In this document: positions 1 through 32,000 of the stretch, piece after piece
Position numbering within the stretch: position 1 is the stretch's first letter
Layout of the letters: every line of letters begins with the position of its first letter
Origin: Candidatus Omnitrophota bacterium
GTDB lineage: Bacteria > Omnitrophota > Gorgyraeia > Zapsychrales > JANLHA01
Reading direction: 5' to 3'
DNA length: 32,000 bases
Assembly: GCA_963662715.1 (NCBI GenBank)
Contig: OY759724.1
Span: forward strand, 3,328,634-3,360,633
Position numbers and translations under genes: made by a program
The notes under the pieces: generated by a model
What the model saw: only the letters and a program-made list of their open reading frames with translations
What the model was told of the DNA's origin: nothing
The model's database searches: none

Positions 1-68
1 ACTGTCCCCGGAGAAAGGACCAGCACCTGCCAAAGAACAAAGATATGAATCATTTTTCTGCGCACCAT
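1..68 (-). CDS. N-terminal fragment (22 codons, MVRRKMIHIFVLWQVLVLSPGT...) of an unidentified ORF that runs off the window start
   Basis: ATG at 68-66 (minus) is preceded by AAGGA at 78-74 with a 5-nt spacer, 17 nt after the stop of the GspF-like gene. The N-terminus is basic and then hydrophobic (signal-peptide or TM-like). It is too short to classify. Confidence 0.2.
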   Translation of the reverse strand, partial: MVRRKMIHIFVLWQVLVLSPGT

Positions 69-85
69 AATCGTCCTTGGAAATT

Positions 86-1297
86 CTATCCGGCAAAAAC
101 ATCCAGCTGAAAAATGGGTAATAACATCGCGATAACAATAAACCCGATAACAGCCCCGATAATAACAATCATAAGCGGTTCCAGCATTGTCGTCATGATC
201 TTAATCTTTTCATTCGTCTCCTGCTCATAATTTTCTGCGATATCCAGCAAAGTTTCCCCTAACAGCCCTGATTCCTCTCCCACACTAATAAGATGACTGA
301 CCATTTCAGGGATCATCGGGGATTCCCCCAGAATTTCCCCAAAAGACCGCCCGGCCACCAACTCTTCCTGACACGTTTTAAGGTGATCCTGAAGGATAGA
401 ATTGCCGGTCACCGGGATGGACAGTTGAAAAGCCCTGACGACAGGGACTCCGCTCTGAATAAGTAAACGCAAGGCCCTGGCAAAACGGGCTATCTCAAGT
501 TTCAGCAGAAAGTCCCCCCAAAAGGGAGTTGCCAGACTCAATTGATTAAGGAATAACCGTCCCGCGGAGGTTCTCGCCCACTGCTTCAACAGGGCCGTCA
601 GAACAATGACCGCCACCCCGCAGAAAAATCCGTACTGCAGCAAGAAATCACTCATATTCATAACCATCAGGGTCGGCGCCGGGAGGGTTTGGTTAAAATT
701 CTCATATAACGCCGTTATTTTCGGCATCACGTACGTTAAGGTGAAAATGATGGACGCGATACCAAAAACAAGCATAAAAAGAGGGTACGCAAGCGCAGAC
801 CGCACTTTTGATAGGATCTCTTCCTGCTGTTTCTGATATTCCGTGATACTCAGCAAAGACTCCTTCAAACGGCCGCTTTCTTCCCCGGCCTTCACGAGAG
901 TGACATATAACGGAGAAAATATTTTGGGATAATCCGCAAAGGATTCTGAAAGCGATTTACCTCCCCGCACCTTCGCCTGAATGGAATCGATGATAAAACG
1001 GGAATACGAATTCTTTGTCTGCTGGCTTAAGACTTCCAAGGCTCTTAAAATCGGGACCCCGGCCTTGATTAAACTGACGAGCTGCTTGCTGAAAAGGTAC
1101 CGCTCCTTTGAGCTGATCCGCCCGAAACGGTACGCCTTGCGGTCCGGCGCCGTTACCGGGGAGATTTCTTCAACGGAGACAGGAACGTAGCCCAGCTGAT
1201 GGACCTTTTCAATAGCGTCTTCCCGGCTTTCCGCTGTCAGACGTCCGACGATTGTCTCAGCGTTTTGTTGTTTGGCTTTATAATGATATTGTGGCAT
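86..1297 (-). CDS. Type II secretion / type IV pilus inner-membrane platform protein (GspF/PilC family)
   Basis: 403 aa, the typical length. Two T2SSF-type repeats are present (FSKQLVSLIKAGVPILRALEVL and FARALRLLIQSGVPVVRAFQL). There are three hydrophobic TM segments, including the hallmark C-terminal LEPLMIVIIGAVIGFIVIAMLLPIFQL. It lies directly downstream of a GspE-family ATPase. ATG with GGAAG upstream. Confidence 0.9.
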   Translation of the reverse strand: MPQYHYKAKQQNAETIVGRLTAESREDAIEKVHQLGYVPVSVEEISPVTAPDRKAYRFGRISSKERYLFSKQLVSLIKAGVPILRALEVLSQQTKNSYSRFIIDSIQAKVRGGKSLSESFADYPKIFSPLYVTLVKAGEESGRLKESLLSITEYQKQQEEILSKVRSALAYPLFMLVFGIASIIFTLTYVMPKITALYENFNQTLPAPTLMVMNMSDFLLQYGFFCGVAVIVLTALLKQWARTSAGRLFLNQLSLATPFWGDFLLKLEIARFARALRLLIQSGVPVVRAFQLSIPVTGNSILQDHLKTCQEELVAGRSFGEILGESPMIPEMVSHLISVGEESGLLGETLLDIAENYEQETNEKIKIMTTMLEPLMIVIIGAVIGFIVIAMLLPIFQLDVFAG

Positions 1298-1331
1298 AAG
1301 CTTCCCTGATCATGATGTCCGGTGAAATTGT

Positions 1332-3548
1332 TTAACTTTCCTGGTTTTGCTGCTTCCCTTTTTTCCGTTGTTCCCGGACAAAATGATTAATATGAACACG
1401 GTCGGCGCTCGAAATATCCAGATAATAAACGACAATGTTAAACATCGCTGAAAGGTTGTCGTCTTCAACACGGCAAACCCGGGCCAGACAATTGACCCGT
1501 TTTTCCGCTCCCGGCAATTGGATGCGAAGGTCAACGATAGCCCCGACCGGGAGCGTGTAGCCGGAGACGAAACGCAGTCCTCCGGCACTGATGTCGCGCG
1601 TCACAGAAGCGTGCTCGACCTGGTCATAAAACAATTTCAACGGGTTTTTCGGATCCTGCCGTACGATCGAGTACCGTATGCTGACCTTCTCCTCGGCCCG
1701 GTCATAAGCGCGTGAATTGTAGTCATCCTTGACCGAAAGGATTTCCTTGTTGATGACCCGGACATTTTCCGGGTTTTTGTTTAACCCTGTGACGATCAGG
1801 CCCTGCGACAAAGCCGGAGCTTCTTCACCTTGACTGAGATCATCTTTCACCGTAACGTTAATGACTTCGCCGGGGGTCGTAATCCCGGCCAGGACTTTTT
1901 GCCACCCATTCTGTCTCAATGTCGTCATACCCCGTTTAACGGCCAGCCGTTTAATCTGATCTGCACGCTGTTTCTCCAGGATGGCGCCACGGATATCTTC
2001 ATCAATAACCAGAATCTCATAAAGAGCCGTGCGGCCGTAATACCCTGTCTGATGACAGAAATCGCATCCCCGTCCCTGAAAAATTTTTATGTGACGCGGG
2101 TCCGTGATCCCCAGGGAAGCAGCCATCTCCTGCCTAATCTCCTGGGGCTGACTCAAATCTTCTTTTTTGCATTGAGGACAGATCGTCCGCACAAGCCGCT
2201 GCGCTATAAAAGCCTCTATGCTGGAAGACACCAGAAACGGCTCCATCCCCATTTCTATAAGCCGGGTGATTCCGCTGGAGGCATCATTGGTATGCAGGGT
2301 CGAAAAAACCAAATGTCCTGTTAAAGCCGTACGGATCGCGATTTCCGCTGTTTCAAGATCCCTGATCTCCCCGACCATGATAATGTCCGGATCATGCCGC
2401 AAAACACTTCTCAATCCCGTGGCAAAATCGAACTCCACCCGGGGATTGATTTGAATTTGCGTAATCCCCTCCATCTCATATTCCAGGGGATCCTCCAGTG
2501 TCACGATCTTTCTGTCGGGGGAATTGATCTCATGAAGACAGGCATAAAGCGTCGTTGTTTTTCCGCTGCCGGTCGGGCCGGTCACTAAAATGATCCCGTG
2601 CGGCCGTTTGACCAGATCACGGAAGACATCCAGGTTTTTCTGATCCAGCCCCAATTTCTCAAGGCTTAACAACATAACATTCGTGGGAAGAATACGGATC
2701 ACCATACTTTCGCCATGAGAAGTCGGGATCGTGGAAATACGAAGATCCAGGGTCTGTTCTTTGGTTCTAACGACCGCGCTGCCGTCCTGAGGAAGCCGTT
2801 TTTCAACAATACTGAGGTTGGCGATGATTTTAATTCTGGATATGATGGACGGCAGAAAACCTTTAACCGCCTGAGGAATATTGGCGTCGAGCAAACGTCC
2901 GTCTATGCGGTAACGCACCCGGACAATATTCCGGTAAGGCTCAATATGAATATCGGTCGCCCTTTTCTTATGGGCTTCCAGGAGAATCTGGTTAACTAAT
3001 CTTGTTATCGTAACTTCATCGGCACCTTCGTCCAGATCCTCAACCGCTGTTTCCGCCTGTCTTGAAGGGGCCGATTCCCTGGACAACCGCTCAAGAGTAT
3101 CAGCCGCCAGGCCGTAATATTTATTCAGAGCGTTCATAACATCAGCTTCCCTGGCAAGAACGATTTTCGGCTCCAAGGACAAATGCACCCGGATTTCATC
3201 CTGGGATTTGACATTCAGAGGATTGGCACAAGCCAAAAGAACGCTTTTGTCCGTTATCTTAACGGGCATAAACTTGTAATACCAGGCGAACCGGACAGGA
3301 ACCCGGGTCAGGACCGTTTGATCGACAGGATAACTCTGCAGGGAAATAATTTCAAGCTGATACAAATCCGAAAGAATCTGCAAAAGCTGATCTTCGGGAA
3401 GGATTTTCTTCTCCACGAGAATATCCTTAAGAGAAACAGGGGAATTCTCAACAGCGCGCAGCTGTTCTTCAACAAGCGCCCCTGTTAACAGGCCTCTTTT
3501 AACAAGTTCTTTAGCGAGTATTTTATCGGATTGCTTCATCGGGAACAC
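1332..3548 (-). CDS. GspE/PilB-family secretion/pilus-assembly ATPase with N-terminal T2SSE_N-like domain and C-terminal PilZ domain
   Basis: 738 aa. Walker A is LVTGPTGSGKTTT (about 2550-2583). Walker B/Asp box is DPDIIMVGEIRD and the His box is TGHLVFSTLHTN. The tetracysteine motif is CPQC...CDFC. The N-terminal helical repeats LAKELVKRGLLTGALVEEQL / LKDILVEKKILPEDQLLQIL are typical of T2SSE_N. The ORF-track start at 3548 is a GTG; an ATG at 3539 (MKQSDK...) is an alternative start. Confidence 0.9.
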   Translation of the reverse strand: MFPMKQSDKILAKELVKRGLLTGALVEEQLRAVENSPVSLKDILVEKKILPEDQLLQILSDLYQLEIISLQSYPVDQTVLTRVPVRFAWYYKFMPVKITDKSVLLACANPLNVKSQDEIRVHLSLEPKIVLAREADVMNALNKYYGLAADTLERLSRESAPSRQAETAVEDLDEGADEVTITRLVNQILLEAHKKRATDIHIEPYRNIVRVRYRIDGRLLDANIPQAVKGFLPSIISRIKIIANLSIVEKRLPQDGSAVVRTKEQTLDLRISTIPTSHGESMVIRILPTNVMLLSLEKLGLDQKNLDVFRDLVKRPHGIILVTGPTGSGKTTTLYACLHEINSPDRKIVTLEDPLEYEMEGITQIQINPRVEFDFATGLRSVLRHDPDIIMVGEIRDLETAEIAIRTALTGHLVFSTLHTNDASSGITRLIEMGMEPFLVSSSIEAFIAQRLVRTICPQCKKEDLSQPQEIRQEMAASLGITDPRHIKIFQGRGCDFCHQTGYYGRTALYEILVIDEDIRGAILEKQRADQIKRLAVKRGMTTLRQNGWQKVLAGITTPGEVINVTVKDDLSQGEEAPALSQGLIVTGLNKNPENVRVINKEILSVKDDYNSRAYDRAEEKVSIRYSIVRQDPKNPLKLFYDQVEHASVTRDISAGGLRFVSGYTLPVGAIVDLRIQLPGAEKRVNCLARVCRVEDDNLSAMFNIVVYYLDISSADRVHINHFVREQRKKGKQQNQES
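1368..1730 (-). other. PilZ-domain coding segment (putative c-di-GMP receptor) forming the C-terminal ~120 aa of the GspE/PilB ATPase
   Basis: RxxxR motif RAYDR (aa 613-617, codon R613 at 1710-1712) is followed 34 residues later by DxSxxG as DISAGG, then beta-rich LRFVSGYTLPVGAIVDLRIQL...ARVCRVE. This spacing and these motifs are canonical for PilZ. Confidence 0.7.
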
Positions 3549-3581
3549 CCCGGTAACCGTCTCTGCAGCAAGACGCCGTTA

Positions 3582-5982
<2,401 letters not shown>

Positions 5983-5994
5983 AGCCTTTCATCC

Positions 5995-6753
5995 TTAACT
6001 CAGGATGCCCTTCTCCAATTTCTCTTTAACCTGTTCCCCGGTGTTATTCAGGGCGCTTTTTAAAGTGCCGTCCAGCGACAGGGTTCCGAATTTGCACAAA
6101 ATACCTCCGATAATACTTTGGTCAACTTTTTTGTCGATCTGCATATCCCTGTTAAGCCGCTTATTTAAAATATCGCGCAATCTCTGTTCCAGTTTTTCAT
6201 CCAAAGGACGGGCCGTCATGATTTCGATGGTGGTCACATCGTCAGCGATCATCCCGGTATCGACATTTTCCATATCATTGAAGAATTCCGAAATAATCGT
6301 CTCATCCAGGGCTTCAAAAGAACGGCTCGTGAAGAATTCTTCCATGAGCAGAATACAGTAATCAATGGCTTGCAGCTTCATCTCCTTTTCCAGTTCCAGC
6401 CGGACCTGGTCTTTCGTGTGATGGGCTTTATTGATAATTTCTTCCGCGTCCTGGCGCGCCTTTTGAATAATCTTCTCCCTTTCCTGGTTCGCTTTCTCCT
6501 CCGCGTCGTCTTTCATCTTAGCCACCAGGGCATCGGCTTCCTTTCTGCGCGTGACCAACTCTTCATTCGCTTCCTTGATTTTGGCATTCAGTTCGGTTTG
6601 TTTATTCCGGACGTCTTCCGTCTCTTTGTTCAGCCGGCCGACAGCCGTTTCCGTGTGCCTTGACATATAACGGATAAAAAAGAACCCCAGCACCCCGGTA
6701 AAAATCATCCCAAAAATCAATGCTTTAATAAGTAACATGGTTGCTTCACCCAT
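5995..6753 (-). CDS. Peripheral-stalk protein: b-like N-terminal TM helix plus charged coiled coil, fused to a delta/OSCP-like C-terminal domain
   Basis: 252 aa. The N-terminal TM is LLIKALIFGMIFTGVLGFFFI, followed by ~110 aa of K/E-rich helix (b-like). The C-terminal IEIMTARPLDEKLEQRLRDILNKRLNRDMQIDKKVDQSIIGGILCKFGTLSLDGTLKSAL matches the conserved delta C-terminal pattern (...V.SA..L....I...L.K.......D.SLIGG....G....DGS....L). Confidence 0.65.
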   Translation of the reverse strand: MGEATMLLIKALIFGMIFTGVLGFFFIRYMSRHTETAVGRLNKETEDVRNKQTELNAKIKEANEELVTRRKEADALVAKMKDDAEEKANQEREKIIQKARQDAEEIINKAHHTKDQVRLELEKEMKLQAIDYCILLMEEFFTSRSFEALDETIISEFFNDMENVDTGMIADDVTTIEIMTARPLDEKLEQRLRDILNKRLNRDMQIDKKVDQSIIGGILCKFGTLSLDGTLKSALNNTGEQVKEKLEKGILS

Positions 6754-6770
6754 AACAATCTCCTCATTGT

Positions 6771-6998
6771 TTATTCAGAAACTAATGCTTTAAAAAATGT
6801 TAATATCAGCGCAAAGGAAACGGTTTCAACAATAACTAGCTTCAGTAAAATACTCATTTGTATAGCCGGTGTCTTGCTGGGGGCCCGGCCTAACCGGTTA
6901 ATAAGCTGCACCCCCACCCAAGCGGCGCCGATACAGGGGATAATAATCAAAATCCAGAAAATGATAATAAAAACCAGGGCAACATTCGCCATAAACAC
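6771..6998 (-). CDS. Divergent F-type ATPase c-subunit paralog (c')
   Basis: 75 aa forming a two-TM hairpin. The polar loop is RLGRAPSK (R-x-P, like the canonical R-Q/N-P). There is a membrane-embedded carboxylate in TM2 (LVIVETVSFALIL). It lies directly downstream of the other c-like gene. Confidence 0.6.
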   Translation of the reverse strand: MFMANVALVFIIIFWILIIIPCIGAAWVGVQLINRLGRAPSKTPAIQMSILLKLVIVETVSFALILTFFKALVSE

Positions 6999-7016
6999 CT
7001 CTTCCGATAATGACTC

Positions 7017-7238
7017 TTACTTTCCAAAAAGCTGAAAAATAACTAATATCGCGATAACGGAAATGGCTTCGACAAAAATAAGCATGACGACCATTCCCAT
7101 AAAAATTTTCGATGCCGCTGAAGGATTCCGGCTCAAAGCCTTAATAACAGCATACCCTAAAACAGCGATAACAATGGAAGGGCCCAAGACAGCGATCAAC
7201 ATAATGGAGACAATTAATAAGGTTTCTGCCCACTGCAC
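7017..7238 (-). CDS. atpE: F-type ATPase c subunit (rotor ring proteolipid)
   Basis: 73 aa forming a two-TM hairpin. The loop is ALSRNPSAAS (R-N-P) and the conserved TM2 carboxylate lies in MLIFVEAISVIAIL. GTG start with AAGGAG 7 nt upstream. Confidence 0.75.
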   Translation of the reverse strand: MQWAETLLIVSIMLIAVLGPSIVIAVLGYAVIKALSRNPSAASKIFMGMVVMLIFVEAISVIAILVIFQLFGK

Positions 7239-7308
7239 AACACAACTCCTTTTTCATCATTGTATTCAGAAAGCACGGATAGTCCGGCTATAACATGTTT
7301 CCTCTCGG

Positions 7309-7641
7309 CTAAAGGTGATGGACTTCATCATCCGAATCCGTAAGGATATCTTGATCTTTCTTCCCTTTCTTTGGACGGAAGCGTTCAATTTCTTCAACAA
7401 GCACAATGCAATCGTTGGCGAAAAACTTAAGAATTCCGAACTTGATAGGCACGGCTTCCCGCCAATTGATGATGATATTACTTTGATTTAAGATTCCCAG
7501 GACCGGATAATGATACGGCAATAATTCGTATTCTCCGGTGTCCCCGGAGAAAAAAACACTTTCAACCTCTCCCTGGTAAAGCAGAGCCTCGGGTGTCATA
7601 ATGGAAATTTTAAATGTCGGACGGTAAGTCGTGCCGGCCAT
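7309..7641 (-). CDS. atpC: F-type ATPase epsilon-like subunit: N-terminal beta-sandwich only, with the C-terminal helical hairpin replaced by a short charged tail
   Basis: 110 aa. ISIMTPEALLYQGEVESVFFSGDTGEYELLPYHYPVLGIL matches the epsilon N-domain pattern (..V.TPE......V..V.....GE.GILP.H.P....L). The last ~25 aa (RPKKGKKDQDILTDSDDEVHHL) are charged and too short for the canonical two-helix domain. Confidence 0.65.
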   Translation of the reverse strand: MAGTTYRPTFKISIMTPEALLYQGEVESVFFSGDTGEYELLPYHYPVLGILNQSNIIINWREAVPIKFGILKFFANDCIVLVEEIERFRPKKGKKDQDILTDSDDEVHHL

Positions 7642-7658
7642 AAGCCCAAGGAATCTCC

Positions 7659-9203
7659 TTATTCTTTTTTCTTTGATGTGGCGCGGTCTAAAACATCAAC
7701 GCCCACATTACTGCTGTCCTCATCTGATTCAAACGACTCTTTCGGCCGTTTCGCGATGAGCTCTTCCAAATACTCGGCCAAAAGGTCATCCAGGATTTTC
7801 TTCATCTCGTCATCCAGATCCCGTTTCGCACGCATTGTTTTTAAAAGTTCTTCATTCTTCCTCTTCACGTAGTCATAAATATCATCCTGAAAAGCGATAA
7901 CTTCTTCAATCATCATCTCATGTAAAACACGCTTATTGTAGGCATAAAGGATAATCACCAAAGACTCCATCGGAACAGGTTTCCCGGGGCCCTGTTTCAG
8001 CAACTCTGTCAAAATGCTCCCGGTCTTTAACTGCTGTTCAGCTTCTTCAGATTGACCGGATGTTTTCAACTTCGAGACACGCAAAACTTCCCGGTACTGC
8101 AGATACTCCAAACGTAAAGGTCCGCTTAACTTCTTGATGATAGGCCACTGGACTTTACTTCCGACCCGGGAAACAGAAAGCCCCAGGTCAACCGCCGGTT
8201 TTTGTCCTTCACCAAAAAGCGGAGCGCTGACCATGATTTGCCCGTCCGTCATAGAGACCAAGTTCGACTGAACGTATCCGGTAAGGTCTCCCTCGAGTGT
8301 TTCGACAATCGGCAAATGCGTCATAGACCCGCCGCCATGGTCTTTCGACAAATATGCTGCTCTTTCAACGAGTTTGGAATGTAGATAGAAAATATCCCCC
8401 GGGTAGGAATCACGGCCCGGAGCGCGTTCCAACAGCAGGGAAATTTCCCGATAGGCCCAGGCATGTTTCGTAAAGTCATCAAAAACGACGAATACATCTT
8501 TCCCCTGGTTCATAAAATATTCTCCGATCGCACAGGCAATGTAGGGGGCGAGGTACAACTGTCCCGGAGGCGCCGCTGCCGTAGCGGAAATAATACATGT
8601 ATACTTAAAACAATCTTTATCTAAAAAAAGCTGAACGACCTTCCCCAAGGAAGATTGGGCCTTACCGATACAGCAATAAACGCAAATAACCCCCGTATGT
8701 CTTTGGTTAATAATCGCATCGGTGCCGATCGTCGTTTTCCCGGTCATTTTATCTCCGAGGATCAACTCCCTCTGCCCAAAACCTATCGGGATCATGGAGT
8801 CAATAACTTTGATCCCCGTTTCAAGTGTTTTTTCCAAGATTCCACGCTGTAAGATGGAAGGGGCATCAATGAAAATCTGAGTATTCTTATTCGGTTTAAG
8901 CGGACCCAGCCCATCCATCGGTTCTCCCAGGGGATTAATGATGCGTCCGATGTAATTATCACCCACAGGAGTCGTAAAAGGCTCCAAAGTCGCCTTGGCT
9001 TTATCCCCGGTTTTTAACTGAGATTGCTGCCGGATGATGAGAACCTGGGCTTCATCCTCAGAAAAACCGATAATAACACCTAACGTGCCATATCCGAAAC
9101 GGATGACCTGACCGTTAATACAGTTCTTAAACCCTTCCACAATAACGATACAGCCCCGAATGACACGGATGGTTCCTTCTTCAGAGTACTTTAAATCACC
9201 CAT
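7659..9203 (-). CDS. atpA: F-type ATPase alpha subunit (N-terminally short, with a ~30-aa acidic C-terminal extension)
   Basis: 514 aa. Motifs: P-loop GDKMTGKTTIGTDAIINQ, DDFTKHAWAYREISLLLERAPGRDSYPGDIFYLHSKLVERAA, LPIVETLEGDLTGYVQSNLVSMTDGQI, and GLSVSRVGSKVQ (Arg-finger region). ATG with AAGGGA 7 nt upstream. Confidence 0.92.
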   Translation of the reverse strand: MGDLKYSEEGTIRVIRGCIVIVEGFKNCINGQVIRFGYGTLGVIIGFSEDEAQVLIIRQQSQLKTGDKAKATLEPFTTPVGDNYIGRIINPLGEPMDGLGPLKPNKNTQIFIDAPSILQRGILEKTLETGIKVIDSMIPIGFGQRELILGDKMTGKTTIGTDAIINQRHTGVICVYCCIGKAQSSLGKVVQLFLDKDCFKYTCIISATAAAPPGQLYLAPYIACAIGEYFMNQGKDVFVVFDDFTKHAWAYREISLLLERAPGRDSYPGDIFYLHSKLVERAAYLSKDHGGGSMTHLPIVETLEGDLTGYVQSNLVSMTDGQIMVSAPLFGEGQKPAVDLGLSVSRVGSKVQWPIIKKLSGPLRLEYLQYREVLRVSKLKTSGQSEEAEQQLKTGSILTELLKQGPGKPVPMESLVIILYAYNKRVLHEMMIEEVIAFQDDIYDYVKRKNEELLKTMRAKRDLDDEMKKILDDLLAEYLEELIAKRPKESFESDEDSSNVGVDVLDRATSKKKE

Positions 9204-9240
9204 TTTGATATCCCTTGTGAATATTCATACTTGATAAAAA

Positions 9241-9270
9241 ATTATAGCAAAAGGTGTGGCTGAAATCGAA
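9241..9270 (-). promoter_or_regulatory. Candidate sigma70-type promoter (extended -10) for the ATPase module
   Basis: The minus strand reads ttcgatt-N-tTGcTATAAT. A perfect TATAAT sits at 9246-9241 with an upstream TG at 9249-9248, a weak -35 (TCGATT at 9269-9264, 17-nt spacer) and an AT-rich upstream tract. It lies in the largest intergenic gap (103 nt), ~38 nt upstream of the alpha ATG. The host sigma consensus is unknown. Confidence 0.3.
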
Positions 9271-9306
9271 AACAAATTCATTATTTTTCCGTCGACTAAT
9301 CATCAT

Positions 9307-10689
9307 TTACTCCTCCGCAGCCCCTTCTTCTCCCGGTTTGGGAACGACCCGGATTCCCCCACCGTCTTTAACAGCGAGATCTTCTCCCATTTTCCCAGAG
9401 CGCTTCGCCCACAGCACAAAATGAATGGTTGTGAATGTTGCGACAAAAATGATCGTCCCAAAAACAATCTTCCACGTCATGGTAACGGAAATCCCTCGCT
9501 TAAATATCGCATCGGATAATGCGGACAGCCCTCGCAGCGCTTTTAAGCGCTGCAACACGTTTTGAACCTTTCCGACTTCTATATCTCTCAACTTTTTAGC
9601 CCGGACGATACTCATCATTTTTTCTAATCTTTCGACATCCTTTTTCGCCTCATCATATCTCTTTTCATTCAGCCGAAATATTCCGATATGCTGTTCAATA
9701 GGCAATTCCAAAGCCTTTGATTCTTTGATGGCTTTGACCCTCTCCTGAATTTCTTCAAACAAATACGTGGCACTCTGTTCATATATTGTTTCCTTTAATT
9801 CCCCCATAGCGAGATCCGCCCTCACCTGCAGAGCCTCAGCCTTGTTCTGGGGGAAGTCCCATATATCTTTTATCAATATTTCATACGTCTTTTTTTCTCC
9901 GGGGTTAAACTTTTCTTCCTTTGTTAAGAACGCCTGTTTCTTTTTTTCATCAAACCGGACATCAAAATCCTTTTTCTCAACGATATCCCCTTCCCGCACC
10001 TCTGCCGGCAAATAATGTTTATGTTTGATTTCCTTCAGCTCCTCATGCGGATTCTGAACCTCAATAATAAACTTAACCAGCTTTCTCTGCTCAATTTCAT
10101 CCAAGGCTTTTGATTCGTGTTCAAGGTAATCAAGATCATAGGCATTGTTCCGGATTTTCTCCAGAGCGGCTTTATAAGCGCGGTATTCTTCGATACGACG
10201 GTCTATATTATCGGAATAACTCTCCTGCTGGCCATAAATAAAATCAATGTCCTTGATCATCTGATCCCGGGCCTTGACCGCATAATCATAATTCTCACTG
10301 CCTTCCAGGAGTTTTAAATTCTCTTCAACCTGATTCTTCAGGACATTAATCTCTTCCTCCGTAATACGCCAGACATCTCTCACGACCACTTTAAAAGTCT
10401 TGGACTCTTTAGCATTAAATTGCATCTTCTTACTGACAAAATACAATCCCTTATCAACATCATAATCCACATCCAGATCACCTGTACTTACGATATCCTC
10501 CGGCTGCAATTCATCGGGCAGGTAGTACTTAACATCTATTTCTTTAGAGTCTGTTTCCGAAGCATTCACGGCAATAAAACGGATGGCAACCTGCGCATAA
10601 GCCAGCAGAGGCTGCACGAGCAAAAGGAGGAAAAACAGCCATGCGACAAACCTCTTCTTCATCCAATACATCATCTTCACCCCGGACAC
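9307..10689 (-). CDS. Exported, C-terminally membrane-anchored coiled-coil protein with an internal tandem duplication; function unknown
   Basis: 460 aa. The signal-peptide-like N-terminus is MKKRFVAWLFFLLLLVQPLLAYA-QV. Two homologous ~80-aa modules (aa ~34-115 and ~204-285, e.g. KEIDVKYYLPDELQPEDIV...FNAKESKTFKVVVRDVW vs KEIKHKHYLPAEVREGDIV...FNPGEKKTYEILIKDIW) are each followed by K/E-rich helices. The TM is WKIVFGTIIFVATFTTIHFVLWA (9409-9477), followed by a 33-aa acidic tail. The track start (10689) is a GTG; ATGs at 10674 and 10662 (MKKRF...) are more plausible starts. Confidence 0.75.
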   Translation of the reverse strand: MSGVKMMYWMKKRFVAWLFFLLLLVQPLLAYAQVAIRFIAVNASETDSKEIDVKYYLPDELQPEDIVSTGDLDVDYDVDKGLYFVSKKMQFNAKESKTFKVVVRDVWRITEEEINVLKNQVEENLKLLEGSENYDYAVKARDQMIKDIDFIYGQQESYSDNIDRRIEEYRAYKAALEKIRNNAYDLDYLEHESKALDEIEQRKLVKFIIEVQNPHEELKEIKHKHYLPAEVREGDIVEKKDFDVRFDEKKKQAFLTKEEKFNPGEKKTYEILIKDIWDFPQNKAEALQVRADLAMGELKETIYEQSATYLFEEIQERVKAIKESKALELPIEQHIGIFRLNEKRYDEAKKDVERLEKMMSIVRAKKLRDIEVGKVQNVLQRLKALRGLSALSDAIFKRGISVTMTWKIVFGTIIFVATFTTIHFVLWAKRSGKMGEDLAVKDGGGIRVVPKPGEEGAAEE

Positions 10690-10721
10690 TTCCTCAGTAT
10701 CAATTTCGTTTATAATAAAAA

Positions 10722-13700
10722 CTATTCAGCACTTTCAAACCAAGTTTTAACCACGACTTCATCTGTCTCTATGGCTTCCTTCAGAGCATTCAATTTGGCA
10801 TTAATCTCATCCAGTTTGGAGTATATCTTTTCATCTTCCCCGGCCTCTTCTTCCGTCAAATCCTCAACAGTCATGTCCGAATCCCCCAACCCTAAAGCCT
10901 CTGCCGCTTCATTCACGAAATTCGTTAAAGTTGACAATATCTGGGAGGCCACGTTATTAGCTGAAACCTGCTCTTCCGAAATAGTCGTCATAGACGTTTT
11001 TAATTCCGTAAGAGTGGATTCCAATTGTTTAAGTTTGTTGTAAGTGTCCGGGCTCTGTCCGGCGGCACCCAGCTCATCCCGGATACTTTGGGCCTCTGTT
11101 AATGCTGCGCCCGCGCTGCTTTTGGCCGAATCCACATTCGTTTTGATCTCTTCCAGTTTACTCAACTCCCCAAAAACTGTTTCCGAAGACTCATCATCCT
11201 CATAGATTCCGACCAGGACCTCTAAAGTATCCACATACTCAATAATTTCCTGCAAGTTACCAAAAACCGTATCTGCTGAAGACGTGTCTGTGGCTGTCCC
11301 AATAAGCGTCGTCAGGGATGTAATATTATCGTTAAGGGTGGTCACGTCCAAATCCTGTAAAGATTCAATAGCCGTAGTAAGCGCCGTAACGTCTAAACCG
11401 TTAAGAAGACCAAACAGTGTCCCGTCAGCCGCCGTATCAGCAGGATCCCCAATGTTATTATTCAGCGTCGTTACGGTTGTCAATATGGAGGCGACATTGG
11501 CGACCAAAGTCTGCGCATTGTCTGCTAAATAAGCGATGTCACTCCAATTAATATTTGCAGAAGTCATGGCAGATAAATCAGACCAGTTGATTCCCGCCGT
11601 AGATGTAATTCCCAAATCAACCCAGTTGACTCCTGCCCCCGTCATTTCCGTTAGATCCAGCCAGTTAACCGCAACATTTGTCATACTGCTCATATCTGTC
11701 CAATTGACGGCAGCAGACGACATGACAGCCAAATCCTGCCAATTAATTCCCGCATCGCTCATCACATCAATATCCAGCCAGTTAACTCCGGAGCCGGATA
11801 AAACTCCGATACTGGACCAATTAACACCTGCCGATGCCATCACCCCGACATCCTGCCAGTTAACCCCTGCACGGCTTAGGCTGTTCATATCATTCCAATT
11901 AATACCGGCTCGAGTTAAATCATTAATCGATGTCCAATTAACACCACTTGTCGTGAGCGTCTGCATATCCTCCCAGTTGATCCCGGCCAAAGTCAAAGTA
12001 CTTATATCATACCAGTTGATGCCGGAAGACGAGAGAACTCCCAAATTCGTCCAGTTGATCCCTGAAGCGCTCATTTCATTAACATTATCCCAATTGATGC
12101 CGGCCTCGGATAAAGAATCAATACTATCCCAGTTGATTCCCGTACTGCTCATAAGATCTATACTTGTCCAATTAATACCTCTACTTGTCATCACCTCAAG
12201 ATCCTGCCAGTTAATTCCCACATCCGACATCACCTCGATATCCAGCCAGTTGATCCCCGCATCACTCAGCATATTGATACTGCTCCAATTGACTCCTGAA
12301 TCACTTAACACATCAATGTCTGCCCAGTTGATCCCTGCATCACTTAACACATCAATATCTTTCCAGTTTATGCCGAATCCGCTCATTATACCTATATCTA
12401 ACCAATTCACCCCGGCGTCGCTCATATCATTAATGCTTTCCCAGTTTATACCCGCATTAGCTAGTTCTCCGATATTTGTCCAATTAATACCTGTGGTAGA
12501 CAGTTCGTTAATATTATTCCAATTGATCCCGATATCCGACATTCTACCGATATCAGACCAATTAATACCTTGCGTTGACATTTCTGATATATTAGTCCAG
12601 TTAATATTTGAACTTGACATTTCATCAATGCTGAGCCAATTAACTCCGGAATCTGATAATTCACTGATATTGGTCCAATTAATTTGCTGACTCGACAACA
12701 CATCCAGATCTATCCAGTTAATCCCCGCATCACTCATCTCGTTAATACTCAGCCAATTAATGCCTGTCTCACTCATAGAACTGATATCATTCCAATTAAT
12801 ACCACTACTGGTTAACTCCTCGATGTTATACCAGTTAACAGCAGCACTACTCATTACATCGATATCCAGCCAGTTGATCCCCGCTTCACTTAACACATCC
12901 AAATCCTTCCAATTAATTCCCGCATCGCTTAACACGTCAATATCCAGCCAGTTGATCCCTGACGTACTCATAAGCCCTAGATGACTCCAGTTTATCCCCG
13001 TATCACTCATCACATTGATATCCTGCCAGTTGATCCCTGCCTCACTCATGTCATTCACGCTTACCCAGTTGATCCCCATATCACTCAGAACATTGATATC
13101 CTGCCAGTTAACTCCTGCATCACTTAATTCCGCAATACTCGTCCAGTTGATCCCCGTGTCCGAAAGCTCACTGATGTTCTCCCAGTTGATCCCCGTGTCC
13201 GACATCTCACTGATGTTCTCCCAGTTGATTCCCGTATCCGACAGCTCGCTGATGTTCTCCCAGTTGATCCCCGTGTCCGACATCTCGCTGATGTTCTCCC
13301 AGTTCACCCCGCTTGAGGACATCTCCCCGATGTTCACCCAATTGATCCCCGTCGTTGTCAATTCACTAATATTGCTCCAATTCACTCCGCTCGATGTCAT
13401 CTCCCCAATATTAACCCAGTTGATCCCCGTAGCACTCATATCCCCGATATTCACCCAATTGATCCCCATATCACTCATCACATTTATGTCCTGCCAGTTG
13501 ATCCCCGTATCGCTCAGCACATCAATATCCAGCCAGTTGATCCCCGCATCGCTCAACACATCAATGTCCAGCCAATTGATCCCCGCGTCACTCATCACAT
13601 TGATATCCTGCCAGTTGACTCCTGCATCACTTAATTCCGCAATACTCGTCCAGTTGATCCCCGTGTCCGACATCTCGCTGATATTCTCCCAGTTGATCCC

Positions 13701-16700
13701 CGTATCCGACAGCTCGCTGATACTCTGCCAGTTGATTCCCGTATCCGACAACTCGCTGATATTCTCCCAGTTCACCCCGCTTGAGGACATCTCCCCGATG
13801 TTCACCCAATTGATCCCCGTCGTTGTCAATTCACTAATATTGCTCCAATTCACTCCGCTCGATGTCATCTCCCCAATATTAACCCAGTTGATCCCCGTAG
13901 CACTCATGTCACTGATGTTTGTCCAATTAATCCCTCTGTCACTCATCACATCAATATCCTGCCAATTGATTCCCGCTTCACTTAAATCATTCACACTCAC
14001 CCAGTTGATCCCCGCGTCACTTAATACCCCTAAGTCCTGCCAATTAATCCCTGTATCACTTAATACATCCACATCCAGCCAGTTGATCCCCGCATCACTC
14101 ATCACATCGATATCCAGCCAGTTGATCCCCGCATCGCTCATATCACTCACACTCACCCAATTGATCCCCGTATCACTTAACACATCCACATCCAGCCAGT
14201 TGATTCCCGCGTCACTCAAAATATCAAAATCTGCCCAGTTAATTCCTGCATCACTCAATACATCCACATCCAGCCAGTTGATCCCCGCGTCACTTAACAC
14301 ATCGATATCTGTCCAATTGACTCCCGCCTCTGTCATTTCTCCTATATTCAACCAGTTTATCCCTTGCGTTGTCATCTCTCCGATGTTTGCCCAATTCACT
14401 CCCGTTGTACTCATCTCGCTGATGTTCTCCCAGTTGATCCCCGTGTCCGATAACTCACTGATATTTTCCCAGTTCACCCCGCTTGAGGACATCTCCCCGA
14501 TATTCGCCCAGTTGATCCCCGTACTGCTCATCTCACTGATATTGACCCAATTCACTCCCCGCGAGGACATCTCCCCGACATTTGCCCAATTGATCCCCGT
14601 CGTACTCATCTCGCTGATATTTTCCCAGTTAATTCCTGTATCTGACAACTCGCTGATGTTCTCCCAGTTAATCCCCGTATCTGACATCTCGCTGATGTTC
14701 TCCCAGTTGATTCCCGTGTCCGATAACTCGCTGATATTTTCCCAATTGATTCCCGTTGTACTCATCTCACTGATATTTTCCCAATTTACTCCGCTTGATG
14801 ACAACTCTCCAATATTTACCCAATTAATCCCTGCGGCACTCATATCATAAACATTAGTCCAATTAATCCCCTTATCACTCATCACATCGATGTCCGACCA
14901 ATTGATTCCTGATTCACTCATATCTCCAATACTCGTCCAATTAATCCCTGCCGTTGTCAATTCTCCAATATTTACCCAGTTGATCCCCGTCGTACTCATC
15001 TCGCTGATATTTTCCCAGTTGATCCCCGTATCCGACAGCTCGCTGATGTTCTCCCAGTTGATCCCCGTATCCGACATCTCGCTGATGTTCTCCCAGTTGA
15101 TCCCCGTATCCGACAGCTCGCTGATGTTCTCCCAGTTGATCCCCGTATCCGACATCTCGCTGATATTCTCCCAGTTGATCCCCGTATCCGACAATTCGCT
15201 GATATTCTCCCAGTTGATCCCCGTACTGCTCATCTCGCTGATATTTTCCCAGTTAATCCCTGTATCACTCATCACATCGATGTCCAGCCAGTTGATCCCC
15301 GCATCACTCATATCATTCACACTCACCCAGTTGATCCCCATATCACTCATCACATTGATATCCTGCCAGTTGATCCCTGCCTCACTTAACTCCGCAATAC
15401 TCATCCAGTTGATCCCCGTATCCGACAGTTCACTGATGTTCTCCCAGTTGATCCCCGTACTGCTCATCTCGCTGATGTTCTCCCAGTTGATCCCCGTATC
15501 CGACATTTCACTGATGTTTTCCCAGTTAATCCCCGTGTCCGACATCTCACTGATATTCTCCCAGTTGATCCCCGTATCCGACAGCTCGCTGATGTTCTCC
15601 CAGTTGATCCCCGTACTGCTCATTTCGCTGATATTTTCCCAGTTCACTCCGCTTGACGATAACTCCCCGATATTCGTCCAATTAATTCCCGCAACACTCA
15701 TATCATTCATATTGGTCCAGTTAATCCCCGTATCACTCAATACATCCACGTCTAACCAATTAATCCCCGCATCACTTAAATCATTCACGCTCACCCAGTT
15801 GATCCCCGCATCACTCATTACATCAATATCCAGCCAGTTGATCCCCGTCTCTGTCATAACATCCAAATCCTTCCAATTAATCCCCGCCGTTGTTAGCTCC
15901 CCTAAATCAACCCAATTAACTCCTGAACTGCTTAATTCATCTATCCCGATCCAGTTAATTCCTGTATCACTCATCACATCGATATCCAGCCAGTTGATCC
16001 CCGCATCACTCATATCATTCACACTCACCCAGTTGATCCCCATATCACTCATCACATTTATATCCTGCCAGTTAACTCCTGCGTCACTTAATTCCGCAAT
16101 ACTCATCCAGTTAATCCCCGTATCCGAAAGCTCACTGATGTTCTCCCAGTTGATCCCCGTGTCCGACATCTCACTGATGTTCTCCCAGTTGATCCCCGTA
16201 TCCGACAGCTCACTGATGTTCTCCCAGTTGATCCCCGTGTCCGACATCTCACTGATATTCTCCCAGTTAATCCCCGTATCCGACAGCTCGCTGATGTTCT
16301 CCCAGTTGATCCCCGTACTGCTCATCTCGCTGATATTTTCCCAGTTCACTCCGCTTGACGATAACTCCCCGATATTCGTCCAATTAATTCCCGCAGCACT
16401 CATATCATTCATATTGGTCCAGTTAATCCCCGTATCACTCAACACATCCACGTCTAACCAATTAATCCCCGCATCACTTAAATCATTCACACTCACCCAG
16501 TTGATCCCCGCATCACTCATCACATCAATATCCAGCCAGTTGATCCCCGTATCTGTCAGAACATCCAAATCCTTCCAATTAATCCCCGCCGTTGTTAGCT
16601 CCCCTAAATCAACCCAATTAACTCCTGAACTGCTTAATTCATCTATCCCGATCCAGTTAATTCCTGTATCACTCATCACATCGATATCCAGCCAGTTGAT

Positions 16701-19700
16701 CCCTGCTTCACTCATATCATTCACACTCACCCAGTTGATCCCCATATCACTCATCACATTGATATCCTGCCAGTTAACTCCTGCGTCACTTAATTCCGCA
16801 ATACTCATCCAGTTGATCCCCGTATCCGAAAGCTCACTGATGTTCTCCCAGTTGATCCCCGTGTCCGACATCTCACTGATGTTCTCCCAGTTGATTCCCG
16901 TATCCGACAGCTCGCTGATGTTCTCCCAGTTGATCCCCGTGTCCGACATCTCGCTGATGTTCTCCCAGTTCACCCCGCTTGAGGACATCTCCCCGATGTT
17001 CACCCAATTGATCCCCGTCGTTGTCAATTCACTAATATTGCTCCAATTCACTCCGCTCGATGTCATCTCCCCAATATTAACCCAGTTGATCCCCGTAGCA
17101 CTCATATCCCCGATATTCACCCAATTGATCCCCATATCACTCATCACATTTATGTCCTGCCAGTTGATCCCCGTATCGCTCAGCACATCAATATCCAGCC
17201 AGTTGATCCCCGCGTCACTCATCACATCTATGTCCAGCCAATTGATCCCCGCATCACTCATCACATCTATGTCCAGCCAATTGATCCCCGTTTCTGTTAA
17301 CTCCCCAATATTTAACCAATTAATTCCTCCCGTACTCATCTCACTGATATTCTCCCAGTTCACCCCGCTTGAGGACATCTCTCCGATATTCACCCAATTC
17401 ACACCCGTTGTGCTCATCTCGCTGATATTCTCCCAGTTCACCCCGCTTGAGGACATCTCCCCGATGTTCACCCAATTGATTCCCGTCGTCGTTAATTCAC
17501 TAATATTGCTCCAATTCACTCCGCTCGATGTCATCTCCCCAATATTAACCCAGTTGATCCCCGTAGCACTCATGTCACTGATGTTTGTCCAATTAATCCC
17601 TCTGTCACTCATCACATCAATATCCTGCCAATTGATTCCCGCTTCACTTAAATCATTCACACTCACCCAGTTGATCCCCGCGTCACTTAATACCCCTAAG
17701 TCCTGCCAATTAATCCCTGTATCACTTAATACATCCACATCCAGCCAGTTGATCCCCGCATCACTCATCACATCGATATCCAGCCAGTTGATCCCCGCAT
17801 CGCTCATATCACTCACACTCACCCAATTGATCCCCGTATCACTTAACACATCCACATCCAGCCAGTTGATTCCCGCGTCACTCAAAATATCAAAATCTGC
17901 CCAGTTAATTCCTGCATCACTCAATACATCCACATCCAGCCAGTTGATCCCCGCGTCACTTAACACATCGATATCTGTCCAATTGACTCCCGCCTCTGTC
18001 ATTTCTCCTATATTCAACCAGTTTATCCCTTGCGTTGTCATCTCTCCGATGTTTGCCCAATTCACTCCCGTTGTACTCATCTCGCTGATGTTCTCCCAGT
18101 TGATCCCCGTGTCCGATAACTCACTGATATTTTCCCAGTTCACCCCGCTTGAGGACATCTCCCCGATATTCGCCCAGTTGATCCCCGTACTGCTCATCTC
18201 ACTGATATTGACCCAATTCACTCCCCGCGAGGACATCTCCCCGACATTTGCCCAATTGATCCCCGTCGTACTCATCTCGCTGATATTTGTCCAATTAATC
18301 CCTCTGTCACTCATCACATCGATATCGTCCCAATTGATCCCCGCATCACTCAAATCATTCACACTCACCCAGTTAATCCCCGCGTCTGCAAGAACTCCGA
18401 GATCTCGCCAATTAACCCCCGTATCACTCAATACATCAATGTCCAGCCAGTTAATCCCCGCATCACTCAATACATCGATGTCCAGCCAGTTGATCCCCGC
18501 ATCACTTAAGTCATTCATACTTACCCAATTTATCCCGGTATCACTTAGCACATCGATATCATTCCAATTTATCCCTGCCTCACTCATATCTCCAATATTT
18601 GTCCAATTAATTCCCGCTCTTGTAAAGACACCTAGATCACTCCAATTAATTCCTGAACGAGTTAATTCATTCATTTCAACCCAGTTGATCCCTGTATCAC
18701 TCATCACATCGATGTCCAGCCAGTTGATCCCCGCATCACTCATATCATTCACACTCACCCAGTTGATCCCCATATCACTCATCACATTGATATCCTGCCA
18801 GTTGATCCCTGCCTCACTTAACTCCGCAATACTCATCCAGTTGATCCCCGTATCCGACAGTTCACTGATGTTCTCCCAGTTGATCCCCGTACTGCTCATC
18901 TCGCTGATGTTCTCCCAGTTGATCCCCGTATCCGACATTTCACTGATGTTTTCCCAGTTAATCCCCGTGTCCGACATCTCACTGATATTCTCCCAGTTGA
19001 TCCCCGTATCCGACAGCTCGCTGATGTTCTCCCAGTTGATCCCCGTACTGCTCATTTCGCTGATATTTTCCCAGTTCACTCCGCTTGACGATAACTCCCC
19101 GATATTCGTCCAATTAATTCCCGCAACACTCATATCATTCATATTGGTCCAGTTAATCCCCGTATCACTCAATACATCCACGTCTAACCAATTAATCCCC
19201 GCATCACTTAAATCATTCACGCTCACCCAGTTGATCCCCGCATCACTCATTACATCAATATCCAGCCAGTTGATCCCCGTCTCTGTCATAACATCCAAAT
19301 CCTTCCAATTAATCCCCGCCGTTGTTAGCTCCCCTAAATCAACCCAATTAACTCCTGAACTGCTTAATTCATCTATCCCGATCCAGTTAATTCCTGTATC
19401 ACTCATCACATCGATATCCAGCCAGTTGATCCCCGCATCACTCATATCATTCACACTCACCCAGTTGATCCCCATATCACTCATCACATTTATATCCTGC
19501 CAGTTAACTCCTGCGTCACTTAATTCCGCAATACTCATCCAGTTAATCCCCGTATCCGAAAGCTCACTGATGTTCTCCCAGTTGATCCCCGTGTCCGACA
19601 TCTCACTGATGTTCTCCCAGTTGATCCCCGTATCCGACAGCTCACTGATGTTCTCCCAGTTGATCCCCGTGTCCGACATCTCACTGATATTCTCCCAGTT

Positions 19701-22700
19701 AATCCCCGTATCCGACAGCTCGCTGATGTTCTCCCAGTTGATCCCCGTACTGCTCATCTCGCTGATATTTTCCCAGTTCACTCCGCTTGACGATAACTCC
19801 CCGATATTCGTCCAATTAATTCCCGCAGCACTCATATCATTCATATTGGTCCAGTTAATCCCCGTATCACTCAACACATCCACGTCTAACCAATTAATCC
19901 CCGCATCACTTAAATCATTCACACTCACCCAGTTGATCCCCGCATCACTCATCACATCAATATCCAGCCAGTTGATCCCCGTATCTGTCAGAACATCCAA
20001 ATCCTTCCAATTAATCCCCGCCGTTGTTAGCTCCCCTAAATCAACCCAATTAACTCCTGAACTGCTTAATTCATCTATCCCGATCCAGTTAATTCCTGTA
20101 TCACTCATCACATCGATATCCAGCCAGTTGATCCCTGCTTCACTCATATCATTCACACTCACCCAGTTGATCCCCATATCACTCATCACATTGATATCCT
20201 GCCAGTTAACTCCTGCGTCACTTAATTCCGCAATACTCATCCAGTTGATCCCCGTATCCGAAAGCTCACTGATGTTCTCCCAGTTGATCCCCGTGTCCGA
20301 CATCTCACTGATGTTCTCCCAGTTGATTCCCGTATCCGACAGCTCGCTGATGTTCTCCCAGTTGATCCCCGTGTCCGACATCTCGCTGATGTTCTCCCAG
20401 TTCACCCCGCTTGAGGACATCTCCCCGATGTTCACCCAATTGATCCCCGTCGTTGTCAATTCACTAATATTGCTCCAATTCACTCCGCTCGATGTCATCT
20501 CCCCAATATTAACCCAGTTGATCCCCGTAGCACTCATATCCCCGATATTCACCCAATTGATCCCCATATCACTCATCACATTTATGTCCTGCCAGTTGAT
20601 CCCCGTATCGCTCAGCACATCAATATCCAGCCAGTTGATCCCCGCGTCACTCATCACATCTATGTCCAGCCAATTGATCCCCGCATCACTCATCACATCT
20701 ATGTCCAGCCAATTGATCCCCGTTTCTGTTAACTCCCCAATATTTAACCAATTAATTCCTCCCGTACTCATCTCACTGATATTCTCCCAGTTCACCCCGC
20801 TTGAGGACATCTCTCCGATATTCACCCAATTCACACCCGTTGTGCTCATCTCGCTGATATTCTCCCAGTTCACCCCGCTTGAGGACATCTCCCCGATGTT
20901 CACCCAATTGATTCCCGTCGTCGTTAATTCACTAATATTGCTCCAATTCACTCCGCTCGATGTCATCTCCCCAATATTAACCCAGTTGATCCCCGTAGCA
21001 CTCATGTCACTGATGTTTGTCCAATTAATCCCTCTGTCACTCATCACATCAATATCCTGCCAATTGATTCCCGCTTCACTTAAATCATTCACACTCACCC
21101 AGTTGATCCCCGCGTCACTTAATACCCCTAAGTCCTGCCAATTAATCCCTGTATCACTTAATACATCCACATCCAGCCAGTTGATCCCCGCATCACTCAT
21201 CACATCGATATCCAGCCAGTTGATCCCCGCATCGCTCATATCACTCACACTCACCCAATTGATCCCCGTATCACTTAACACATCCACATCCAGCCAGTTG
21301 ATTCCCGCGTCACTCAAAATATCAAAATCTGCCCAGTTAATTCCTGCATCACTCAATACATCCACATCCAGCCAGTTGATCCCCGCGTCACTTAACACAT
21401 CGATATCTGTCCAATTGACTCCCGCCTCTGTCATTTCTCCTATATTCAACCAGTTTATCCCTTGCGTTGTCATCTCTCCGATGTTTGCCCAATTCACTCC
21501 CGTTGTACTCATCTCGCTGATGTTCTCCCAGTTGATCCCCGTGTCCGATAACTCACTGATATTTTCCCAGTTCACCCCGCTTGAGGACATCTCCCCGATA
21601 TTCGCCCAGTTGATCCCCGTACTGCTCATCTCACTGATATTGACCCAATTCACTCCCCGCGAGGACATCTCCCCGACATTTGCCCAATTGATCCCCGTCG
21701 TACTCATCTCGCTGATATTTGTCCAATTAATCCCTCTGTCACTCATCACATCGATATCGTCCCAATTGATCCCCGCATCACTCAAATCATTCACACTCAC
21801 CCAGTTAATCCCCGCGTCTGCAAGAACTCCGAGATCTCGCCAATTAACCCCCGTATCACTCAATACATCAATGTCCAGCCAGTTAATCCCCGCATCACTC
21901 AATACATCGATGTCCAGCCAGTTGATCCCCGCATCACTTAAGTCATTCATACTTACCCAATTTATCCCGGTATCACTTAGCACATCGATATCATTCCAAT
22001 TTATCCCTGCCTCACTCATATCTCCAATATTTGTCCAATTAATTCCCGCTCTTGTAAAGACACCTAGATCACTCCAATTAATTCCTGAACGAGTTAATTC
22101 ATTCATTTCAACCCAGTTGATCCCTGTATCACTCATCACATCGATGTCCAGCCAGTTGATCCCCGCATCACTCATATCATTCACACTCACCCAGTTGATC
22201 CCCATATCACTCATCACATTGATATCCTGCCAGTTGATCCCTGTGTCACTTAACACATCGATATCCATCCAGTTGATCCCTGCTTCGCTTAACTGCCCGA
22301 TATTTTGCCAATTAATCCCTGATCTACTTAACTCACTGATATTCTCCCAGTTGATCCCCGTATCCGACATTTCACTGATGTTTTCCCAGTTAATCCCCGT
22401 GTCCGACATCTCACTGATATTCTCCCAGTTAATCCCCGTATCCGACAGCTCGCTGATGTTCGCCCAGTTAATCCCCGTACTGCTCATCTCACTGATATTC
22501 TCCCAGTTCACCCCGCTTGATGACATCTCCCCGATATTCAACCAGTTGATCCCCGTACTGCTCATCTCCCCAATATTTAACCAGTTGATCCCTCGGTCAC
22601 TTAACACATCTATATCCAGCCAGTTGATCCCTGCATTCGTCATATCACTCATACTCACCCAATTCATCCCTGCATCACTCATCACATCGATGTCCTCCCA

Positions 22701-25700
22701 GTTAATCCCCGCATCACTCAATACATCAATATCTTCCCAGTTGATCCCCGCCGTTGTTAGCTCCCCTAAATCAACCCAATTAACTCCTGCCCGGCTCAAC
22801 TCGTCTATTCCCGACCAATTGATCCCTGCATCACTTAACACATCTATGTCCGCCCAGTTGATCCCCGCTTCACTCATATCATTCACACTCACCCAATTGA
22901 TTCCCATATCACTCATCACATTTATATCCTGCCAGTTGATCCCCGTATCACTTAACACATCGATATCCGTCCAGTTGATCCCTGCTTCGCTCAGAACATC
23001 CAAATCTAACCAGTTAACCCCTGCATCACTTAACACATCTATGTCCGCCCAGTTGATCCCCGCTTCACTCATCACATCTACGTCCAACCAGTTTATCCCC
23101 GCGTCACTTAAATCATTCACACTCACCCAGTTGATCCCCGCATCACTCAATACATCTACGTCCTGCCAGTTGATCCCCGCTTCACTTAACACATCCAAAT
23201 CTAACCAGTTAACCCCCGCATCACTCAATACATCTACGTCCTGCCAGTTGATCCCCGCGTTCGTCATATCACTCATATTTACCCAGTTCATCCCCGCATC
23301 ACTCATCACATCCACATCCAGCCAATTGATCCCCGCGTCACTCATATCATTCACACTCACCCAGTTGATCCCCATATCACTCATCACATTTATATCCTGC
23401 CAGTTGATCCCCGTATCTGAGAGTACATCCAAGTCCACCCAGTTGATTCCCGCATCCGATAATACATCTAAATCCAACCAATTAACCCCTGCATCACTCA
23501 GCGCATCCACATCCTGCCAGTTAATCCCCGCATCACTTAACACATCTATGTCCGCCCAGTTGATTCCCGCGTCACTCATATCATTCACACTCACCCAGTT
23601 GATCCCCGCCTCACTCAGTACATTTATATCCTCCCAATTAATCCCCGTATCACTTAACACATCGATATCCGCCCAGTTGATTCCCGCGTCACTTAACTCC
23701 CCGATATTCGCCCAGTTAATTCCTTCTGTACTCATCTCACTGATATTCGCCCAGTTCACCCCGCTTGACGACATCTCCCCAATATTCAACCAGTTCACTC
23801 CTGTCGTACTCATCTCACTGACATTCGCCCAGTTCACCCCGCTTGACGACATCTCCCCGATATTCAACCAGTTGATCCCCGTATCCGACATCTCACTGAT
23901 ATTCGCCCAGTTCACCCCACTCGTGGATAACTCCCCGATATTCAACCAGTTCACTCCTGTCGTACTCATTTCACTGACATTCGTCCAGTTGATCCCCGCA
24001 TCACTCAATACATCCACATCCTGCCAGTTGATCCCCGCGTCACTCATATCATTCACACTCACCCAGTTGATCCCCGCATCACTCAATACATTTATATCCT
24101 CCCAGTTAATCCCCGTATCACTTAACACATCTATATCCGCCCAGTTGATTCCCGCGTCACTTAATTCCCCGATACTCTCCCAGTTAATTCCTGTCGTACT
24201 CATTTCACTAATATTAATCCAATTAATCCCATTTGATGACATCTCCCCGATATTCGCCCAATTGATACCCGTGTCCGACATCTCGCTGATATTCTCCCAG
24301 TTCACCCCACTCGTGGATAACTCCCCGATATTCAACCAGTTCACTCCTGTCGTACTCATCTCGCTGATATTCTCCCAATTTACCCCACTCGTGGATAACT
24401 CCCCGATATTCAACCAGTTCACTCCTGTCGTACTCATTTCACTGACATTCGTCCAGTTGATCCCCACATCACTCATCACATCTATGTCCTGCCAATTGAT
24501 CCCCGCTTCACTTAAATCATTCACACTCACCCAATTAATTCCTGCATCTGACAAAACGTCCACATCCAGCCAGTTTATCCCCGTATCACTTAACACATCC
24601 AGGTCCACCCAATTAATTCCTGCATCTGACAGAACGTCCACATCCAGCCAGTTGATCCCCGCATTCGTCATATCACTCATACTCACCCAGTTCATCCCTG
24701 CATCACTCATCACATCAATATCCGCCCAGTTGATCCCCGCATCACTTAAATCATTCACACTCACCCAATTGATTCCCGCGTCACTTAATACATCAATATC
24801 ATCCCAGTTGATCCCCGTATCACTTAACACATCGATATCCAGCCAGTTGATCCCTGCTTCACTCAATACTTCTACGTCCAGCCAGTTGATCCCCGCATTC
24901 GTCATATCACTCATACTCACCCAGTTCATCCCCGCATCACTCATCACATCGATGTCCTGCCAATTAACCCCCGTATCACTTAACACATCGATATCCGTCC
25001 AGTTAATTCCTGCTTCACTCAATGCATTAATATCCGTCCAGTTGATCCCCGTATCACTTAACACATCCAGGTCCACCCAGTTAATTCCTGCATCACTCAG
25101 TATATCTACGTCCAGCCAGTTGATCCCCGCATTCGTCATATCACTCATACTCACCCAGTTCATCCCTGCATCACTCATCACATCAATATCCGTCCAGTTG
25201 ATCCCCGCGTCACTTAGATCATTCACACTCACCCAATTAATTCCTGCATCACTTAACACATCGATGTCCTGCCAGTTTATCCCCGTATCACTCAGCACAT
25301 CTATGTCCGCCCAGTTGATTCCCGCGTCACTCAATACTTCTACGTCCAGCCAGTTTATCCCCGCATTCGTCATATCACCCATGCTCACCCAGTTCATCCC
25401 CGCGTCACTCATCACATCGATATCCTGCCAGTTTATCCCCGTATCACTTAACACATCGATATCCGCCCAGTTGATCCCCGCGTCACTTAACACATCCAGA
25501 TCCAGCCAATTAATCCCCGTATCACTTAATACATCCAAATCCAACCAGTTAACCCCTGCATCACTCATCACATCCACATCCAGCCAGTTGATCCCCGCGT
25601 CACTTAACACATCTATATCCGCCCAGTTGATCCCTGCTTCACTCATCACATCGATGTCCTGCCAGTTGATCCCTGCGTCACTTAATTCCCCAATACTTTC

Positions 25701-28700
25701 CCAATTGATCCCCGCCGTTGTCATCTCCCCGATATTTTCCCAATTAATCCCTGATCTACTTAACTCACTGATATTCTCCCAGTTGATCCCCGTATCCGAC
25801 ATTTCACTGATGTTTTCCCAGTTAATCCCCGTGTCCGACATCTCGCTGATATTCTCCCAGTTCACTCCGCTTGATGACATCTCCCCGATATTCGCCCAGT
25901 TAATCCCCGTACTGCTCATCTCACTGATATTCTCCCAGTTCACCCCGCTTGATGACATCTCCCCGATATTCAACCAGTTGATCCCCGTACTGCTCATCTC
26001 CCCAATATTTAACCAGTTGATCCCTCGGTCACTTAACACATCTATATCCAGCCAGTTGATCCCTGCATTCGTCATATCACTCATACTCACCCAATTCATC
26101 CCTGCATCACTCATCACATCGATGTCCTCCCAGTTAATCCCCGCATCACTCAATACATCAATATCTTCCCAGTTGATCCCCGCCGTTGTTAGCTCCCCTA
26201 AATCAACCCAATTAACTCCTGCCCGGCTCAACTCGTCTATTCCCGACCAATTGATCCCTGCATCACTTAACACATCTATGTCCGCCCAGTTGATCCCCGC
26301 TTCACTCATATCATTCACACTCACCCAATTGATTCCCATATCACTCATCACATTTATATCCTGCCAGTTGATCCCCGTATCACTTAACACATCGATATCC
26401 GTCCAGTTGATCCCTGCTTCGCTCAGAACATCCAAATCTAACCAGTTAACCCCTGCATCACTTAACACATCTATGTCCGCCCAGTTGATCCCCGCTTCAC
26501 TCATCACATCTACGTCCAACCAGTTTATCCCCGCGTCACTTAAATCATTCACACTCACCCAGTTGATCCCCGCATCACTCAATACATCTACGTCCTGCCA
26601 GTTGATCCCCGCTTCACTTAACACATCCAAATCTAACCAGTTAACCCCCGCATCACTCAATACATCTACGTCCTGCCAGTTGATCCCCGCGTTCGTCATA
26701 TCACTCATATTTACCCAGTTCATCCCCGCATCACTCATCACATCCACATCCAGCCAATTGATCCCCGCGTCACTCATATCATTCACACTCACCCAGTTGA
26801 TCCCCATATCACTCATCACATTTATATCCTGCCAGTTGATCCCCGTATCTGAGAGTACATCCAAGTCCACCCAGTTGATTCCCGCATCCGATAATACATC
26901 TAAATCCAACCAATTAACCCCTGCATCACTCAGCGCATCCACATCCTGCCAGTTAATCCCCGCATCACTTAACACATCTATGTCCGCCCAGTTGATTCCC
27001 GCGTCACTCATATCATTCACACTCACCCAGTTGATCCCCGCCTCACTCAGTACATTTATATCCTCCCAATTAATCCCCGTATCACTTAACACATCGATAT
27101 CCGCCCAGTTGATTCCCGCGTCACTTAACTCCCCGATATTCGCCCAGTTAATTCCTTCTGTACTCATCTCACTGATATTCGCCCAGTTCACCCCGCTTGA
27201 CGACATCTCCCCAATATTCAACCAGTTCACTCCTGTCGTACTCATCTCACTGACATTCGCCCAGTTCACCCCGCTTGACGACATCTCCCCGATATTCAAC
27301 CAGTTGATCCCCGTATCCGACATCTCACTGATATTCGCCCAGTTCACCCCACTCGTGGATAACTCCCCGATATTCAACCAGTTCACTCCTGTCGTACTCA
27401 TTTCACTGACATTCGTCCAGTTGATCCCCGCATCACTCAATACATCCACATCCTGCCAGTTGATCCCCGCGTCACTCATATCATTCACACTCACCCAGTT
27501 GATCCCCGCATCACTCAATACATTTATATCCTCCCAGTTAATCCCCGTATCACTTAACACATCTATATCCGCCCAGTTGATTCCCGCGTCACTTAATTCC
27601 CCGATACTCTCCCAGTTAATTCCTGTCGTACTCATTTCACTAATATTAATCCAATTAATCCCATTTGATGACATCTCCCCGATATTCGCCCAATTGATAC
27701 CCGTGTCCGACATCTCGCTGATATTCTCCCAGTTCACCCCACTCGTGGATAACTCCCCGATATTCAACCAGTTCACTCCTGTCGTACTCATCTCGCTGAT
27801 ATTCTCCCAATTTACCCCACTCGTGGATAACTCCCCGATATTCAACCAGTTCACTCCTGTCGTACTCATTTCACTGACATTCGTCCAGTTGATCCCCACA
27901 TCACTCATCACATCTATGTCCTGCCAATTGATCCCCGCTTCACTTAAATCATTCACACTCACCCAATTAATTCCTGCATCTGACAAAACGTCCACATCCA
28001 GCCAGTTTATCCCCGTATCACTTAACACATCCAGGTCCACCCAATTAATTCCTGCATCTGACAGAACGTCCACATCCAGCCAGTTGATCCCCGCATTCGT
28101 CATATCACTCATACTCACCCAGTTCATCCCTGCATCACTCATCACATCAATATCCGCCCAGTTGATCCCCGCATCACTTAAATCATTCACACTCACCCAA
28201 TTGATTCCCGCGTCACTTAATACATCAATATCATCCCAGTTGATCCCCGTATCACTTAACACATCGATATCCAGCCAGTTGATCCCTGCTTCACTCAATA
28301 CTTCTACGTCCAGCCAGTTGATCCCCGCATTCGTCATATCACTCATACTCACCCAGTTCATCCCCGCATCACTCATCACATCGATGTCCTGCCAATTAAC
28401 CCCCGTATCACTTAACACATCGATATCCGTCCAGTTAATTCCTGCTTCACTCAATGCATTAATATCCGTCCAGTTGATCCCCGTATCACTTAACACATCC
28501 AGGTCCACCCAGTTAATTCCTGCATCACTCAGTATATCTACGTCCAGCCAGTTGATCCCCGCATTCGTCATATCACTCATACTCACCCAGTTCATCCCTG
28601 CATCACTCATCACATCAATATCCGTCCAGTTGATCCCCGCGTCACTTAGATCATTCACACTCACCCAATTAATTCCTGCATCACTTAACACATCGATGTC

Positions 28701-31700
28701 CTGCCAGTTTATCCCCGTATCACTCAGCACATCTATGTCCGCCCAGTTGATTCCCGCGTCACTCAATACTTCTACGTCCAGCCAGTTTATCCCCGCATTC
28801 GTCATATCACCCATGCTCACCCAGTTCATCCCCGCGTCACTCATCACATCGATATCCTGCCAGTTTATCCCCGTATCACTTAACACATCGATATCCGCCC
28901 AGTTGATCCCCGCGTCACTTAACACATCCAGATCCAGCCAATTAATCCCCGTATCACTTAATACATCCAAATCCAACCAGTTAACCCCTGCATCACTCAT
29001 CACATCCACATCCAGCCAGTTGATCCCCGCGTCACTTAACACATCTATATCCGCCCAGTTGATCCCTGCTTCACTCATCACATCGATGTCCTGCCAGTTG
29101 ATCCCTGCGTCACTTAATTCCCCAATACTTTCCCAATTGATCCCCGCCGTTGTCATCTCCCCGATATTTTCCCAATTAATCCCTGATCTACTTAACTCAC
29201 TGATATTCTCCCAGTTGATCCCCGTATCCGACATTTCACTGATGTTTTCCCAGTTAATCCCCGTGTCCGACATCTCGCTGATATTCTCCCAGTTCACTCC
29301 GCTTGATGACATCTCCCCGATATTCGCCCAGTTAATCCCCGTACTGCTCATCTCACTGATATTCTCCCAGTTCACCCCGCTTGATGACATCTCCCCGATA
29401 TTCAACCAGTTGATCCCCGTACTGCTCATCTCCCCAATATTTAACCAGTTGATCCCTCGGTCACTTAACACATCTATATCCAGCCAGTTGATCCCTGCAT
29501 TCGTCATATCACTCATACTCACCCAATTCATCCCTGCATCACTCATCACATCGATGTCCTCCCAGTTAATCCCCGCATCACTCAATACATCAATATCTTC
29601 CCAGTTGATCCCCGCCGTTGTTAGCTCCCCTAAATCAACCCAATTAACTCCTGCCCGGCTCAACTCGTCTATTCCCGACCAATTGATCCCTGCATCACTT
29701 AACACATCTATGTCCGCCCAGTTGATCCCCGCTTCACTCATATCATTCACACTCACCCAATTGATTCCCATATCACTCATCACATTTATATCCTGCCAGT
29801 TGATCCCCGTATCACTTAACACATCGATATCCGTCCAGTTGATCCCTGCTTCGCTCAGAACATCCAAATCTAACCAGTTAACCCCTGCATCACTTAACAC
29901 ATCTATGTCCGCCCAGTTGATCCCCGCTTCACTCATCACATCTACGTCCAACCAGTTTATCCCCGCGTCACTTAAATCATTCACACTCACCCAGTTGATC
30001 CCCGCATCACTGAATACATCTACGTCCTGCCAGTTGATCCCCGCTTCACTTAACACATCCAAATCTAACCAGTTAACCCCCGCATCACTCAATACATCTA
30101 CGTCCTGCCAGTTGATCCCCGCGTTCGTCATATCACTCATATTTACCCAGTTCATCCCCGCATCACTCATCACATCCACATCCAGCCAATTGATCCCCGC
30201 GTCACTCATATCATTCACACTCACCCAGTTGATCCCCATATCACTCATCACATTTATATCCTGCCAGTTGATCCCCGTATCTGAGAGTACATCCAAGTCC
30301 ACCCAGTTGATTCCCGCATCCGATAATACATCTAAATCCAACCAATTAACCCCTGCATCACTCAGCGCATCCACATCCTGCCAGTTAATCCCCGCATCAC
30401 TTAACACATCTATGTCCGCCCAGTTGATTCCCGCGTCACTCATATCATTCACACTCACCCAGTTGATCCCCGCCTCACTCAGTACATTTATATCCTCCCA
30501 ATTAATCCCCGTATCACTTAACACATCGATATCCGCCCAGTTGATTCCCGCGTCACTTAACTCCCCGATATTCGCCCAGTTAATTCCTTCTGTACTCATC
30601 TCACTGATATTCGCCCAGTTCACCCCGCTTGACGACATCTCCCCAATATTCAACCAGTTCACTCCTGTCGTACTCATCTCACTGACATTCGCCCAGTTCA
30701 CCCCGCTTGACGACATCTCCCCGATATTCAACCAGTTGATCCCCGTATCCGACATCTCACTGATATTCGCCCAGTTCACCCCACTCGTGGATAACTCCCC
30801 GATATTCAACCAGTTCACTCCTGTCGTACTCATTTCACTGACATTCGTCCAGTTGATCCCCGCATCACTCAATACATCCACATCCTGCCAGTTGATCCCC
30901 GCGTCACTCATATCATTCACACTCACCCAGTTGATCCCCGCATCACTCAATACATTTATATCCTCCCAGTTAATCCCCGTATCACTTAACACATCTATAT
31001 CCGCCCAGTTGATTCCCGCGTCACTTAATTCCCCGATACTCTCCCAGTTAATTCCTGTCGTACTCATTTCACTAATATTAATCCAATTAATCCCATTTGA
31101 TGACATCTCCCCGATATTCGCCCAATTGATACCCGCATCACTTAAATCATTCACACTCACCCAATTGATACCCGCATCTGACAGAACATCTAAATCCACC
31201 CAGTTGATCCCCGTATCACTTAACACATCGATATCCAGCCAGTTAATCCCTGCATTACTCAGCACATCCACATCCAACCAGTTAATTCCCACGTTCGTCA
31301 TATCACTCATACTTACCCAGTTCATCCCCGCATCACTCATCACATCTATATCCGTCCAGTTGATCCCCGCATCACTTAAATCATTCACACTCACCCAATT
31401 AATTCCCGCATCTGACAGAACATCTAAATCCACCCAGTTGATCCCCGTATCACTTATCACATCGATGTCCTGCCAGTTGATCCCTGCTTCACTCAATACT
31501 TCTACGTCCAGCCAGTTGATCCCCGCATTCGTCATATCACTCATACTCACCCAGTTCATCCCTGCATCACTCATCACATCGATGTCCTGCCAGTTGATCC
31601 CTGCATCACTCATATCATTCACACTCACCCAATTGATTCCCGCGTCACTCAGAACATCAATATCATCCCAGTTGATCCCTGTATCACTTAACACACCCAC

Positions 31701-32000
31701 ATCCAGCCAGTTGATCCCTGCTTCACTCAATACTTCTACGTCCAGCCAGTTGATCCCCGCATTCGTCATATCACTCATACTCACCCAGTTCATCCCCGCA
31801 TCACTCATCACATCGATGTCCTGCCAATTAACCCCCGTATCACTTAACACATCGATATCCGTCCAGTTAATTCCTGCTTCACTCAATGCATTAATATCCG
31901 TCCAGTTGATCCCCGTATCACTTAACACATCCAGGTCCACCCAGTTAATTCCTGCATCACTCAGTATATCTACGTCTAGCCAGTTGATCCCCGCATTCGT
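10722..32000 (-). CDS. Giant acidic 13-residue-repeat protein (3' portion; the gene continues beyond the window's high-coordinate edge)
   Basis: A single open frame covers 7,092 codons plus a stop at 10722-10724. The frame stays open to position 32000, and the sequence there is still in register with the repeat. The track's 'M' at 31940 is therefore an internal GTG (Val), not the start. Repeat units differ mostly at synonymous positions, which supports real coding. No recognisable Pfam-type domain from memory. Confidence 0.9.
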   Translation of the reverse strand, partial: TNAGINWLDVDILSDAGINWVDLDVLSDTGINWTDINALSEAGINWTDIDVLSDTGVNWQDIDVMSDAGMNWVSMSDMTNAGINWLDVEVLSEAGINWLDVGVLSDTGINWDDIDVLSDAGINWVSVNDMSDAGINWQDIDVMSDAGMNWVSMSDMTNAGINWLDVEVLSEAGINWQDIDVISDTGINWVDLDVLSDAGINWVSVNDLSDAGINWTDIDVMSDAGMNWVSMSDMTNVGINWLDVDVLSNAGINWLDIDVLSDTGINWVDLDVLSDAGINWVSVNDLSDAGINWANIGEMSSNGINWINISEMSTTGINWESIGELSDAGINWADIDVLSDTGINWEDINVLSDAGINWVSVNDMSDAGINWQDVDVLSDAGINWTNVSEMSTTGVNWLNIGELSTSGVNWANISEMSDTGINWLNIGEMSSSGVNWANVSEMSTTGVNWLNIGEMSSSGVNWANISEMSTEGINWANIGELSDAGINWADIDVLSDTGINWEDINVLSEAGINWVSVNDMSDAGINWADIDVLSDAGINWQDVDALSDAGVNWLDLDVLSDAGINWVDLDVLSDTGINWQDINVMSDMGINWVSVNDMSDAGINWLDVDVMSDAGMNWVNMSDMTNAGINWQDVDVLSDAGVNWLDLDVLSEAGINWQDVDVFSDAGINWVSVNDLSDAGINWLDVDVMSEAGINWADIDVLSDAGVNWLDLDVLSEAGINWTDIDVLSDTGINWQDINVMSDMGINWVSVNDMSEAGINWADIDVLSDAGINWSGIDELSRAGVNWVDLGELTTAGINWEDIDVLSDAGINWEDIDVMSDAGMNWVSMSDMTNAGINWLDIDVLSDRGINWLNIGEMSSTGINWLNIGEMSSSGVNWENISEMSSTGINWANIGEMSSSGVNWENISEMSDTGINWENISEMSDTGINWENISELSRSGINWENIGEMTTAGINWESIGELSDAGINWQDIDVMSEAGINWADIDVLSDAGINWLDVDVMSDAGVNWLDLDVLSDTGINWLDLDVLSDAGINWADIDVLSDTGINWQDIDVMSDAGMNWVSMGDMTNAGINWLDVEVLSDAGINWADIDVLSDTGINWQDIDVLSDAGINWVSVNDLSDAGINWTDIDVMSDAGMNWVSMSDMTNAGINWLDVDILSDAGINWVDLDVLSDTGINWTDINALSEAGINWTDIDVLSDTGVNWQDIDVMSDAGMNWVSMSDMTNAGINWLDVEVLSEAGINWLDIDVLSDTGINWDDIDVLSDAGINWVSVNDLSDAGINWADIDVMSDAGMNWVSMSDMTNAGINWLDVDVLSDAGINWVDLDVLSDTGINWLDVDVLSDAGINWVSVNDLSEAGINWQDIDVMSDVGINWTNVSEMSTTGVNWLNIGELSTSGVNWENISEMSTTGVNWLNIGELSTSGVNWENISEMSDTGINWANIGEMSSNGINWINISEMSTTGINWESIGELSDAGINWADIDVLSDTGINWEDINVLSDAGINWVSVNDMSDAGINWQDVDVLSDAGINWTNVSEMSTTGVNWLNIGELSTSGVNWANISEMSDTGINWLNIGEMSSSGVNWANVSEMSTTGVNWLNIGEMSSSGVNWANISEMSTEGINWANIGELSDAGINWADIDVLSDTGINWEDINVLSEAGINWVSVNDMSDAGINWADIDVLSDAGINWQDVDALSDAGVNWLDLDVLSDAGINWVDLDVLSDTGINWQDINVMSDMGINWVSVNDMSDAGINWLDVDVMSDAGMNWVNMSDMTNAGINWQDVDVLSDAGVNWLDLDVLSEAGINWQDVDVLSDAGINWVSVNDLSDAGINWLDVDVMSEAGINWADIDVLSDAGVNWLDLDVLSEAGINWTDIDVLSDTGINWQDINVMSDMGINWVSVNDMSEAGINWADIDVLSDAGINWSGIDELSRAGVNWVDLGELTTAGINWEDIDVLSDAGINWEDIDVMSDAGMNWVSMSDMTNAGINWLDIDVLSDRGINWLNIGEMSSTGINWLNIGEMSSSGVNWENISEMSSTGINWANIGEMSSSGVNWENISEMSDTGINWENISEMSDTGINWENISELSRSGINWENIGEMTTAGINWESIGELSDAGINWQDIDVMSEAGINWADIDVLSDAGINWLDVDVMSDAGVNWLDLDVLSDTGINWLDLDVLSDAGINWADIDVLSDTGINWQDIDVMSDAGMNWVSMGDMTNAGINWLDVEVLSDAGINWADIDVLSDTGINWQDIDVLSDAGINWVSVNDLSDAGINWTDIDVMSDAGMNWVSMSDMTNAGINWLDVDILSDAGINWVDLDVLSDTGINWTDINALSEAGINWTDIDVLSDTGVNWQDIDVMSDAGMNWVSMSDMTNAGINWLDVEVLSEAGINWLDIDVLSDTGINWDDIDVLSDAGINWVSVNDLSDAGINWADIDVMSDAGMNWVSMSDMTNAGINWLDVDVLSDAGINWVDLDVLSDTGINWLDVDVLSDAGINWVSVNDLSEAGINWQDIDVMSDVGINWTNVSEMSTTGVNWLNIGELSTSGVNWENISEMSTTGVNWLNIGELSTSGVNWENISEMSDTGINWANIGEMSSNGINWINISEMSTTGINWESIGELSDAGINWADIDVLSDTGINWEDINVLSDAGINWVSVNDMSDAGINWQDVDVLSDAGINWTNVSEMSTTGVNWLNIGELSTSGVNWANISEMSDTGINWLNIGEMSSSGVNWANVSEMSTTGVNWLNIGEMSSSGVNWANISEMSTEGINWANIGELSDAGINWADIDVLSDTGINWEDINVLSEAGINWVSVNDMSDAGINWADIDVLSDAGINWQDVDALSDAGVNWLDLDVLSDAGINWVDLDVLSDTGINWQDINVMSDMGINWVSVNDMSDAGINWLDVDVMSDAGMNWVNMSDMTNAGINWQDVDVLSDAGVNWLDLDVLSEAGINWQDVDVLSDAGINWVSVNDLSDAGINWLDVDVMSEAGINWADIDVLSDAGVNWLDLDVLSEAGINWTDIDVLSDTGINWQDINVMSDMGINWVSVNDMSEAGINWADIDVLSDAGINWSGIDELSRAGVNWVDLGELTTAGINWEDIDVLSDAGINWEDIDVMSDAGMNWVSMSDMTNAGINWLDIDVLSDRGINWLNIGEMSSTGINWLNIGEMSSSGVNWENISEMSSTGINWANISELSDTGINWENISEMSDTGINWENISEMSDTGINWENISELSRSGINWQNIGQLSEAGINWMDIDVLSDTGINWQDINVMSDMGINWVSVNDMSDAGINWLDIDVMSDTGINWVEMNELTRSGINWSDLGVFTRAGINWTNIGDMSEAGINWNDIDVLSDTGINWVSMNDLSDAGINWLDIDVLSDAGINWLDIDVLSDTGVNWRDLGVLADAGINWVSVNDLSDAGINWDDIDVMSDRGINWTNISEMSTTGINWANVGEMSSRGVNWVNISEMSSTGINWANIGEMSSSGVNWENISELSDTGINWENISEMSTTGVNWANIGEMTTQGINWLNIGEMTEAGVNWTDIDVLSDAGINWLDVDVLSDAGINWADFDILSDAGINWLDVDVLSDTGINWVSVSDMSDAGINWLDIDVMSDAGINWLDVDVLSDTGINWQDLGVLSDAGINWVSVNDLSEAGINWQDIDVMSDRGINWTNISDMSATGINWVNIGEMTSSGVNWSNISELTTTGINWVNIGEMSSSGVNWENISEMSTTGVNWVNIGEMSSSGVNWENISEMSTGGINWLNIGELTETGINWLDIDVMSDAGINWLDIDVMSDAGINWLDIDVLSDTGINWQDINVMSDMGINWVNIGDMSATGINWVNIGEMTSSGVNWSNISELTTTGINWVNIGEMSSSGVNWENISEMSDTGINWENISELSDTGINWENISEMSDTGINWENISELSDTGINWMSIAELSDAGVNWQDINVMSDMGINWVSVNDMSEAGINWLDIDVMSDTGINWIGIDELSSSGVNWVDLGELTTAGINWKDLDVLTDTGINWLDIDVMSDAGINWVSVNDLSDAGINWLDVDVLSDTGINWTNMNDMSAAGINWTNIGELSSSGVNWENISEMSSTGINWENISELSDTGINWENISEMSDTGINWENISELSDTGINWENISEMSDTGINWENISELSDTGINWMSIAELSDAGVNWQDINVMSDMGINWVSVNDMSDAGINWLDIDVMSDTGINWIGIDELSSSGVNWVDLGELTTAGINWKDLDVMTETGINWLDIDVMSDAGINWVSVNDLSDAGINWLDVDVLSDTGINWTNMNDMSVAGINWTNIGELSSSGVNWENISEMSSTGINWENISELSDTGINWENISEMSDTGINWENISEMSDTGINWENISEMSSTGINWENISELSDTGINWMSIAELSEAGINWQDINVMSDMGINWVSVNDMSDAGINWLDIDVMSDTGINWVEMNELTRSGINWSDLGVFTRAGINWTNIGDMSEAGINWNDIDVLSDTGINWVSMNDLSDAGINWLDIDVLSDAGINWLDIDVLSDTGVNWRDLGVLADAGINWVSVNDLSDAGINWDDIDVMSDRGINWTNISEMSTTGINWANVGEMSSRGVNWVNISEMSSTGINWANIGEMSSSGVNWENISELSDTGINWENISEMSTTGVNWANIGEMTTQGINWLNIGEMTEAGVNWTDIDVLSDAGINWLDVDVLSDAGINWADFDILSDAGINWLDVDVLSDTGINWVSVSDMSDAGINWLDIDVMSDAGINWLDVDVLSDTGINWQDLGVLSDAGINWVSVNDLSEAGINWQDIDVMSDRGINWTNISDMSATGINWVNIGEMTSSGVNWSNISELTTTGINWVNIGEMSSSGVNWENISEMSTTGVNWVNIGEMSSSGVNWENISEMSTGGINWLNIGELTETGINWLDIDVMSDAGINWLDIDVMSDAGINWLDIDVLSDTGINWQDINVMSDMGINWVNIGDMSATGINWVNIGEMTSSGVNWSNISELTTTGINWVNIGEMSSSGVNWENISEMSDTGINWENISELSDTGINWENISEMSDTGINWENISELSDTGINWMSIAELSDAGVNWQDINVMSDMGINWVSVNDMSEAGINWLDIDVMSDTGINWIGIDELSSSGVNWVDLGELTTAGINWKDLDVLTDTGINWLDIDVMSDAGINWVSVNDLSDAGINWLDVDVLSDTGINWTNMNDMSAAGINWTNIGELSSSGVNWENISEMSSTGINWENISELSDTGINWENISEMSDTGINWENISELSDTGINWENISEMSDTGINWENISELSDTGINWMSIAELSDAGVNWQDINVMSDMGINWVSVNDMSDAGINWLDIDVMSDTGINWIGIDELSSSGVNWVDLGELTTAGINWKDLDVMTETGINWLDIDVMSDAGINWVSVNDLSDAGINWLDVDVLSDTGINWTNMNDMSVAGINWTNIGELSSSGVNWENISEMSSTGINWENISELSDTGINWENISEMSDTGINWENISEMSDTGINWENISEMSSTGINWENISELSDTGINWMSIAELSEAGINWQDINVMSDMGINWVSVNDMSDAGINWLDIDVMSDTGINWENISEMSSTGINWENISELSDTGINWENISEMSDTGINWENISELSDTGINWENISEMSDTGINWENISELSDTGINWENISEMSTTGINWVNIGELTTAGINWTSIGDMSESGINWSDIDVMSDKGINWTNVYDMSAAGINWVNIGELSSSGVNWENISEMSTTGINWENISELSDTGINWENISEMSDTGINWENISELSDTGINWENISEMSTTGINWANVGEMSSRGVNWVNISEMSSTGINWANIGEMSSSGVNWENISELSDTGINWENISEMSTTGVNWANIGEMTTQGINWLNIGEMTEAGVNWTDIDVLSDAGINWLDVDVLSDAGINWADFDILSDAGINWLDVDVLSDTGINWVSVSDMSDAGINWLDIDVMSDAGINWLDVDVLSDTGINWQDLGVLSDAGINWVSVNDLSEAGINWQDIDVMSDRGINWTNISDMSATGINWVNIGEMTSSGVNWSNISELTTTGINWVNIGEMSSSGVNWENISELSDTGINWQSISELSDTGINWENISEMSDTGINWTSIAELSDAGVNWQDINVMSDAGINWLDIDVLSDAGINWLDIDVLSDTGINWQDINVMSDMGINWVNIGDMSATGINWVNIGEMTSSGVNWSNISELTTTGINWVNIGEMSSSGVNWENISEMSDTGINWENISELSDTGINWENISEMSDTGINWENISELSDTGINWTSIAELSDAGVNWQDINVLSDMGINWVSVNDMSEAGINWQDINVMSDTGINWSHLGLMSTSGINWLDIDVLSDAGINWKDLDVLSEAGINWLDIDVMSSAAVNWYNIEELTSSGINWNDISSMSETGINWLSINEMSDAGINWIDLDVLSSQQINWTNISELSDSGVNWLSIDEMSSSNINWTNISEMSTQGINWSDIGRMSDIGINWNNINELSTTGINWTNIGELANAGINWESINDMSDAGVNWLDIGIMSGFGINWKDIDVLSDAGINWADIDVLSDSGVNWSSINMLSDAGINWLDIEVMSDVGINWQDLEVMTSRGINWTSIDLMSSTGINWDSIDSLSEAGINWDNVNEMSASGINWTNLGVLSSSGINWYDISTLTLAGINWEDMQTLTTSGVNWTSINDLTRAGINWNDMNSLSRAGVNWQDVGVMASAGVNWSSIGVLSGSGVNWLDIDVMSDAGINWQDLAVMSSAAVNWTDMSSMTNVAVNWLDLTEMTGAGVNWVDLGITSTAGINWSDLSAMTSANINWSDIAYLADNAQTLVANVASILTTVTTLNNNIGDPADTAADGTLFGLLNGLDVTALTTAIESLQDLDVTTLNDNITSLTTLIGTATDTSSADTVFGNLQEIIEYVDTLEVLVGIYEDDESSETVFGELSKLEEIKTNVDSAKSSAGAALTEAQSIRDELGAAGQSPDTYNKLKQLESTLTELKTSMTTISEEQVSANNVASQILSTLTNFVNEAAEALGLGDSDMTVEDLTEEEAGEDEKIYSKLDEINAKLNALKEAIETDEVVVKTWFESAE
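13070..15258 (-). repeat. Mosaic partial copy related to family B (segments align to block B at a 3,666-nt = 94-unit offset)
   Basis: 13375=17041, 13801=17467 and 14581=18247 all give a 3,666-nt offset. The alignment breaks near 13550 and 14621, which indicates unit-level deletion or rearrangement. Confidence 0.7.
15259..22244 (-). repeat. Higher-order repeat family B: 3,432-nt blocks, 2.04 copies (15259-18690, 18691-22122, plus 122 nt), each containing nested 702-nt (18-unit) sub-repeats
   Basis: Exact offsets of 3,432 nt: 15259=18691=22123, 16969=20401, 18661=22093. Nested 702-nt offset: 15392=16094=16796 (ccgcaatactcatccag). Confidence 0.9.
22300..32000 (-). repeat. Higher-order repeat family A: 3,432-nt (88-unit, 1,144-aa) blocks, 2.8 copies in-window (about 22300-25741, 25742-29173, 29174-32000+)
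   Basis: Hand alignment gives an exact 3,432-nt offset: 22489=25921=29353, 28309=31741, 22310=25742. The copies are nearly base-identical. Examples of differences: G at 30012 vs C at 26580 and 23148; one swapped unit near 22441-22470; a replaced patch at 31136-~31520. Confidence 0.9.

Follow-up and report, generated by a model that had tools for sequence, protein, structure and literature searches.

Rotary F-type ATPases are almost always coupled to ions, and the only tested exceptions are the F1-like X0 enzymes of Mycoplasma, the membrane parts of which are unrecognisable. In the gliding motor of Mycoplasma mobile (Type 2, or G1-ATPase), an internal F1-like ATPase is thought to drive the giant "leg" proteins Gli349 and Gli521 by ATP hydrolysis. 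In addition, the FliI-FliH-FliJ complex, whose components are homologous to F1 alpha/beta, b-delta and gamma, respectively, acts at an export gate and not in bioenergetics. To our knowledge, the operons of T2SS and T4P described so far are devoid of a rotary ATPase. A further mycoplasma enzyme, the Type 3 F1-like X0 ATPase, is an extra F-type ATPase encoded in one operon with surface proteins that depend on it; the MIB-MIP system at the cell surface requires this enzyme (Beven 2012, PMC3369863; Berlureau 2026, PMC12994834).

For Omnitrophota, genes of a non-respiratory, "symbiotic" F-type ATPase were found at the same loci as T4aP genes in all classes, with an F-type ATPase within 10 kb of T4aP/T2SS-like genes on 57 of 66 contigs; attachment to, or motility on, host cells was proposed for these loci, and giant ORFs were listed as a separate trait (Seymour et al. 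2023, Nat Microbiol, PMC10066038). Moreover, Omnitrophota giant genes have been linked to T2SS-like loci and pilZ (West-Roberts et al. 2023). The initial annotation of the DNA discussed here, which had been made from the sequence alone, stated that its author knew of no described system combining such elements. This has to be narrowed, as the two associations just mentioned are published, while the strict link to one giant-protein family, the loss of the a subunit with retention of c and c', and the protein termed p460 below are not described in the searchable literature. The text and searchable supplements of PMC10066038 report neither an absence of a, nor a c/c' pair, a b-delta fusion or p460, nor a constant upstream family with 13-aa repeats or a module inserted between the secretin and platform halves. 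A 2026 Omnitrophota preprint gives no a-subunit counts, and a literature search for a-less F-ATPases beside T4P outside Omnitrophota returned nothing relevant.

The window, i.e. the whole stretch of 32,000 nucleotides analysed here, originates from Omnitrophota, has its best database matches in Omnitrophota MAGs and covers the middle of a conserved operon that comprises about 25 genes in this phylum. ORF calls and Pfam searches yield 12 genes, all co-directional on the minus strand (to which all coordinates below refer) and arranged in the order giant repeat protein, p460, alpha, epsilon, c, c', b-delta, gamma, beta, GspE-PilZ and GspF, followed by the beginning of a peptidase gene. The 11 intergenic gaps measure 32, 103, 17, 70, 18, 17, 12, 28, 33, 34 and 17 nt and contain no terminator-like sites. 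All ORFs and gaps of the initial annotation are thereby reproduced, and its statement that the window holds no credible RNA or opposite-strand gene agrees with zero matches in tRNA and Rfam searches of the window and with long plus-strand ORFs that are antisense to the repeat array. Its final "next ORF" (1-68) is real, though under-identified: it constitutes the start, with signal peptide, of a conserved gene for a Peptidase_MA_2-like HExxH protein, the ATG of which lies 17 nt past the GspF stop and an ortholog of which follows GspF in relatives.

The arrangement from the giant gene to GspF, comprising order as well as strand, recurs in all 29 family loci with sufficient contig reach (alpha 57-89% identical), and a giant protein with 13-aa NW repeats is encoded upstream in all family loci. 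The recurrence of this synteny, which the initial annotation had proposed as a check, is hence confirmed. In a second variant, with alpha 46-49% identical, a p460-like gene, an a-less ATPase and GspE/GspF reside beside a different large surface protein. One locus (L108) is devoid of GspE/GspF and pseudopilins, and giant gene, p460, ATPase, a stand-alone PilZ gene and PilMNO are still found together.

Among the ATPase subunits, alpha (7659-9203) and beta (3582-5102) are recognised by Pfam and pass the cutoffs of TIGR00962 (atpA) and TIGR01039 (atpD), respectively. Both are 41-44% identical to Firmicutes F1, which for alpha leaves a gap to the identity of at least 57% within the family, and the best database matches of beta are Omnitrophota proteins that are 67-89% identical. 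The catalytic motifs of beta are intact, with GER.REG in 28/28 and the Walker A sequence GGAGCGKT in 26/28 family members, and the Arg finger S[VI]SRVG of alpha is kept in 30 of 32. Beta features an acidic, low-complexity N-terminal extension of 47 aa, and alpha is prolonged at its C-terminus by an acidic stretch of about 35 aa. At its other end, alpha is devoid of a helix of roughly 20 residues, as PDB alignments begin at chain residue 22-31 and the TIGR00962 match spans positions 23-499; in canonical enzymes this N-terminal helix binds delta. That alpha and beta still score as canonical atpA and atpD counts against the motor reading proposed below.

The remaining soluble and stalk subunits are reduced or divergent. 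Epsilon (7309-7641; 110 aa, 81-111 aa in the family) consists of the beta-sandwich domain only (Pfam ATP-synt_DE_N, residues 10-84) and lacks the C-terminal inhibitory helical hairpin, the TIGR01216 match being confined to positions 1-88 of 130. Gamma (5131-5982, 283 aa) is divergent, matching Pfam ATP-synt with an E-value of 3e-26 and remaining below NCBIfam cutoffs. The b and delta subunits are fused into one protein (5995-6753; 252 aa, 241-284 aa in the family; Pfam ATP-synt_B and OSCP), which has an N-terminal TM helix and in which NCBIfam match positions place a b-like helix at about 7-157 and the delta C-terminal domain at about 170-242; since this length leaves no space for it, the delta N-terminal domain is missing. 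A stand-alone OSCP protein encoded upstream in two relatives (L109 and L110) was considered as the missing domain and rejected, because it matches profile positions 72-167 and hence the C-terminal part. Likewise, membership in the FliI/T3SS group was ruled out by NCBIfam scores (180-188 bits versus 519-534 bits on F1 models), and so was an N-ATPase (AtpDCQRBEFAG): the alt_F1F0 models yield 474 bits for alpha (cutoff 750.5), 466 bits for beta (cutoff 752) and 37 bits for b (cutoff 225), a is absent and the gene order differs.

Two c-type subunits are encoded in tandem. The first, c (7017-7238, 73 aa; Pfam ATP-synt_C), features an RNP loop as well as a Glu in helix 2; its conservation is extreme, with 66-96% identity in the family, an invariant RNP loop and the Glu kept in about 30 of 32 loci (exceptions L023 and L034). 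The second, c' (6771-6998, 75 aa), has no Pfam match, and its assignment as a divergent c paralogue is based on hhalign, which aligns it with c over the full length, including the helix-2 Glu (probability 97.4%, E 1.6e-11). Its helix 1 features a conserved P-C motif and the helix-2 Glu is usual; the carboxylate is replaced in L011, L025, L027 and L031, and the c' gene itself is found in all family loci. At least one of the two subunits retains the carboxylate in every family locus (L005-L032, L035).

The a subunit (atpB), on the other hand, was detected neither in the window, in any frame, nor in 42 related loci searched in six frames over about 10 kb. The best match of the a-subunit HMM across the window and these 42 loci was a 51-aa antisense segment with an E-value of 0.013, whereas the same HMM recovers a in 43 of 49 canonical atp loci at E<1e-5. 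The description of the module as "a-less" in the initial annotation therefore holds for the window and the 42 related loci. Retention of the c carboxylate would be unexpected if ion binding were irrelevant, which leaves space for a stator partner that has escaped recognition or for an a gene at another site.

Downstream of beta, the window encodes a GspE/PilB-family ATPase (1332-3548) that combines an N-terminal MshEN domain, a T2SSE domain (E 6e-133) and a C-terminal PilZ domain (E 1e-12), followed by a GspF/PilC-family inner-membrane platform protein (86-1297) with two Pfam T2SSF domains (E 1e-58). Both are divergent members of the T2SS/T4P group, as they stay below NCBIfam equivalog cutoffs: GspE-PilZ reaches 572 bits on the GspE and 552 bits on the PilB model, and GspF 340 bits on the GspF and 287 bits on the PilC model. 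The MshEN motifs look degenerate by eye. The PilZ tag noted in the initial annotation contains both c-di-GMP motifs, RxxxR and (D/N)xSxxG, in the form of RAYDR and DISAGG, which recur in relatives, and c-di-GMP binding is accordingly predicted from the sequence.

Secretin, pseudopilins and prepilin peptidase had been anticipated beyond the window edges, and relatives supply the first two. Downstream of GspF, they encode the HExxH peptidase, GspG, a minor pseudopilin, GspJ, GspK, PilMN and PilO; T2SSG/J/K and PilM-PilN matches occur in L001 and 20 or more loci, and PilO/T2SSM_b was also matched. Upstream of the giant gene, all three loci in which this gene is complete carry GT2, DUF2304, MT, GT2, AAA (ExeA-like), GspC, secretin and TPR genes, with T2SSC and Secretin matches in L108-L110. 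Neither a prepilin peptidase (GspO/PilD) nor PilT was seen within the locus flanks read in relatives, and the former may be encoded elsewhere in the genome.

The giant surface-protein gene occupies the remainder of the window (10722-32000). With no in-frame stop up to base 32000, its ORF runs off the window, so that these 7,092 codons represent the 3' part and the N-terminus lies beyond. Inside the window, the protein comprises 525 repeats of 13 aa that are perfectly in register and free of indels, with N and W invariant in 524/524 units; the consensus reads D-A/T-G-I-N-W-x-D/N-I-D/S-V/E-L/M-S (family type "G-I/V-N-W"), and TRF reports periods of 39, 78 and 234 nt for the array. Larger, exact units of 3,432 nt recur at 15.3-31.0 kb. 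The sole Pfam match, Lysostaphin_N, was dismissed as a reflection of the 13-residue periodicity and not of homology. AF2 predicts an all-beta structure with one 10-residue strand per repeat; the fold model is weak, with a pLDDT of 70 for the best of the repeat models and 32-38 for the other four. A PDB fold search with this model gave no significant match, and its weak beta-helix and tailspike hits are not taken as evidence.

After the repeats, the protein ends in a conserved domain of about 265 aa that is free of repeats (10725-11519) and contains TVFGxL motifs and a helical region. It is 35-77% identical among family loci, and its tail, KLDEINAKLNALKEAIE..VVVKTWFE, is almost invariant (columns invariant or near-invariant in the family alignment). 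The domain is a candidate cell-proximal anchor or recognition domain. All homologues found in a database search with this domain were contig-end fragments, and full-length family members were retrieved by searching with the repeat. N-terminal fragments and the full-length protein P0227 feature a Sec signal peptide and a variable N-terminal "head", so that the family architecture consists of signal peptide, head, hundreds of 13-residue G-I/V-N-W repeats and the conserved C-terminal domain. With 2,300 to more than 7,000 aa, these proteins are the likely cargo of the locus. That a T2SS would have to pass proteins exceeding 7,000 aa is a point against the machine proposed below.

Between the giant gene and alpha, the family loci invariably contain the gene for p460 (9307-10689), a 460-aa type-I membrane protein that begins with a signal peptide and ends with a TM helix followed by a short cytoplasmic tail. 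Its AF2 model (pLDDT 85) comprises two units, each a beta-sandwich plus a helical bundle, a long helix and a single, strongly conserved C-terminal TM segment, with the bulk of the protein predicted to be periplasmic. In this segment, no substitution occurs at W406, F415 and F419, and few or none at H423, F424, W427 and R430. The protein has no match in Pfam or NCBIfam, and those of its 89 homologues that carry a name belong to Omnitrophota. A PDB fold search yielded no match (best E 0.01), and a weak hit to FliF does not count as evidence. Loci of the second variant encode a single-unit version in the same position. Any contact between p460 and the c-ring is one that we purely infer.

Taken together, the operon is laid out with the giant gene between the secretin-side genes (ExeA-like AAA, GspC, GspD, TPR) and the T2SS/T4aP-like inner-membrane genes (GspE-PilZ, GspF, peptidase, pseudopilins, PilMN, PilO), and with p460, a complete F1, c/c' and the b-delta stalk between the giant gene and the inner-membrane genes. 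We consider it somewhat probable that all operon genes build one envelope machine in which the ATPase serves as a hydrolytic motor for export or operation of a giant adhesin. The giant protein would be exported via Sec; the pseudopilus machine would thread it or push it through the secretin, and it would be displayed as a fibre 0.1-0.25 um long or longer, with the variable head distal and the C-terminus held at the cell. The F-type complex would act as an ATP-hydrolysing motor and not as an ATP synthase, a reading suggested by intact catalytic residues in a complex in which epsilon has shed its inhibitory C-terminus, a has been lost and alpha no longer makes the crown contact with delta. The Type 2 and Type 3 enzymes of Mycoplasma offer precedents for it. 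ATP-driven rotation of gamma, epsilon and c/c' would then be passed to the periplasm, most plausibly via the TM helix and periplasmic domains of p460, and would do mechanical work on the fibre or its export apparatus, while c-di-GMP would gate the system through the PilZ domain of GspE.

An alternative, unlikely but deserving to be taken seriously, is that the ATPase energises export at the cytoplasmic face after the model of FliI/FliH/FliJ in the T3SS: F1 and b-delta would act at the platform, where either the giant protein or pseudopilins would be unfolded, fed or gated during secretion, with c/c' as an anchor only and no torque on the finished fibre. The position of the ATPase genes between cargo gene and GspE/GspF in every locus, the FliH-type architecture of the 252-aa b-delta protein (b plus delta C-terminal domain), the catalytically intact F1 and the demand of a giant protein for sustained, processive export are consistent with this model. 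On the contrary, the Sec signal peptide of the giant protein implies that SecA/SecYEG already serve inner-membrane export, and the identity of c, among the highest in the locus, exceeds what an anchor needs. Moreover, alpha and beta score on F1 and FliI models as given above, i.e. in favour of F1, and the strictly linked, mostly periplasmic (predicted) p460 would be left unexplained.

Within the reading as one envelope machine, a more specific version can be drawn by analogy with V-ATPases, in the c-rings of which type-I membrane proteins reside. According to this version, which we regard as rather improbable, the ion path of the c/c' ring is lost and the ring serves purely to transmit torque; the p460 TM helix would lie in or against the ring and spin with it as F1 hydrolyses ATP, the p460 periplasmic domains would grip the conserved C-terminus of the giant beta-fibre, which would run through the secretin, and the cell would twist the fibre, reel it in or drill with it. 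If true, this would amount to an ATP-driven rotary appendage of an undescribed kind, with which ultra-small Omnitrophota could seize or attack hosts by means of a fibre of 0.1-0.25 um or longer bearing variable binding or enzymatic heads.

An ion-coupled enzyme, which would pump or use H+ or Na+ with a distant atpB or an unrecognised stator and, co-transcribed with the T2SS-like genes, would power secretion through local membrane potential or ATP, is given a similarly low probability. It would account for the conserved c Glu and the invariant RNP loop as well as for alpha and beta scoring above canonical NCBIfam cutoffs, and T2SS secretion is reported to require proton-motive force. These points are opposed by the absence of a from the window and from about 10 kb at each of 42 loci, compared to its presence in 43/49 canonical loci and its place beside c in canonical operons, by an alpha without its N-terminal helix, an epsilon without its C-terminal domain and a delta reduced to its C-terminal domain, and by the loss of the carboxylate from c in L023. 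In addition, a V/A-type ATPase exists as an enzyme of its own in many Omnitrophota, a recognisable complete F1Fo is missing from most, and one genome in the supplement of Seymour et al. contains only alpha and beta KOs plus V-type subunits. Finally, the idea of a housekeeping ATP synthase operon that is flanked by a giant gene and a pilus operon by coincidence, for which the identity of alpha and beta to Firmicutes F1 and their fit to the atpA/atpD models could be cited, is hardly credible and, judged by the sequences, effectively refuted by synteny, since order and strand are identical in 29/29 loci down to 57% alpha identity, the second variant keeps the same partners, the gaps of 12-103 nt are free of terminator-like sites, a is absent and the rest of the machine is encoded in relatives, all of which argues for a functional adjacency.

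Because a true c-ring and b-delta are kept and a is shed, in a secretion/pilus operon beside a giant fibre protein, the Omnitrophota module can be regarded as an evolutionary intermediate that is readable subunit by subunit. As such, it would exemplify the re-use of a rotary ATPase for mechanical work at the cell surface, and the operon provides a concrete target in Velamenicoccus enrichments.

Compared to canonical F1Fo, the window shares catalytic alpha and beta with P-loop, catalytic Glu and Arg finger, as well as the c hairpin with its helix-2 carboxylate, whereas a at the locus, a full delta, the alpha N-terminal helix and the epsilon hairpin are absent. With the FliI-FliH-FliJ complex it has the FliH-like layout of b-delta in common; distinct alpha and beta subunits, a true epsilon and a c-ring set it apart, and FliI scores are about one third of those of atpA/atpD. 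The likeness to T2SS and type IV filaments is extensive, as the extended locus encodes GspE, GspF, GspG/J/K-like pseudopilins, PilM-PilN, a PilO/GspM-like protein, GspC and secretin. The C-terminal PilZ domain of GspE and the HExxH peptidase after GspF are unlike T2SS/T4P, as is the lack of a prepilin peptidase or PilT in the loci seen, and the likely cargo far exceeds known T2SS substrates in size.

In comparison with the mycoplasma systems, window beta matches the G1-ATPase beta (9io5) at 1e-99 and canonical F1 at 1e-139, alpha reaches 398 bits on MMOB1660 (cutoff 600) and beta 412 bits on MMOB1670 (cutoff 850). The giant proteins of M. mobile are unrelated to that of the window and, in contrast to M. 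mobile, an outer membrane is implied for the window family by the secretin in the locus. As for the Type 3 enzyme, alpha yields 304 bits on MSC_0619 (cutoff 520) and beta 392 bits on MSC_0618 (cutoff 570); on the canonical atpA and atpD models, both window subunits score above their values on the Mycoplasma models. Like window alpha, Type 3 alpha is devoid of the N-terminal delta-binding helix, and a Type 3 partner protein with a signal peptide, two external globular domains and C-terminal TM helices has the same layout as p460, with no sequence match between them. The Mycoplasma X0 enzymes, encoded in a seven-gene cluster, have a 12-TM protein in place of the genuine c, c' and b-delta of the window, and c, b and delta are not recognisable in them; Mycoplasma, unlike the window family, has no T2SS. 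With the loci of Seymour et al. (2023), the window shares its origin from Omnitrophota, a non-canonical alpha (at least 57% identity within the family versus 41-44%) and a GspE gene that follows beta after 33 nt. Giant ORFs, T4P/T2SS-like genes and an odd ATPase, which earlier Omnitrophota papers listed apart as hints at a lifestyle of predation or symbiosis, here constitute one operon.

The twelve consecutive minus-strand ORFs of the initial annotation, as well as the gaps between them, were reproduced exactly by a recount. Pfam identifies GspF (86-1297), a GspE-family ATPase with MshEN and PilZ domains (1332-3548), F1 beta (3582-5102), gamma (5131-5982), a b-delta fusion (5995-6753), c (7017-7238), epsilon (7309-7641) and alpha (7659-9203), while c' (75 aa, 6771-6998), devoid of a Pfam match, was assigned by profile-profile comparison with c. 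The 460-aa ORF between alpha and the giant gene (p460, 9307-10689) matches nothing in Pfam or NCBIfam. At 1-68, what had been listed merely as the next ORF is indeed one and can now be named as the start of a HExxH peptidase gene, which is conserved in relatives; all these genes lie on the minus strand. In agreement with the earlier reading, searches for tRNA genes and Rfam families found none in the window. No terminator-like sites occur within its intergenic gaps. Within 12000-32000, the plus strand contains long antisense ORFs without stops, e.g. 13015-14850 (611 aa), and the GC skew over the giant gene is extreme (-0.45 to -0.55). Both result from the biased composition of the repeats; the ORFs were rejected as genes.

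The named best matches of beta are Omnitrophota MAGs (up to 89% identity). A synteny scan with the window alpha as query, restricted to one genome per GTDB species, yielded 29 loci with an alpha 57-89% identical to that of the window, clearly set apart from the 46-49% of two further loci and the 41-44% of canonical Firmicutes. The 29 family loci are labelled Omnitrophota or carry the binning labels uncultured Planctomycetales or Lysobacterales, which are taken to be mis-assignments. In every family locus reaching far enough, gene order and orientation do not vary (giant gene, p460, alpha, epsilon, c, c', b-delta, gamma, beta, GspE-PilZ, GspF), and the ORF upstream of p460 encodes the same in-register G-I/V-N-W 13-mer protein, whose C-terminal domain is 35-77% identical to that of the window. 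Recurrence of the giant-gene/ATPase/GspEF synteny in related genomes, which the initial annotation had left to be checked, was therefore found in all 29 loci where the contig suffices.

Downstream of GspF, relatives encode the HExxH peptidase, a GspG-like major pseudopilin, a minor pseudopilin, GspJ-like and GspK-like proteins, followed by a PilM-PilN fusion, a PilO/GspM-like protein and then unrelated genes. The giant gene is complete in three related loci (L108-L110), all of which feature on its 5' side two GT2 genes, DUF2304, a methyltransferase, an ExeA-like AAA protein, GspC, a secretin and a TPR protein. The secretin and pseudopilins sought beyond the window edges are thus present in relatives, upstream and downstream, respectively, an arrangement which places the giant gene, p460 and the ATPase between the outer- and inner-membrane halves of a T2SS/T4aP-like operon. 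In L108, GspE, GspF, the peptidase and the pseudopilins are missing after beta (L108:25427-28126), but the locus still groups giant gene, p460, ATPase, a stand-alone PilZ protein of 206 aa, PilMN and PilO/T2SSM; hence, PilZ stays with the ATPase even when GspE lies elsewhere.

Several accessory features accompany these loci. The GT2, DUF2304, methyltransferase and GT2 genes ahead of the secretin genes occupy L108:2979-5732, L109:1671-4545 and L110:417-3157, and in the related locus L087 an STT3-type oligosaccharyltransferase is encoded just past the operon on the opposite strand; glycosylation of the Ser/Thr-rich giant repeats is conceivable. The PilO-like protein closing the operon comprises 731-761 aa in the closest relatives (L001:20018-21526, L087:11556-13748) owing to a huge Gly/Ser/Glu/Gln-rich low-complexity tail, compared with about 190 aa in more distant loci. 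A more distant second form of the locus (variant 2; L033, L034 and L095-L102) is arranged, in the contigs reaching upstream (L033, L034), as a single-unit p460-like gene, epsilon, c, b-delta, alpha, gamma and beta, then a stand-alone MshEN protein or GspE, then GspF, and adjoins a different large surface protein. In L033, the MshEN domain forms a separate 141-aa protein preceding GspE, and a 624-aa membrane protein between gamma and beta (L033:12441-14315) resembles, by eye, a PAS/histidine-kinase sensor.

The giant ORF is free of in-frame stops up to base 32000 and its 5' end therefore lies outside the window. Across its 7,092 in-window codons, a 13-residue unit (consensus D-A/T-G-I-N-W-x-D/N-I-D/S-V/E-L/M-S) occurs 525 times in perfect register, with zero indels and an invariant N-W. 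The C-terminal domain of ~265 aa that follows is free of repeats, acidic and largely helical. The sole Pfam match, Lysostaphin_N, is itself a 13-residue repeat; homology was rejected and the match read as shared periodicity. AlphaFold2 modelling of 26 repeats, aligned with other repeat blocks of the same protein, predicts one 10-residue beta strand and a 3-residue turn per unit. Since only one of five models reached pLDDT 70 and a PDB fold search with the model gave no significant match, the array is only tentatively regarded as an all-beta rod, the in-window part of which would measure roughly 0.13-0.25 um if every one or two repeats contribute 4.8 A. A 3,432-nt unit (88 repeats) recurs in exact tandem copies (15300-18600 is 100% identical to 18732-22032, and 22500-27600 to 25932-31032), which suggests either that the unit was duplicated very recently or that its copy number is not securely assembled; the real gene may therefore be longer or shorter.

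When the 26 repeats were searched with HMMER against 1.84 billion representative proteins, N-terminal fragments and full-length members of the family were recovered, and these relatives reveal the kind of N-terminus that the family carries. Their common layout comprises a Sec signal peptide, a variable head of ~300 to 1,500 aa (by eye Ig-, FN3- and beta-helix-like; Pfam detects Ig_Rha78A_N and Laminin_G_3 in some members), the repeat array and a conserved C-terminal domain ending in ...KLDEINAKLxALKE..VVVKTWFE. In many members (e.g. the database homologues P0232, P0236, P0240 and P0255), a G-G-S-G-x-G motif lies right behind the signal peptide and precedes an Ig-like segment (...VFTTQP...AGQVFSQAPVV...). 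In the related locus L025, on a 1.2-Mb contig, the giant gene (L025:1-8655) is represented by two abutting ORFs broken at position 1636, which may reflect a frameshift, a stop codon or a sequencing error.

Regarding the ATPase, the closest PDB chains to alpha and beta are those of ordinary bacterial F1 (E about 1e-130 to 1e-140), whereas the G1-ATPase beta of M. mobile matches the window beta at only 1e-99. They pass the NCBIfam atpA and atpD cutoffs, respectively, and neither reaches the cutoffs of the models for Mycoplasma Type 2, Mycoplasma Type 3 or N-ATPase enzymes. Catalytic residues are kept across the whole family. With an HMM of the a subunit derived from 14 canonical loci, matches appeared in 43 of 49 canonical loci but, in six-frame translation, neither in the window nor in any of 42 related loci, which upholds the earlier description of a module without this subunit. 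In addition, alpha lacks the ~20-residue, delta-binding N-terminal helix, the stalk protein is b fused to the C-terminal domain of delta only, and epsilon (81-111 aa in the family) is devoid of the inhibitory C-terminal hairpin; these three departures all touch regulation or the stator. The family beta further displays a GGAGCGKT P-loop, in which Cys replaces the canonical Val, and an N-terminal extension that is variable, acidic and of low complexity (the whole subunit spans 469-545 aa), and alpha carries an acidic C-terminal tail. In L109 (1297-1671) and L110 (1-165), a stand-alone protein of ~125 aa matching the C-terminal part of delta/OSCP (profile positions 72-167) is encoded ~8 kb upstream of the giant gene, before the glycosyltransferase/methyltransferase block, where L108 has an EF-hand protein; it may constitute a second stalk component.

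The AlphaFold2 model of p460 (pLDDT 85, 40-sequence alignment) comprises a signal peptide, two beta-sandwich plus helical-bundle units, a long helix, a C-terminal TM helix and a short cytoplasmic tail, and has no significant match in a PDB fold search. The TM helix is unusually conserved, with W406, F415 and F419 invariant and H423, F424, W427 and R430 invariant or nearly so, which argues for a specific intramembrane contact instead of a passive anchor.

Taken together, conserved gene order shows a single operon for a predicted Sec-exported giant protein, a T2SS/T4aP-like machine with its secretin, a PilZ-tagged ATPase, p460 and an a-less F-type complex, which appears catalytically intact from its conserved residues. 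We lean towards the view that this complex is an ATP-hydrolysing motor of the machine: hydrolysis would drive mechanical work on the fibre or on the apparatus that exports it, with the c/c' ring and p460 as the most plausible transmission. That it instead energises export at the cytoplasmic face in the manner of FliI/FliH/FliJ appears unlikely. An enzyme still coupled to ions, with a stator encoded elsewhere or unrecognised, is quite improbable, yet is kept alive by the conserved carboxylate of c. This subunit is 66-96% identical across the family, its RNP loop is invariant, and the helix-2 Glu is missing in L023 (Ile, L023:8201-8419) and the variant-2 locus L034 only. The c' protein is a full-length paralogue of c (97.4% probability, helix-2 Glu aligned) and has lost its carboxylate in four loci (L011, L025, L027 and L031; Gln, Gly, Gly and Phe, respectively). 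No family locus compared (L005-L032, L035) lacks both carboxylates, which suggests that selection still maintains at least one of them per ring. Finally, a housekeeping synthase adjoining giant and secretion genes by coincidence is effectively excluded by synteny; the identical order in 29 family loci strongly supports functional linkage of the giant gene, the ATPase and the secretion genes, as initially proposed.

Loci of this kind, in which an Omnitrophota F-ATPase accompanies T4aP genes, are already known. Seymour et al. 2023 (PMC10066038) described a non-respiratory 'symbiotic' F-type ATPase beside type-4a pilus genes in many Omnitrophota, at most 10 kb apart in 57 of 66 contigs with every class represented, proposed a role in host-cell attachment or motility and treated giant ORFs as a separate trait. 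One genome in their supplement, with alpha and beta KOs only plus V-type subunits, fits the a-less reading as a single anecdote. Omnitrophota giant genes have likewise been tied to T2SS/T4P-like genes and pilZ (West-Roberts et al. 2023; 2026 preprint), though neither work mentions the ATPase as a giant-gene flank. In view of these papers, the claim that no such combination has been described is only partly right: what is undescribed in searchable papers is the strict three-way link of the ATPase, one G-I/V-N-W giant family and p460, the placement of the ATPase module within a secretin-to-platform operon, and the enzyme anatomy (a lost, c/c' kept, b-delta-C fusion, alpha and epsilon truncated). 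These features render the locus an appealing, tractable example of how a rotary ATPase can be put to new use in surface mechanics. Among known systems, a protein of the Mycoplasma Type 3 cluster is laid out like p460, with a signal peptide, two globular domains and TM helices at the C-terminus, and the Type 3 alpha is likewise without the N-terminal helix; mutation has shown this ATPase to be needed for the surface MIB-MIP system (PMC3369863; PMC12994834).

Follow-up and report, generated by a model that had tools for sequence, protein, structure and literature searches.

The window analysed here, a 32,000-nucleotide stretch of a Candidatus Omnitrophota genome, encodes a four-part fusion protein in which a degenerate MshEN-type N-domain and a complete PilB/GspE (T2SSE) ATPase are followed by a variable linker and a canonical PilZ domain. 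In the ORF listing of the window it is a single minus-strand frame, and its features, together with those of the neighbouring genes, are as follows.

1332..3548 (stop codon included), minus strand: whole ORF of the fusion, comprising MshEN-like N-domain, T2SSE ATPase, linker and PilZ; 738 aa, or 735 aa from the probable start ATG at 3539
3363..3548, minus strand: N-terminal four-helix-bundle subdomain (MshEN_N equivalent), aa 1-62, its c-di-GMP motifs degenerate in alignments to the motif
3105..3362, minus strand: MshEN domain PF05157, aa 63-148 (Pfam, 57.3 bits), homologous to PilB ND0/ND1 (7lkm/7lko, E 3e-4)
1863..3023, minus strand: T2SSE ATPase core PF00437, aa 176-562 (Pfam, 443.5 bits)
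2556..2579, minus strand: Walker A GPTGSGKT, aa 324-331, kept in 120/120 family members
2055..2180, minus strand: tetracysteine zinc motif CPQC...CDFC, aa 457-498 (CPQC at 457, CDFC at 495), kept in 120/120
1761..1838, minus strand: hypervariable, indel-prone linker, aa 571-596 (family alignment)
1335..1760, minus strand: PilZ domain as modelled, aa 597-738, seven beta strands and a C-terminal helix (pLDDT 91.7)
1698..1712, minus strand: RAYDR (RxxxR c-di-GMP motif), aa 613-617, both arginines in 120/120
1578..1595, minus strand: DISAGG ([D/N]xSxxG c-di-GMP motif), aa 652-657; D in 110 and N in 9, S in 119 and G657 in 120 of 120 sequences
86..1297, minus strand: GspF/PilC platform protein gene, 34 nt downstream of the fusion gene and directly downstream in 47/47 related loci
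3582..5102, minus strand: F-type ATPase beta-like subunit gene, 33-42 nt upstream and directly upstream in 42/43 related loci
5131..9203, minus strand: rest of the F-type-ATPase-like set, lacking subunit a (profile annotation)
5131-5982, minus strand: gamma subunit of this set
5995-6753, minus strand: b-delta fusion of this set
6771-6998, minus strand: c' subunit of this set
7017-7238, minus strand: c subunit of this set
7309-7641, minus strand: epsilon subunit of this set
7659-9203, minus strand: alpha subunit of this set
9307..10689, minus strand: p460, a conserved 460-aa bitopic protein of no known family (ORF and Pfam)
10722..32000, minus strand: 3' part of a giant gene, with 525 in-phase 13-aa repeats and a conserved 272-aa C-terminal domain; frame open at the window edge

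The cluster runs from the giant 13-aa-repeat protein through p460, the F-type-ATPase-like set, the PilB-PilZ fusion and GspF to pseudopilins, GspK and PilMN, and this colinear order was found in 45 species-level genomes (shared by loci L001-L050 and L052). Intergenic gaps do not exceed 103 nt, a scan for promoters and terminators returned counts within shuffle expectation with no terminator-like sites in the gaps, and the cluster is apparently co-transcribed. The preliminary description of this DNA suggested that the whole locus may be under second-messenger control, a wording that goes beyond what is observed, namely a fusion fixed in a conserved, apparently co-transcribed cluster. An Omnitrophota locus of this kind has been reported before: a non-respiratory F-type ATPase set lies near type-4a pilus genes, within 10 kb of them on 57 of 66 contigs (Seymour et al., 2023, PMC10066038), and the window fits this arrangement. 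The words PilZ, c-di-GMP, GGDEF and diguanylate do not occur in the main text or in the examined supplements of that study, and in these parts of it the PilZ fusion, the giant 13-aa-repeat gene, p460 and the missing subunit a are not described.

The flanking genes were considered in their own right. Subunit a is absent from the F-type-ATPase-like gene set, and p460 was rejected as a candidate for it because, apart from an N-terminal signal or anchor, the protein has a single transmembrane helix, at its C-terminal end; its large middle region is soluble and internally duplicated, and p460 has no Pfam match. The giant gene also contains a higher-order repeat of 3,432 nt. Pfam searches with the repeats and C-terminal domain of the giant protein gave sub-threshold noise only, including a Lysostaphin_N score (28 bits, cutoff 60) that we dismiss as a chance match between 13-residue repeats. 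AlphaFold2 applied to 20 of the repeats, with repeats from the window itself as the alignment, gave low confidence, one model reaching a pLDDT of 65 and the other four about 35, and Foldseek found no significant match to the repeat model (best E 0.33). The weak matches were all beta-helices or solenoids, at most a hint of the fold that such modelled repeats might adopt.

Within the fusion gene, ATG at 3539 (M4) is preferred as the start because the family consensus begins MxKQxDK, and on this alignment it is probably the true start rather than GTG at 3548. The ATPase is readily recognised: in a structure search the solved structures of PilB and GspE gave E values of 1e-115 to 1e-125, that of Geobacter PilB (5zfr) matching aa 15-570 with E 2e-125, and none of the solved PilB/GspE chains in that search reaches beyond about aa 580 of the fusion protein. 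Across the family, for which all statistics given here rest on the 120 nearest database proteins, Walker A and the four cysteines are retained in 120/120 and the Walker B glutamate and the His box in 115/120 each. With its catalytic and zinc motifs intact, the enzyme is predicted to be active. Its class is less specific than the 'GspE' of the preliminary description, since the score against the NCBIfam GspE equivalog (TIGR02533) is 571.7 bits with a cutoff of 630.25 and that against the type IV-A PilB equivalog (TIGR02538) is 551.7 bits with a cutoff of 675.65, while the neighbouring genes mix T2SS-like (GspG, GspK) with T4aP-like (PilM-PilN) parts. The adjoining gene, 34 nt downstream, supplies the platform partner GspF/PilC.

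Beyond the ATPase the protein continues into a PilZ domain, as the preliminary description had proposed from the letters alone. PF07238 matches at aa 634-725 with 48.8 bits against a gathering cutoff of 22.5 (E 1e-12), a score far beyond chance, and 47.1 bits are kept when the C-terminal 170 aa are searched alone. The RAYDR and DISAGG motifs lie at 613 and 652, separated by 34 aa as first described, and the structure prediction that had been named as a possible refutation, carried out on the C-terminal 142 aa, gave the PilZ beta-barrel with seven strands and a C-terminal helix (AlphaFold2, mean pLDDT 91.7, pTM 0.84). When this model was compared with the PDB by Foldseek, the top 31 matches were all PilZ domains, most of them c-di-GMP complexes, among them MotI/DgrA (5vx6, the best match; E 8e-7, TM 0.65), Alg44, BcsA, YcgR, PA0012 and MrkH. 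In the family alignment R613 and R617 are each present in 120/120, D/N652 and S654 in 119/120 and G657 in 120/120; 118/120 members match the bipartite RxxxR plus [D/N]xSxxG expression, and divergent representatives at 43-48% identity still carry both motifs. By profile, motifs and predicted fold the C-terminal domain is thus a canonical PilZ domain, and the conservation of its motifs predicts, and does not prove, that it binds c-di-GMP. The residues expected to contact the ligand appear to be under purifying selection, while the linker is hypervariable. A linker between ATPase core and PilZ had been noted before, and its presence stands, but its extent is corrected from about 45 aa to aa ~571-596; at about 26 aa here and 25-60 aa among relatives, it is probably a flexible tether.

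The N-terminal repeat strings are, as first reported, ILAKELVKRGLL and SLKDILVEKKIL, and the MshEN profile (PF05157) is matched at aa 63-148 with 57.3 bits; the structure of the MshE N-domain (5htl) matches at E 2.5e-6 over aa 3-145, and in another search at E 2e-5. Measured against the published MshEN c-di-GMP motif (PMC5013675), however, I10, A12 and V33 occupy the positions of R, G and Q, and S39, K41, K48 and L62 those of R, G, G and Q. In HMMER alignments the RLG of Thermus PilF and Geobacter PilB falls opposite ILA and SLK and the motif glutamine opposite leucine. A relaxed form of the motif (Wang et al.) matches 0/120 family members while matching the positive controls, and the NCBIfam model of the motif (NF053729) scores 16.7 bits on the fusion protein, below its cutoff of 38. 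The earlier remark that no RLG signature is evident therefore holds, and the N-domain is of the MshEN-type fold with its c-di-GMP motifs lost, leaving no alternative c-di-GMP site at the N-terminus.

It had also been suggested that c-di-GMP input moved from one end of the ATPase to the other. Among the 150 nearest 50%-identity representatives, 114 have neither the MshEN motif nor PilZ, 30 have the motif only, and none combines the two. A swap from MshEN to PilZ is not demonstrated by such a distribution, and we reject it: no protein carries both sensors, but most neighbours carry neither. Because the closest PilZ-less relatives are among those without the MshEN motif, it is most likely, judging from these sequences, that PilZ was gained on a background that had already ceased to sense c-di-GMP.

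[quoted passage not shown] A motor with a canonical PilZ domain attached in cis at its C-terminal end, combined with a dead MshEN site, would be a third solution. Vibrio cholerae MshE, Myxococcus xanthus PilB, Clostridium perfringens PilB2 and Thermus thermophilus PilF belong to the same ATPase family and share the N1D-N2D-CTD layout, and by analogy the logic would be common to both, in that the motor itself senses the second messenger. Their sensor, however, is the helical MshEN_N bundle, with motifs that are degenerate in 120/120 members of the fusion family, whereas here it would be a PilZ beta-barrel at the opposite end of the protein. In Xanthomonas citri a PilZ-fold protein likewise partners PilB, in a complex with FimX (PDB 7LKO, 7LKM/N), and c-di-GMP information reaches PilB through this fold (PMC8389850); the PilZ-binding ND0/ND1 fragment of that PilB is homologous to the N-domain of the fusion (E 3e-4). 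There the PilZ protein is separate, non-canonical and devoid of the motifs, and the EAL domain of FimX senses c-di-GMP, while the PilZ domain described here is in cis, retains both motifs and has no FimX-like partner in the cluster, in which no GGDEF or EAL genes were seen either. In BcsA cellulose synthase and Alg44, too, a canonical PilZ domain is fused to the output machine and c-di-GMP gates it directly; their PilZ domains (4p00, 4rt0) are among the best structural matches, although the output is a glycosyltransferase or co-polymerase and not a hexameric T2SSE motor ATPase. The literature searched, which comprised a review of PilZ, one of PilB cofactors, a similarity-network survey of PilZ and papers on Omnitrophota, yielded no C-terminal fusion of PilZ to a motor ATPase, and the fusion is conserved in Omnitrophota but apparently undescribed.

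Taken together, we consider it probable (about 0.7) that the fusion is a PilB/GspE-class assembly ATPase of a type IV filament machine that carries its own PilZ c-di-GMP receptor on a flexible linker. According to this proposal, c-di-GMP would bind as it does in PilZ complexes of known structure, spanning the RxxxR loop and the DxSxxG strand, and the ligand-bound domain would dock on the ATPase hexamer, altering its activity or its engagement with the GspF/PilM platform. MshEN-mediated control of MshE and PilB has been characterised (PMC5013675, PMC11656802), and the Xanthomonas PilZ protein binds ND0/ND1 of PilB, with FimX in the complex stimulating the ATPase 3-fold (PMC8389850). The likeliest docking sites would be sought in the degenerate N-terminal ND0/ND1-type domain or on the C-terminal ATPase ring, at its cytosolic face, by an analogy in which the Xanthomonas PilB-binding PilZ is itself non-canonical and ligand-free. 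The direction of the effect is the weakest step: we favour activation, with filament assembly licensed at high c-di-GMP, because characterised c-di-GMP inputs to PilB/MshE-type ATPases all promote pilus assembly (review PMC11656802; PMC8389850). The second messenger itself may be available, as GGDEF domains and small pilZ genes have been reported in Omnitrophota (preprint 10.1101/2023.11.21.568195). No other regulatory input is recognisable in the cluster, and for the conserved Omnitrophota F-type ATPase/pilus cluster the fusion provides the first; gating of the ATPase would thus control the output of the whole pilus or secretion module, and possibly also the deployment of the giant repeat protein. 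Omnitrophota are almost wholly uncultured and probably host-dependent, and are thought to attach to or prey on other microbes; the fusion suggests how they might switch an attachment machine on and off. The 142-residue PilZ domain has a confident model, and the isolated fusion might offer a small system in which to study how PilZ communicates with a hexameric secretion ATPase.

The same ligand binding could have the opposite sign, a high level of c-di-GMP inhibiting the ATPase or uncoupling it from the platform. MotI/DgrA and YcgR are PilZ proteins that inhibit the flagellar motor. The first is the best structural match of the domain and the second matches too, so that the PilZ fold suits a brake equally well; the conserved motifs, moreover, fit inhibition as well as activation. 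These regulators are, however, free two-domain proteins (PilZN plus PilZ) acting at the flagellar stator or rotor, whereas here one PilZ domain forms part of a type IV filament ATPase, and similarity of fold between PilZ domains is uninformative on the sign of regulation. Given the uniformly positive inputs to characterised relatives of the ATPase noted above, we regard inhibition as unlikely, though it is the foremost competitor to licensing of assembly.

A more elaborate and distinctly speculative reading, to which we give still less credence, would have the PilZ fusion use c-di-GMP to couple or switch two motors of one composite nanomachine, an F1-like rotary ATPase lacking subunit a but possessing a c-ring and b-delta stalk, and the PilB/GspF motor, which together would extrude or actuate the giant fibre-like 13-residue-repeat protein (>7,000 aa), enabling attachment to host cells or movement over them. 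Such a machine would be functionally reminiscent of the gliding apparatus of Mycoplasma mobile, in which an F1-like ATPase is paired with giant surface proteins.

That c-di-GMP is irrelevant, and that the PilZ domain mainly docks proteins such as the F1-like ATPase, PilM or the N-domain in the manner of the PilZ proteins XAC1133 (Xanthomonas) and PA2960 (Pseudomonas), seems very improbable. The free Xanthomonas PilZ does bind PilB ND0/ND1 without ligand (PMC8389850), and the fixed position of the fusion beside the beta-like subunit gene (42/43 loci) invites a coupling role. Adaptor-only PilZ proteins have nevertheless lost RxxxR and DxSxxG (preprint 10.1101/814665), whereas in the fusion family both motifs are essentially invariant in 120 sequences down to ~45% identity while surrounding positions vary, a pattern that would not be expected unless the ligand site were used. 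Last, the notion that a PilB gene and a small separate pilZ gene were run together through loss of a stop codon or a mistake in assembly or gene calling, for which the frequency of small stand-alone pilZ genes close to Omnitrophota giant genes and several PilZ-only database entries would speak, is refuted by the same ATPase-PilZ architecture in 120/120 closest database proteins from many independent assemblies and by a single uninterrupted reading frame in 50/50 genomic loci, the PilZ-only entries, except P0131, lying on contigs of 0.7-3.7 kb, consistent with truncated genes.

These counts also answer the survey of domain architectures and neighbourhoods that the preliminary description had recommended, and the named source organisms of the relatives are all Candidatus Omnitrophota. 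When the PilZ tail was the sole query of a word-index homolog search, no more than 11 matches came back, mostly truncated fragments; this was uninformative on distribution, for which a genome scan and an exhaustive representative search were therefore used instead. No recorded contig matched the exact sequence of the window's fusion protein, and its homologs P0082, P0089, P0133, P0135 and P0142 supplied the genomic context. At least one distant paralog (P0133, at locus L051) sits outside the cluster, and the role of the domain need thus not depend on the F-type ATPase module.

The preliminary description proposed that the window encodes a GspE/PilB-type ATPase carrying a C-terminal PilZ domain, and this open reading frame is present just as described, with Pfam domains and motifs placed as follows:

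1332..3548, minus strand: fusion gene, 738 aa in the ORF listing of the window
aa 63-148 of the product: MshEN (PF05157), 57.3 bits
aa 176-562: T2SSE (PF00437), 443.5 bits
aa 324: Walker A
aa 457 and aa 495: cysteines of CPQC and CDFC, respectively
aa 613: RAYDR
aa 634-725: PilZ (PF07238), 48.8 bits against a gathering score of 22.5, E 1e-12
aa 652: DISAGG

The real start is probably the ATG at 3539, given the upstream sequence ...GGGGTGTTCCCGATGAAGCAA and the family's consensus N-terminus, MxKQxDK. Profile and predicted fold both uphold the PilZ assignment. The last 170 residues alone still match PilZ in Pfam (47.1 bits), and an AlphaFold2 model of aa 597-738, built from an alignment of 63 sequences, is a PilZ barrel of seven beta strands followed by a long C-terminal helix (mean pLDDT 91.7, pTM 0.84). 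Its top 31 Foldseek matches in the PDB are exclusively PilZ domains, most of them crystal structures with c-di-GMP, including MotI/DgrA (5vx6; E 8e-7, TM 0.65), Alg44 (4rt0), PA PilZ (4xrn), BcsA (4p00), YcgR (5y6g), PA0012 (8u0i) and MrkH.

The best 120 matches to the fusion protein in a collection of 5.8 billion proteins (53-79% identity, 711-760 aa) all carry MshEN, T2SSE and PilZ in precomputed Pfam annotation, and every named source among them is a Candidatus Omnitrophota MAG. In their alignment both arginines of RxxxR are kept in 120/120; the second PilZ motif begins with Asp in 110 and Asn in nine, retaining its serine in 119/120 and its last glycine in 120/120. The ATPase motifs are likewise kept (Walker A 120/120, Walker B with the catalytic Glu 115/120, His box 115/120, Cys4 120/120), and the linker at aa ~571-596 is hypervariable and rich in indels. 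When 1.84 billion 50%-identity representatives were searched exhaustively with HMMER, 17,206 T2SSE-type proteins passed E <= 1e-30; among the best 150 of these, matches ran through PilZ in just eight, six of them full-length and two fragments. Both PilZ motifs are kept in 8/8 of these PilZ-bearing representatives, with a longer insert between them in two. A PilZ-only alignment run against 185,579 species-representative genomes picked up 45 loci, each from an Omnitrophota MAG or from one auto-labelled 'uncultured Planctomycetales' or 'uncultured bacterium', and ATPase and PilZ share a single unbroken frame in 50/50 loci having both parts. The uniform architecture, the motif conservation and the unbroken frame argue that the fusion is real, old and under selection, and as far as seen it appears confined to Omnitrophota. 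Among other close relatives in the representative search (P0136-P0157), several of ~1,000 aa match the fusion protein in two stretches without PilZ and may contain two T2SSE domains; others contain DUF4388.

The MshEN site consists of two copies of RLGxx(L/V/I)(L/V/I)xxG(L/V/I)(L/V/I)xxxxLxxxLxxQ separated by a five-residue spacer, with Arg, Gly and Gln as key contacts (Wang et al. 2016, PMC5013675). With the register set by HMMER alignment to solved structures, K-RLG-AALLDAGLL of Thermus PilF stands opposite K-ILA-KELVKRGLL of the fusion protein, and Q-RLG-SILVKNGLV...LSKQ of Geobacter PilB opposite V-SLK-DILVEKKIL...LSDL. Across the family the key positions are occupied by I/L/T/V, A/S/Q/L and A/I/L/V in motif I, and by S/P/N/T, K/R/S/H and L/A/V/I in motif II. 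The relaxed search motif of Wang et al. is found in 0/120 family members, the controls Geobacter PilB and Thermus PilF domain 2 being matched, and the NCBIfam c-di-GMP motif model scores below cutoff on the fusion protein (16.7 bits vs 38). The absence of an evident RLG signature, already remarked upon in the preliminary description, is thus borne out, and by its sequence the N-terminal sensor is judged dead.

It had further been suggested that c-di-GMP input moved from this site to the C-terminus. Both halves of that idea stand, in that PilZ is present and the MshEN motif is lost, but 'moved' overstates the case. Among the best 150 representatives the relaxed MshEN motif occurs without PilZ in 30, the PilZ motif pair without the MshEN motif in six, and both in none; the remaining 114 were counted as having neither, a count that includes P0135 and P0139, relatives that also bear PilZ but with motifs outside the spacing window used. 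The mutual exclusivity of the two sensors is suggestive. Because a degenerate MshEN domain is the commonest state among these 150, the closest PilZ-less relatives included, gain of PilZ on a non-sensing background fits the data better than a sensor swap.

The ligand-contact residues of PilZ are far more conserved than their surroundings, on an ATPase with intact motifs that is apparently active. We infer that the PilZ domain would bind c-di-GMP and that the flexible linker, some 26 residues long in this protein and 25-60 in the family, would allow the liganded domain to reach one of two places: the ND0/ND1-type N-domain or the cytosolic face of the C-terminal ATPase ring. In Xanthomonas citri a free PilZ binds the ND0/ND1-type N-domain of PilB, and FimX triples PilB ATPase activity in the PilZ system (PMC8389850); the fusion N-domain is homologous to the PilZ-binding fragment of that PilB (E 3e-4). 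Since assembly is promoted in every characterised case of c-di-GMP input to PilB/MshE (PMC11656802), we favour activation of the ATPase by c-di-GMP, although a brake of the YcgR/MotI type is equally compatible with the fold. A purely adaptor role for the domain is unlikely: the motifs that the fusion keeps are missing from adaptor PilZ proteins, which have lost them (10.1101/814665).

The fusion would represent a new form of a known mode of c-di-GMP regulation. A PilB or GspE with fused PilZ is mentioned neither in a PilZ review (10.1101/814665) nor in a PilZ similarity-network preprint, a 2024 review of PilB cofactors (PMC11656802) or a 2026 preprint on complete Omnitrophota genomes. The surrounding cluster is already published: Seymour et al. 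propose a role for the F-type ATPase/pilus cluster in attachment or motility on host cells, and in their text and 11 supplements PilZ, c-di-GMP and GGDEF are not mentioned. Signalling by c-di-GMP is plausible in the phylum, since T2SS-like loci, small pilZ genes and GGDEF domains have been noted near or in Omnitrophota giant genes (West-Roberts et al.).

As to its class, the fusion protein misses the NCBIfam equivalog cutoffs of both GspE (571.7 < 630.25) and PilB (551.7 < 675.65). Among solved structures the nearest chains are those of Geobacter PilB, Thermus PilF, Myxococcus PilB and Vibrio GspE, each at E 1e-120 to 1e-125; all of them stop short of or at about aa 580 of the fusion protein. 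Downstream genes in relatives carry mixed labels: GspF, Peptidase_MA_2, a T2SSG-type major pseudopilin, two small N-methyl-type proteins, T2SSK, a PilM-PilN fusion, an unknown and a TPR protein. We call it a PilB/GspE-class type IV filament assembly ATPase; the earlier interpretation was largely right, with 'GspE', like 'moved', an overstatement. The Peptidase_MA_2 gene sits between the GspF and major pseudopilin genes in most related loci (for example L001 13335-14096, outside the window), and tblastn for it was negative in seven loci having the flanking genes (L028, L035, L036, L039, L042, L046, L048).

All genes of the window are encoded on the minus strand, no more than 103 nt apart, and no intergenic gap of the cluster contains a minus-strand terminator-like site. 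Their order is giant ORF, 460-aa protein (p460), F-type alpha, epsilon, c, second c-like, b-delta fusion, gamma, beta, PilZ fusion and GspF:

3582-9203, minus strand: the F-type-ATPase-like genes, from alpha to beta, in an order that is unusual (second c-like protein: c')
9307-10689, minus strand: gene of p460, a conserved protein
10722 to beyond 32000, minus strand: giant ORF

By tblastn of the window proteins this colinear order is kept across 49 related loci wherever the contig is long enough, a beta-like gene lying directly upstream of the fusion gene in 42/43 loci and GspF directly downstream in 47/47; members of 45-48% identity (L050, L052) have beta-like/GspF neighbours too. A distant T2SSE-PilZ paralog with both PilZ motifs intact (RTYQR, DISAGG), P0133 (L051 3639-5882; 46% identity), is not part of the ATPase-linked cluster; it follows a TPR/transglutaminase-like gene (protein >1,100 aa) and comes from the metagenome that also contains locus L003.

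Classical ion translocation requires subunit a. In both c-like proteins the membrane-embedded Glu is present (FVEAIS, IVETVS), and no subunit a gene was found anywhere in the conserved cluster, in the window or the related loci. The beta-like gene (3582-5102, minus strand, GTG start) encodes a ~50-aa acidic Ser/Pro/Glu-rich extension ahead of the beta-barrel domain, with Pfam domains beginning at aa 51; the extension may be a genuine low-complexity stretch or an over-extended start. p460 belongs to no known family. It begins with a signal or anchor (aa 12-41), contains a ~55-aa module twice (near aa 50-105 and 225-280) as well as coiled-coil-like stretches, and has a single TM helix towards the C-terminus (aa 407-428). 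Its gene lies between the giant and alpha genes in related loci with enough upstream sequence. p460 was considered as subunit a and rejected, being bitopic.

The giant ORF encodes >7,092 aa, its frame open to the window edge, and in it a 13-residue unit (consensus [A/T]G[I/V]NWx[D/N][I/V]x[V/E][L/M]S[D]) recurs 525 times without interruption; all 524 spacings are 13 with no indel, and Asn-Trp is invariant. The repeats are followed by a 272-aa non-repeat C-terminal domain, and the part within the window has no Pfam family and no TM segment. A low-confidence AlphaFold2 model of 20 units is all-beta, one strand per unit, without a significant Foldseek match. At window ~11800-32000, where GC skew is extreme (about -0.5), 88 basic units make up a higher-order tandem unit of 3,432 nt, and DNA stretches as long as 4,121 nt match exactly. 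This indicates that the gene was amplified very recently or else that its copy number needs a raw-long-read check. Several related contigs begin within the repeats, which suggests that these break assemblies. In 34 related loci the p460 gene directly follows the coding sequence of the 272-aa domain (34-73% identity), itself preceded by GINW repeats, which argues that the giant protein belongs to the conserved cluster.

Follow-up and report, generated by a model that had tools for sequence, protein, structure and literature searches.

A giant, probably exported Omnitrophota protein built from more than 500 repeats of exactly 13 residues and encoded near secretion/pilus-like and F-type ATPase genes

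Omnitrophota are abundant, uncultivated, ultra-small bacteria thought to live on other cells, and their genomes encode giant proteins with a proposed role in attachment to those cells. The published giants include the Archaeovorin proteins, which have numerous transmembrane regions, SecA DEAD-like domains, HEAT/TPR repeats and enzyme domains, and the Dockerin-type proteins, which carry dockerin, TSP3 and discoidin repeats (West-Roberts et al. 2023, doi 10.1101/2023.11.21.568195); giant ORFs of the phylum were also described by Seymour et al. 2023 (PMC10066038). The latter study also described 'symbiotic' loci that combine an F-type ATPase with type IVa pilus genes, but treated the giant ORFs and these loci as separate traits. 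Here we describe a giant gene of a different composition, made of a single 13-residue repeat, that sits in a locus of this kind. The repeat is not mentioned in the papers on these giants and loci that we read, and a literature search for 'GINW' returned only surnames.

We analyzed a 32,000-nucleotide stretch of a Candidatus Omnitrophota contig (OY759724.1, assembly GCA_963662715.1), hereafter the window, in which positions are numbered from the first letter. Translation of positions 10722-32000 on the minus strand gave 7,092 codons with no internal stop. These are the last 7,092 residues of an ORF that continues beyond position 32000; a GTG start at 31940 is only the first start codon visible within the window. 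The features of the window, all on the minus strand, are the following.
11544..32000 (-), array of 524 complete 13-residue units plus one partial unit at the window edge.
10722..11543 (-), non-repeat C-terminal domain (273 aa plus stop) with repeated T-[VL]-F-G-x-[LI] motifs and the conserved tail VVVKTWFESxE.
15444..22310 (-), two tandem copies of a 3,432-bp (88-unit) higher-order block within the array, at about 100% DNA identity.
22464..30970 (-), about 2.5 tandem copies of a second 3,432-bp higher-order block within the array, at about 100% DNA identity.
9307..10689 (-), conserved partner gene encoding a signal peptide, two internally duplicated modules each followed by a coiled-coil-like stretch, one C-terminal transmembrane helix and a short tail; the likely start is the MKKRF methionine near 10662.
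7659..9203 (-), F-type ATPase alpha subunit (PF00006 and PF00306; TIGR00962, 518.9 bits, above its 484 cut-off).
7309..7641 (-), divergent epsilon subunit (PF02823, E=2.5e-10; TIGR01216, 40 bits, below its 67 cut-off).
7017..7238 (-), subunit c of 73 aa (PF00137, 32 bits, above its 24 cut-off).
6771..6998 (-), second c-like two-helix hairpin protein of 75 aa with a Glu in helix 2, read by eye and without a Pfam hit; genes of 78 and 77 aa sit at the same position in two other loci (L001 and L011, see below).
5995..6753 (-), b/delta fusion of the stator stalk (PF00213, OSCP, and PF00430).
5131..5982 (-), divergent gamma subunit (PF00231, E=3e-26; TIGR01146, 75 bits, below its 194 cut-off).
3582..5102 (-), F-type ATPase beta subunit (TIGR01039, 534 bits, above its 463 cut-off).
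1332..3548 (-), GspE/PilB-like secretion ATPase with an N-terminal MshEN domain and a C-terminal PilZ domain (PF00437, E=6e-133; PF05157 and PF07238).
86..1297 (-), GspF/PilC-like platform protein (PF00482, E=1e-58; TIGR02120, 340 bits, below its cut-off).

The array contains 525 Asn-Trp dipeptides, and all 524 intervals between them equal 13 residues. The last Trp codon lies at 11544-11546, exactly where a previous sequence-only reading of this DNA had placed the start of an array of more than 500 strictly 13-residue units. That observation is confirmed. In our numbering, in which a unit ends in N12-W13, the consensus is x-[DNS]-[IVL]-x-x-[LM]-[ST]-x-[ATS]-G-[IV]-N-W; the earlier numbering is shifted by one residue but describes the same columns. 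Over 524 units, N12 and W13 are present in 524/524, position 11 is I/V/M in 524/524 and position 3 is I/V/L/M/F in 524/524, whereas position 6 is L/M in 519/524 and position 7 is S/T in 520/524. G10 occurs in 518/524 and is therefore nearly but not strictly invariant, contrary to the earlier description of this glycine. The 6,812 residues of the array contain no Pro and no Cys, have a pI of 4.05 and carry a net charge of about -2.2 per unit, with K+R at 0.5%.

The earlier claim that the conserved residues are written in different codons, and that selection acts on the protein, also holds. Gly is encoded by GGG (373), GGA (127), GGT (14) and GGC (4), and Asn by AAC (370) and AAT (154). Furthermore, Ser7 is encoded by both AGY (337) and TCN (120) codons, two families that cannot interconvert by a single synonymous step. 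There are 239 distinct DNA units for 153 distinct peptide units. Tandem Repeats Finder identified a period of 39 nt and multiples of it across 12.2-32.0 kb, with a strong 2-unit (78-nt) periodicity and rows duplicated at +3432. A general repeat search produced only redundant 39-nt families and was replaced by a shift-identity scan, which showed that 15444-~18900 and 22464-~27500 are each about 100% identical in DNA to the same region displaced by 3,432 bp. The exact unit count therefore depends on the assembly being right. We also considered whether the plus-strand ORFs inside the array (11536-12690 and 13015-14850) could be genes but rejected this reading, as they are antisense by-products of the periodic coding sequence.

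The repeat matches no named family in the libraries searched. Scans of Pfam, NCBIfam and PHROGs with repeat slices, consensus peptides, the C-terminal domain, the partner and homolog N-termini gave no family for the repeat, the C-terminal domain or the partner, and for the repeat returned only sub-threshold hits or hits summed over repeats. For example, Lysostaphin_N, which describes 13-residue propeptide repeats, scored 12.6-31.9 bits against a gathering threshold of 60 bits. Ntox33 scored 34.2 bits in one slice and 43.1 bits in the homolog P0035, both above the 28.4 cut-off, and 24.1 bits in another slice; no single stretch passed and only model positions 5-37 were matched, most likely because the score is summed over repeats. 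Sequence searches of the PDB with 20-unit and 3-unit profiles gave only chance-level hits (a myc-tagged flagellin, DMC1, Thg1 and a GH42 enzyme).

Homologs exist in many Omnitrophota assemblies. A query combining repeats and C-terminal domain identified 32 homologs, and all the named ones are Omnitrophota; a wider search returned 716 cluster representatives at E<=1e-3, whose named members are also Omnitrophota. The relatives include one protein of about 16,800 aa (called as 582 + 16,204 aa). The 13-residue length holds in 1,254 of 1,255 intervals across eight arrays from different organisms: 524/524 in the window and 730/731 in seven homologous loci (254/255 in L004, 109/109 in L006, 104/104 in L007, and 95/95, 91/91, 58/58 and 19/19 in L009 to L012). 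Signal peptides and non-repeat heads were read by eye in the homologous proteins P0005, P0014, P0024, P0033 and P0034. In the lineage sampled (P0033 and P0034) the head is about 1,300 aa and includes an Ig-like domain (Ig_Rha78A_N hits) of a type found at the N-terminus of a rhamnosidase. No transmembrane segment was seen by eye in any sequence read. The same 13-residue module, in about 13-16 units, also occurs in secreted proteins of 800-1,400 aa, between GLUG/M26_N-like and Ig-like domains; in the mid-size member P0042 the module is roughly 200 aa (residues ~400-620).

The C-terminal domain was aligned with 19 homologs and is predicted by AlphaFold2 to form a helical bundle (pLDDT mostly 74-89, with dips to 58-67; whole-model pTM 0.58), for which Foldseek found only generic helical bundles in the PDB. 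In 9 of 9 loci the array and C-terminal domain are followed by the conserved single-pass membrane partner, which in the window is 51% identical to its L001 counterpart and 26% identical to that of L002. In the four loci where downstream DNA was inspected (the window, L001, L002 and L011), an F-type ATPase cluster follows (alpha, epsilon, c, c-like, b/delta, gamma and beta, with no subunit a; epsilon is absent in L002), and GspE-, GspF- and GspG-like genes come next. A secretin and a TPR gene, plus a GspC-like gene in L004, lie upstream of the N-terminus in two of the three loci examined. The secretin, GspC-, GspE-, GspF- and GspG-like genes all score below the NCBIfam equivalog cut-offs. We considered genes with an FGE-sulfatase domain upstream in L003 and L005 as modifiers of the protein, but the repeats contain no Cys and the canonical substrate motif is therefore absent there.

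The sequence-only reading had proposed that the units stack as a beta-solenoid with Asn and aromatic ladders, and this interpretation is only partly supported. A giant gene selected at the protein level and the lack of a named family are upheld, and the length invariance does argue for a regular, register-dependent structure; the beta-solenoid is not supported. Two AlphaFold2 runs predicted one 8-10-residue helix per unit and no strand, at low confidence over the repeats (pLDDT 44-49; pTM 0.21 for the repeat-only run), an outcome of low confidence without periodic stacking that had been named beforehand as one that would refute the model. Foldseek comparison of the repeat model to the PDB was uninformative, with matches at TM below 0.3. 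The conservation pattern of positions 1-10 has alpha-helical periodicity (peak at 90-100 degrees, permutation p=0.003) and none of the beta type (160-180 degrees, p=0.89). By contrast, Fourier analysis of mean hydrophobicity was ambiguous, its strongest harmonic being at 138 degrees. The earlier fibre-length estimates rest on the beta rise per coil and are therefore unfounded, although a long fibre remains plausible.

Our preferred explanation, held with moderate confidence, is that the window encodes the repeat stalk and C-terminal domain of a giant exported protein from an uncharacterized family, forming the long stalk of a surface fibre or adhesin tied to this locus. The analysis itself establishes the single ORF of at least 7,092 aa, its strict units and protein-level selection, the homologs with their signal peptides, heads and mid-size architectures, and the gene neighborhoods; fold, expression, export and mode of action are inferred. 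In this view, each unit would be one short amphipathic helix (about W13/x1 to A9), closed by Gly10 and joined to the next by I11-N12. The conserved W13, I3, L/M6, S/T7 and G10 would lie on one helical face and pack against neighboring units, making an open-ended helical-hairpin solenoid in which any insertion or deletion breaks the register. The array would be a length-setting stalk up to micrometre scale that grows and shrinks by block duplication of 2, 6, 12 or 88 units. The protein would be exported by Sec, passed through the secretin by the flanking type II secretion/type IV pilus-like machinery, held at the envelope by its predicted C-terminal bundle docking on the membrane partner, and would present its N-terminal head to a host or prey cell.

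Consistent with a helix per unit, the last unit runs straight into the long first helix of the predicted C-terminal bundle. Furthermore, by our reading of the consensus, an N12/D2 capping box, an I11-I3 hydrophobic staple and a Schellman-type Gly10 with L6-I11 fit textbook helix-capping rules, and there is a weak local resemblance to the helix-hairpin-helix (HhH) segment of Rad51/DMC1. However, with model confidence below 50 over the repeats, neither the helices nor any packing is established. Positions 2, 4 and 8 are rich in D, N, S and G, which are poor mid-helix residues, and strict length invariance is best known from beta-solenoids. Export is inferred from homologs, because the N-terminus of this gene lies outside the window, and synteny is the only link between the protein and the secretion system, the partner and the ATPase.

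The beta-solenoid, with one or two units per coil as in insect antifreeze, ice-nucleation or RTX proteins, survives best among the alternatives but is unlikely. In its favor are the fixed unit length, the invariant Asn and Trp with a near-invariant Gly, the 2-unit DNA periodicity and a spacing (D8-x-G10-x-N12-W13) identical to the D-x-G-x-T-W part of the Asp-box (BNR) beta-hairpin motif, S-x-D-x-G-x-T-W. BNR_6 reaches whole-sequence scores of 26.4-33.9 bits, but only by summing repeats and with no passing stretch. In addition, the Ser is one residue closer to the Asp than in the Asp-box, and D8 is not conserved in the family, being K/R in L004. AlphaFold2 usually predicts beta-solenoids with confidence, yet neither run gave a strand. 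We also infer that a coil of one unit is geometrically implausible, as it would have to bury four large hydrophobic residues (W, I, L/M and I) per 13.

A string of small folded beads, for example 78-aa six-helix modules, or a largely flexible, elastic tether is similarly doubtful. The L004 array has a well-kept six-unit super-repeat with unit-specific features (unit 1 lacks Gly10 and unit 2 has Gly at position 2), and its identity at variable positions is 0.55 at shifts of 6 and 12 units against about 0.25 at other shifts. Weaker peaks at 6 and 12 units occur in the window, and the low AlphaFold2 confidence would also fit this reading. However, the window array has long stretches with 2-unit periodicity and the register of its six-unit pattern drifts. 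Furthermore, a complete absence of indels is unexpected for linkers or a flexible tether, and conserved hydrophobic residues in every unit argue for folding. Equally speculative is the possibility that the fibre, its membrane partner, the F-type ATPase lacking subunit a (c-ring, gamma/epsilon rotor and b/delta stator) and the secretin/GspE/F/G-like genes form one previously undescribed envelope machine. In such a machine, an ATP-driven rotary motor and a pseudopilus would extrude, tension or reel in a micrometre-long helical-hairpin cable that nanometre-sized Omnitrophota use to catch or move on host cells, and the cable would have a new fold with the shortest known helical solenoid unit.

Very unlikely is an extracellular poly-HhH nucleic-acid binder (ComEA-like) working with the pilus machinery in DNA capture. 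The pattern L-x-x-x-G-I-N-x-x-D-[IV]-x-x-L-x-x-A-G, with 13 residues from Gly to Gly, occurs twice in a row in Rad51/DMC1, where it forms a helix-hairpin-helix; the predicted secondary structure of the repeats fits two helices joined by a Gly-containing hairpin, but at pLDDT below 50. The gene also lies in a type IV pilus/type II secretion-like locus, and homologs carry Lys/Arg at position 8. However, the similarity is sub-threshold: no Pfam HhH family was listed even at E<=10, TIGR02238 scored 35.7 bits against a cut-off of 447.7 with no passing stretch, and PDB hits to DMC1 had E=0.5-0.9. The window protein is extremely acidic, the second hairpin Gly of canonical HhH is replaced by Asn, and Rad51/DMC1 have no Trp at the equivalent position. 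An artefact (a mis-assembled satellite, or non-coding repeat DNA that happens to stay open in one frame) is effectively refuted except for the exact copy number: although the 3.4-kb copies are about 100% identical, every related short-read contig breaks inside the array and the source contig was not found in the collections searched (exact protein look-up of the alpha subunit; a 61-nt exact DNA pattern in metagenome contigs), the 7,092 codons contain no stop, the 153 distinct peptide units keep conserved residues encoded by non-interconvertible codons, and the same architecture, C-terminal domain and neighbors occur in independent assemblies.

These findings define an easily recognized protein family (a strict 13-residue N-W repeat, a conserved C-terminal domain predicted to be a bundle, and a conserved membrane partner) that physically joins in one locus two traits of Omnitrophota reported as separate, unexplained 'symbiosis' traits. 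They also provide experimenters with a small, testable module, as about 15 units occur in proteins of a size that could be expressed recombinantly, and point to a repeat class that current domain libraries miss and that AlphaFold2 cannot fold. If the units are helical hairpins, this would be an unusually short solenoid unit, whose lack of tolerance for indels over thousands of copies would be of interest for repeat-protein evolution and design.

Among known systems, short-unit beta-solenoids (12-residue Tenebrio antifreeze, 16-residue ice-nucleation protein, 9-residue RTX and pentapeptide repeats) share a strictly fixed short unit with an invariant Asn and Gly, but the repeat described here shows no predicted strand or beta periodicity, no Cys or Thr ladders and no Ca-binding GGxGxD motif. 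Repeat-extender adhesins such as the Marinomonas primoryensis ice-binding adhesin and other RTX adhesins may work alike, with a ligand-binding end, a very long run of near-identical tandem repeats as a spacer whose length is set by repeat number, and an anchor at the other end. Their extender units are, however, Ig-like domains of about 100 aa exported by type I secretion with C-terminal RTX repeats, whereas here the unit is 13 aa, the N-terminus (in homologs) has a Sec signal and the neighbors are type II secretion/type IV pilus-like. The gliding machinery of Mycoplasma mobile likewise pairs an F1-like ATPase that may not be respiratory with very large surface proteins (Gli349 and Gli521) in a host-associated minimal bacterium (PMC10066038). 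Yet the alpha and beta subunits of the window score below the MMOB1660 and MMOB1670 cut-offs (398.5 bits against 600, and 412.1 against 850) while passing the standard atpA and atpD models, the cluster keeps c and b/delta subunits, and there is no sequence relation to the Gli proteins. With the Archaeovorin and Dockerin-type giants, the protein shares the phylum, its giant size, the proposed role in attachment and a position next to type II secretion-like genes and a PilZ-domain gene. None of the transmembrane, SecA DEAD-like, HEAT/TPR or enzyme features of the former, nor the repeats of the latter (PF00404, PF18884 and PF00754), was found in the slices of the 7,092 aa seen that were scanned with Pfam or in homologs that include N-termini. 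The genes downstream in the window, an F-type ATPase cluster next to PilB/PilC-like genes, match the description of the F-type ATPase/type IVa pilus loci of Seymour et al. 2023, with the difference that here the repeat gene and its partner sit between the secretin/TPR genes and the ATPase and GspE-like genes, and that the cluster has c subunits and a b/delta fusion but no subunit a.

Translation of the minus strand from position 32000 to 10722 yields 7,092 sense codons and a single terminal stop, so the open reading frame (ORF) enters the window already open. An ORF listing gives 7,072 aa only because it starts at the first start codon visible in the window. The product contains 525 Asn-Trp dipeptides, and every one of the 524 intervals between them is exactly 13 residues. 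The last Trp codon maps to 11544-11546, which is where a previous, sequence-only reading had placed the start of a repeat array with more than 500 strictly 13-residue units. That observation is confirmed in full. When numbered so that each unit ends in N12-W13, the consensus is x-[DNS]-[IVL]-x-x-[LM]-[ST]-x-[ATS]-G-[IV]-N-W, with N12 and W13 invariant (524/524), G10 present in 518 of 524 units and position 11 always occupied by I, V or M. Tandem Repeats Finder detects a period of 39 nt and its multiples over the whole stretch. The 6,812 repeat residues contain no Pro and no Cys, and have 17% Asp+Glu against 0.5% Lys+Arg and a pI of 4.05.

The codon usage of the array indicates that the conservation lies in the protein, as the sequence-only reading had argued. 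We identified 153 distinct peptide units encoded by 239 distinct DNA units. Gly10 uses four codons and Asn12 uses both of its codons. Furthermore, Ser7 is encoded 337 times by AGY and 120 times by TCN, two codon families that cannot be reached from each other by a single synonymous change. The exact copy number depends on the assembly, however, because the array contains, within 15444-31000, 3,432-bp (88-unit) tandem blocks at about 100% DNA identity (15444-~18900 against the same region +3432, and 22464-~27500 against the same region +3432). These blocks reflect either very recent duplication or gene conversion, or an assembly effect; short-read contigs of relatives all end inside their arrays. 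The plus-strand ORFs inside the array are antisense by-products of the periodic coding sequence. Similarly, the strongly negative GC skew across 12000-32000 (-0.4 to -0.57, against about -0.1 to -0.3 elsewhere) is a by-product of the repeated codons (GGG, TGG and GAT on the minus strand) and not a replication signal.

A search with the last ten units plus the C-terminal domain retrieved 32 proteins. All the named ones are from Candidatus Omnitrophota metagenome-assembled genomes, and almost all are partial because assemblies break inside the repeats. A profile of 20 units matched 716 cluster representatives at E<=1e-3, 182 at E<=1e-10 and 36 at E<=1e-30 among 1.84 billion representatives, and the named members of the best clusters are again Omnitrophota. 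The 13-residue spacing holds in every other array that we could read, with a single exception among the intervals of the homologous locus L004 (254/255), where the neighboring gene calls are 582 + 16,204 aa. All of the intervals are 13 residues in the homologous loci L006 (109/109), L007 (104/104), L009 (95/95), L010 (91/91), L011 (58/58) and L012 (19/19). The L006 record (CAZAXH010000021.1) is titled 'uncultured Planctomycetales bacterium', yet the protein encoded next to its array is 76% identical to that of the window, and the array and C-terminal domain are closely similar by eye, as in the Omnitrophota-labelled L007. The bin is probably mislabelled. Charge is not conserved, as other species have Lys/Arg at position 8 and near-neutral arrays. 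The residues conserved across species are D2, [IL]3, [LM]6, [ST]7, G10, [IV]11, N12 and W13.

The C-terminal 273 aa (10722-11543) are not repeats. They align with 19 homologues, contain recurring T-[VL]-F-G-x-[LI] motifs and end in a conserved VVVK[TS]WFE tail. AlphaFold2 predicts a helical bundle for this domain with pLDDT mostly 74-89 and dips to 58-67, and Foldseek finds only generic bundles. The N-terminus lies outside the window, but homologous N-terminal fragments begin with hydrophobic, signal-peptide-like leaders followed by non-repeat domains. For example, the homologues P0033 and P0034, from a cluster whose named members are Omnitrophota and share a genome with a close C-terminal homologue, have a head of about 1,300 aa with an Ig_Rha78A_N domain before the repeats start. 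The same 13-mer module, about 13-16 units long, also occurs in secreted proteins of 800-1,400 aa and unknown taxonomy retrieved with the 20-unit profile (P0042, P0043, P0047 and P0050), where it sits between a GLUG/M26_N-like region and Ig-like, Flg_new_2 or SKICH domains. In these proteins the units tolerate some irregular spacing. No transmembrane segment was seen by eye in any sequence read. All of this is the architecture of an exported surface protein.

No Pfam, NCBIfam or PHROGs model covers the repeat. A few models reach their whole-sequence threshold only by adding up many weak repeat matches, with no single stretch passing (Ntox33, 34.2 bits; BNR_6, up to 33.9 bits), and Lysostaphin_N scores at most 32 bits against a cut-off of 60. 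The resemblance to the Asp-box is real at the level of D-x-G-x-[TN]-W spacing, but the Ser is displaced by one residue and the Asp is Lys/Arg in other family members. PDB sequence searches returned nothing significant. The 20-unit profile also matched, at E=4e-34, a BlaR1/M56 peptidase-like membrane protein (P0049) with a long Lys/Glu-rich repeat (…EIKEYGVLGIKPEYVEEMKKLG…) that likewise has 13 residues from Gly to Gly and that Pfam calls 'Decapeptide repeat region'. This protein may carry a related or convergent helical 13-mer.

The proposal that the units stack as a beta-solenoid, made from the sequence alone, is not supported, whereas the claim that this is an unrecognised giant repeat protein is. 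AlphaFold2 modeling of 20 units with a 33-row in-register alignment returned one 8-10-residue helix per unit and no strand, at a mean pLDDT of 47.5 and a pTM of 0.21. A second run with the last eight units plus the C-terminal domain and 20 orthologues, in which the units are aligned by true orthology, again gave short helices at pLDDT 44-49. Foldseek matches to the repeat model are meaningless, with TM below 0.3. Because the confidence of the predictions is low, we looked for independent evidence. We pooled units from 18 sources with equal weight and found that the information content of positions 1-10 has a periodicity peak at 90-100 degrees per residue (permutation p=0.003) and none at 160-180 degrees (p=0.89). 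On a helical wheel, W13, I3, L6, S7 and G10 fall in one 120-degree arc and the variable positions 1, 4, 5, 8 and 9 fall in the opposite arc. By our reading, the consensus also fits textbook rules of helix capping, with N12 as N-cap and D2 at N3 (a capping box), I11 and I3 as a hydrophobic staple, and G10 as a Schellman C' residue with an L6-I11 contact. Furthermore, the last unit-like segment, SDIAYLADNA, runs without the G-I-N-W break into the long first helix predicted for the C-terminal bundle. Weak hits to the N-terminal domain of DMC1/RAD51 also fall on a helix-hairpin-helix segment with the same 13-residue Gly-to-Gly spacing.

Other features argue against a helix. Mean hydrophobicity peaks at an ambiguous 138 degrees, positions 2, 4 and 8 are rich in D, N, S and G, and absolute length invariance is best known from beta-solenoids. 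On balance, each unit is most likely a short amphipathic helix plus a tight G-[IV]-N connection, and the units would pack into an open-ended helical-hairpin solenoid whose tertiary structure is unresolved. The distant homologue in L004 (11746-21749) shows a well-kept six-unit (78-aa) super-repeat with unit-specific residues: unit 1 has N/S instead of Gly10, and unit 2 has Gly at position 2 and GG at positions 9-10. This could be a structural superhelical period or only an old duplication unit. In the window the super-period varies (2, 6, 12 or 88 units), which favors an open solenoid.

The genes downstream of the array in the window are on the same strand and include:
9307-10689 (minus strand): conserved partner protein of 460 aa, 30-60 bp downstream of the stop
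3582-9203 (minus strand): F-type ATPase cluster
6771-6998 (minus strand): second c-like two-helix hairpin protein of 75 aa, within the ATPase cluster
1332-3548 (minus strand): GspE/PilB-like secretion ATPase

The partner protein has a signal peptide, one C-terminal transmembrane helix and an internal duplication (residues ~35-170 resemble ~205-330), with each copy forming a small beta-looking module followed by a coiled-coil-like stretch. It matched no family in Pfam, NCBIfam or PHROGs. It is 51% identical to its counterpart in the homologous locus L001 and 26% identical to that in L002, and it follows the array and C-terminal domain in all nine loci examined (the window, L001, L002, L006, L007 and L009-L012).

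The F-type ATPase cluster comes next and has an unusual gene order: alpha, epsilon, c, a second c-like hairpin, a b/delta fusion, gamma and beta. The alpha and beta subunits pass the standard atpA and atpD models, but the gamma, delta and epsilon subunits score far below their NCBIfam cut-offs and no subunit a is present in the cluster. The same layout occurs in L001 and L011, whereas L002 lacks epsilon. The second hairpin has a polar loop and a Glu in helix 2 and looks like a c subunit, but has no Pfam hit; genes of 78 and 77 aa sit at the same place in L001 and L011. After the ATPase cluster come the GspE/PilB-like ATPase, a GspF/PilC-like platform protein and, in L002, a GspG-like pseudopilin. 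The GspE/PilB-like ATPase carries an N-terminal MshEN domain and a C-terminal PilZ domain, two different c-di-GMP-binding modules on one secretion ATPase.

Upstream of the N-terminus, the loci L004 and L005 each have a secretin (best hits PilQ/GspD, below cut-off) and a TPR protein. L004 also has an AAA ATPase and a GspC-like protein, which were scanned for only in that locus. In two of the three N-terminal contexts, FGE-sulfatase-domain genes lie directly upstream of the giant gene (L003, 8262-10004; L005, 6353-9617), with glycosyltransferase and sulfotransferase genes nearby. The products of these genes might modify the fibre.

The analysis itself establishes the exported-protein architecture in homologues, the strict repeat under protein-level selection, and the conservation of the C-terminal bundle (helical by prediction), the partner and the locus. 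What these parts do is inferred from them. In this view, the array is a long, regular stalk that sets the reach of an N-terminal binding head and whose length evolves by block duplication. The protein would cross the inner membrane by Sec and the outer membrane through the secretin, with help from the pseudopilus genes, and the C-terminal bundle would hold it at the envelope by docking on the membrane partner. At 0.5 to about 1.3 nm per unit, the in-window part would be roughly 0.25-0.7 micrometres, a bracket inferred without a structural basis as yet. The ATPase, lacking subunit a, may work as an ATP-driven rotor rather than as a synthase.

The three published studies of Omnitrophota giant genes describe transmembrane-rich 'Archaeovorins', dockerin/TSP3 proteins, and multi-enzyme or Pfam-repeat scaffolds, and none describes a 13-residue repeat. 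'Symbiotic' F-type ATPase / type IVa pilus loci and giant ORFs were described as separate Omnitrophota traits (Seymour et al., 2023; PMC10066038), and type II secretion-like genes and pilZ were noted near giant genes (West-Roberts et al., 2023). We found no mention that a giant gene of this repeat class and its partner lie between the secretin/TPR genes and the ATPase and GspE-like genes of such a locus. The giant repetitive surface proteins of host-associated bacteria are already known; what is new is the repeat family, together with its unusual and conserved genomic setting. The family is of interest because its fold is unknown and current predictors fail on it, because its length constraint is extreme, and because it links two unexplained Omnitrophota traits.
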